NCBI GenBank assembly: GCA_000320545.1
Contig: ADNK01002208.1
Span: 129,725-193,724 of the forward strand
Direction of reading: 5' to 3'
Length of the DNA stretch: 64,000 nucleotides
From: Bigelowiella natans CCMP2755
Lineage: Eukaryota; Protista; Cercozoa
Below, one piece after another: positions 1 to 64,000 of the stretch (the first letter of the stretch is position 1; each line of letters begins with the position of its first letter). Under the pieces are notes generated by a model. It was not told the DNA's origin. It ran no database searches and saw only the letters and a list, made by a program, of their open reading frames with translations. A program made the translations under genes and the position numbers.

Positions 1-136
1 GAGTGTGTGTGTGTGTGTGTGTGTGCGTGTGTGTGGCACGACAACGGTATGGACTACGACGAACACGTAACAAGTAGAAAGATGACAGTACTTCACCAAT
101 CGTCGTTTATTATTATCCTCCTCCCGTCATTACACA

Positions 137-775
137 GACTTTTGATGTTGGAAGTGGAACGTGGGCATTGGCTCCTCCTCTCACACAACCGGTGCTAATC
201 AACTGCTCGCTAGATAATCACATCACCAACAATAGGAGACTACGAGTCGCAAGAGGAGGAGGGGGGGAGGACAAATGACATCATTCCCGGATATTGTTTA
301 AGGAATAATCATCATCAGTATTGTCACCACCACCACCACCACCACAACCACTACCACCACCTAGTCACATCATCATCACCATTGCGATCATAGTGCATTC
401 GTGTTGATATCACAGCGCTCAGGAGTTAGCGGAATTGCAGTTGCTTCCGAAGACGGCAAGCCAGCCACAATATACGCCGTGGGGGGCATGGTCAGTGAGC
501 ACACGCGCGAGAATGATACCGTTGATGACAGCGAAGTGAAGAGGCAATCCTGAACCCATCACATGCATAATATCCGTTTGTTTTGTGTGTGACATACGCA
601 GCTTGGGAGATCGAAAAAGGGAAGCTTTCCAGAAATCGTTGATGTTGTAGAGAGATTTACGAGGGCAGACAACAAGTGGAAACGGTAGCCGTGGTAGTAG
701 CAGTGGTAGCAGTGCTAGTGTTGCTTACTAAATAGCTACCTATCTACTTTGCTACTCACCTCGGTCAGCTCACAC

Positions 776-831
<56 letters not shown>

Positions 832-2079
832 GTAGCCTTGCGAGCTTGCCCTCGCCTCGATGTAACGCAGCCCTAGCAGCTAGCAAAAGCAGCATATTTG
901 CGGTACGTGTCTTTTCCTTTCACCCAATTCCCTCCTCCTCAGAAAAATAGCAGCAGCAGCATCATGACAAACATGGATAAATAGCACCTAACGATTTCGC
1001 TACTACTGCATGCCGATGACACTTACGACAACGACGCTCACAATGAAGCACAGACAAAAGCTTGGAAGATGATGACGAACTGTGTGGACTACACCATCTC
1101 AACACAAACGTACACACGCATAAATTACCTAATCGGATATGCTGCAGGTCGGAGGGTTCGGTGTGTCCTCCAAGAATGGGCGAGTAGAGCCTTCATCAAT
1201 GGTGGTATATGATATCGACCGAGATTCATGGAAGGTAAAGGATCATAACTTTCAATGACTGTACGCTTATTACGTGCGATTTGATTGAATGGGGTTATAC
1301 TGCCAAGGTCTTTCTTATGCAGCATTTGTTGTCGTCGTCATCGTCGTCATAGCCGTGTATGTTTGTGACATCATATGTGCTGCAATCAATAGGAACTGGA
1401 GGGAACACCTACAAAGCGCACATTTCTTACTGCATTCATCGCCGATCAGTACCTCCATGCGGTTGGGGGTATGGCCGGGTTTTTCTCCCTCACTGGCGGG
1501 TCGGAGCAGAGAGACCATATAGCACTCGTCGCCACCCTATCATTTTCTTACTTAAATAATATACACACAAATACCACATGATGTAAAGTTGGATATATGA
1601 TAATGATTTGTTTCGTACTAGCCCTTTTTCTAATAGCTAAATATACTATATACATTTTGTGTTGGGACTAAAAGCGCATCATGTAGGTTTGATAACACGC
1701 CGATGGCAAGCGTGGAGACGTATGATATTAGCAAAAATCAATGGGTTAAACCCGGTGTAGGATCCATAGAAATCGGACGGCATAGTGCGGCAGGGGTAAT
1801 CCTTAGTCACGGCAGCAATGACGAAACCAATATATTAGTTCTAATCTTTCATTTCCTCACCACGCTCATATCACGTCTTCTCCACCGAGAAGTTGGCGAA
1901 AGACGATGTGATATGCTGGTTACCAAGATCTGTATGCACATTTGATGTAATTTAACGTTGCTGTTTCTTTGACATCGACTCAGGATATGATTACCTTACA
2001 CGACGGAAGTAGAGGTTTCATCATTCTGGGGGGGAGTGCCAAAGGTGTTGATGAGTAGTACAACCCATTCCATAGATAA

Positions 2080-2116
<37 letters not shown>

Positions 2117-2581
2117 TATAGGATGCTCGTGTAAAGTGTATCGTTTCATCATCATCATCATCATCACCATCACCATCATCATCATCTTTTCAGCTACTAT
2201 CATTAAACATTGATTTTGTACGCCTCCTTTCCATTTCTTTTAACAAACGAGCAGATGGTGACACGGCATCGGTGGAGATGTTAGTAATGACCAAACGTGG
2301 CAAGATAGACACGCTGTTACGCCTTCCAGATTCACCTATTTCTCGGACGATGCACGGGGTACCAAAGAGGAATTTACATTGATTTGAGCGGGTAGAACAT
2401 TGTTGTCGTCGTCTTTTCTAATTTGTCCGCTGTGATCTCGTAGGTCTCTGCTGTGCAAGGCTGCGTATACGCTATTGGAGGCATTGGTTCACAGCAGGCA
2501 TGGAATGATCCGTACTACGTAAATCGTTCCGGAATTTTGGGATCTCTGGAAAGATTGTGCGAATTGCCACAGAAAAGATAG
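137..2581 (+). CDS. Kelch-repeat beta-propeller protein, multi-exon, 5' end outside window
   Basis: Exons between GT-AG introns give Kelch motifs: TFDVGSGTWALAPPL, IYAVGGM, VERFTRADNKWK, LASLPSPRCNAA, VGGFG..VYDIDRDSWK, LHAVGGMAG, SVETYDISKNQW, VYAIGGIG; stop TAG 2579-2581. Confidence 0.8.
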
Positions 2582-3522
2582 TACAAGCAACCAATTTGTG
2601 GGAGAATAATCCAAGAAGTACAGCTAGCCGCGAGACGCAAGAATCCTATGTAGCAAGCATTTTGATGTGGAACTTGCATGGAGTATGTTGTGAAATGAGT
2701 CATCGTGTACGTCGACGGCTGGATTTGTTCTTGCAACCAATTCCGTTGCTACATCATCAATTGCAACCGTGCAATCGATGTAGCGATGCGCCGCATGGCT
2801 AGATGGCCTCGTCATCATCGGCTAGCTAAAAAAAAATGTGCGATGCATGCATGCTTGTGCTTGGATTCGTCTGACCATTCACGCGGTGCATCACAACTTG
2901 CTCAAACGCGCGCATTTTCACAAAAAATGAGTTTTCTCGACAACCAGCATGTGGACTTGCAAGTCCCTACACGTGTGTGTGCTGTCTGTGACTTGTGCAT
3001 CGACTACTTCACATGCACCTTTGACCTCACATATGTAGCACACATATGAACAGGCACGCGCACTTGGAGTGAAACGCGTCTACAAATCCCTAGATCGCAT
3101 CGTTGCATTGTGTGTGCTGTTCACACACACACACACACACTAGCACAGGAATGTATTCTGCATGTGCCCATGATGGATCGAGCTGCTTTGCTGCTGAACA
3201 TCTTTTGAAGCATCACATGCTTTGATCGCACGTACGTGGTGACCGGAGTGATCGATGCGTGGCTCGAAAAAAATGATCTCAATGCTGTTACCACATGTTG
3301 TGAAAATAGGTGTCATCTCTACACGTACATGCACGAACACGTGAATACTCTCCTAACGCACTGCCTTCTAGATCAGTGCTGCTGACTACTGTGTTTGAGC
3401 TCTCTCCACACTAGTCTATGACATTTGTGGGTGCATGAAACCGAAATCGTTCCTGTTGACCACACACATACACAAACACAAACACATACACACACGCACA
3501 CACACACACACATTTTCTTACT

Positions 3523-4388
3523 TTAACTGAGAGAAAAGGAGTTCGTCATCATGTATGTGCTGCAAAACATGACAAAGCGACCTTCATGTATTTCTTCGAC
3601 CAATTCTTTCTCTTGAAGTACCTACAATGATCATTTCCAACCCAAAGCACACAAAATAAGGAAAACTGAAAGACAAGGCGAATTTAGCTACAGGAAGAAG
3701 GACGCATTATAGTATTCTGCCAACCCTTTGGTGTTCCTCGATGTTCCAAATGCAGAAAATCTCGGGACCTGAGAAGAATTTGCTACATCATACATACATA
3801 CATACATACATCATCAGAACGGAAAATGATGTGAGTGCGTAGATACCCCCGAGCGATAAGTAGGACTTTTCTTCTCGCTTTCCTTCACCTCCAATGTCGT
3901 GCCTGGGCATTGTACGTATGTTGAGCAGGGATGCATACTTTCACAGATGAACTTGCACTTTAAAGTCAGAAAAGGGGGAATACAATCAAATGGATCGAGT
4001 AACCATATATTCGGTATTTTCCAGGTCCTAGATTGGGGTGCTGACAACAAACAACACAACACGCAACATTAACAATACACTATTTGCCACATCTCACCAA
4101 AATTGTCATCAAACAAAAGTTATTCGAAACGGTACTTATCATCATCATTATGATTATGATGGTTATTTGTTATTACGTATGTCTCCGGAACTTCTCCTCC
4201 AATATTTGAAAACTTTTCTCCAGTAAACCTGCAGCAGTAGTAGCAGCAGCAGCAGTAGCAGCAGCAGAGAGGTTGTTACTAATGAAAACTATTTCCACAT
4301 AAATTCTCCTGCAATATGATCGTCCACCTTGTACCGGAGAAACTAGCAGAATACTTTTCGGGAGAGCGGAGGACTGTATGATGTTACA

Positions 4389-4435
<47 letters not shown>

Positions 4436-4555
4436 TTACAACGGTACATTGTTTTGAGTCTCCTCCTCCTCCTCCTCCTCCTCCTCCTCCTCATATATGT
4501 TCAAATATATCACACTATCTGATTGAACAACCGCCAAACCCTAGACTCTACAACA

Positions 4556-4587
<32 letters not shown>

Positions 4588-4660
4588 CTTTTTCAGCTAA
4601 CGATACTGTCTTGAACTTTGCTGCGGCAGGAGACGAAGATACCGTAGGCTGCAATGTTCA
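3523..4660 (-). CDS. Probable spliced gene of unknown product; frame and boundaries uncertain
   Basis: Several minus-strand AG/GT-bounded open blocks between microsatellite-rich introns (e.g. YASLLNIRTMPRHDIGGEGKREEKSYLSLG); no recognisable motif. Confidence 0.3.
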
Positions 4661-6829
4661 CGGGATAATGATGACGATGATCATGATTATGGTGCCACAA
4701 CAAAATATTCGCAAGCTCATTCTATGGAAATACTAGTGATTGCAGTTATAACGTTGTAACGCTACTGCGTATTCTATTCTCACACGTGCCACCTTTCCAG
4801 TGTGTGAGAGAGGAGCACTTGCCCTACAAAAACAATATCATCCTTTACGTATTCGACTAACATTGATCCTGAAATCAATCTACAATGCTAAGACATCTTC
4901 ATATTGTTATTTGCGCCCTTACAATGAAGTGGGATCTGAACTTCGCAACCAATCCGAACGCTTGTGTTTCGCTAATATGGAAACCGTAAACATGTGTATA
5001 TTATCATTGAAAGGAAGAAGACATAATCGTCGATAAAGCTGCATAAGAAAATCGAGTGCGATGAGTCAATGTACACTGTTAATACTCCCATTTGCTCTTA
5101 ACATGCAATTATCGTCAAGAGGTCAATATAATCACGTATTTTGTGATAATAAGGCTGAGCATATATTACCATGTATTCGATTTAGGCATTCCCTCCTTTG
5201 AATCACACAATAAAAACATGCAGCCGACTTAAAGAAGAACGGGATTCTACATTCCAAAGAATATCAACAAAAAGAGATAGTAGTGCGATGATCTAACTCA
5301 CTTGCTTTTCGTAATCATTGTACGTTTGTCCACGATATTGTATGGATCAACTCCCTTTCTGTAATCATTTTACATCATCAATCAAAGATAGAAGGAAACC
5401 CCTTTCGTCAGAGACTTTGTATAGATTTAATGTAATATGTTATTTCTTATTACTTGAAGCAAGAAGAAGTATCGTTGTAGAATAGTTTGGGATTGTTTCT
5501 TGATTTCCACCTAGGGTGACGAGATATTATAGACCACGACGATATCTTGAATAATGATCTCCTTAAGAATGAATATGGTAAATTAAATGCAACCTTTCTA
5601 AGTTGTATTTATTCCCAGCCCGATGATAAGAAAGAGGAGAAAGTGTCACTCTCTTTGATAGACTACATTTTCCTGATAGACACCATATGTATTCATATAT
5701 GTCACTCTGGGCAGAATTCTCAAGGTCACTATAGCCAATAATTTATGAGATATAAACTCTGTTGTTGCATCAACAACAACAACCATCACCTAAAGTTGTG
5801 TCCAAATTGTATACAGGGTCTGTGTCTTCCCAATCGTCGAATCCACCAAGATTTAGTCCAGGCTTTTGAAAAAAAAATCTTACTTTCTTGTGTGTCGTGA
5901 AATTGACTATAACGTTGACAGCAATGATGAACATTTACTTTAAAGTGGATCAAGTTCGCAATTTAAATGGACTGGGACATCAACAGACACATTTACACAT
6001 TTTTATTTGTAAGAGATTTTATGAGAACAAATTTTCACCTTCGATACACTGTGTGGATTCTTCGAAATTGCTGTTTTTATACCATAAACAAGGGATACAT
6101 CCTCCGTCAGCGAACATTCGCACAGTCAACTAGCCATCAGAGTCGACCTTTTTGTCTAGATTTACTTTCCCTTTTCGATTTTTTCACTGCTGTGTCCATT
6201 TTGGTGTGAATCTGCGAATCACTTTAGTATTGGGCTCAATTATGAACAGACGAGGGGGGGGAGAAGAGCGTGTCAGGGCAGGCTACACATAGGTCGACAA
6301 TTCCCTGCACACGTTTTCTGTCAACTGCTAGACGTTTTCTGATAGAAAATGTTGTCGCACATTGTAGATTACAAGGGATTATGAGGAAACTCAAAAGAAG
6401 GACAGAACTGGGAGAACAGGGAAAAGAACAACAAAGAACGCAAAGAAGTTTCATGAATACCGAGTATCTCGAGAGATTTTGCAGAGAGACGTCATCGCAT
6501 TTCGCACTTATTCGATAAGAACTATCATGAATGTCCAAGTCTTGTCTTAAACATGGCTTCGGGGAATTTATTTATCGTACTTGAATGTTTGGTGTCGCTC
6601 TTTACAAAAAAATGCACAAGTGTTTGTCGCATGTGATCTTTTACAAACGTAGAATCATTGTACAGGCCTGTAGCACAACTCTCAGTTCAAAATCAGATTC
6701 AAATAGTTGTTTTCGGATACATGCGAGAGTTAAAATTAGGTCTTAAACTTTCCGGCAAACCCGAGAAGCGCTTCTCTCCGTTCTCCTCCGTGGGCTCCGT
6801 GAGAGAAGGAACACAGGCGTCGTGCCATC

Positions 6830-8686
6830 ATGGCATCTGCGACAGATGCTTGCTGCCATGGTGGTCACGACGACAACACCGGTCAAACACAGAACATTTC
6901 TCATGCAAGTCAAAGTTCAAGTTCCTCTGAAGATCAGCTTTCCACAATGATTGAAACTCTGCGAAGATGCATCTCCCATTCAAGCGAATCGAAGGTATGT
7001 GGATTCGATGATAACGTGAGTTTTCTGATCACTATTGTTGTACTAAGGTTTGTCGAAAATTGGTGAGAACATGCGACCTATTTTGGTGCACCGTGAAGGC
7101 TCACGTACACGCGCTCAACAATATTTACATTGAGAAGTAAGTTGGGGTAAATCGATACGTGCACATTCGACCACAACCTGAATCATGCCTCTTAGGGAAC
7201 AGCGATGCCGTCTTAAATTCGAGCTAATAAATATTCATGTCCTAAGGGATCAAAGGTCTTCATTTCGTTTTGGATTCTACAAATATCAACTCACACGGAT
7301 CATGCAGGTACTTGAATTCCCAGGCCGTTCAACGCTCTATCCAGGAAGCTATGATAATTCTATCTTCCCCAAGCGAAAAATGGAATATGAATGGAGCACT
7401 CAGAAGTAGTATGTACGTTCTTGACCAAAAAACTCCGCCGTCTGAAGCCGAAGCCGAATCCAAGATGAAGAGGGTAAAAGTTGCAGTCTCGGTTTATTCT
7501 CCGTTGCCTGTCTAATCTAGAGTTTCTTCGAAGGTGCACGAATTAATCTCAAAATTGGCCTCAGAGACAGAGATAACATCATCAAAATCTCTTGGAAAAG
7601 TTAGCACCGAAGTGAAGACGGCAAATATACTCACCGAAAAAACTCGAAGTTCTGAGAGATTGCCTCAACCTTTTCTTAATGAATTAAGGAGATTCTTCTC
7701 AGTATGCAACCTTCTCGACCAGCTGCGCAAGTTTGTAGTATCCCACTACATGATAGTCAGCAACGCCGTCGATACATTTGAAAGTCGCTTATAATTTCCA
7801 TGAATATTTGCTTGCCGTTATCAAAATTGATTTTTTTTTAAACAGGATTAACCGGGGTCTCATGTAAGATCCCCTACCTGAAGATTCTTGAAGATGAAGT
7901 CTTTTACTGCTCCCCTATGCTAGCTAAACTTCACACTACTATGGTATGCAGTGGATCCACCTCAGTTGCAGTTCCACATGCTAAGCTAAAATAAAGCGGC
8001 TATAAATCGGTATCTGTGTATTATTTTAGGAATGTCTCGCGGGGTACATTACCTGCGCACACTGTTTGGGCCAGGTGTTACATTTATTTAGCTTCACATA
8101 CCTGGCTTGTATCATATATTTGTATTTTAGAAGGGAAATTCTTCTGCATCTCCGCGCTTACCATCGCTGAAGGTTAAATAGCGCTACATGGAAGAATGGT
8201 TAAAATCTAATCAAACTACTACGGATCCTCAGATTTTTCTTGGAGCAACTCCTAACTATCTATGTCCACTTTGCGAATCTGTATTAAAACATCCAGTGGT
8301 ATTGCGTTGTCAACATAGGTAAATGAAGTGATATTCATTTGTCGTTGTAGTATTTCCCTAAAGGTTTTATTCTTTGCCAGATTCTGCCTTTGTTGCCTGG
8401 AGAGCATTCGACCAACCACCGACCGGTTTTGCTAATATCTTGCATATAAAATTTTGAAAATTGAATTATATTATTCCATATAATTATATTAACAGATGTC
8501 CTGTATGCTCCAAAATAATGAATCTACAATCATCAACAAGTTTGAAAGTCGATAGTGTACTGCAAAACTTCATTGCTAACCATTTTCCCGAGGAGGCCTC
8601 TCATCCCTGCACAATGCACAGTAAGAGGAAACATATTTCATTTTATTTTTCCTCAAATGCACACACACCCACACACACACACACAC

Positions 8687-8726
<40 letters not shown>

Positions 8727-10776
8727 AGAGAAAGCCTCAGAGATACGAAAGACTTACGCGGCTGTAGTAGCACATCGCAGGGTAGATATATTGTAGTAGG
8801 TGCTTCTACATTGAGATATGATGCGACTAGAGTTTCTAGATACTTTTTTTGTTCGCATTTTTTTAAAAATCGTAGAGTGCATGAGAGCTTTTTTTGTTGT
8901 TAAAAGATTGCGGGAACACTGCAGCGACAAAACATTCCGAGGAGAAGACTGATAACTGTAGCGGCAGCAGTGGCAATAACAACACCGACAGTTATCCTAC
9001 CCACACAAAAACGAACCACTGTAAAAGTGAGAAAGTTCAAAGTGGTTGCGCTGGGAGTGGTTGTGCTGGGACTTCAGATACTCAGAATAAGAAGAGAAAT
9101 GGGGGACAACGAGGAACCGAGAAAATGCCTAAGAAACGCAAAATTTCAGCAATGTAATACTTACCACTGTACAATTATGGTTTGTCATCTTCATTGTGGC
9201 TGTATCTGATAGAATTGTTCTGATTCAGTCGATCAGAAATAACAGGGAACATTCGTTCGATTCTAGAACAAATCACTTCGTTCCACATTCGTTGTTGTAG
9301 CGACGAGTTGCCAGCAACGCATAGAACCGTTTATCGCTCCAATACCGCACACTCTCAGCAGCCGACACATAACAGGAATAGAATACAGCGCATTCACCGG
9401 AATGAGACCTTCAAACTTAAAGAAAAAACAGTAGCGTCATCGTCACACAGTAGACACCATCACTCTGACGTAGCTGGGACTGATAACCCAGCTGGACGTG
9501 CACAACATTCTCACGGTGATAGTAAAGCAGGAGGCTCCATTAATCTACCGGTACCCAAAAACAAATTGAAGGCAATTATTTGGTGCTGCGCTTAGAAAAT
9601 GTCCATTCATAATTCATAGGATGGTTCGCCGCTGCCGCAGATACGGACGCCGCTGCCGCAGATACGGACGCCGCAGTTGCGGACGAACTTCGACTGCCTG
9701 ACCACACCTAACTGCAACGCCGCTCACTTGCCAGATCTCTCCCTTTCGGAAACACAAATGGATGATTGGTCAGGATCAAGAATTCTGATTTTTCAAAATT
9801 CAGCACTTTTTTCTAACTTGAAGTAACATTTTCAGGTTGAGCACATTAGATATACCTGATGGAATTCACAGTGGCGACTTAACGACAAGTTCATTTGAAT
9901 TCGGAAATGATATTTTCGCGCAGCTCCAATTGCCGAGCTCCTCATATATTATAAATGAAGAAGGAGCTCCATATTCTAAAAGAAAAGAATCTTACGCACC
10001 GTTGGTTGTTCCTCAAGAAGGTTATCTTCCATTAAACTTATGTGCATTTTTTGCCCCTGATGGATATGTTTTATAGGTTCTTGTCACCAATGTAAAGTGA
10101 AAGTTAGTATGTCAAATTTGCTCAGATGCACGGCAACAAGGTTCAATTTATTCAGTCAAATTCAAACTTGGAATTTAATTTTGGATTGTTCATCGAACAG
10201 TGCTGTATCGGGGCAAAAGTGTAAAAAGAAATTCTGCCATTCATGTCTAAAAAGGTGAAGTTTTTTTATTATTTGCATCACCAGCGGTAAATTCTGAATT
10301 TGTAACAGGAAATATTCAATCGAACTCGATAAAGTGGATACAGGGAAATGGGAATGCCCAGCGTAACAGATTTACAGCATATTCCCCCTTATGAGTAAAT
10401 AGAATGAATTATCATGTAATGGGTAGGTGTTGCGGATTCTGTAGTTGTGCAGTGTGCACTAGAAAGAACAAGGGAGTCAAATCCTCTACGCTGAGTGCAA
10501 AGGCATCTTGTCACCAATGCAAGTTGAAAAAACCACAGCAGGAATTAAGGTAAGAAACAGATAGTTGTTGTAGATTAAGCTCTCATTTTCTCTTTTCTAC
10601 TCAGACATTGTGAAATGGTTATCGGCAACAGACATTGTCGCAAAAAATTTTGTGAGCAATGTTTGACTAGATATGTACTATCACTACCTAACGACTCCCA
10701 TTTTAAGTGCCCAGCTTGTCTCGGTATATGCACGTGTGCAAGTTGTGTGAGGCGGAGAGAAAAAATGAATCAATAG
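6830..10776 (+). CDS. RING-finger protein with two C-terminal zf-4CXXC_R1 (CDCA7-like) zinc fingers; possible degenerate SPX-like region before the RING
   Basis: Spliced RING YLCPLCESVLKHPVVLRCQH/RFCLCCLE...CPVC (~8260-8515). Finger 1: SCHQCK..KCKKKFCHSCLK..WECP..FCSCAVCTRK (~10077-10470). Finger 2: ASCHQCK..HCRKKFCEQCLTRY..CPACLGICTCASCVRRREK (~10500-10770). Stop TAG 10774-10776. Confidence 0.75.
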
Positions 10777-11760
10777 CACATACGTCGGCACAATGCATCA
10801 TTTTACATTATTAGAAAATGATGACATTTGAAAAAATAACAGTAATCACAATTAAATTGAAATTACATGAGCAAATAAATGGAATGACAAAATATCGACA
10901 CATTCTAGCAGACGTTGATAAATTTGCGACACATCTAGACATCGTTTAAAAACTTGATCGTCAAAACATCCAATTTTGCAACATGCAGCGCCCTGTGTGT
11001 CGCATCGGCAGTGCTAGAGTGCCTAGCCTAACAACAACGGCTTGCGAGATGAACAACAAAGCTATGCGCTGTGTGCAACGTGACGAGTGCATCTGTGCAT
11101 CACTAGATCACATCATCATGCACTGCATTCATTGTCATCATCTGTGGATCGGCATCATTGGTTGCTCAGCACATCCCAATGCCATGTCTGAAGAAGGCGT
11201 ATCTGTGACTTCGAAGGCTAGCTTGTTCTGCTGCGTTGCATGTGTTGTCTTCATTTCTTTGACTGATCGATCACCTTTCTAGCTAGCTAGCTTTGCTAGC
11301 TTTGGTCAGGTCAGTCAAGACATGCACATGCTAGCATGTCTAGATCTCTGAGACAGGCTAGCAGGTCTAGAGGTGCAATGAAGTGATTGAATCTTTTCAA
11401 TGGTCATCCCAATGCAGCCATTCATTTGCTAGTTTGGCCATGCAAAGCAGCGGCTGCAACGCCAATGTTGCGTCCATTTGTTTCAGCAATGATGTGCTTC
11501 ATGCATTCAACAAAAGCAACCATGCTGCAGCATGCCTAGCCAATTGTGCCTAGCTAGCCAGGTCTGCGAATCCACAGATCTGGACTTCATGCACCTCCAC
11601 TGCTCTGGCTGGTCGGGCGTCGGATCTCCTTCCGAGCACATTTTTTGGACCATGTTCTCAATCTAATCCGTTACGAAAAATCTTTCCATTGTCAGGAAAC
11701 AATGAAACAATGAAACAATGATGATGAAGAACTACATTTCCAAAGTGTTGCAAGACACTA

Positions 11761-12146
11761 GGGTGCGATCCACATCCCATAAATCGACGAAATGTGGTAC
11801 AATAAAATTTCGCAACCGAAAATATTTTTTTCTTAAAAAGTCGCGTACCAGAAATCGTGTCCATGGGTTTCAAGGTCAACTTCGATTTGTGGGACCAGCG
11901 AGGAGACAAAACATGGTACGTTTTTTTAGGTAATAACGATGCATGTAGGGCATTAGCAGTAGAAATTGTTGGTTGTGTTGTGCGCGACGGGAAGTTGCAA
12001 GGCTAATTTGAATTTACCTGACCTCGACAAAATGAGGGATGTGGTTCGTCATCAAATTATTTTTCCTAAAAAGTACGAGAATTTTTAATGTTGACGTTTT
12101 ATGGGATGACGTGATTTCGCCGATTTATGGGATGTGGATCGCACCC
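11761..12146. mobile_element. MITE (non-autonomous DNA transposon, PIF/Harbinger-like GGG termini)
   Basis: 33 bp terminal inverted repeats GGGTGCGATCCACATCCCATAAATCGRCGAAAT at 11761-11793 and 12114-12146 (1 mismatch); subterminal gggatg copies; no coding capacity; TSD not clean (cta vs ctc). Confidence 0.75.
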
Positions 12147-12454
12147 CTCAGGTCAAGTCCTTGACCACATTCTACTTTTAAACCAGACTAGCCGTTTAGG
12201 AAATTTGTTCCAAAAAAAACTTTTTAAAAAGTTTGTGGAGGATGTACGAGTACACATATTTTTGTCGAAGCTCCCGTGTATTTTGTGGAGTTTTCACCTA
12301 ACATCATGGCGTATTTAGCATCCAGCTGCTGTTGTGTTGATATGGAGCGCTGCATCTCGAAAGGCAAGAAACTGTTCTCCACAGCCCTATCTACGCAAGC
12401 ATGCCAGGTGTCACGCAAGTTAAGCCAGCTACCGTTCGGCACGACCAGAAGGAG

Positions 12455-13910
12455 ATGGAAAAGTTCCTAGAGATGGAGAAATGGTAACTCTGTGCATGAA
12501 TGTGCTTCTATGTGATGTAACAAGTTTCACGTTTGAAGGTATATATCTTGTCTCCACTCCTTCCTCACACCTTTGCCCTAATTGTGTCATGTCTCATGTA
12601 CATTGTAAGACTTGATGATGTGTTTTGTGTGATATGTAGGGATGTTAAGCAAACCGGAGAATACATCAGTAGTCTTGGCTTCAAAGATATTTCTGAGATC
12701 TTCATGGCTCACAAGATTGATGGCTCTCTTCTACCAACCATCGGTAAGGCAGAGATGAAAGAGATGGGAGTAAAGGTTTTGGGGGATAGGCTTAAGTTTC
12801 TCAAGGTAATGGTGATGACAACGTGACTATTCTGTGACGACGGCTATCATGCGCTTGTATCTATCATCTCACTTGATTTGCTCTCTTTGTCTTGATAGAA
12901 CGATGCCTATGATGATATTGATGATGATGATACTGATGATGAACCAATTTTTCTTTCGCCCCATAGATCAACAACAAAAATAGAGTAATGGCCAGAAGAG
13001 TGTGGCGTGACACAGTCATTTGGGAAGGCCAAGAATTCCGGGAGGGACCTTGTGGTGACATGCTGCCTTTCGGGTTCGTCTCTACCTTTTGATACCCGTA
13101 TTACTTTAAACATTGGTGAATATAGATAATGATTATAATGATGAAAAACAAAGACTGACACTCACCTACTAATGCAAAACCGTCATTGTTTAACGAATTA
13201 TTTTTATCAGTTTCCCATATTGCTGCTGGACAGGTGTACCAGATAAATATAAAGTGACCAACGCAAAGTTTACGGTATGTTCAACCCAAATCGAATGCTT
13301 TTTCTAACCTGAACGAAACAATAACCTCAGTTTTTATCGTGTTAGACACACAAAAATGCTATGAGTCGTGTTTCATCTTATTAGGCTTTGATGAAAACCT
13401 ACCACGAAGCTAGTACTTTTCCATGCTTGACCGATAAAACCATCCACGCAAACAATTTTGACTTAACCACGATCAACGATGTTGATTATACGGAGGAAGT
13501 GGTGAGTTCTTTATCTTGAATTCGTCTGTTCAAGTTTATTTTTTCTCTAGAGTGAGGACTAACTCTAAATCTATTTCCTTGTGCGCGATCCTTCTCACCA
13601 AGGATCTAACTTCATATTTCAAACTTGTGTTCTACTTAGCTCGGAGCATGCTCTTGCTGTGATGTTGCTGCCTCTAAAGTGATGATCTCAACTAAAAGGG
13701 GAGAAATGTAAGTATTCACAATCTTATTTTTCTATTTTTCATGGGCTGAAGGCATCATTTGTGATGCGGCTTGGAGTGTTATATCTGCTGTGTTTGATCA
13801 GGACAACAATGGTCCTCAAAGAAGGAATGGCAAAAGAAGTTTCTGAGATTATTCGTAATGCTGTTGAAGAGAATACGTTGCGAGAGGCTTCAAACAGGGT
13901 GATGGAGTGA
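12455..13910 (+). CDS. SAM (sterile alpha motif) domain protein, multi-exon
   Basis: Spliced MEKFLEMEKW/DVKQTGEYISSLGFKDISEIFMAHKIDGSLLPTIGKAEMKEMGVKVLGDRLKFLK matches the SAM consensus (W..L..LG....F....IDG..L..L....L..MG....GDR.K); last exon ends TGA 13908-13910. Confidence 0.75.
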
Positions 13911-14947
13911 AGCAACCCCCAAATGATGTTGCGGGTGGCCACTTGCAGCGTGGTGTGCGTTCATGTGCAACCGGCACCACGTGTGTCATGCATTCACTTC
14001 CGTTCATCATGTGAACATTGCAATGTCCAGTGATCCTACACGTCTTGATGTGTACTCACGTCTGTGGTTTACACGAAATTATACATGGCTCATTGCATCA
14101 TGTGTGCGTGGGTGGGGTATGCATCTAGTAATCAACGTCGATCGACAACCCGAGTCACAATTCGCATGCACGCATGACGAGCAGGATTGGATGCGATAGC
14201 TAGGATTTCACATGCTGGCATGCTTTCAGAAATGAGTTCATTGCAGCGCAATCTTGGAGATCATGCTGCATGGGTGAATATAGCTGGCTAGCTGGAGCTT
14301 GCTAGCTTGCATGCATGGGGGCATGAAAATTCAGAGGCTAGGCCAACATTCGCTTGCACTCTTCGATCGACCATGTGCATCGCATCGCCGTTGAGGAGCG
14401 ACTGCAGCTGCGCATGGCTGCTAGACTGCTCTAGCTAGCTAGTGCTGGCTAGACAATCATTGTGACAGCTAGCTGGCGGTCTAGCGGTGGCACACGTGTT
14501 GCATGTTGCATGCCGGCTAAATGGGGGCAACAACGCAACGGAGCTGCGCTGACACTGCTGCGAACACATGGCCGATCTCCAACGTAGTGGCCCATGCCAG
14601 CGCGCATGGTCATTCAGGTTCATGATGCACGACCTCGATCAGCGAGCGCGAGGTGCGTTTCCAACGTGCAAATGATTGTGCAAGTGTAATGGCTAGCTGG
14701 TGCGGCGTGGGCGGGAAGGACAATCGTTTTCATCCGCAGCAGCACCATGCGTGCTCTTGCAGCAAGCTGTGCATGAGCCTGGCTAGCTGGAATTGAGTGC
14801 AGCACCACAAACCAGTGAAGTGCAACTGCATCACAATGATGCCAGCTAGCCAGAATGGTGGATGAACCAAGTGATCGATCTCGATTGCCAAGAGGTGGCA
14901 CGCCAGCACGGTGCAGCTCATCATTGCTACTAGCTAGATCATGCATT

Positions 14948-14986
<39 letters not shown>

Positions 14987-15392
14987 CAATGAACAAACGA
15001 AGTGGTGGAGTCATCAGGATCGATCACGGAACACGTTGTTGGCTGTGAATGAATGGATCAATGAATGAAGCATTCCAGTGCTTGATTCGAAAGGACCATC
15101 ACACGTGCATTGGCGCTGTAGCCGCTGCATTGCACAGCTACACGAGGATGACCATTGAACAAATTCAATTCAATTCTTCACATCAGTCTCGCTACGACCA
15201 CGTTCGTGTGAGAGGATAATAATTTGGGTTTTGAGGGAGATTTATTTATCTGCGACAAGTGTTATGGTATTTTTGGAGCACTAAATGGCCAGCATTTATG
15301 CCATTGTTTACCGCTCCTCCTGCTGCTGCTGTTTAACCCCTCCCCCCAAACCACCTTGGTTGTAGTTCTGGGCTCTGCATTGCCGATTCGCC

Positions 15393-16440
15393 ATGCTCTG
15401 CGGAAGCGTTTCGGCTTTGTGTTTTCACACTGCTCCCCAACCTCTGACCACACAGAGTGGGAGACAAAGAGGCGTGAATGGAGGAACAGAAAGCACGCAT
15501 CTTCTGTGCGGCATGGGTGGGTTAGTCCTAGCATTTGATGTGAGGACAGGCGTTCGTTTAGGCGCAAGAAGGGTTTTCAAGTCCGAGACAGTTCATGGGA
15601 TAAAATTTCTCTACTCGGATAAAAGTAGCATAGGCAAGGCTCACAGGGCAGCCACAGTCATGGTTGTATCAGGGCTCAAAAGCATCTCGTTCTTCCGATT
15701 TGAAGATGTAAGATTTCTTACTTACATGGCGCTTTCTCGCTGACATTAAATTGGGTTTACACGTGGTATATTTTAAAGGTACCATCATGGATCAAAAACG
15801 AGGAGGCCGGTCCCACCGACACAAAGCTAGGGGGGGGAGTTGGATCCTTCCTCAGGATGCAATCCCAGGTGCAAGCAGTCGCTTTGGTGCCTAATAATTC
15901 GTTCAACAAAGCAAGTGCAGGAAATTCATGGCAGAAGACACTTATTGTGGGCTTAGCGCACAATGAAGTTGCAATTTTGAGGTAGATAAGCGCTCCCGGT
16001 GTGCCCCACAACACGATGATCATATGGCTGTTTTGTGCAGAGGGGATGGTCTTAATGCTGCACTGGAGAGCCCCACCGTTGAATCGAAGATACAGTGTCA
16101 GGATCGGAGCCTGACTTATAGCATGTCCATCCAACCAATTCAACCTGATCAGCATCATAATCCGAGGTAACTACAAATTTTGTTGTAATCGATTCCATCG
16201 AAACACAATATAATCCTGAGGGTTTGCTACTACGTCATGAAAATGACTTTGATGCTTTACATTGTTTATTAGAGTTGTCGTGGCGTCTGGTACCGTATTT
16301 CGTGAGATTTTACTGTGGACCCCCCTTGAGTCCTCTAAAGGCCAGGTTTTTCCAACGTATATCTATCCAAACGAGGAGTCTCCTCACAACCACAGCTACA
16401 ATGCTTCACCGCTAATGATGCTACTATCTACTACTATTAT

Positions 16441-16475
<35 letters not shown>

Positions 16476-17781
16476 TTACTACTGCTGCTGCTGCTGCTGC
16501 TACTTCGCTAGGTCTTATTACGGATACGTGGGCATCAAGGAAGTATCTTCGATCTTGCCTGGCTCCCGTTTCCAACCACGATACAGCAACAAAAACAACA
16601 ATTTGAAGACAAGAAGGAGAGAAAAGCGTTGGGAACTTTCTCGCCAGTTCCTGTGCGTATTATTCAGTTTCAGATGATAGAACCGTTCGATGCTGGTTAG
16701 TCAAGATAGGCCTCAACGAGACAGACGACCAGCAAACCGAGAAAGATTCGGATGGGGGAAGAAGGATGAAGACCACGCCGAAACCGAGTGATTGGTCGTA
16801 TGTTGAAGAATCTAAGTCATATGGCCATGGAGCACGGATTTGGAAGTAAGTTGCCTCTGTTACTACCATGTTTATGCTGCTCACATAATCCAGGTAAAAT
16901 GATTCTAAGCTGTTGATAATGTCTACGTCTACTCCCTTCCTCCTCCTCCTCCTCCTCCTCCTCCTCCTCCTTCTCCTCAGATGTGTTGCCACAGTGACAG
17001 CACAAAGCAGCTCAAGTAGTAGTAGTAGCATAAGGGAGGGGACGGTAGAACAGGATACTGCTGCTGCTGCTGCTGCTGTCTTAACAGCCGGAGAAGATGC
17101 TAAAATGAAAGTATGGAGCATTGCTCCATCATCACCTCGTCCTTCTTCGTCTTCTTCTTCTTCTTCTCCCAACAATATCGATGACGACGATGATGATGAC
17201 AGTGGTGGTGGTTGTGCAGCCGCCCCAGTAGAAACATTTTGTATGCAAGCAGAGAGCGTGTGGTCTCTTGCGGTATCCCCAATGCCCTCAGGAACAAACC
17301 ATGCTGGGAGGAGTGGTTGTAGTAGCAGTAACAGCAGCGCTTCCAATGGGTATTGATGTGAATGTGTATACTACGAACACGCCTTCATTAATATACCCCC
17401 CCCACGATGAGCACCAATATAAAAGAAATAATACGATTTCGATGTTGAAAAAAATGTGATGAATGAATGCTCCTGAATTAATTTTTGATTGTTCATTTCT
17501 TTATTCTTTCCTATGGGGCATTCTCCCATTTATCACATTTTGCTCTCTGCCCCCTCCTCCTCCTCCTCCTCCTCCTCCTTCTCCTCCCCCCCCTTCTCCT
17601 CTGTTCTATCTGTCGTATCTGTCGCCTAACTATCGGGCTATTATCTATTATTAGAATCTTCGTCGCAACAGGATCTGGAGATGGAGCGATACGCCTTTGG
17701 GTTATGAAATGGGCAACTACTAGGAGGAGGGTGAAGCAACAGCAGCACCACCACCAGCGTGGACATCACCATCCTGCTGCT

Positions 17782-17814
<33 letters not shown>

Positions 17815-18205
17815 TATGGAAATGCCAGAAACAATGCAAACTGCTACTTTGAGAAGGAAGATTATTCACCGACTACAAGGCTAGTTCGTTGGCATGGAGA
17901 GCAGTCTACGATTGCTGTCTTACCGCCCCCTCCCCCCCCTCTTCTTTCTGATAATCAAACTGAGAAAGTCAATGAAATAAAAAACGGCAAGAAAGCGAAG
18001 GTGGAGAACACCTGCAGCCAAGGTAAAGGAAGTTTGACGCATAAAACAAGCATAAATGTAATAGATATCACACATAAACATTACCAAATATTTACATAAT
18101 GGTGTATTGGTCACACGGAAAGCAGATGGCGCGTCGTTGATGGTTCTGGACGAAGAACTTGATGAGGTACACGAATAAATCAAAAACATGAACAACAACA
18201 ACAGC

Positions 18206-18237
<32 letters not shown>

Positions 18238-18783
18238 CCAAAACATCAATAAAAATGGTGACAACGACAACGACTGTGAAAAACGCCCACAAATGGCAAC
18301 AGAAAGCGTACATCAGCCGAATATTATACAGTCATCATCATCATCATCATCATCATCATCACCATCCACTACAATCATCTAAACAAATACCTACTACCAA
18401 ATATCCACAACAAAGGAAACAAAGAAGAAGAAACCAACGAATAAGAAAAAGAAGAAGAAGAAGAAGAGGCGTGGAGACATTACGCGAAACCCCACAGCTT
18501 TGGAGCTACTCCCTGAAGAGAAAATAAGGGCAATACGGCTGCTCAGCCTGACAACAGGAATTGTTATTACAAGTACTGGTCGCGTACTTTCCATGCTTCT
18601 CGGTTCTTCTTCATCTTCAAATATTTCTTCTGCTTCTCCTTCCATATCACGATCATCATCGTCCTCATCTTCGTCTGAAGGTAGCACTTGTTAAATTATA
18701 GAGCAGCAGAGGGTGTGGGCAGGAGGAGAACGGAAGCAGTAGTAATATGTACATCCTTTACTTTTGTTGTTGTTGTTGTTCTT

Positions 18784-18815
<32 letters not shown>

Positions 18816-19570
18816 AGCGACACAGAAAGAGGCAATAAGTTGGCATGATTATACCAGCTCAGTACAAGCATCAACCCCTGCAGTAGTAGTCAACACGCAT
18901 AATCCTATCTCCTCCTCCTCCTCATCATCATCATCGTCATCTGGCTCATGGACTGCTATTGCGGCCTCTTCCTCTCTACTTGTACTGGCGACAAGTAACG
19001 GTTTCATTTTCACCTGCCCGCTTTACTATCATGATCATAATGTGCAGAAGCTGCTGCAACAACATGGTGAGGAAGAAAGCCACAATGGTGTTGATGATGA
19101 TGATGATGATGATCGTAGAAGAACGACGACATCAACACAACAAGAGAAGCAGCAGCAGCAGCAGCAGCAACAACAACAAATACCTTCAGAAGCAGCAAGG
19201 AGCACAATTGGTTGTGCAGTTGGGAGGAAATGGAGAGCGCATGTAACTGGTGTGCCTGCGCTTTGGATGTATCAGCTGAGACGACGAGATCAAGGAGGAG
19301 GAGGAGGAGGAGGAGGAGGAGGAGGAGATACTAACAAAGAAGGAAACGACCTCAGAGCTACTGCCCCCCCCTCCTCCTCTAGCTCGACATTACCATCATC
19401 GTCAACTACAACACCACCTCCAAGGTTTTTCTTCACGTCTTGCAATGAGTATGATGACGCCAGCACCGCAAGGGGAGAAGGAGAAAGGAAGAGGAGGCAG
19501 AGGAGAATAGTAAGGTAGTTATCATCAGGTTTAGGAGAGTTGGTAGGCAGCGTTAGGTGGGAGAATAAGT

Positions 19571-19608
<38 letters not shown>

Positions 19609-19700
19609 GATAGAGGGGGGGGGGGGATTAATCGGACGAATTGTTTAGGTCATGATCAATATTTATTATAGTTGTTCTTCGGGAAGTCTATCTTCCTCCT

Positions 19701-19742
<42 letters not shown>

Positions 19743-19952
19743 TTCTTCCCCGCCCCCATCATGTACACATCTGCCGAAACGTAATAATCAGGCACGACAT
19801 CTTCAGTAGTGATCCACGTGGAAGAGTCAATAGCTGGGTTGTTCTGCATACCTCTTGATTTGTCGCCTTTGATGTTATTTCCTTGCATATTTCCGGACTT
19901 TCATGGGGAACACCGTCCTTCCTTTTCTGAGAGGAAGAACTGTAGATTACCC

Positions 19953-19985
<33 letters not shown>

Positions 19986-21206
19986 AATTACCCGCAAAGA
20001 GTATACCCAAATATATTGGAAATACTCATTCATATTTTTTCGTTGAAGAGTCACTTTCTATCTCCCTCTCTCTTCCTATTCTTCTTCTTCTTCTTCTTCT
20101 TTGTCTAGTTGCTGTTGGGAGCTCATTACAGCGTATATCTATTGCATGAGCGGAGAGACGATCTCTAGCTGTGTTATAAATTTCCTAATAAAGAGATGGT
20201 GTGTACACTGTTTTGTTGATGATGATGCAGCACATTTATAATTGGTACTAGAAATTGATTGTTCGTCTCTCTTTTGCGTGTGGCGTGTATTATTGCGATG
20301 ATTGTGAATTCGGCAGCATTTGGATTCGAAGTCTCTCTCTGTAAAGAAAGGCGCCATTTTTGATTTGGCAGCTGGTCATCGTAAAGCTCGAGCATCATCC
20401 TTAGCAATTCTAGCTTGTGATGATGTTGCTGGTCCTTCCGACGGCTCCACCTCCTCCTCATATTTTATGGTCGTTATTGGAGATACAAAGGGTGGCATTT
20501 CTGTGTTCTATACCCCGTATTATCATCATGATGATGATGATGATGATGATGGTGATGGTGATGACGATGATTTCGAACAAGAGCAGAGGGAAGAGGAGGT
20601 GCATCCAAAGAATCCAACGACGACGACGACGACGGCAGCAGCAGCGACGAGAAAGCAGCAGTTGGGAGAGAAGAAGAAGGGCAGGATGATGGAGGTGTGC
20701 AATAATCACAAATCATTATACTTAGCAACTCTATGAAACAGTGATGAAAAAGATCATGATGTTTCACTTTTCACCGAACTTAACCCAACCCTCTCCTATA
20801 AGGACGATGAGGAGAAGGAAGAGCATCTAGCACCTATCTTGCGTATTCCAAAGGCTCACCAGACACAACCCGTCACTTGCATACGTTCGGTGGCTACCAA
20901 TGTCAGAATAAGCAGCGGAAGAAGAAGAAGAAGAAGAAGAAGAAGAAGAAGAAGAAGAAGAAGAAGAAGAATAGCAGATGATGATGATGATGGAAGATTC
21001 TTCTCAACCGGGAAGAATTCATTCATCCTAGAATGGAGGCTGGTGGCAAAAGGGAGGGGAATAAAAGGAGGAGGAGGTGGAGAAAACCAGAAACAACCCC
21101 GAGTTGAAGTGCAAAAACTGCGTATATACAAGACACCGATGATCATCGAATATGTAATCATCATCTTCATTATCACATCACCATCGCCATCATCTTCATT
21201 ATCAGT

Positions 21207-21238
<32 letters not shown>

Positions 21239-21250
21239 TGTGTGTGTGTG

Positions 21251-21292
<42 letters not shown>

Positions 21293-22207
21293 CCGATGAG
21301 AGACTGCTGTTCCTAAGATTATTTCTCCTTTTACTTGAGCAGTTTTATGCCGGTCGTGCTACTTACGAAGAACAACTTGCTATTTGAACATAATGAGTGT
21401 TGTATACTCTGTCCTGACATGATTACTTTCTATTCCATCCTCCTCCTCCTCCTTCTACTACTACTACTACCACATATCAACCTACCTTCAGTGCCTGTGG
21501 CCAGCTATCAAGACATCATCGTTTCAGTCGCCGTCATCATCGTCATCTTCTTGCTGTAGGCGTTTGATCGCTGTTGGTTTCCATCACATGCAGCTAGTAG
21601 TCTGGGACATAGCAGGCGGTTGCGCCCTGGCACGCTACTCCTGCGGAGGTGGTAGGAGAGCATGGAGTGTGGCTTTTTCTTCGAGGAAGTTTTCAGGTCT
21701 TCCAACTCATGGGGTCACGGTTGTGTACACGCCTCTTCGACGAAAGCGCATGTTGCTGCGGGGGGAGGGCGAGAAGAAGAAGAGAAAAAGTTCTAGCATC
21801 GATGAGGAATTTGTTGATGCTACTGCCACCACCTCCACCACCACCACCAGCAGCAGCAATAACAACAACAACAACAACAACAACAATAGTGCAATGGTGC
21901 ATGTGTCGTCCACGGCACTCACCCCAGATACGCTGCCGCTGGCTGGATGGGCATGTGAGGAAACCGTTCTATCGGTCCCTTCGCACAACAAGCTCATTTG
22001 TGGGATGAAAGCTGTTCGAGTACAACGACACAGAAGAAGAGGATTGGACGATAATAACAACGATGAGCAGGCACTATCAGAGGAAGAGGAGGAGGAGGAG
22101 GAGGAATATAGGATAGTCACGGTCTCTGATGACCGCACTGTTCGGATTGGGCGGTTACTCATGAGAAGAAGAGGAGGAAGCAAACGGAGGAGGAAGAAGA
22201 GTGGTAA

Positions 22208-22239
<32 letters not shown>

Positions 22240-22368
22240 GCAGTAACGGTCTCATGTTTGAAGTGTTCCAGTATTTGGGTTGTGAGTTGAGGAAGATCAG
22301 AAAAGCACACAATAATAACACTACGTGTTACCAACTATGCAGTGTGGGCTGCTACTTCGATCATTAGT

Positions 22369-22404
<36 letters not shown>

Positions 22405-24482
22405 ATTCTTACACCATCATTCCTAGCCATTCCTAGCCATATGTTCTACTTCCCTCTTCCCCCCTATTCGCCTTATTTATTGTATGCTTTCATTTTACAG
22501 AAAGTGGTACTGCTGATGGGGAGAATATCTGTAGCAGCAGTAGCAGCAGCAGCAGCAGCATCAGTAGCACACTGAGTTGGGGTGTTCCAGTTTACGGAGC
22601 CACTGACGTCTTGAAGGCTGTCTGCATATGCCCTCTCCTCCCTCGAGAGCAAAGCACCCAACAAGGCCAATCAAAACAGTCGCAGCAGCTGCTGCAGCAG
22701 CAGCAGGTGGAATCTTCACACGTCGTATTTTGTGCGGGTGGAAGAGAACATCTTCTTGCTTATGGCCTCACCAAGTCGCTGGAGGGACCGGGGGGCGGGA
22801 TCATTAACAGAGGGGATATCGGCGGTAAGGGATGATGATAATGATGGTGATGTTGAATTATGGATTATGTAGGGAGGTTAGCTGACGAAAGGGATGATAA
22901 TAACAACGATTGGTGTGCAGTGGAAAGAAATACCACCAGAATCATCAACAGACAACATCATAACGACTATTCATGCATCAGGAGAATACTGAAAAAGCCA
23001 ACATTTTCAAAGTTATTTTTGCGTGAATGTTGATGTACATCGTCCAACTTCCTCTTACTATATCCCTCCTATCTCACATAAAAAGGGCGCGTGTATACGA
23101 AGACGGGTAAGTGGTGGAAAAACAAGCAAAAATGTCAGGAGGAGCGTGAGGAGATTCTTGACGTACGCATCATGTCTATATCGGCTCAAGGCCCATTCCT
23201 CCTCTATGATGATGATGATGATAAAAGTGTTCTGGATGATGATAATAATGAGAACAAGGATGGTGACGATAATTATATGAAATGCTACCATGTGGTTGCT
23301 ACTGGGAGTTCATCGGGCAAAGTCTCAGTTTTCCTCTACTCTGTACAAAATGCAGCGTTTGAAGGAATAGCTGAAAACCAAAAGGAGCACAAATCTCCTA
23401 TTCTTTCTTTGGCATCGTTTTGTAGCCCTAGTAGCAATGGAAGAGGAGAAGCACGGCGATTGTTATTCTCATCGTCGTCGAAATCATCATCATCGTCATC
23501 ATGCTACTTTGCGAGTGGTGATACGCAAGGGAGACTCGTCGTGTGGAAGTTGTCTAGGCAGCATCAGCAGCAACAGCAGCAGTCTGCATTTTCTTCTTGT
23601 GACACTGCTACTACTACTACTCCTCCACCCTCATCTCCTTTTTCGTACAAGCTAGAACCGATCTTGAGGCAAGATTCCCTGCACCAATCAGGCGTGAATT
23701 CGATTGCTGCTATTTCGTTCTTGCAGCCATCTGCGTGTGCTGCTACGATGACGGCGAGTGGTGATGGAATGGAAGATAGTGATATTGATGATGATCATAG
23801 CAACGATGCTTATAATAAGTGCAGGAGTTACAGCTGGGATACTATTGTCACCACGGGGGGCGATGATCAGGCGCTTAGCGTCTTACATCTTCGGTTTGCA
23901 GAAGACCAGCAAAGAGTAGTTTCAACGACCACACAAGCGACAACGATATATGATAATCATCCTACGCAAAAAGTGGAGAAAATATCAGTACTGACGATAT
24001 CGAGTGCACACACATCTGCTCTCAAAGCAGTAGATATCATCCGAACTACTACTACTACTACTGCTGATTCCAATCAATATAAAGCGGAAGATACAACGAC
24101 GAGCATCTTCGAAATCTTTAGCACTGGCTACGACCAACGGCTCAAACGTTGGAAAGTCTCTCTGGTATCGAGGCTAAAGAATAAAAAGAAGAAGGAGACA
24201 CTGAGCAAAATGGCGGACTATCGGCCGCAGCTTGAAATAAAATGCACCTACAAATCTTTCACCGACGTTCCAGATACGTCGTGCCTTTCCATAGTGCGAT
24301 TCAATTGTGGAGGGGGAGGAGGGAAGCAGGAGGATGAGGGGAAAAGATTGCGACACTTGTTGCCGCAAACGGCAGATAAAGATGCCGGAAATGGGAAGAG
24401 CTCCGCAATGACTGTCATCGTAGCTGCTGGGCATGGCCTTCAAGCACACATAGTTAATGAGGATGTCTCAATGAAAGAATAG
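15393..24482 (+). CDS. WDR6: WD40-repeat protein WDR6/Trm734 (tRNA 2'-O-methyltransferase regulator), multi-exon, with many low-complexity insertions
   Basis: Family motifs in order: VFKSETVHGI, VASGTVFREILLW, GHQGSIFDLAW, SVSDDRTVRCW, YGHGARIW, TAGEDAKMKVW, CGGGRRAW, DVRIMSISA, HQSGVNSI, TGGDDQAL, AHTSALKAV, STGYDQRLKRW, DVPD, AAGHGLQ; start approximate. Confidence 0.85.
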
Positions 24483-25241
24483 CATGCGGCCCCAGACCAA
24501 TTTTTTGTTCATTTTTGTGTGCGCATCTGCCAAGTGCGTCATATTATTGCAAATAAACACGTCTGGAAACATTAACAACACTTCATCATTGGACACTGTG
24601 ATCTAGGTGATGTGACTTAAATGGTGATTGATCAACGCGAGGTAAAATATGCATGATGTATCTAGACACAAATGGCTAGATGGTAATGTGTGGGGCTACT
24701 ACGCAGCGTGCATGCAAGCAAACTTCATTGTTATCGATCAGCCAATTTATTCTAGCTAAAGCTTGCATGCTAGATTTGGCGAAGACAAATTATATGTTCA
24801 CAGAGCTCATATGTAGTGCGTATATATTTGGTTAGATTCGATCACCAGCTAGAAAGATAGCCTACGTACGCACGGTGTACACGTGTAAATCTACCCATGT
24901 GCATACGCTACTGCTGGCGGTGGTACGTATGGCCGGCACGCTGCTGGACTTTCACATGTGGTGGTAGACTGCGGTGCACGCTAGACGCGATGGTCGTACT
25001 TTTATTTCCAGATAGCACCGTAGAATATATAAGATATGCATTCTGCTCGATCCGTCTGTGCTATTATAACGTAACTCAATCGTGACGATATGTCCATGGA
25101 TGTGGCAAAAGTAGTCTTAAGCTGGCTATAGGTGATGATCCTCCTATTCAAAGTATGCGTACTACAACACTGAATAGTGCGATGCAGATTATGCAGTCAG
25201 TAGTCTCCTGTAGTTATTTGTGATGAGCACAACTACTCCCA

Positions 25242-25312
25242 ACTAGCTCCTCCGATTCTCCGCTTTGCAAAAATATGCTGTTGTTTTACGCGAAGATTCT
25301 TCATCCGCTAGT
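25242..25312 (-). promoter_or_regulatory. SECIS element in the GPx 3' UTR
   Basis: Minus strand ACUAGC-gg-AUGAA-GAAUCUUCGC-gu-AAA...GCAuauuuuUGC..-GCGGAGAAUC-GGAG-ga-GCUAGU: helix I ACUAGC/GCUAGU, UGA/GA core, 10 bp helix II (1 mismatch), apical AAA and mini-stem; ~230 nt downstream of the GPx stop. Confidence 0.85.
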
Positions 25313-25541
25313 CCCTCTGGGATTGGCTTATTACTGTGCCCAGTACCAATGTACGTACTTATTATTACAAACTACTACTCTGCATTAACAGATAGTAGTG
25401 AACGATACTCTTCATTTGCCGATAAGAGCAGCAGCAGCACCAGCACCAGCAGCCAAGGGACTACTGCTACTACTACTACTACTACTACTACTACTGTTGC
25501 TTATTCATGTAGCATCGACAGAATCAGCTGTCGGTCTTGGT

Positions 25542-27552
25542 TTATAACAGTGCTTCGATGTCCTACGATGGTATACCAATAATATGAAGACACAGAGAGA
25601 GAGGGAGAGAGAAAGAGGGAGTGGGGTTAGGGGGGGGGGAGACATCAACCAACGGAAGAGAATGAGAATGAGAATAAGAAAGAGGAAATTACATGATGTG
25701 CAAGTATGTCATTGAATTCTCTTATGTTCAACCTTCTTGATATCGATCGTTGGATATCGTCTGCTGTACCGTTTGACAGGCAAGCCATCTTTGTTGATGA
25801 GGAATTTTTCAAAGTTCCACGAGATGTCTGAATAATGATCATAATAAATAAATAGAATCATGATTGCTTTGAAACTTGCTCGATTTCATTCGATCTCTCT
25901 CTCCCTCCATCTCTTTCTATTACTATTAAAATGTGTATAAATGATCTCCAGTCATCATTTTACCGTTACGCTTGACTGGTGACCAAATGATAAATTGTGG
26001 ATTTCCAATTAGCTGCTCCCCATCATCACCTCTTTATCATCATCAATGCACATCCAATCAATCAGTCTCGTATCAAGTGCAATTCAAAATCCACAATCAT
26101 TTCTGAATAGAAGAAAAGAGTATTATTTCCTTCATTGTTGGTATTGGCCGCTGAGAAGAAAAGTTTCTCTGTTTTCATGGTATTGCCGTGAAAAATATTG
26201 TTTCTTCTTCTTCTTCATCATCATCTTCTTCTTCTTTTAATATCGGTATTTTGGTTTATGTTGGTAGTAGTACTCTGGTACAGGAAGGACTGATTTCAAG
26301 TACGTGAAGAGTGGTAGCTCCTAATAATATGATCGATCATTTGGTTCTTCAACAATGGTGATGCTTTGCTATTTCTTCCTCTCAGAGACAAATCGAACTG
26401 TAGACTGAGTTTTCAGTAATACTTTAATTTCGAATGCACAAATTGTAGTTTTTAGTGATGTTATAATTGTTGGTGTTTTGTTCCAACGTATTATTGGCTT
26501 ATTATTATTATCACATTTGCTCCATTCACGTCAGCGCGAGAGAAGATGGGAAACTTTGGCTCATACCCATTCCCAGGGCGAATCTTACAAGTATAAGCAA
26601 CCACAACACCCACCAACACGACGACGATGACAAGACGGCGACAAGACGAAGCAGCCACCAATTACTTTGTTTGTTGTGCAAATTCGCCATCATCGTTCGT
26701 GTTGTGTTAGCTGCTGCTTCTTGAAATGATGATATTACATGCTTGAGCTGTGAGAGAATCTCCTTGCCTTTATTATTGGTTTGATGGCCAAATTGGTTAG
26801 AGGGAAAACCAAGGCACATAAAACCTTTTGAGGCAAACTCTTCCGTGAGCGAGTTCATTCCTTCGAAATCGCTCACGGTCGTACCTCATAAAGTTGCAAC
26901 GTTCTCGATCAAGAGAACTTTCCCCTTATATTGAGACAAAGCTGTAGTATTATGCATAAATCGTTAGCGATGAAATGAAAGAGTGAATACTCGTGACCAT
27001 TTATTGTTACAAATGTGTTCTTAAAATATCTGTGAGGTAAACCCCTCCTCATTTTTAAAAAATATTACGGTGAATTGTTCCATCGAGAAGTTCAGCAGAA
27101 AACTCATACACAGACGATGCACTGGTTGGATCAGTTCCAGCGTTGACAAACACGAGAGAACGGCGAGCATTTCCATTGATGGACGACATCGTTGGACGAA
27201 GAAGCGGCTGCTTGTACGGCATCTTGCTCCGACCATTAGAGGCAACTCCTCTCACTATGGGCATACGTGCCACCTACATGTGAGGATGATACAACTGTAA
27301 GGGAAAATCGATCAAATAAAGACTTAGAGAAATTTTACTGAGCGGGCCATCATCGATGGAGCTTTTAAGGTTGCGAGCCGTGAGCGTGACGACGACCTCG
27401 ATGATTATGAGAATAATCAGCGGGTGGAGCATGATAGATGTCATTCATGTGATATGATGAGGGCAATATCACCATAAGACAGTAAGGAAAGCTGCCATTC
27501 CAAGCAGCAGGAGGTGCGGCGATCGGAAACCGCGAGAGGTGGTTCCTCCCAT
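25542..27552 (-). CDS. GPX: Selenocysteine glutathione peroxidase (GPx1-like) with N-terminal signal + transit peptide
   Basis: Spliced: ...[31 protein letters not shown](26886-26888)-[88 protein letters not shown]; ATG 27552. Confidence 0.93.
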
Positions 27553-27970
27553 TGACAACAGTCGTAGAATCTGCTGAATAATGAGGCGGAGGAGGGTGTT
27601 AAACGGAGGGAGAAGAACAGAAAGAATAGAAATATTCCGACGGCAATTAATTGTGATGCATGCAGTTCACCGCTTACGACAAGCCAGTTTGCCCAGTTTT
27701 TTTTATAATGAATTTTGGATCAACATGTGACCGATGCGAGTTGTTGCCAGTATTGTAATAATAAGTCGCGAGTGGTATCTCCCAGGAGAAATTATTATCT
27801 AAACTCCGCACCTTGATGTCGGAAAGGGAGAAAGGCTATCGGAAAGGGAGAAAGAAAGGCTACATTTTAGACAAAAATACTAGGGTTATTCCTCGATGAC
27901 ATATGACCAGGTACATATGTGATAACTGCTGCTGTTATAGACAGTGGTCAAGTTTTTACGGGACATTAGA

Positions 27971-28663
27971 ATGGCGGATCTACTGAAACAAAAGCTTGTA
28001 GCCCGATATAGACGGACATGTAGCGCGAGCAAGAGCATGAGGGTAAACATTTAAACTCAATTCGGTATCGTTCTAAAACTCCTGGTTTTAGAAATTATTT
28101 CTCTTCCTCGGAGCAGGAGTCGGCCTAATAGAGCTGGTGAAAGCAGGTAATAGTTTGACATTTCCTTTTAATTTTTTGATATCGAAAATACTCGCATCTA
28201 CTTGAAGTTTTCATGACTGATATTATTTTCGACAGTGCAAACTCCCTCTATCAATGGGACACTCTTCGAGCTGCTTTCTGCTATGATAGCAGCAGGATCA
28301 GGGTGCTTCATTAATCAATGGCCGGATGCGGAACAAGCTGTTCTCGCATTCAAACTAGCATTTTTCATCAGCTTAATACAGCTAGCTACATTTGCAACCC
28401 ATTTAAATGGAGACATTATGCTTCCAAACAATTCATGGCCTTTGGGATGTTTCTTCTTCGTGGTTTCCTGGGGATTGGATAGGTACATGCTGCATACTTT
28501 AAACAGAACACTGAAAGTTATAGCAGAACTAGGGGAAGTTATGGAAGATGCCCAACGAAAAACTACATCTGGGAAGAAATCAAAAAGGAAGAATGAACAG
28601 AAACGAATAACAAAGGAAACTGGTGAGCAGCCCCTGATCCCAGAATCAAAAAAAGATAGGTGA
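27971..28663 (+). CDS. Small multi-pass membrane protein with C-terminal KKxx (ER retrieval); weak jagunal-like resemblance
   Basis: Three exons: MADLLKQKLVARYRRTCSASKSMR/KLFLFLGAGVGLIELVKA/VQTPSING..., several hydrophobic segments, ends ..SKKDR-stop. Confidence 0.55.
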
Positions 28664-29379
28664 GCGCGTACATATGCGTCTGGGAATAGACGGCAAACTG
28701 TTTTTATCTAGCATGCATGCACATGTGGGCTGCGTTTGAATGTATGCACAAATTGATTAACGCATAGCGCAACGCGTGCGATACCCAATGGATATAGACA
28801 TGTACGCAAATTCGGTTCACGTAAAGACGTCATTGTACAGCCATGCTAGCATGCCAGCACATCGCGTCATTGTTGTTGTTGAATGCTATATTGATTAGCC
28901 CCATTTGTCACATAGAGAGTTCGGTAGCGCGATATACGCCTAGACGTGTACGCATTTAGCAGCATGAAAGCACTATGCCTGTGCAGTATATAAGCGTGCA
29001 TGCGTCTAGCTGGCGCTGCCAATAACGGAAAACACTAGGCCATACTATTAACAGTATAGCACGGTGTATGTGTGCACCACTAGACCACGTGTGCATTAAA
29101 TGCAGAGGCTACTTGTTGCCGAGATGATGTTCAGCGAACAGTTTTGGATTTCTAGGCTTACTGTGATGCAACACGCCACACAAAACATCGCTAGGCATGT
29201 GCATGCAAATGCATTTGGGTGATCATCAATGCACAGCATGCATGTGCGCCGCGCATCGCGGGCAGTAAATGAAGAAGCTATCCAAAGGTTAGTTTGTGTA
29301 GTTGTATTAAAGCGCGAAATAAAGTTTGCGCATGATTGATACATCAGCTCTGTGCAAGGTGTGCACGCGCTAGGTGTTA

Positions 29380-31690
29380 TTGCAACGTTTAAAGAACTGT
29401 TTTCTTCTTCCTCCACGCTCATCTGGCCACTGATTCAATACATAATGCTAAAGTCGTAATACTCACACCAAAATCTTCTATATTGTGGGCGAGTGTACGA
29501 GAAATTTGCTACGGGAACGCTGACTATTGAAATTCATTTTCCCGTCGTCTATTACTTGATCTTTTCCTCGGATTTTATGCTCTTCATTTCGGAACTGGTT
29601 GGCAGCAAGCTTTCTCTGCAGGTAATCTATTTGGGAGTCCTTCTTGCTATTTTCGTCGGACAAATAACATATCTAGATAAACATAAAAAGCATTAATAAT
29701 GTCAAAAATTTCCTAGCAAAGAAATTGAAGTGAATGGTATTGAGCGACATTAAACGCGCACAATAACTCGTATGAAAAAAAAAACTCTCTCTCCCTCTTT
29801 CTCTCGTTATATGACCACCTCATCAAAAAGGGCGTTCCGAGTAATTAATGGGATACATGTGTCTTTCAGCTGCTTCAGCGATAGTAATGACTCCGCGCTT
29901 ATTTTCATTGGCCTGTCGTCCATTACGCACAAAGTGCCTAGACCAACACCCTGCATGTACGATTGTATCAGGAAAAATAAAGTAGAAGTTTAACCGCAAT
30001 AATGATTTGTTGATGGCGAAACTCTTTCTTCCATCACCTGAACAAACAACGGAATTCCAGCGTAGAATCGCAACTTCAAACCATCAGTCACCAATGGATT
30101 ATCGGAAAATCGAGCATCTTTTTCGAGGTTTTCTATAACATATGCCTATTTAATACCCAAACAGAATGGATTATCGTTAAGATATGACTTAATTCTCCGT
30201 CAATCTTGCAATTCTTGAAATGTACGACCTGTGTTGGAGATTGAATGGCATGAGAACACATTGAAATTGAGCGGTCAAATGAGGAGCGCAGCCCGATTTG
30301 ACTCTTGAGCACACAATGCTCCTCCTATATTACCAATTGGATAATATTAAAGGGATGCTGAAGTGTTAATCTTAACACGAACAAATCGCCCAAAAACAAA
30401 TATGAAAGGATCTAAAAATGGGTGGTTGTGAGAGTGGCAACTAGGGATATGTTAATCATCATCTCACTAATATTGTATCTCACCGTGACCAAAGTGAGCG
30501 CTGCATATGACGTCCGGCACATCCTCTTCGCCAATTTCAAGATGTTTTGCAACACATCATTTTCGAGAGGTGTTGTTTCAAGAAGATTCAGTAAACATAT
30601 TAGTCTGATACGATACTCTTCGCTTTCAGGTTTGGCAGCAGGGCGCCAATTGGGCCTTGCTTTTGGCTCGGGGGATGGTAATAGGAGTTTGTCGTTGTAT
30701 TTCATCATATCCTTCGATGGGCGGACTTTTGGTAATTCCTGCCACTCACCATCAATCTGATGTGGAGATATGCACGATGCGTGTTTAATAATTATGATAT
30801 ATCATCACTAACATTCACCATCCAGAGGTAGGGATATAGCAGTTGTTCATTTGTATTGTTTTCAGCAGGAAAGTGACTGTGAATGCTTGCCGCCGTCGTT
30901 GACTTCCAATGATGGAAAAATCGGAGGAGTGGAAACAATACATCGGTCGCAGCGTGTATCGGCAGAATTCTTTTCATTGCACAAGTGTTTGCTGCTCGGT
31001 ATTACCTGGCATAGCTTTCCCTCTCCCTCAAGTCCATTGAACGCCTTTAACGCCTCCATTTCCACAAGCAAAGTCTTGAAAATAGCGAACAATAGATATG
31101 GAAGTCGGATATGTGGTCGGATGCCAACAAGTAATAATAAAAAACAGTCTGATCATTTCGCATTCAAGTAATAGCTACAATTTCCTATATTGCGCATCAT
31201 CATCCTCCTTTTAATGTTCATGAAAGACGACGACTCTTCTCCTTCACCTGTCTCTCATGTGATATAATTTCCCCATCCATTTCCTCCTTCGATGAAAACA
31301 GCATTTAACCAAAAGTTTTCAGATATGCACCAAGACAACGTTAGAAATAGTATTTGTCCGTCAACATCTCCATTCACGTGGACGCGAAGAGACGTATTAG
31401 TAATGACGATACTAATAGTAACAATAATCACAATGGTTATGACACGTTTTCCATATGTTGAAAAATCCCCAAATATAATACAGTCGAAACCTGCTGATCC
31501 TCATCCTTACGAATAGCACTACAAAATCGGAAATAGTAATAAGTTAGATTTAAAGGCATAGCGACGTGAGCAGGATAGGATTTTCTACCTTTTTCCCTCT
31601 TCCTTTTCCTTTCTCCTAGATTTTTCTAATGCCTCTGTTGCGCATCTATCTACTGCATGCCTGGAGAGTCTAGAAATTGCCGTCCCAACC
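29380..31690 (-). CDS. GAF-domain protein, multi-exon; both ends approximate
   Basis: Exons: PAAKPESEEYRIRLICLLNLLET..LAKRMCRTSYAALTLV / KSQIGL..DRSISMCSHAI / VIENLEKDARFSDNPLVTDGLKLRFYAGIPL / GLGTLCVMDDRP = canonical GAF; Cys-rich segment upstream. Confidence 0.8.
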
Positions 31691-32312
31691 TAATAGGCGG
31701 ATGAAGAATCCAGTTTGGAGTGAGAGCAACTCAGCAGCAGAAATCATAAGTGACGAGCAACAACAACGACAAACAACAACAACAACAACAGTGAAGGGCA
31801 TTGAGAACATTCTTTTCATAATGTCCACAAAAACGAGCGATTGAGCGATCTTTTACGTTGTGGAACAGATACCGAGTTTTCTCTTGAGACTAAGCTAAAG
31901 CTGGCCGAGTGTTGAGGCCCCTCCATTGTCAGAGTGCATAGATCTAGATCCAGATCTGATGATCAGCAGATATTTATCTTTTCAGGCACATAATGAAGGT
32001 CATTTCTAAGGAAAATATCAAGTTTCTGTTGTCGCAACACTTTTCAACAAAGCTGAAGACTTTCTTGTGGTTCTCTCACCGGAAAAAGCTGAAACTTGAG
32101 GCACCCGTACCCCAATCTAAAGATGAGAGAAAAGGCAACAAAATATCAGATGTTTGTTCGATAAATACGAAACATTTCCCGGTGCAACAGGCGCTTCAAT
32201 TTCGGTCGCAGCTGCGCTCGAGGCTTGTGTGTTTCTTTGCATCATCAGTCGGGAAATTCGAAAATCCAACGCCATGGTCACGACCATTTCGAGCTAACAC
32301 CGAGGAAGAACA

Positions 32313-34511
32313 ATGTCTTCTGACACCCCCACGACCCTTGCCAGCAGCAACACCTTCAAAGCAATATGCGGCAACGACCTTCCCTGTCTGAAGCGTTTAA
32401 TTGGGGAAAACGCAGATGTTGAGGAACGAGGCCCTCTCGGTGGGTAGCAGCTGCAGCATCAACATTGTCGCGTCAGTAGTTGGAGTGTTGAGTGATTGAT
32501 AGCACATGTAGTGTTGGATGTTAGGTCAAACATGAAGCAAAATATTTGCAGTAGAAATAGAAGTAGAAAGTAGCATTGACAATAGGTTTGGTGACACTGA
32601 TGGTAGCAGAAGTAGTGAGAGAGAGCGCCATTTCCATGGATGTGAGTTGTGATTTGTCTTGGGAAACAAACGTCTGGCGGTTGTAATTTTATGTTTTAAA
32701 GACATTTGTTGAGGATGCACCGTCATCATTTGGAAAAATGACACTCAAAATTGCAAAAATGTAAAGATATGGTCGATTTGCCATTAGGTGATACTCTGTT
32801 AATCGCGGGTTCAAGGGAGGGTCATTTTGAGATCGTAAAACACCTGGTCAACATGAAGGCAAACATTGAGGCGGAAAACGAAGAAGGTGGGTGCCAATGC
32901 TAGCATTGAAGGAGCAGTTGTAAAAATGTTACATAATTTTAAATGACTACATAACGATACATTAGGTGATACTCCGTTAATCGTGGGTTCCACTCGGGGT
33001 CATTTGGAGATCGTAAAGTACCTGGTTGACATGAAGGCAAACATTGAGGCGAAAGGCAGATATGGTGGGTGCCAATGCTAGCATTGAGGCAGCAGTTGTA
33101 AAAGATGTCACATAATTTAAATGACTACATCACGACACATTAGGTAGTGATACTCCCTTGATCGCGGGTTCCAGAAAGGGCAAATTGGAGATCGTAAAGT
33201 ACCTGGTTAACATGAAGGCAAACATTGAGGGGAAAGACCGTGGCGGTGGGTACTAATGCTAGTATTGAGGCAGCAGTTGTAGAAGATAATACACGATTTG
33301 AACTGAATACATCACCACACATTAGGTAATACTCCCTTGATAATGGGTTCCAGAAAGGGTAATTATGAGATCGTAAAGTACCTGGTTGACATTAAGGCAA
33401 ACATTGAGGCGAAAGGCAGATATGGTGGGTACCAATGCTGGCATTGGGGCAGCAGTTGTAGAAGATGTTACATCATTTCAAATGACCATATCGCCACAAA
33501 TTAGGTTATACTCCCTTGATGATGGGTATGAAAAACGGTAAATTTGAGATCGTAAAGTACCTGGTTTGACATGAAGGCAAACATTGAGGCGAACGACTGT
33601 TCCGGTGGGTACTAATGCTAGCATTGAGGCAGCAGTTGTAGAAGATGATACACGATTTGAAATGATAATATCACGATGCATTAGGTGAAACTCCCTTGAT
33701 CGTGTGTTCCAGAGAGGGTAATTTTGAGATCGTAAAGTACCTGGTTGACATGAAGGCAAACATTGAGGCGAACGACTGTTCCGGTGGGTACTAATGCTAG
33801 CATTGAGGCAGCAGTTGTAGAAGATGATACACGATTTGAAATGATAATATCACGATGCATTAGGTGAAACTCCCTTGATCGTGTGTTCCAGAGAGGGTAA
33901 TTTTGAGATCGTAAAGTACCTGGTCGACATGAGGGCAAACATTGAGGTGAAAGACCGTCGCGGTGGGTACTAATGCTAGCATTGAGGCAGCAGTTGTAGA
34001 AGATAATACACGATTTGAACTGAATACATCACCACACATTAGGCAATACTCCCTTGATAATGGGTTCCAGAGAGGGTAATTTTGAGATCGCAAAGTACCT
34101 GGTTGACATGAAGGCAAACATTGAGGCGAAAGACCGTCGCGGTGGGTACTAATGCTAGCATTGAGGCAGCAGTTGTAAAAGATAATACACGATTTCAAGT
34201 GACTATGTCACCACACATTAGGCAACACTCCCTTGATAATGGGTTCCAGAGAGGGCAATTTTGAGATCGTAAAGCACCTGGTTGACATGAAGGCAAATGT
34301 TGAGGCCAATGACAGAAATGGGTACACGTCCTATGACTTGGCGAACCATGACGAACTCAAAGTGTTCATCAAGCAAAGATGCATTGAGCGACGGGTTCAG
34401 GTGTTCAAAAGAGACTTCAGGGATTTGCACATGTTGAGCACGGAATTGAAGCGAGGGTTGGGGGCGGCAGTAGTCGCCATGACCACGAAAAAACAGGTGC
34501 ACAAGAGTTGA
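32313..34511 (+). CDS. Ankyrin-repeat protein, one repeat per exon (10 exons); exon 6 carries a +1 frameshift
   Basis: Exons 32313-32439, 32788-32886, 32966-33064, 33144-33245, 33326-33424, 33505-33604, 33685-33783, 33864-33962, 34043-34141, 34222-34511. Each internal exon encodes G-x-TPL-xxx-S-xx-G-xx-EIVKYLVDMKANIEA-xxxx; all introns phase 1 (GTGGGT...TTAG). Confidence 0.9.
32788..34320 (+). repeat. Tandem array of ~179 bp units (99 bp ankyrin exon + ~80 bp intron), about 8.5 copies
   Basis: Recurring gagatcgtaaagtacctggttgacatgaaggcaaacattgagg and intron gtgggtactaatgctagcattgaggcagcagttgta at 178-182 bp spacing. Confidence 0.95.
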
Positions 34512-37200
34512 TGTGCACCACCTGCACAGTGGGCGATGTCGGAAGCTTCGTGTTGTCCCGTGGTCAATGTGAAGAATCATGTGGAACGTGCAACACATGT
34601 GATGTCGTGAAAGACATGGACCATCTCCTCCAGCAGTGGCAGCTGCAGGCATGCAGCACGTGATGGTGGACAGACAGATGCCAGAGATTCAGGCATGCCG
34701 TGCCATCTGGCAAGCAGACTGTCCGGCTGTCCGGCATGTGCACATGAATGCTGATTTCAAATGCACGATGATGGACACAGCAATGCATCGCATGCATCAC
34801 ACGTGCATTCAACATGCATGCACGCAGACTGCATGCATGCGAGCTGCCGCTGCGTTTCACAGCCACATCAGAATGCATGCTGGCATGACCATTGAAACAA
34901 AAGATTTGATCAATTCGTTGCATCCGTCTCACATGTGCATGGGCGGAGAGCGCTGTGTGCGGTTGTCGCACACACAAGCAACGTGACGTGCTGTGCACGT
35001 GCAACGCGCGACAGTTGCATGCTCGTGCATCGGATGTCACGTGCAGTTTGGCTTTGTCCCTTGCCAGCTTGCTGGCAAGCTGGCAAGAGCACACGCGATG
35101 CACGCAGTGCAATGAATGGACGTGGAGACAGGGATCATTCTGGCATTCCACCAGCAGAGATCTGAGGGTGCGTGCAAAAATTGGAGACTCAGAGTGCAAG
35201 CTGGAGCAAACAAAATCAAAGCAAAGTTGCAGAAAATTGTCATTCGCGCGAGCTTGTGTCGCGCTGCGCGGTGTTGCACCATCACTGTCACTTTTGGTGG
35301 GAGGCGTTGGCATGCCAGCATGCGAGTGTTCATTGGAAAAACTTTTTGGCGGTCGTGTGGTGGTTCACTTGCAGTGCTTCAGTGATGTGCGCTGCAGAAT
35401 GCGTGCGCAGGACTGTGCTGATGCAACCAAGTGACAACACGCAGTTGTGCTTCCGTTTGAGTTCTGATGATTGTTTTCAACTTGCGCAACGTGCACGGGT
35501 TCCGGCGGTGTCGAGAACATTCTCGATCACTCTGGAAGGTTCTCGAAGGTTCTCGAACCTTCTCAGAACTTCGCAGAAGTTCGCAGAACTCGTGCGCACT
35601 GGGTTCCGGCGCTGCGGATTCGGGAAGATCATCGAATCTTCTCGAAGCTTCTCGAGCATTCTGGAAGGTTCTCGAAGACTCTCGAACCTTCTCAGAAGTT
35701 CGCCACGTGCAACAGTGCAAACGCAGGCGGCCTTTGCGCATGCGTCTGCCCTTCATCGTGGGTGGTGCAACCACACCGCTGACAAAACTTTTGGCGGCTC
35801 TGCAGCCACAGGCATGGCACAGTGATGCAGCGCGTCGTTGAAACTGTTCGCATGCAAAACGGCCGCAGCCGGGCCCTCGTCCTTGATCTCGTGGTCAAGG
35901 CAGGCTGCGTGCTTCTGAGCCGGGTGGCACTTGTAGAAGTGCAAGCTTGTTGGGGCGATGTGTCTGGGCTGTGCAGCCACTTCTTGAGGTGTTCCTGCTG
36001 GTGTCGTGCTTGTCGGTTGTTTGTCTTTGTTGTTTTCGTGTGTTGGTCTGCTGTTGTTGTCAACTTTTGTCATCGTTGGTCTCTCGGTCTTTCTTGGTTT
36101 TTTGTCTTTGTTTGGTTTTCTGTGGTTTTGGGTTTTTTGTGGTTTGGGGTTTTGGTTTTTTCTTGGTTGCTCGAAGTCTTTTGTCAATTGGGACTTCGAG
36201 TTTTTTTTCGCTCGAGGCCTCGAAGTGTCGTGTGCGGGAGGCAAAGTGACGAGAGCAGACTGGGAGCGCACAAAGGGAACTGGTGCGCAGAACTCAACTC
36301 CAGAGCTCACCCTGGGCACTGGTTGCCAGTCGAAAGAAAGTTCTGGAACTTTCTGCCCTGGGGTGCTGCTCGGAAAGAAGCGCACTCGTTGTGCACGTGC
36401 GCTCCGGTGCATGCGACTTGTGTTGCCGTTGCGCCTTGGCTTGCGCTTCTCGATGCTCCTTCGCTTTCGCTGTTGTTGTTGCTGCATCGCTGCCGCGCTC
36501 CGTCGCTGCACGACAATCGAGACATTGCTGCCACGTGCTGCGTGTTGAGAAAAAGGTTGACATGCATGCACATCGTTGCTGCGTGCTGCGATGGTGGCAT
36601 GGCGCCTGCCAGGAGCTGCGCCACACTTGGGGTGCAAACGTTGGCGATGCAATGGACACGTGACGACATCACATGGATGTGCATCACGTGTCCAGCAGCC
36701 AGATGCATCGATCATTGCTGTGCATGCTGCTTGTCATCAGGGTGCAAGCTCACGTGCGTGCGCACGTGCAACACCCATCAGTGCATTTGCACCCTTGGAA
36801 TGATCCCTGCATGCATGCATGGAGATCGAGTTGCTGATTCATGCAGCAGGATCGAATGATGCAAACGTTGAAACAGCCATGCACACATAGCGCTGATTGC
36901 CGCAATGGAATGCGTGCCTGCATGCACGTGTTGTGACATGGGATTGATTGATGCATCAATCAATTGAGCACTCACGTCACGCATGTATGCGACGACGTGT
37001 CATCAATGCAAGTGAACTAGCCAGCGCACCCCAAAACGAGAGGCTGCACCACTAGCTGTGACACTGCTGATCTGCTGATGGATGCATGCATGACGTTTGC
37101 ATTGATTGCTTCCATGTGACTCATTTCTCGCCGGACAGGGATGAATGAAACGAGAAATTCACGAGATGCTCATTTGTTTCACAGGCAATAGCATGGCAGC
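34480..37200. other. TpA-depleted intergenic island (strongest of eight), possibly containing a decayed repeat element
   Basis: By-eye scan finds a single TA (35934) between 34473 and 36887; rich in TGCA, CATG, CACA, TGTG. Confidence 0.85.
35515..35703. repeat. Duplicated array of alternating nGAAn/nTTCn pentamers (heat-shock-element-like)
   Basis: tctggaaggttctcgaaggttctcgaaccttctcagaacttcgc (~35531) and tctggaaggttctcgaagactctcgaaccttctcagaagttcgc (~35660). Confidence 0.6.
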
Positions 37201-37237
37201 AATCTCGAAATTCTCATTACTTGCATCCACTTCTACA

Positions 37238-38503
37238 TCAATTCGACCCAGACTCATCATTTTTTTTCAACATTGAAGATCCTTCAATTTGAATTCCAAG
37301 CCTTTTGGCAACCATTTCCTGTACCTATAAATATCAAATTCTATTCAGATGACAACACCGATAACTAATCACTTGATTTTTTTCACCTGCTTCCGAAGAT
37401 TTTGCTTCTTTTCATTTTTCTTATTTTTCGTTAATCTCTCGATACTTGTGTGATTTCGGGTTTTCTTGAGCGTATGGGCTTTAGTTTGCACAACATCCGA
37501 CTCGTGTTTCATGCGTCTGCTCTTACTTTTCTCTAATTTGCGTAAGTTAGGACGTAGTTCTTTGACATGTTGTGATGGTGGAATCTGATGGTGGGGAATC
37601 TCAGTCATCTTTGGACGTTTCGTATTAATTCTATGATCATAGAATGGGCTATCATTGGCGTGTGTGGTTGCGGGAGGTATCACTGAGGGGATGGACATGG
37701 ATCTATCTTCTTCTGAAAGTTTTGCGATTGGTAACTCTGGAACAGAGGGTTTGTGAAGGCCGTGGAGGGTATTATGGCGTGGTAACGGATGCGAGTGCTG
37801 ATGTTGATGCTGATGCTGAGGACCATGGACTATGGCTGATAAAACCGGCATCGCAACATTATGTTGCGTGCTCTGCAGTCTATGAATGCGAGCCTGATGT
37901 TTTTAATAAATTTTAATTCTTGAATAGGACAACATTAGCCTAAATAGTTCGTTAACGCAAACCTTTAGCATGTTACTGATATCTATGAGCTTCTCCCTCT
38001 CGGACCTATGAGAAATAAATTATGCGTAATTAAGGGCGTGTTTGTGAGGAATTGAATTGACTGCGACCGTACTTAAGTTTTTTTATCCTCCGCTGTAGTT
38101 GAGAGATTTTCACTATGTAAATAATTGAAAATATCTATCAACAAATGATATGCTTTTATCTAAATGATACCTATTTATCATACGACATAAGAAGGACAAC
38201 CTTCTAGTTCTTGATTTTTAGTCTCTTCAATTGAGAGCCGCTGTTTAGTTCCAAGCGAAGTAGAAGCATCCCCGAGTGCTTTGTTCGGAGTTCCTTGGGC
38301 TAAGCAAATATTGATTAGGAAATTTCAGGTAAATCAATTTTGTTCTTACTGTTCTGCTGAAGCTGAAATTGTCTGATTTTTTCCATCTCTGCTCTCATTT
38401 CTTTAACGATAGCTTTGAGTCTGGAATTTTCTACAGTTTCACCAAAAAATAACCAATTCTACATAATATGGTACTTGAGTACACTACACACACGCACACA
38501 CAC

Positions 38504-38538
<35 letters not shown>

Positions 38539-38671
38539 TATATGTTAGTTGAGTAAATATGTTGAATAATGTTGGGGAAAATATATAATATATATGTTAG
38601 TTGAGTAAATATGTTGAATAATGTTGAAATATGTTGAATAATGTTGAAATATGTTGAATAATGTTGGGGGA

Positions 38672-38726
<55 letters not shown>

Positions 38727-41700
38727 CGTGTGTGATATAAAATTATCACGCCTATGCAAGTCAGCCATTTCCATTGTTTACTATTGTAGTGATTGTTATG
38801 TGTCCATTCCGAGACCTGTCTGTAGATTGAAAAACTGGTTTTTAAAGTCAACGCCTGGTGTGATAGTTTCCGGTTGTCTGTCTGTGAGGATCTCGCTTGC
38901 TACGGAGTTTCCCCTTTGAGGTTGTGTGAGCATTCTTGGATCACCACCACCAGGACTTTGTATCTTTGTGCTAATGTTGCTGTTGCGGGTACTGATGGAA
39001 TAGCGCGGTAGAGATGCCCCACGTGAACCAAAATTGTAATTACTAATTCCTTGCGTTGGCGATGGATCTGGGGAGAAAGCTGGGATTTCAGGAAGTGGGG
39101 AGGGTGGAGGGCCAAGATCATCCGAGAGGGATGGGGAAGGTAACTCTAATTGTTGGAAATTACTATGGCCAGCGACTAAATTTGCATCAACATTAAATTT
39201 AGATGGCTTGCTCCTATTACCCATCTTCTTCTCCTCAAGACTCTCTTCTGAAAACGAGAATCGATGCTTACGTCGTCCGGGAGAAGTTATTTCGTTTGTA
39301 AGTTGTGGTTTAGGCGATAACACCGAGAACGACTGCTTCCTTGTCTTGGTAGTAGCTGCTGGTATTCTAGCGAGGAGTTCTCTTTTATCTTCTTGCAGTT
39401 TTAAGTTCTCATTTTTGTTACTTTCAATCTCCAGCTTTGCTTCGTCGAGTTTGGACTTCAGCTCCTTCTCATTCTTCTCGGCACGCGATTTCTGGGCTTC
39501 TATAAGAGCCACGCGAGTCTTGGTTTGCTCCTCTAAATCAGTGAACTTTGATTTCTCTTGGACCAGCTCCTTTTTAAGATTTTTGGACTGTAAGGTAAAA
39601 GAAACGATAGGGTGAACTCCCAAGAATAAGAACCACATTATCATCAACATCATTTACATTGTATATACCTCCAATCGTAAGTCATCCATATCCTTGCATA
39701 TCTTTGATATCTTTGAATCTTGTTGAATATTGCTATCGTGGAGAGTTTTTATTCTTTCCAGCGACGCTTTTTCGCGTGTGATAGAGACTTTTAGCTTTCC
39801 CTCGAGCAACTGTATTTGTGCCCTGATGAAAAATGATGAAATTTTTAAATATAATTAAGAAAAAGTTCCGAAATAAAAATCGAAAAAATTGGCTATATGT
39901 ATGACCTCAGCTCTTCCTCAGAGCGTTTTTGCGAGCATTTTTCCTCAATAAGCTGGGATTGAAGCTCAGTCATCCTAAAACACACACACTCACTAAAACA
40001 CAGAGCATACTTTGTTACATTGTATTTTTCATAATCTCTTTCACCGTAATACCTTGCCTCTGCTTTCACTTTTCCTTCTCTCAGACGGACTACATCGCCA
40101 CCCGTCATGGACATCTGGGAGATAAATATATCAGCTGATTATTGAGCAACTGTTCGTTGGAAAATCATACCCTATTTTGTAACCCTTTCATAGTCGCATT
40201 GACTTTCGCAAGTTTTTGTTCTTTTTCCCACACTGTTCTATGCAACTCGTGAATCTGTGTAGAATTCATATAGAAGTGATGACGTTCAAATATTTAAAGT
40301 AAATATGTATATTGATACAATAATTCACGCTGCATGTTGTTCTGAGACACTGAATAAATACCTCTCGTGCATGTTTAGCTTTTATATTCTCCATTTCCTG
40401 TGTTTGGGCAATGGAATGTTCCTTATAATCTTTGCGCCATCCTGCAAGCTCTACCTCTGCAGCCGTCGCGCGACAAGCTAGCTTCTTTAGGTTCTCAACC
40501 TCTTTCTCGTATTCAATATTACGTTGCCTGGCGTGCTGAAGCTCTGTTCTCAATTTTGTGGACTCAATTTCTCTCTCACGTGCTATTTTAAGCTTCTCAG
40601 AAACGATATCTTTCATCCTTGCCTCAAGGGATTGAACAGCTTCACGAGATTTTTGTTTCTCTTCCATAATTGCAGTCCCTGCCTTGGCGGTTGAGGATTT
40701 TAGATCCTCCTGAATCTTGGCCAACTCCTTGTTTTTGCTATCAATCTATATGATCACATTGTAGGTTTTCACTGTCATGACAACAAATACGGAAATAATC
40801 CTACATCATCTAGCATTAACCTGAGACATGAGAAATTTGGCCTTTTCCTCCAAGATGCAGTGCCTTTCCGCGAGTCTCTCAAGTTGCTTCTGTAAGTTCG
40901 TCTGATAATGCCCGATATAAAGGTGCAAACTTGAGTTATTCGAATGTGAGCAAAGATTGGATGAGTTTGAAGCGCAAAATTGTTTCACTGCACCACCTTT
41001 GAAGCCCTGAGGGTTCGTACTTTGTGATGTTCATTTTCCAGCTTGATCTCATTTTCAGCATAAAATTTATGCAAGTCTTGTTCAAGTTGAGTTTTAACTT
41101 TTTGCTCTATGATTTCAAATTCTTCATTCTTCGATCGTAGTTTACTTTGCAAAACCTTTACAAACGTTATGTAAAGGCATCAGAATTAACTCATTTACCT
41201 TATAATTCCATTACTTTGAAACAAATGTTCTAAAACACTATTGCCAGTTCAAATAATTGTGAGAAGTGTGCGTGATCAATCTTTAAGAACTGGATTTACC
41301 CTGATAGACTCCTCAAATTTCACTTTCTGGTCCTCCAAGGCAACTTCGTGTGCTGCATTACGCGATTCCAGTTGGTCGGAGAATGCTTGAAGTTTTCCCT
41401 TGTAAAATTTTTCCAATTGACCTGATTCCATTTTTTGTATTTGCGAGACCGATTTGAGCTCCGTTATCTCATCCTTAAAGAAATATTCATAATTACATTC
41501 CTTAGTTCATACCAACCTGTATTTAGTGTATCTTCAGTCTATTAAAATTGGATAGTACTTTGTATTTGGCCACAATAGCGTCCCTCTCAGTAACCATGTC
41601 CTTCATGCGTTGAAAAGCGGACTCATATTCTAACAAAGCCGAATCTCTCTCAGCAAGAAGTGACAGGTTGAATTTGTAATCTTCTGTTATCTTTGAGATC

Positions 41701-42083
41701 TCCTCCTTCTGTCGCTTTATCTGATCCAACATACGTTCGAGAAATGATAAAGAAATTTTTGTTACAAGAAGATGAAAATATTAGCAATAGGATGTCGATA
41801 TCAATAAATTTCTCCTGTAAAGTATAAATGAAATTGATTTATAACTCGTACCGTTTGTTGTTGGTGAAGTTGGAGGGATCGCAGCGACTCCATCTGTGAG
41901 TCTTTGATTCTTCGCAGCTCTTCCTCTCTCCGGGCAATAAGCTCCCTAAATTAGATTTGACCATTTCAAATTTGGTAAGAAGGCTAATTCTCTGACGTCT
42001 GTATGAACCTGAAATCTCAAATTAACCTACCCATAATGAGATTGATCGCCTGTCGCTGAGATTTCAATTTTGGACTCTTCCAT
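37238..42083 (-). CDS. CCDC57: Coiled-coil protein, CCDC57-like, multi-exon
   Basis: N-terminal ELIARREEELRRI..ITEDYKFNLSLLAERDSALLEYESAF resembles the CCDC57 EDF-YNL-LL-ERD-EL-Y motif; later ENSRLKAIVKEMRAEME and EREKLIDISNML; long heptad-rich exons; start exon tentative. Confidence 0.7.
38538..38670. repeat. Intronic minisatellite (atatgttgaataatgttgaa-type units)
   Basis: Repeated atgttgaa(t)a units plus a duplicated tatatgttagttgagtaaatatgttgaataatgttg block. Confidence 0.75.
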
Positions 42084-42599
42084 CGAGGCTAAGATTTTCC
42101 TTCTCCGTTAGAGATTATTTTTTCTACTTCATTCCAAATGCCTGGTGCAACCCTATCTTAGCATAGGCTGCTCCTTAGATTTCACCCCTGAGACCCCCAC
42201 CTTTAACCTCTCCTTCGTCGATCGTCGCCGTTTCGGAACACTTTCCCGCTATTACGTTTAAAGTCACAGCTCGGAAGCATAAGTCGAATAGGACCCTTTT
42301 CTATTGATTTTCATGGCTATGTTGTTGTGTTACTCTTAAAATGGATCACTCATTCAAAATCATTGGCCACTTTGATGGTATTTAGTCTTGCGACAAGGTT
42401 ATATTCTCCAAACAGTGTAAGAATCAAGGAGAAAACAGGCCTTAACAACTACCAGAAGAATCACGAACTGCTCATAGACGTACTAAAAAAAAATGGCTCG
42501 TACGACGAAGCGAAAGAGTTGTAACTGCTGAATCAGATAACAGTCCAGTCCGCGAAAGGCCCCCACTTCGCCAAATAAGGCAATTCCCAACAATTATAA

Positions 42600-44816
42600 A
42601 TGATTGAACCGGGGGGGCTACCAATAGAAGGTTTCAATTCGGAGGATCAATCAAAGTTAAAAGATCTTGTCTGCTTAATGTAAGTTCCTGTTTCGCCAGG
42701 CAAGAATGCCACAATGACAACATTTTGAATTATTTGCGCATTCTATCAGATGCCAAAATGTAGCACGTGACATTGTAGAGTCTACCTGTGGTCACGTTTT
42801 CTGCGAGTAAGTTCAAATCGCGCACCGTTACCTATTTGGCGATCGAACTTATTCAGTGTCTAATTGATTCATCACCAAATTTTCAACGTAGATTATGTAT
42901 ACATAAATGGCTACGGCGCTCGAAGACATGCCCGCTGGATCGGAAGCCATTGACTCGAAACAACCTCCATCCTGCGGCCCGAGACAGGCGCATGATAGCC
43001 AGCATGAAGTTCACATGTCCTACTTGCAAAAAGGTAAATCCTCGCTCCTTGTAAAATTGATGGTAAATATTGTTTTAAGATATAGATTAATCTTCCTTAG
43101 CAAATGCAAGCAAGAGACTACTTTGTACATTATCAAGATTTCCACGCTCCTGATGAGTAATATCCACAGTTTTTCCTCTTGTTGCGATTTGTTCACAATG
43201 GTGGTGTGCATTTAGCGAGCCAGGGATTTCAGCGTCATTTGGCAGTATACGCTCCTTCAGCCCCTCCGTGATAGTCAGCCGAAACCTGCTTACTGCGACT
43301 ATAAAGATGTACATATCTTCTTTTCCCTTTCGGAAAGAAGAAGCCTCAATATTTCATCTCCTTCTTCTCGATACCACAGGAAACCAGGAGATAATCCGGT
43401 TCGAGTAACTTCAGCGTCTACGTTAACAAGCGTCAACATAGCGCCTCACGTAAAGTATGTACCAAAACTTCTTCACTCTAAGAGATATCTATGAGATTGC
43501 CTCTAACCTAATGCGATGTTGTGTTAATCACTGGAAATTCAAAATTAATGACTCAGATACTACGAGGTCAAAATTGTAATTCCAGACCCAAATTTAAGCT
43601 TTGAGATAGGAATTTGTCACAATGAAAAGGTTAAGCGATCCTAACTTTTGATTTATACATACTTTCTCGCTCTTTAATAACTAGTATTCCTCTTCGATGA
43701 CAATAACAACAGCAATACTCTGTTGATTCTTACGGCCGGACAAGTTGCAATAAAACAAGTAGTGACTTCTGACTGATGAGTGGCAGCATTTACTTGTAAA
43801 TTGCTTCAGCGAACGATGACTGATGATGATGATGATGATGATGATATTGCTTTGACGGTTTGCTACTGCGAAGATAATTAAATTGTTCAAAATGATTGAC
43901 TCATTAGGTAGATATATGGAACCGTGGGGGAAAGCTGGAGACATCATAGGCGTTGGGTGGGTAGCAGCTGTTGCATGTAGCAAAAGAAATAATAGTTGAA
44001 GGCAAACGCACTAGCAGTAGCAGTGGAACGCTGTAGTGAAAACCAAAATGGAAGATTTAAGACTACGATTACAACGACGACTACATATGAGCTCAGTCCG
44101 CAGCTGCTGAACGTTCCATAACATTGCTGAGAAACGGACTTCAGCATATGTCTTGCCTTGAAATAGAAGGAACAAATAACTTACTGTACGACTATTTGCC
44201 ACAGATATGACTCCAAGTGCCATCAAATTTTTTTCACACGTCAGGGAAAGTATGCTCGGTAATTATCCATCCAAATTTGACCTTACATTCTAAAAACTTC
44301 ATTTTTCTCTGTGATGTTGACCAATTATTCTTCTATCTTAGCCCTGCAACTGTGAATGTGGGAAGCCATCCGTACATGGCGATGGTACAAGCACAATCAA
44401 AGACGCCACCACCACCGTCAAGGGAAGCAGCGGGAAGAAGTCAGGGTATGTATGTGGTGTCTCTTCCATCACTTTGATCTCTTATCTAGTACGATATACA
44501 CATAACGTAGACGATTGCGTGAGTAGTTCAGATTCTGTAATCACAACGTGATAACTAGTCAATTATTCTTGTTTTTCAGCTAAGTAAATTAAATTATGAT
44601 AGCCTTATCGAGAGATATGGCGACGGAATTATAAATGAAAACAATTAGCTATCATTTACTTCATAGATGATGTGAAGATATTCGATGTGGATCGCAAGGA
44701 GGCAAACATCGACGTGGAAAAAGAGTGGGAAAAAGTTGTGGAATCAAGTAGTAACAACTCTAGAATGTTATATATAACATCGTAAGTATTAAATGTAATC
44801 TATATGCACTTAGTGC

Positions 44817-44850
<34 letters not shown>

Positions 44851-44963
44851 CTGAACAAATCGATTCATCTTACAAATTAACACGGAAAAATAAAACGGCA
44901 TACGATATAGATACGATGCGACGCTACGCTCATCTTATTATAGTAAACCTCATTCTATCTACA

Positions 44964-45026
<63 letters not shown>

Positions 45027-45794
45027 CTTTAATTTAAATGCTAGAGGCAGCATTAGGTGAGGCAAGACTTTCCGTAAATTTTGGCCCAAGATTCCTTTTC
45101 AATCTGAAGGAGTACGCTAGGAGATCTTTGGTAGTTGATGGTTGGATAATATATTAGTTTTTGTAGTTGAATGCATCTTTCTTTTATTCATTTGTTTTCA
45201 AAATTTGAATTATGTATCTTATGATATTTTGAAAATCAGCCTCCCTCTGTGTCTACTGCAGTCACTCTAACTGACACTATACGTAAGTTCCATTCCCACA
45301 CAGTTATACGCCATTGCAGTGTTTTCACAGCGCCATAGCCTGAACCACATGTATTACCTTTCAGATTCCCAAGAGGCAGCAAGCTTCTGCCCGTTCTGTA
45401 GGATGGCGATTTCGTTTCCTGCTGGGGCACAGCAGATTATGTAAATAATTGTGCCTGCCTTCTTATACCCATTTTTGACAATTCGTTGGGTGTTTCCATA
45501 ATTTTTAAATGTTTACGTGTGCGACCTACATAACGCAAAAAAAAGTATCACTGGGTCATTCGCATTGAGGCATCTCATCGTCTCTCAGGTGCCCATATTG
45601 CCAAATGGTATCTAGGGTGCTCAATAGGTGCGTTAAAATAAAATTTGAGTTAAATTGTCTACACTATTAAAGCAGTTTTCTCGTTATTCCCCATCAGACA
45701 AGAGCACGGTGGGACATCTTATGTTTTACCACGAGCGCTAACTCAACCTCGGAGTCATACACAAGCAAGATCAAGGACGTGCTCCCTAATGTGA
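42600..45794 (+). CDS. RING (TRAF-type) + SPRY-like + C-terminal CxxC-CxxC zinc finger protein with CaaX end
   Basis: Spliced LVCLI/CQNVARDIVESTCGHVFCE/LCIHKWLRRSKTCPLDRKPL; YYEVKIV..FEIGI, PWGKAGDIIGVG, LSVNFGPRFLF (SPRY-like); CPFCRMAISFPAGAQQIM/CPYCQMV; predicted last exon ends RTCSLM-TGA. Confidence 0.7.
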
Positions 45795-46393
45795 AATGAC
45801 TCGAGCATGTGCGGTATATGGTGGCACAATGTACATCGTTATCAAACAAAGCATCATGAAACTTACAAAAGACCGTCACAATGAATGCCATGCATGCTTT
45901 ACATTGCATAGCTGTGTTAATTAAAATCACATTTGTAGATTTGCTCCGTAGTGCTGCATGCAATTTGCAACATTTACACATCAGCAAGTAACATGCGTAC
46001 GATACAGTGATGTTGATGCGCATGTGACGGGTTTTACAACGGCATATCTAGAAATGCATGAGCACTTGCTAATACACTGGTAAACTATATTATAAAATGC
46101 TTGTTATTCGCCATGACCGAACGTAACACATTTAATAAAGGCTTTGCTAGCGCAGTTCGAGCAACGTATATGTAAATGTTCCCTGCTTCTGTATTGCATC
46201 GTAGCGCGTATTCAGTGTCGCAATGACGAATGGAAACATTTAGGACATCACTAGTCTTTATTGAAATTCTAGACTTGAATCCATTGCATAAGCAACAGGC
46301 AGAACTTTGCGATTATGTATATCGTTAATAAACACCAGAATTCTGCTTTGTGGCATAAGAAATATCCTATCCACGAACTACAACTGAGATGTA

Positions 46394-46712
46394 TTACCCA
46401 AGATACCAATTCAACATGATTTTGCAGGCATTAAAGTTCAAGAGGCAGGCAAAGAAGTAAAAAATAAGTATTACTCCGACGGGATAAAAGAAACGATTCT
46501 GATCTCTTAAGAAAGGGAGCACACTATACCTGCAATGATGCAAATCAAAATGAATCCTAGTTTCAATATCGAAGATGTAGATTACCCGAGAACCGTGACG
46601 TAATGGTAGTAGATAAATGCAAAAGCATAGAGAGAATTGGCGAGCACTGTTGCAACAAAATCCGACTGACAATAGTTAATAAGAGTGAGGGAGGGAGAGA
46701 GAGGGGGGGGGG

Positions 46713-46763
<51 letters not shown>

Positions 46764-47887
46764 AGCGACATGAAAATGATCAACAAGTGAGACGGTTGGT
46801 ACCTGAAGAAGGAGAGGCGTGAGGAAAAACTGGACAGGGTAAAGCAAGACAAATAGCGGAAAGTAGCTGAGCATAGCAAATATGCATGTTATATGAGAAG
46901 GAAGTCGCAATATTCATTCCGAATCCTTACCCGTTGCAATGAATGTCGAATGCGTAAAGCCACTCGACCTAGTGAAGTTTCCGTATCAGTGAAAGTTAAA
47001 ACTTTGAGGAAGCATGAAAGAAAGATCCTACCTGCTGATCTGTTGTCATAACTCGCTGTACTCTGAGGTAACGATTCGCAACGAAGCTTGTAGCTGTAGC
47101 CATAATGCATCCTGATTTTTCCATCGCAGAATCGCAGAATTAATATTTCAGAGAAGTCTCGATACATTATACGCAGAGGGGGGGGGGGGGAGGGGGGGGA
47201 TCTGAGAACTATTGTGCATGGGTAGCTAAATTACTTGTGAAATATTCGAAAAAACATAGTAACCTGTTCCGAGAAAATCCACTACAACAGAACCGACGAC
47301 TACACGTAGGAGGTGCAGAATTCCGTGCACTGTACACCCAAATTATCTTTGCTTGCTCTCATTTAACAATCAAAGATGTTCAATACCTCCAAACGTGATG
47401 CAGTACGCTAAGCTTGAGATTGCTATCATGCCCATCAATATCGCAACAAATGCAGGGTCTAAAAAACAAACTCTAAGTTAACGTTTGTTACAAAGAGCTG
47501 AAAAATTGGAATGACCGTCTCTTGCCCATTGATTCTTGATCTTCCTCCTTATCTGTGTAGCTTTATAAAGTTCACCGGGAGCAAATCTGCATAAACTTAC
47601 CATTTGAGAGTAAGTGTACTGAAAGTCCATTTGGTCAAATTGGACCAGGCGCATGAGGTATTCTGAAATTGCATTCTGCCCAGTGTTAACGCCTCTTCCT
47701 CCCAGAGGCAGAATAAAGTTACCACCCCTTGAACCTCCGATTCCAGGAGATGAGGGTGGCAAATAGCTGCGACCACTTCCGGGAGTCTCCCCACTCTAAG
47801 AATGCATAGTCTCAAGTACAGTCATCAAATATCATTTTCAATTACCTCGATCGATATCATTGTAGAGTCCCCCCCCGCACTCGTCAT
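46394..47887 (-). CDS. UNC50: UNC-50 family Golgi membrane protein
   Basis: YLMRLVQFDQMDFQYTYSQMVSLC..ELYK..RRKIKNQWARD/DPAF, FDIHCN, YPVQFFLTPLL, YSVLPFL; stop at 46394; first exon tentative. Confidence 0.9.
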
Positions 47888-48448
47888 CGTCGTCGTCCAC
47901 TCACGAGTTAATAAAAGCTGGTGGTACGATAAACGAAAGAACACTGAAAGAAGAATGAAGTCCCAATATCCTGCATTCATCCGTTAGGAACACTATTCTT
48001 CTTCTTTCTCGGATGATGATTATTTTATCAGGAGTCATTGTTTTATCAGGAGTTGCTGAATTGATAAATCCTCACAAAACTACATGGTTTATTATTTCCA
48101 ACGACTAGTCCAGGACTATCTGATGAAATTACAAGATCTTGGTTGGAAAGTGGATTTCGGGAAAAATGCAAAATCTGAGTAATATCAAACTGAGGTATGT
48201 AAATTATGAAAAATTAAAGGGGATTCGAACATATTTTTAATTTAACATGATCGAGACTAAATTTAAAAATTTTGTCACTTTCAAAATTGAATGAAAACCA
48301 TGGAAGCTCCACCCCTCGCTTAAGGAGAACCCGTGCTGTGGCTTGATAAATCATTTGAATTTCATTAAGCATTCAGTTAGAGTATCTCATTTATTGGAAT
48401 CGAGAAGACAAAGAGGGTCGGAGGAATTGTATTCTTCGACACACACCA

Positions 48449-50604
48449 ATGTCTTTAAGAGTCGCCCCTCTGCTGGGGTACAAACATTATTAATAAGTTT
48501 TCTTTTGAAAATGATCTAACTTTCTTCGTTTAGGGACACGTTTCACTCCCGGCCTCATTTTGACACTACAAACCAAAGTTACCAAGATTTTAGAGCTATG
48601 CACGAAGTGATCCAGAAGCATGTTCGAAATTCTATTCAGCCACCGAATTCAGCGCAACATCAAAAATCGTCGCAAAAAAACGATCACTCGACACAAAGCC
48701 CATTGATCCAATCTCCTCATGATCAACACTTAGTTGTGTCAATTGAAAACAATCATCGCTTTGAGCATGGACGAAATACGATTGGTATTTATGCTCCCAA
48801 TATGGACCAACCTCAGTACGACAATAAGCAGCCACCATCTTCTATGTTTCAAATTCAGTCAAAAGTAAGCTCCCCAGAAAAATTAATTACGTATATGCTA
48901 TAAAAATCAAACACGCTATCCCACACACGTCAGGGTTTATTTGGTTTCCAAATGCAAAGCCGTGGTTCTCCTGGTGGAGAGGTTATTCGCCGCCGCAAGG
49001 TCAAACTCTCGGAAATACGTAAAAACCATGTATGCTGAAACAAGTATGTATTCCAGGTAAAAGATACACAAAATCAAGTCCCTGGAAATGACAAAACGAA
49101 GAGTGTCAACGAAAGTCGTTTATCCACAGCACCACATTCCCGTTGTCAACAAGGCCCTACGTCCATTCCAAAGCCTTCATCTCCCGCCTCACCAAAAGAA
49201 ACTAACAGAATTCGCAACGTTGAAGTAGAAAAGAACTTTACTCCTAACCGCCAATCTCTGAAAAAGCACTTGGTAGCTCCTCAAAGGGAAGATCCATGGA
49301 CATTAATGAAAACAAGTGCACTTTCATCATCATTTCGTCGAACACCAGGAGCCACAGGGTCTACTGCTGTAGTAACTAATAATACAACATCCAACAATAG
49401 CGTTGGGGGTATCTTCTTGCGTGCAGGACCACTTACTGGACTAGATATTCGCAAGAATATTGGTAAAAACAAAAAAAGAACAAAACTATGAGCGATAACT
49501 ACTGTGTACTAATTTACATTCTTTTTAGGAGTGCCGTCACCAGGAGATATATTGACGAAATTCAAGAAAACTCGACGTCGGACACCCTTTTCCCCTTGCA
49601 ACAATCCTGTTGGAAATTCACTTCTAAATATTTCTGCAGTACCATCTGGTGGTTATTTATGATACAAATTGTGATTATAATTATTCATGTTTTTGCTAAA
49701 TCTCATGAATCTGAGATGTTTCCATCATTATCATCAATGTTTAGTTTCTTCTGCAAGGACATCAACTGCTACTATTAATACGACTTCCACTACTGCAAGA
49801 AATACTACTGCTTCATCGTCATTTCCTACTGCTACTGCTGCCCTCCTTGTGGAGAAGAAACCGATGATGCCAGCTGGAGGGGGAGGAGGAGAGCCGAGGT
49901 CTAGGTACCGGCCAAAAACGTTGTCGTCATCAGCTTCCATAAGGGCAGGAAGTGCGAGTGCTGTGGAAAGAGTTGGAAGGCGCAATCGAGGTAATAGCAT
50001 TGAGTCGTCGTCGTATTCAAGAGCTGGTACGAGAAGGAATGCTCGAAGTATTCCACGGAATGTTACCGGAAATGGGAGGAGCAGGAGTATGAGTGCTCAG
50101 AGAGGAGGCACCAGGAAAATCAATCTCAATACTGAAACGATGGTACAAAATGATAGCACTTTGAAGTCTGCCAACATCTGATATTATATTGCTGTATTTA
50201 TATCAGCGCTATGCTCAAATCCAGGAATTTCCTTTGTACCGTGAATTCCTTTCACAAAATCGAGCAGCCACAGTATCATCAGGTAAAACACATCATTATT
50301 ATTTTGAACCAGAGCAATTTCATTCACAATTAGCACATCCATCCTCAGATTTTGGTTCGGTGTACCCCCCAAATGTTCGTCAGCATCATCACTACCATAA
50401 TCAAAGTCATCATGTTCATCATCATCACAACCCACAAGAAGATGGGGAGAGATTCCATCGTCATCATCACAATCATCGTCCTCATCATCATCTGCGGCAG
50501 CATCATACTAGGGCTGCACCGCCACCACCACCACCACCCCCAGCAGTTGTTTTGGACTCACAATCTCTAAGAAACGATAAAGCAGGCTACTACCACCAGC
50601 ATAT

Positions 50605-50644
<40 letters not shown>

Positions 50645-53031
50645 TTAGGTCGAAGAGGTTATCATCATCATCATCACAGAAGCACTACCGAAGCGACATC
50701 TCAACATCAACAACAAATGAGATTTCATCGTCCACACCACAATCATCAACACAACGATCAGAATCAATATCGTATATCAGCTCATCATCATCATCATGAT
50801 TATCATCGTCGCCATGTTTCTCCTCCGCCATCGTCGCAAGTTGTTACAGCTTCAGTTCAATCCAATGTTGTTATACCTGGTAAATCATCCGCTCGAGGAA
50901 TCTTCCAAAGAAATCCTGAATACCATCATAATAATGACGATAATGAGATGATGCCGATGCGTGACCAGCGCCAGAGAACACGATCGAGAGATTCAACGAT
51001 GAGTACACTTCCACGAACTAGGACTTGGAGCTCAAGTAGTGTTATTATAAGTAGAGAAGCATGATGATGGGATAAGGATGATAAACATATATTTGATTTG
51101 AGTCGTTACTTAGGTGGTGACGAAGGAGGGGAACATCAGTTTGCACGAAGAAGATATAGCAGTGTCAACAGTGGTGATGAATCATCGTTATTCACGGATG
51201 AGATTCGAGATATGTTCGACCTGAGCAGCGAGAAGATCGATTACATATTTTCATTTGATGGAAGGAGCTCTAAAGGCAGCACTCCTCGTTCTAGGGTCTC
51301 TACTACTACTACTACCACTACTACCAGTAGCACCAGCTCAAAAGGTTGGTTAAGAATAAAATATATTGTAGCACTATCAAGACTGATGTGTCAGCTTATT
51401 ATTTGTGTTTGACGATAATATACAAACAGGAAGTTGTAGTAGTAGCAGTTGTGGTAGTGCTACCAGCAGCATCACTAGTGCAAAAATCGAAAGTGTAAAA
51501 CGTATTGAGGAGCTAAGAGGCAAGGACATTGATCTCTACACCACTGTTGTTAAGGTAAATATACTAGTTGACTGTGCACCTTTTCTCTTTCCTCCTTTCA
51601 TGCACTGAGCAACTTACACACAATCCCTCACCTTGTCTAACAACCCTCTCTATTTCAATAAAAATGGTTAGCTTGCCGAAACGAATGCTTCTAAGAATAA
51701 ATTCAATGACTTCAAAGCTAATTTGAAGAAAAAAGAAGCTGCAGACACTAATGCCATGAGGAATTATGCCCTTTCTCAAATTGAGAAGAAAAACTTGCCC
51801 AGAAATCTTTATTGGAAGGTGTAGCTACAGTCTATTTGTGCATTAAACTCAACAACATTAAAGTTGTTCTTGATATTGAATCATCAGGTATGCATAAGCG
51901 TGGGAGAATACTTGAAAAGGTAGTTGTGATCGATCAACGAAGTGATGATGATGATGATCATGATGATGGTGATGATTAACGAAGTGATGATGATGATGAT
52001 GATGATGATGGTGATGATTAACGAAGTGATGATGACGGTGATGGTGACACTTTTGATCACAATTACTGTCAATATTGTATTCCATTTAGTAGTTGTAGTA
52101 CACCTAGATTTTGAAAATTCGAAACGTAAAAATTAAACAGAGCTAGTAACGTTGAAGATGCTCGCCGCTGGTACGCGCTGGTATGCTCCACCAATATACA
52201 TATAAATATAAGTATATATATATATATATATATATATAAACTTAATACTTTATCCTACCAAGTAGAACAGAGGGTTCGTAATATGTCGAAACAAAAAGCA
52301 AAATAGATTTTAACAAGTGATTCATTATCATGGATATGAAAATGACTTGTTCGTATTCTTAAACAAGGCCAACAAAATCGAGCCTCTTGCTGTTCAAGGA
52401 TGGCTTGAGAGTGCACGATTGGAGGAGGAATGCGGTGATATGGAAGCTTGTAAGAAGATTCTCTCCAAAGGTGGTTGTTTGAAGACGACCCATCCATCAA
52501 CCAACTGTTTTGCTTATCATCTTAATTAAGTAGTTCTTCGATGATGATGATGATGATGATGATATCTCCTTCCTACACTGTTGAACAATTCAGGCCTTTC
52601 CATTTGCTGGTCATCAGAGCTACTAATGCGACAGTTTTTACGTGCACAAGAGTATTCAGGAGGAGATCTTACTGCAGGAAGAATGGCCCTTGGTAATAAA
52701 TATTTATTAGTCAAACATTCAACCACAGCAATATGTTGTTTCTGTGGGATATTATTCAAGTGGGGTGGAAATGTAATTATTCTGATGTTTAATCAGGGAG
52801 ACTAAAGAATGCTAGCATTGAGGTTGCATGGCGCAGTATTCAAGAAGGCGCGTTAATGGAAGCTCGAAAGGGTAGTTCTACTCCTGTTACCCAAATCATT
52901 ATCCTAAAATAATGAAATGCTTTGCTTTTTTTTTTAAAAGGAAATGTAAAGGAGGCGAGATTCATCTTCAAATACCTCATGAAGGTTTTTAAATACTTAT
53001 TTTTGGATAGCAACCGCCTCGTCTTTTTCCC

Positions 53032-53068
<37 letters not shown>

Positions 53069-55021
53069 CAGCGGGGAAAGAGAGGAAGAGGGAAATGGAA
53101 AATTTTGACTTTAAACAACGATAGCACGTATCTTGGTACGGCCCTATTTACGTTGAAGCAAGCCGGTTTGAAGAGCAAAGAGATGAGGTCAGTCAGTGAA
53201 TTTTGGTGATTCTAAAGGTGCTTGAAATTTATGATCCTGGCATATTGCAATTTTAATATATCAGCACCAAAAGGCTTTGAAAATCGTGGAGGATGGTTTG
53301 AAGCGTGTCCCAAGACACGGTCCCCTGTGGTTTGCTGCACTTCGTCTCTATGTGCGCTGCATTCCAGAGCCTCGAAATCCCCAGGAGGTAGTACTTACTT
53401 TTATTATGAGAAGATCAGCAACGACACATTGCCTTGTGCGCAGCATGAATATGAAACTATGTTGACTCTATGTTTTTCCTTCTTCTTCTTCTTCTTCTTC
53501 TTCTTCTTCTAAGGTGTTAAGAGTAACTGAAAAAACAGTCCAAGCTGCTGTAAAAGACCGAATTATTGAGAAAGAGAATGCTCAGAGCTTTGTTACACCT
53601 CCTGTGGTTGCTCCGGTACTAAGTACTACTCACGACACATGATTTATAGAAGAAGGCGTTTGATGTATTCGATAATACGTTGTAAGCTACTTAAGATGAT
53701 GATGACGCGGATGGCGAGTTCCATTTTGTAATTTATTATTTTGTATGCTGTTCATCAAGGAACTTCATTGGAAGTTGCACTTAGCCCAAAGCCAGATCCT
53801 TCAAGCTCATCACATGTAAGAATATTTCTACCCATCCTTGAAATACTATATTTTGTGTACCCAATTGTAGTATTGTATCTTTCTTCGAGAGTATCCTAAA
53901 ATTACTACCACTACTGTTGTCTTAGGTACAAGCATGCACGTCGAGCTTGTGTAGCTGCAGCAGATGCGATCACAGCGACGAATGCAGATGGAAAGCAAAG
54001 TACTAGTAGTGAATTACACAACTTAACTCCAAGTCTCTGATAATGATGCGAAACTCTAATCCCCAGGTTTAATTCTTCTCCTCCCTTTTCCTTCGCATCA
54101 TTCCTTATCATCAGGCCATCTCCATTTGCGCTGGAAGGTATGGAGAGCAGGTGCTCGCCTCGAAAGTCTTTCGGGAAGGTACTACTGCTACTATATTTAC
54201 CACGTATACCACCACCACCACCACCATTACGACGGTGTTGTTTCTCTTGTGCTCACAATAGCTAAAAGGTCGTTATCAATATGGTCTTGTATAGGGAGGA
54301 TGTGGCCAAGAAGCTGTTGAACAAGGCCATGGAACACTGCCCAGATAAAGTCAAGTATAAGGTCCTTACTCATAGTTCCTTATCATATGCTTCTCCTCTT
54401 TCTTCAGGAAGGCATTCTCTTTTTCATCATCCTGAAATCCGACTCATCATCATCATCATCATCATCATCACCCCGTCGCCGTATACATGATCTTAGGTTC
54501 TCTTGGAAGCAGCGCGGCATGAACAGTTTTTCGGCCGACATAGAGCTGCCTCTGCTTTTCTAAGCCGCGTGCAATTAATTGTAAGTGTTAACCCTTCATC
54601 ATCATGTTGTTGAGTTTGGTTCTCCTAACACATCATCATATTCATGGTGGGAATAAGAAATAACATTATACTGACGACTTCTACTACAACAGGCGTGTCG
54701 TGAGTGGAAAGTGCTTTTGGAATCAGCTTTGTTGCAAATCAGGCAGAGAAACTTCTTACAAGCAGCAGAACAAGTAATTCTAGCAGTACTTCTTCTCCTT
54801 CTTTCTTTTCTTCTTCTTCAACTTCTACATAGCTCGTGTTTGTTGTTGTTGACAGTGAGCGATTATTGATACGATGAATATCATAATTAAGGTGAAGAAG
54901 TCTCTTCTGCATCACCCTGGCACTGGACGTCTCTGGGCGTTGCACATACAGGTAGTAGTAGTAGTAGTAGGAGTAGTAGTAACAGTGTTAACAACAGGAG
55001 TATGTCACATTATCAAATATA

Positions 55022-55055
<34 letters not shown>

Positions 55056-56577
55056 CTTCTTTTTCATGCATCTGTATTGAAGAAGGGAGGGGGAGAAGGA
55101 TTATGATATGAGTCATTGTTGATATGTTTTAGTTGGAACGCGCCGTACGAAGTGATGAAGAGGCATTTCAAGCCATCAAACAAGCAGTCTCTCAGGTGGT
55201 ACTAACAAAATCAGGGGGAGGAGGAGGAGTAAAGCTTCGTTACTTTTCACCTATGAAACGGTTATATAACATACGTTTATTGATGATATTTGTGTGATAG
55301 GTTCCCAAATCAGGAGAAGTGTGGTGTGAGGCGGCAAGAGCCTACTTAAATCCATTGTCAAAGAACTTTTCTCTCACATCAGCAAAGGTAGTGGTAATTA
55401 GTAGGAGAGGGAATCAATGCTAGTTGCATATGTTGGACGATTAGTGACTTTACCCATCTTTTAAAAGCATTTCCCATGATCATCTTCTGACATCTAGGTC
55501 ACTTGCTCTCCCTCCCTATGTGTATTATTTCTTTTAACAGCGATGTTTAGAGTTCGCAGTACGTTTCACGCCTCAGTATGGAGACTCTTTTGTGGAGAAG
55601 TAATGACTTACCACTAAACATATTATATCGATATAGTAATTAGTACTAAGTGCAATTTCGAATTGTCCTTATTTCTTTCAATCATCATCATCATCCTATA
55701 GGTTGCGACTAGAGAGGTTAATCTCTGGAAATTCTCCACGAAGTTCTGAAGCGCTGTGTCTACCAGTGGTATTATATAACGATGATGATGTTTTGATAAG
55801 TATAAATAGCATTGATCAGAATACCAGTCAATACGCATTAGTTACGTCGTCTAACCAATAAACAGCTTGTTGCTACATACTACTCTTATTTTGTGGAAAT
55901 ACATATATATATATATATATATATATATTATGAAAAAGGCTGATCTTAAGGATGAAAAGCATTCACAAAGCATCACCATGGAAGAAAGATACATTAAGAG
56001 AATCAACGAATGCATTAATGCGGATCCAAACTATGGTAGTAATCATAACATATAAGGGGGATGTAACAATATGAGGCTGAGTTCAACAATCAACCTAAAT
56101 ATTGCATATGCTTGTTATTTAAGGTGCTCTCTGGCTATTGTGCAAGGAAACACCCTATGATACAGTGTCTGAAGTAATAGGCAGAGAGAACATAGGCACA
56201 GGAAGAGGAAGAAAATAGATGATTTCCTGCAAATTAACCTATAGAATCTGTTGTTTATTGTTTAGCACAATTGTTCTTATCGTTGTGTTCTTATTCTGCA
56301 ATCGAAAGGTTATGATCAGAGCTATGGGAAAGGTAGACGAGGAATTGAAGAAACACAGTGCCCTATATCAGGTGCTAGTACTTGCAGTGAGAAGTAGTAG
56401 AAAGTGTTGACAGCATTTCATAAGTTTCCAGTAATCTCCACCAGAAAAATATCAATATCTGTATTATTTTGATGTAACATATGTTGTTTGCGTGTCGCTT
56501 AGCGCGCCCTGATGAGGAATATGACAAGAGGTGGAGAAGGACGAAATCAATTCAACATCGATGGGTAAGTTCAAAAA

Positions 56578-56622
<45 letters not shown>

Positions 56623-56982
56623 CTAATGGTAGCCCTATAATCTTAAATGAGCTGATTATAATGATTCCATTGGTGTTGTTGTTGTGTTGTTGCTTCTTCG
56701 TGCAATTAGAACGATTCCTGAGGATCTGGTGCAGAAATGGCGGCAGGACAACATTAACAGCCTTGAAAATATGTAATAATAATTGTAGTAGTAATAATGA
56801 TACCGAAAGTTTAACGACACCACCAGCTTTTCTATATAAAGGCAGATCGAAAAGGACTTATCGTACGTTATTATACATAGTACTGATTCTTCTTCCCACC
56901 AACGATTAGGTATCCTTCGCTGCTTTCCTTGGAAAAACAGCAACGTTTCCAGACTGTGTTTGGATCTGATGTCGCAATGTGA
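48449..56982 (+). CDS. HAT/TPR-repeat (PRP6-like) protein with long low-complexity His/Gln/Ser-rich N-terminus
   Basis: Exons: QGWLESARLEEECG, EGALMEARKG..ARFIFKYLM, WYGPIYVEASRFEE, GLKRVPRHGPLWFAALRL, RWKVWRAGARLE, HPGTGRLWALHIQ, VPKSGEVWCEAAR, FTPQYGDSFVE, CINADPNYG; stop TGA 56980-56982. Confidence 0.75.
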
Positions 56983-58390
56983 TAAATATAGTATCTCAAT
57001 AGGCATTGCACTTTTATAGTAGCTCATTCCGACAGATTTTCCAATAATTCACTGCACCTGTTGATAATCACAATGATGCGTTTGTGACGACACGATGTGT
57101 AACCAAAAAAAATAATCGATTCGTTCATGCGGCTGGACTAGCTTCTTCTTATTCAAAGAGTAGTACACTAGACATAGATATTTTGCTCTTACAAAGCCTA
57201 TACAACAGCACGTTATCAACGTATATCCTACGCTTGAATGAATCGAAAAGAAGGCAAAAATTCATTCTATAAATAAACAGCACTGCTCTTCGTTTTAAAT
57301 AGCAGCATAAGCAATAATGTACTACTGGTCTTTTCATGTAACTGCGTAAGCTGGTAAGTGTGCAATGCTCAGGAACAACGCATACAGATCTCTAGATCTT
57401 ATACAGCACGCACGTCATACATGCGGCACATAGATGTGCACAATATAAAATGCAGTAAACATCTAGACATTTGACACCGCAGCATTAATAATACGTCAGA
57501 CGACACGAATGTTATGTTGCCCGCGTGTAGTAGGACTGCGCATCAGCTAGGTATACAACTTATTATGCTTATAAAACATGCTAGCATGGTACTATCCTGT
57601 CTAGCTAGACAGCTAGCTATCTAGCTATATAGCTTGGATAGCTCGCTCGAATGCTAGCTAGCATGATGCTAGCATGCTAGTTTTTATTTAATGAGGTGTA
57701 ACGCGTCTAGCACAGATAGACAGACGACGCATGCTAGCATGCTAGTCTAGTAGTAGTGTAGCTAGCTAGATAGGCATTTTCCATTCTTACCTTGCTGCAT
57801 GCCTCCAAAATTGCTTGCTTTGCTGCAGTCCTGCTAGCCAGCTAGAGCGAGTCGTTCAAATGCTAGATATCGATTGCCGCACGTTAGCTGGAACGTAGTA
57901 GCACATCTAGGCATCTCTAGACCTTCACAGACTCTGCACGCTCGCATGTTCATGCCGCCAGCAGACTGTGTGCTGCGTACTGGTGTTGGACGGGCTGCAA
58001 TGCGAAAAGATCACATTCTCAATTGTGCGTCATCTCAATCTGAGCAATGTAGCTGTGCAATGTAATGCCATAGAATGCGGCGGCTGCAGCTGGACAGCAG
58101 CTGTCCAACTGTGCAATTGTTCCGCCAGTAGTGCCATGCATTGTCATCATTCTAGTGTTGTGCATGCGCGTCGTGACGAGCTAGCTAGCGGGAGAATGCT
58201 AACGCCGCGTTTGCACCTATGAAACATGTGATGGCTAGCAGATGTTGTTCATTGAAACAAACACTCATTTAGCGCTGTGAATTTGCTAGACAGCCGCAAT
58301 ATACAACCCAAACAGTAGATGACTCTAAAAGGACGCTGCACAATAAGCAACTAAAATAATGTACACATACATATCAACATGTGTACATGC

Positions 58391-58434
<44 letters not shown>

Positions 58435-58879
58435 AGAGAGACTTGCGTAGCCAAAAACGCTGAATGTGCTCCTAGTGCTTGCGCATATTGCATACTGAAT
58501 AATGGGACAGCAAACGTGTAATGATAATCGCGGAGTGAACTTTGTTTACTTTTCAAGGTTGTAAATGTTGTTTCTCATCGTGTACGTTTATTAGCTACAC
58601 TGAGAGCAATTGTCGTCATACTTAAGTAAGTTCATCCTTATCTTTTCTCCCCCCCCCCCCCCTTCTCTTCTAACAGCTCAAGTGATTGCATGCAAGGCAA
58701 ACTAATAATAAAGTGTCCATACTTCATTCCTATTCTATCACTCCATAATCCCTGGAGGCATGTAAACAATATCCTGATATTTATAGCAATGGTAATTAAT
58801 ATTATAGTCAAAAAGACAAATAGAAGTAGTCCCTGATATATCATAATAATGTTCAAACAGCTTCTCTATAATTAGTAAT

Positions 58880-60365
58880 TCAACGGCAAAATAAGTCTAC
58901 TACCTCATATTGCGGCTGATACATTCTTCGTTTTATGTACCTACAGATAGCGCACATTAGCGAAAATGATGGTGAGGAAGATTTGTTATCGTAAAGGATC
59001 ATAAAAGATGAAAAAGTAATGATGATCATCATTTACTGACTCTTCGAGCTGGCTTTCGTCATGGCTGCGGAGTAAATTCTGAGAAGCAGCAGTTATTTGA
59101 ATTTATGGTGCTCGGTGATGATATGTTGATTATGGTAATAACGTGTTCATCTCTGAAGTGTTCTTCTAATGACTAACTCTCAAAAAAAAGAAATAAAATA
59201 CAAAAACTTAATGATTATGAAATTCTTTTGTCAAAACATCAATTTTCCTTCCTAACTGCGTATTGCAAGACAAGAAAATGTGGTAGATAATCTTGATACC
59301 GAGGTATTATGTACCCTTCCTACTTTTCTCTCTTCTTCTTCTTCTTCTTCTTCTTCTTCTTCTCTTCTTCTGTTTCTTCTTCTTCTTCGCTTTTCATCTT
59401 GTTTTACCCTGAGAGCCAGCAGTCTTTTTCCTGTGCCGGTGCCTACACACGATGTAGTTTCATTTTATCGCCAAAAACGAAAAGAGCGCAGCGAGAACAC
59501 ATTCACATCCCATTACGACGTATACAATACGTAGCCAATCATTTCCTCACCAGTCAAAGACTTATTTCATGCAAATAAGAAAGTCTCCAACAGCTAATGA
59601 CTATTATGATACTCTCATTCATTTTCTACTGTTTTTTATCACAAGCCTATGATTTAATTACCAGGACTGATAGATGTCAAGCTTTCTTGATCTGCGCACA
59701 TCATTACACGGGCAGCTACCTGTGTTGGAAGCAGCGTTATTATTGCCGATCAGCATTAGTGCCGATGATGCATGATGACCAACGATGAAATGGAACATGA
59801 TAATTAATCATCGAAACAACAAATCAGCAGAACAACCAGACAGCGTAAGATGAAGCAAAGAATTCACTAATTCACCTAGAATCACGACATAAATACACTC
59901 ACATCTGTGCTTCTTTTCTTCTTAGATAACTGTATATGTACTACTAACAACAAGCACTACTTTAAACACACTTAAGAGAAGTTATCTCTCACCTTTGTAG
60001 ATATCATTCTTATGTTCTTTAGTGATGGATATACGCGCCCCTCCTTCAAATCTGACTATGTACCCCAACGAAGGCAAACGAATAATAATGACAGTAATAA
60101 GAAGAAGAATAAGAAGAACAAATACAAAGAAGATTATCGACAAAGAATACGTTGCACGATTGTTTATTTCAACTAGAATGAATGCTGCTATAGTAGTAGT
60201 AGTGGTGGTAGAAGTACCTCTGTAAGGAGCTCAGGAACAGCTTGTGCCGCGGCCATCAACATACCATCTGAGACCATCTGTAAGTAATAATAGCAAACCA
60301 ATGACAGAAGAGGAAGAAGAGAGAACAACAAGTTGATGGTGAGAGGGGAGATATTATACGAACAA

Positions 60366-60443
<78 letters not shown>

Positions 60444-61179
60444 GAGAGTTCTCCTTCACCGTTGAGTATTACCTGCGAATCTACAAGCTTGGCTCCTAAT
60501 GCCAATCCTGGGAAGACGTACCTACAACCAAGGAGGCATGATATTAGCGGTGATAACAACATCATCACATAGTATTGGTGTATTATTATTAGCGATATAA
60601 CATCATCGTATAGTATTGGCGTGGTGCGGATAATCAACTCTACTCTTCTTCATCTACTTCTTCTTCTTTTCTTTCTTTATGCTGTTTCTTTTTCATCATC
60701 TTTTGATATAAGACTACTAACATGTTATTGGATTGACTGGAAGCTATGATCCTTCCATCAGGCATCGTTACGTCTTCCTAAGAGTATACGTGTATAAAGA
60801 GCATAAACCACCAAACAACAAAAACAACAACAACAACAACGACGACGACGACTACTACTACTACTACTACAAGGACTATTGTTTACTCTTTGAACGTTTC
60901 CTCCTCTTCCTTGTAAATAACAATAGCTACTCCTACTCCTCCTCCTCCTACTACTACTATTACATGCCCACACCTGTGGACTTCCACTAGCAAAAATTGC
61001 TCTCCCTCCACATGCAATTTGACCTGTATGGAAAAGTTAAAGCAGCAGAGATTGGAAAACAGACAACAGTGGAGAAATCCTCCTCGTAGAATACCGATAA
61101 TACAGTACTGCCGCGGTCGCTGATGTGGTCAACTGTTGTCGAAAACTCTTCTTCTTTTTCTTCACATCCCACGATGATC

Positions 61180-61219
<40 letters not shown>

Positions 61220-62479
61220 CAATACCTTCTTCAGCAGTACATTCCATCTTGTGCGTTGGATTTGACATGGGGAATAGAATAGGTCTGCAATATATATTGT
61301 ATGTAGTAGGCACACACCCAAAGGAAAGGGAGGAGGATGAACAAGTATACGGTGTGACGTATATCTTACTTACTCACTTACTTACTTACTCACTACTTCT
61401 ACATGGTAGTACGTAAATAGTGCATTACAGCTCTATATTGCAGCAGCAGCAGCAGCAGCAGCAAAAAAGAGAGTGTATGTATGGTGTCATCTCTCCTTCT
61501 ATGAGTGTCTATAACTATTTCTAATGAGGTCGAAGGAAGGAATCAAGGGAATAATGCTCGTGTGGAATATTCAATTATTAGTATGAATAATGAAGTTGTT
61601 GGTGTAGTAGCAGGATCTCCCTCCTCACCTCTCATGATGACGTCCAAATTCCTTAAGAACCTGCAAGATGACAGCACCGTTTTATCTACTAGTGTTTATA
61701 TATGAATTCTATGTAAGCAATACTTCTACTTACTACTAGCACCATTAATCTGCCGCTCTGGGTATATTACCACTACTACTACCACTACTACTTCTACTAC
61801 TAATAGAGTACCTCCTCGGTGAATAATCCTCCGAAGCCCGTTAGACTAACAGTTGTAATCAAAATATGGAGCTATTATTATTAACGCGTGATGATTTTGT
61901 GCTTGTGAGTGTGTGTGTGGGTAGGTGCTGCTGTGGAACATAATCGAAGGCTATTGTATTTAGTGCTACATGCTTCACCAGTTCGCAGCAGCATCAAAAT
62001 GTGGGCATTGCTGCCGTGATTATGAGCATAGGTGATTATCGTCGTTGTTATTGTTAAGTATTATGCTACGTACGTACCCCAGCAAGACTTGAGGCTGGAC
62101 TAGTTTTACCACTTCCTTCAACGGCATTCTGATGATGATGATGATGATGATGATGGTAGAAGCTAGGAAAAAGGAGAAGAACAATGTCTTTACAAGCTCC
62201 ATATGAGCTGCTACTATCATCGTCGTCGCCATTTGTTATATCAGAAGAAAAACCACTGATGAACTACCCCTCGAGAGAGACTTCATTCCTTGCAAAGTTC
62301 TGAACATTCGGCTCCAAACTTTATATTAACAACAAATTGTTTACATATTTTTATTTACTGCTTACAATTGTGTGTGTGTGTGTGTGTGCGCGCGCGCGCA
62401 ACATTGCTTGTGCATCATGGAATACGTGAATTGTGCGAACGTTAGCAATCGATAGTAGGCTTGCAGTTGGTTCATCTAC

Positions 62480-62511
<32 letters not shown>

Positions 62512-62866
62512 GAGCAGCAGTACTTTGTGCGGGCATGTGTGACTAGTCCATCCGCATCTTATAAAACAACAAAAGCTAGAGTCATATTCTGACACAAACC
62601 AAATTAAATGGCAAACGAGAGAATACGGCTGCTGCTGCATATATACTGACCATTATACACAACCAACTAGCAGCACCTTCACCATGTTTCAGATTTAATA
62701 TCGGCTAAATATTTATTGCTACACAAGTTGTGTTTGAAGGATAGCCATGCTAGAATACTAACACTATCACCAGAAGATATAATACAGACACTTAGTATTA
62801 TTACCGACGACATAAAACATCTTTCTTGCAGCGTCTGTTGTGTCCAACCATATCAGCAGATAATCA

Positions 62867-62898
<32 letters not shown>

Positions 62899-62971
62899 CT
62901 ATATATGCTGTTTGCCCATCGTCTATAGAACAACTTAAAATCATGAATAGACACACTCACACACACAAATA

Positions 62972-63016
<45 letters not shown>

Positions 63017-64000
63017 CACAGCACCAATAGGCAGGCCATGGCTTGTCATCGCTTTGCAAAGGAAATCGGTGACTCCCTTGTAACGTAAAGACGAAGAAAG
63101 AAAAGAAATAGAACAAGAAGAAGAAGAAGAAGGAACGATTTTTTTCCAATCAGCCACGATGACAACGCAACGATGATAAGGATGGAAATGATGATGCTTC
63201 TAATAAACCATGTGCATCTTCCTCTCTCTCCATATAGAACAGATACAAGGAAGATGATGATCATCATCATCATCATACAGCAGCAGCAGCAGCAGCAGCA
63301 GCAGTAACATGATACCATTCCGGCACTTCCTGCACCACAAATGACGAATTTGAGCTCCCTAATAACGTATGATGGAGACGACGACGACGACGATGATGAT
63401 GATGATACACACTATCTACTACTTCTAATATTAGAGTCACATATCTCGAAACATAATACAGTTAGGTGTAGAACGTGATTTGTTAGTCTACATATCAGCA
63501 TATGCGTATTCAATGGCTATCTACTTTTAAAACAGAAAGAGAATTAACGAGAAAAGGAAGAAGTAATAGTAGTAGAGGGATTACTACTTTATATCTTTTG
63601 GTTTCTTCTTTTGCACTCGCAAAGCTCCATAAATGCCTTATTATTTCAGAGAAACATATCAAATTTGATCTACTTAACAGCGTAGTATGCCCCAACATTG
63701 ATGACTTTATACGTGGACTAATAATGATAATGGATGATAGGAAGAGGAGGAGTGCATTCACGATGATGTAATAATTCTTCGTCTACCGCTCAAAGCTGTT
63801 GCAGCTGTTCCCTGAAAATTGATAGAAAATAAGTATTCTTTTGAGTTCAATACATACAGCAGATGCGTGAGTGTAAGCCTTCTCCTTCCCTTCTTCTCTT
63901 TCCTCACTACTAAACGTGCCGTCGTCGTCGCCATTATGATCCTCACTATGATCAGCATTGTTGAGCATGGGATAATACAATAGTAGTAGTAGTAGTACCT
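58880..64000 (-). CDS. NAD(P)-dependent malic enzyme, C-terminal part (5' end outside window; exact stop uncertain)
   Basis: Exons: QGTAATALSG, FVICGAGSAGMG, LKEVVKLVQPQVLLG/LTGFGGLFTEE, PILFPMSNPTHKMECTAEE, GRAIFASGSP, YVFPGLALGA, VSDGMLMAAAQA, YIKRRMYQPQYE. Confidence 0.9.

Follow-up and report, generated by a model that had tools for sequence, protein, structure and literature searches.

In our study of a 64,000-nucleotide stretch of the Bigelowiella natans CCMP2755 genome (hereafter the window), the spacers downstream of genes were found to have in common a CTAG scar, the 3' stumps of LINE elements and an alternation of purines and pyrimidines, and part of them have also undergone a directional loss of TpA. 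We regard it as likely that these are layers: promoter-free 3' spacers gather scars, LINE stumps and other repeats, and a patchy TpA mutator sweeps over them. The DNA past transcript 3' ends is probably the promoter-free, untranscribed space of a gene-dense genome. Judged from its mutational signature, the process that erodes the spacers is the mutator published for viral inserts of this species by Mettrop et al. (bioRxiv 10.64898/2026.01.13.699255), and what our study adds to theirs is the mutator's reach into host 3' spacers.

Composition of the 3' spacers

A preliminary description of this DNA had reported eight compositional islands downstream of stop codons. The window composition reproduces all eight at approximately the same coordinates, with sizes of 0.5-2.7 kb, and our gene models, together with Pfam matches for three flanking genes (GPx and UNC-50 on the - strand, SAM on the + strand), agree in placing six of them between the members of convergent pairs and the other two between tandem neighbours. 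The islands and the features associated with them are the following, with TpA given as observed/expected ratio (o/e).

2690..3480: island I1, between convergent genes; TpA lost in part (o/e 0.49), with two perfect CTAG scars (2795, 3136)
10870..11660: island I2, between tandem genes; TpA eroded (o/e 0.45), with 18 of its 25 TA within CTAG; eight perfect scars at 10931-11436
11695..11759, + strand: 65-bp interspersed repeat of high copy number, bordering I2; best copies at 89-95% among 40 scored candidates
13920..15210: island I3, between tandem genes; TpA eroded (o/e 0.45); six perfect and two decayed scars (14211, 14899)
15110..15191, + strand: LINE 3' stump in I3; part of its TA sites are now CA
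24490..25000: island I4, convergent spacer, TpA not eroded (o/e 1.03); scar at 24672
28680..29380: island I5, convergent spacer, TpA not eroded (o/e 1.02); two scars (28842, 29076)
32313..34511, + strand: ankyrin-repeat gene upstream of I6, of a multi-copy family whose paralogues served as polarity outgroups
34472..36888: core of island I6, fully eroded block (o/e 0.04); decayed CTGG/CCAG scars at 34876, 35060, 35076, 35136 and 35311, no intact scar
34841..34933, + strand: eroded 3' stump in I6 of the same LINE as in I3, identified by eye against aligned copies; TA sites are CA or TG, with a decayed scar inside
35784..36625: fragment in I6 from a dispersed repeat family, with at least five other copies at 77-86%, all without TA; no Pfam match in the flanking reading frames
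45800..46260: island I7, convergent spacer, TpA not eroded (o/e 0.93); perfect scars absent, alternation 0.63
57330..58300: island I8, convergent spacer, TpA o/e 1.14, with 28 CTAG; six perfect and two decayed scars

As drawn in the preliminary description, I6 begins about 30 bases within the last exon of the ankyrin gene. The Pex16 protein of this contig shares 55% identity with Lotharella proteins and 100% with JGI transcripts.

The islands are genuine and confined to 3' spacers: introns and divergent spacers lack the pattern, as had been noted, both in the window and in a 254-kb sample (0.3% of the genome of 91.4 Mb and 3736 contigs) in which genes were predicted from sequence only by our own self-trained finder. 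CATG, TGCA and CTAG are indeed enriched in them, 4-5-fold relative to the remaining window sequence, and across the eight islands CpA/TpG reaches an o/e of 1.4-1.9 and GpC 1.3-2.0, with CpC/GpG at about 0.5. Decay of CpG was rejected as the source of TG and CA, the island CpG o/e (0.6-1.16) being mostly not below that found elsewhere. The scarcity of TA ascribed to all islands was found in I1, I2, I3 and I6, but not in I4, I5, I7 and I8, whose values lie at or above those of the divergent controls (0.47-0.88); TpA loss is thus not the common trait of the islands. Nor are the islands devoid of shared sequence, as had been supposed: I6 includes a dispersed-repeat piece and a LINE stump, another stump of this LINE lies in I3, I2 carries the 65-bp repeat, and each of the window's 25 perfect CTAG scars falls inside an island.

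Purines and pyrimidines alternate more strongly in every convergent spacer examined (0.54-0.69) than in divergent spacers (0.48) or introns (0.51). Recognisable scars make up less than 3% of spacer bases, and they were rejected as the cause of the whole composition, since the removal of 65 of them brought no change: the alternation persists, and 12-bp palindromes are still 2-3 times as frequent as in Markov controls.

The CTAG scar and the LINE stumps

The scar is an 8-bp insertion in which CTAG has on either side one copy of a 4-bp target, itself favouring C/A-N-N-G/T. The preliminary description had overlooked these 4-bp direct repeats. Identical 4-mers flank 28% of the island CTAG, with no signal for 3-mers or 5-mers. 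Genome-wide, where scars number tens of thousands, CATG-CTAG-CATG occurs 3828 times against 7 in a reversed control, and ACAT flanks CTAG in direct orientation 1733 times against 114 inverted; with direct flanks exceeding inverted ones 15:1, a hairpin or mirror signal at CTAG was rejected. In the 254-kb sample, 3' spacers hold 83 scars (42 in 27 kb of convergent and 41 in 29 kb of tandem spacer) and divergent spacers 0 in 14 kb, while introns hold 4 in 71 kb and coding sequence 2 in 110 kb. That the scar arrives by insertion is shown by one ankyrin paralogue (L009), which carries a scar where the other paralogues have the empty site, and by a scar lying within a LINE stump.

The scar has the direct target duplication of fixed length around a constant core that a transposon excision footprint would show. 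In excision footprints of the Tc1/mariner and piggyBac types, a few constant, self-complementary bases are set between the copies of a duplicated target site, with a preference for palindromic targets, and the scar resembles such DNA-transposon footprints in all these respects. It differs from the known ones in combining a variable 4-bp target with a constant CTAG, in its tens of thousands of copies, and in its donor: in about 290 kb, no complete element was found that ends in CTAG within a 4-bp target duplication and brings a transposase. An inverted repeat at 11761-12146 was rejected as donor, as its apparent CTAG end is where it adjoins the 65-bp repeat, and a second copy was not found. A scar of ACA type, an idea taken from the de novo indels of Mettrop et al., was likewise rejected, because duplication-ACA-duplication is not in excess (ACA 1.14-fold). 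A metagenome scan for the double scar gave 103 matches, none with a diverse scar field, and our literature search found no published description of the CTAG scar.

The stumps were assigned to the 3' end of a LINE because their 5' end is variable, their 3' end is fixed, and their sequence lies downstream of a reverse transcriptase (RT) reading frame of up to 1179 aa in the source element. A 22-mer of the stump, with 763 matches genome-wide, follows RT matches downstream at a distance of about 1.2 kb, on the same strand, in six contigs. All seven local stumps are located in 3' spacers.

Direction and patchiness of TpA erosion

The preliminary description had proposed a TpA-specific process turning TA into CA or TG, and this is borne out by paralogues, LINE stumps and decayed scars. 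Polarising substitutions, a check that it had named and that we ran with paralogues, gave the same direction: the CTAG of three of them (L007, L008 and L011) reads CTGG in the window and in L009. Among decayed scars genome-wide, CTGG/CCAG cores number 1013 (508 and 505) against 127 for TTAG/CTAA, with a background of 54 for unrelated cores. The erosion is therefore directional and affects both strands, and it runs opposite to the baseline mutation bias (GC>AT 2.65). In I6, 2414 bases retain a single TA, against an expectation of 126.

The same changes have been recorded as they occur. In mutation-accumulation lines of B. natans, Mettrop et al. (bioRxiv 10.64898/2026.01.13.699255) found that nearly all of the 231 mutations arising in two viral regions were TpA>CpA/TpG; they also reported 124 TpA-poor clusters genome-wide and named ADAT2 as their candidate enzyme. 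Species, dinucleotide, action on both strands, and block-wise, intermittent occurrence are alike in their system and ours. They link the mutator to viral and other foreign sequence, whereas here it has reached 3' spacers of the host and the last part of one of its multi-copy genes; CTAG and termination are absent from their main text, which draws no link to gene 3' ends.

Erosion is block-wise, not constitutive. In host non-coding DNA it is limited to 3' spacers, as had been claimed: 10 of 32 are eroded against 0 of 29 other stretches (Fisher p=0.0009), a comparison in which the greater length of the 3' spacers biases them towards a low minimum window. Two thirds of the 3' spacers are uneroded, so the earlier view, in which erosion is present at each 3' end and produces the islands, fails. 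Neither could erosion be the maker of the islands, because CTAG arrives by insertion and alternation is impossible from transitions. TA has been lost in 8 of 100 near-perfect LINE stumps, among the matches listed, and the decayed share of scars in the 254-kb sample is greater in eroded (14/63) than in uneroded spacers (5/39), a difference short of significance (p=0.30). Repeats are present in the eroded I2, I3 and I6, but in uneroded spacers too. In I6 the erosion spans host spacer and exon. The adjoining 179-bp tandem ankyrin repeats (85-90% identity) retain TA, and a gradient along them was rejected, the nearest unit retaining 6 of 11 sites and the farthest 5. I1 is eroded and carries no recognised repeat, so an attraction of the mutator to mobile DNA is a tentative proposal.

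Alternative explanations

It had been proposed that a TpA-specific modification (an hmU/J-like thymine or a modified adenine) covers all termination zones, erodes TA and thereby creates the islands. In its favour, eroded non-coding blocks lie only in 3' spacers, one transcript stops about 300 nt past its stop codon at the start of its island, TA accounts for a somewhat smaller share of YpR steps in convergent spacers (0.22, CTAG excluded) than it does in introns (0.31) and divergent spacers (0.26), and base J and dinoflagellate 5-hmU sit at gene-array boundaries (PMC11071213). The comparison of TpA with introns, which the preliminary description had itself offered as a refuting test, came out against it (o/e in the 254-kb sample: convergent 0.87, introns 0.88, divergent 0.76). 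Four of the eight islands have a ratio of about 1 or more, and neither the CTAG excess nor the alternation can result from transitions. By appearance, this is not a chemical stop mark at each gene end, because only about a third of spacers are eroded. A constitutive mark is further disfavoured by the mutation-accumulation lines, where 3132 generations should have yielded about 10,000 events (our own arithmetic, with 10% of the callable genome mutating at the viral-region rate) and at most 9 TpA events were seen outside viral regions, 7 of these annotated in viral sequence or on its scaffold (bioRxiv 10.64898/2026.01.13.699255). These lines exclude a hypermutation that acts today on all termination zones. 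Our data give no sign of hmU or base J. A profile search for Tet_JBP (PF12851) gave no match, a weak test given short exons and a control that gave none either. We consider this explanation quite improbable.

Alternatively, a single state of silent chromatin at 3' spacers, which termination rather than any resident element would set, might attract a scar-making cut, such as a topoisomerase II-type 4-nt break joined with a CTAG linker, and sometimes license the TpA mutator. Trapped Top2 gives rise in yeast to 4-bp duplications through NHEJ, from a 4-nt staggered break as in the scar; the available part of that report notes no constant inserted core (10.1101/2020.05.03.075358), and a fixed palindromic core is the typical residue of transposon ends. 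The lack of a donor in about 290 kb, and of scars in divergent spacers and introns expected to tolerate some, would suit such a cut, as would the 17 of 21 mutation-accumulation indels that are intergenic, mostly insertions (Mettrop et al.); CTAG occurs in none of the 21, and the co-located LINE stumps fit a simple tolerance or targeting of mobile DNA. On balance this seems unlikely. Selection for alternating, palindrome-rich DNA as a structural terminator or insulator would account for the raised alternation of all convergent spacers examined, its survival of scar removal and the palindrome excess. Paralogous spacers, however, vary freely through small insertions and erosion, the islands range in size from 0.5 to 2.7 kb and they have no conserved motif, which makes such selection very improbable.

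Proposed origin of the spacers

In the layered account that we favour, the scar would be the footprint of a cut-and-paste transposon or a transposase-like nuclease making a 4-nt staggered cut. Truncated at their 5' ends, LINE stumps settle with other repeats in the same 3' spacers, and the mutator has swept these block-wise, I6 fully and I1-I3 partly, sparing I4, I5, I7 and I8. This mutator may be a silencing-linked adenine-editing defence, episodic and attracted to spacers bearing mobile DNA; CTAG might persist as a poorer target, through later re-insertion, or both. Our best guess for the alternation, with its GpC and CpA/TpG excess, is that it comes from many small alternation-rich insertions. 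A broader possibility, which we hold to be doubtful, is that 3' spacers constitute a mutational compartment of their own, in a silent state, possibly with a DNA mark, that is handled like foreign DNA: it would attract a nuclease, of the host or domesticated, and an end-joining pathway, which together would write CTAG scars and tiny inserts rich in alternation with no donor element involved, and the TpA editor would be licensed episodically.

Relation to known systems and significance

Base J and 5-hmU resemble this case in their tie to sites of transcription end or convergence and to repeats (PMC11071213, PMC4150806); they are measured modifications at array boundaries, while the present trace is known from sequence alone and in a third of spacers. 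Fungal RIP is also a dinucleotide-specific, block-wise, defence-like hypermutation, in the opposite direction (CpA>TpA there, TpA>CpA/TpG here). Pairing of repeats is not the trigger in B. natans, because the ankyrin tandem repeats keep TA and the main target of Mettrop et al. is single-copy.

Blocks free of TA lack TAA and TAG stops and therefore give rise to false genes; our own gene finder placed exons within I6. Such genes may inflate the unannotated gene counts in the TpA-poor clusters of Mettrop et al., and caution is advised to annotators. The scar points to a transposase or repair pathway, and its tens of thousands of identical copies, whose decay can be counted by pattern search, provide an internal clock for the editing. 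With these results, a newly reported DNA-editing defence is widened from viral inserts to the 3' spacers of the host.

Composition and position of the islands

Dinucleotide counts confirm that the eight islands reported in the preliminary description exist: in all of them CpA/TpG o/e is 1.4-1.9, GpC 1.3-2.0 and CpC/GpG about 0.5, while CATG, TGCA and CTAG are 4-5 times as frequent as in the remainder of the window. Six of the eight are placed between convergent genes and two between tandem genes. The TpA depletion ascribed to the islands holds for I1, I2, I3 and I6 and not for I4, I5, I7 and I8, whose values (0.93-1.14) are near 1; the divergent spacers named in the same description have values of 0.47-0.88. 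The extreme case is I6, with 1 TA observed against 126 expected in 2414 bases.

Islands and associated features of the window
2690-3480, I1, TpA o/e 0.49
10870-11660, I2, TpA o/e 0.45; a 65-bp high-copy repeat, distinct from the LINE stump, at its end
13920-15210, I3, TpA o/e 0.45; an 80-bp repeat at its end
24490-25000, I4, TpA o/e 1.03
25242-26888, glutathione peroxidase gene (Pfam match)
28680-29380, I5, TpA o/e 1.02
34480-37200, I6, TpA o/e 0.04; the 80-bp repeat again, eroded
35784-36625, dispersed repeat in I6, at least 5 copies elsewhere, all TA-free
45800-46260, I7, TpA o/e 0.93
57330-58300, I8, TpA o/e 1.14

The window forms the final 64 kb of contig C1529; a Pex16 gene elsewhere on this contig shares 55% identity with Lotharella proteins, which places the source among the chlorarachniophytes. 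Spacer classes were surveyed over 254 kb (the whole of contig C1529 and 60 kb of a second contig, C2540) with gene models from our own finder, which was self-trained on the same DNA and placed false exons in I6. Convergent spacers gave a TpA o/e of 0.87, introns 0.88, divergent spacers 0.76 and the initial kb of tandem spacers 0.79; because convergent spacers are level with introns, the claim that 3' spacers as a class are TpA-poor fails by the comparison that the preliminary description itself proposed. A milder form of the deficit survives in convergent spacers, where the TA share of YpR steps, CTAG excluded, is 0.22; the corresponding shares are 0.31 for introns and 0.26 for divergent spacers. 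On C2540 (L028-L031, about 205-238 kb) the finder also predicts a single minus-strand gene encoding about 8,500 aa.

A CTAG scar in 3' spacers

Identical 4-mers flank 25 of the 90 island CTAG, with no equivalent signal for 3-mer or 5-mer flanks, and the window's 25 perfect scars (CTAG between two copies of a 4-bp target) fall without exception within islands. Across the genome CATG-CTAG-CATG is found 3828 times and its reversed control 7 times, and ACAT flanks CTAG in direct orientation 1733 times and inverted 114 times; the target preference is C/A-N-N-G/T. Of the scars in the 254 kb, 42 fall in convergent spacers (27 kb) and 41 in tandem spacers (29 kb); introns (71 kb) have 4, CDS (110 kb) 2 and divergent spacers (14 kb) none. 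Scaled to the whole genome, this corresponds to about 30,000 scars. Since one scar is present in paralogue L009 and absent at the same place in the other paralogues, the scar is an insertion. A 4-bp duplication around a constant palindrome would be the expected leftover of a cut-and-paste element or of a nuclease with a 4-nt stagger; no donor was found in the sequence examined, and a literature search found no published description of the scar. A Pex16 transcript from another chlorarachniophyte (59% at the amino acid level) carries two CTAG within the final 70 bases of its 3' end (L035:1230-1302), which is not enough to call the class shared.

Mobile element debris

It had been proposed that the islands have no common sequence and are not one repeat family; the latter stands, and the former does not, as they contain repeats and a LINE stump is present in both I3 and I6. 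This stump is the 80-bp repeat, with 763 genome matches, whose position about 1.2 kb downstream of reverse transcriptase (RT) matches, on the same strand on six contigs, identifies it as a LINE 3' end. Every one of the seven local copies is in a 3' spacer.

Several other elements were observed. One retroelement family (RT frame up to 1659 aa) has at least about 100 copies on many contigs with identical scores, which makes it young, and is apparently free of TpA erosion; a second RT family (1179 aa) is the source of the LINE stumps. A MITE-like pair of 33-bp inverted repeats (97%; 11761-11793 and 12114-12146), enclosing about 385 bp, lies directly upstream of a SAM-domain gene, with no second copy of the unit among the scored candidates. 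On C2540, a TpA-eroded unit of about 4 kb (L026:6584 to L027:656, about 186.6-190.7 kb) has long degenerate inverted ends and predicted ORFs. A further unit, of about 540 bp (L010:1307-1852) with 42-bp inverted ends (93%), lies inside a TA-free block.

Direction and patchiness of TpA erosion

The TpA-eroding process itself has been published: of the 231 changes that mutation-accumulation lines acquired in two viral inserts, nearly all are TpA>CpA/TpG. Their rate is about 1000-fold above the base rate, only some of the lines show them, and the same study mapped 124 TpA-poor clusters, which it interpreted as foreign DNA (bioRxiv 10.64898/2026.01.13.699255). The text of that preprint makes no link to gene 3' ends or CTAG. 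It lists 9 TpA changes outside the two viral regions, and the annotation places 7 of these within viral sequence or on a scaffold that also carries it; by our arithmetic, the viral-region rate over 10% of the callable genome would yield about 10,000, and present-day activity is thus bounded.

The proposed TA>CA/TG direction is borne out. Scar cores read CTGG/CCAG in 1013 cases, against 127 for the C>T alternatives TTAG/CTAA and 54 for an unrelated core with identical letter content, so that TA-loss cores dominate despite an opposite baseline bias, GC>AT by 2.65 (bioRxiv 10.64898/2026.01.13.699255). Five scars in I6 are decayed and none is intact; CTAG in paralogues L007, L008 and L011 is CTGG in the window and L009; and the TA sites of LINE stumps are kept in five spacers, partly lost in I3 and all lost in I6. 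Fresh scars have been inserted in eroded blocks (L009), and TAG is the context of 20 of 211 events in our raw count, not composition-normalised, from the preprint's tables; CTAG survival possibly reflects a poorer target, re-insertion or both. Outside TA, T>C also exceeds C>T (21 vs 12 per 1000 in I6 repeat copies, ankyrin 3' paralogues and LINE stumps) and peaks where A precedes T, a context shared by four non-TA changes in the preprint's mutation list, which makes ApT a possible secondary target.

Erosion is patchy across 3' spacers. Of 32 3' spacers, which are longer on average, 10 contain a 400-bp stretch whose non-CTAG TpA o/e is below 0.3, as against none of 29 controls, which are divergent spacers or long introns (p=0.0009); TA is lost in 8 of the 100 near-perfect LINE stumps listed. 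The suggested loss downstream of every gene is therefore upheld as to place, non-coding erosion in this sample being found only in 3' spacers, and not as to generality. The ankyrin gene upstream of I6 contains 179-bp exon-plus-intron units (32745-34377); its family has at least 20 loci, some eroded into introns.

Purine/pyrimidine alternation

Alternation reaches 0.58-0.59 in convergent spacers, compared with 0.51-0.52 for introns and 0.48-0.49 for divergent spacers. Transitions are excluded as its source because they leave purine/pyrimidine order unaltered, and so are scars, whose units reach only 0.53; after removal of 65 of them the composition persists (CpA/TpG 1.48, GpC 1.53, CpC/GpG 0.59). 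Small alternating insertions are a lead, with slippage or calling artefacts possible. Paralogous spacers differ by many insertions of 4-12 bases, and of the preprint's 21 de novo indels 17 lie in intergenic DNA and most are insertions (bioRxiv 10.64898/2026.01.13.699255, Table S1/S2). From these tables we computed that 39 of 46 steps in the ten indels >1 base alternate, 16 being CA/TG; ACA stands at the end of many insertions and is also created by several events in which a substitution adjoins an indel. This pattern, on which no discussion was noted in the accessible part of the preprint, may be the mark of a repair process or an artefact of calling; an ACA scar is not enriched in spacers.

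Origin of the islands

A base modification at every termination zone, as first proposed, is improbable: two thirds of 3' spacers show no erosion, and the search for a TET/JBP gene, a weak test, gave no match. Somewhat less unlikely, but still doubtful, is a silent state set by termination that attracts scar-making and TpA erosion without resident elements. We consider it probable instead that this compact genome has its silent, tolerant space in the 3' spacers, in which scars and LINE stumps would accumulate and which the known TpA mutator would hit episodically.
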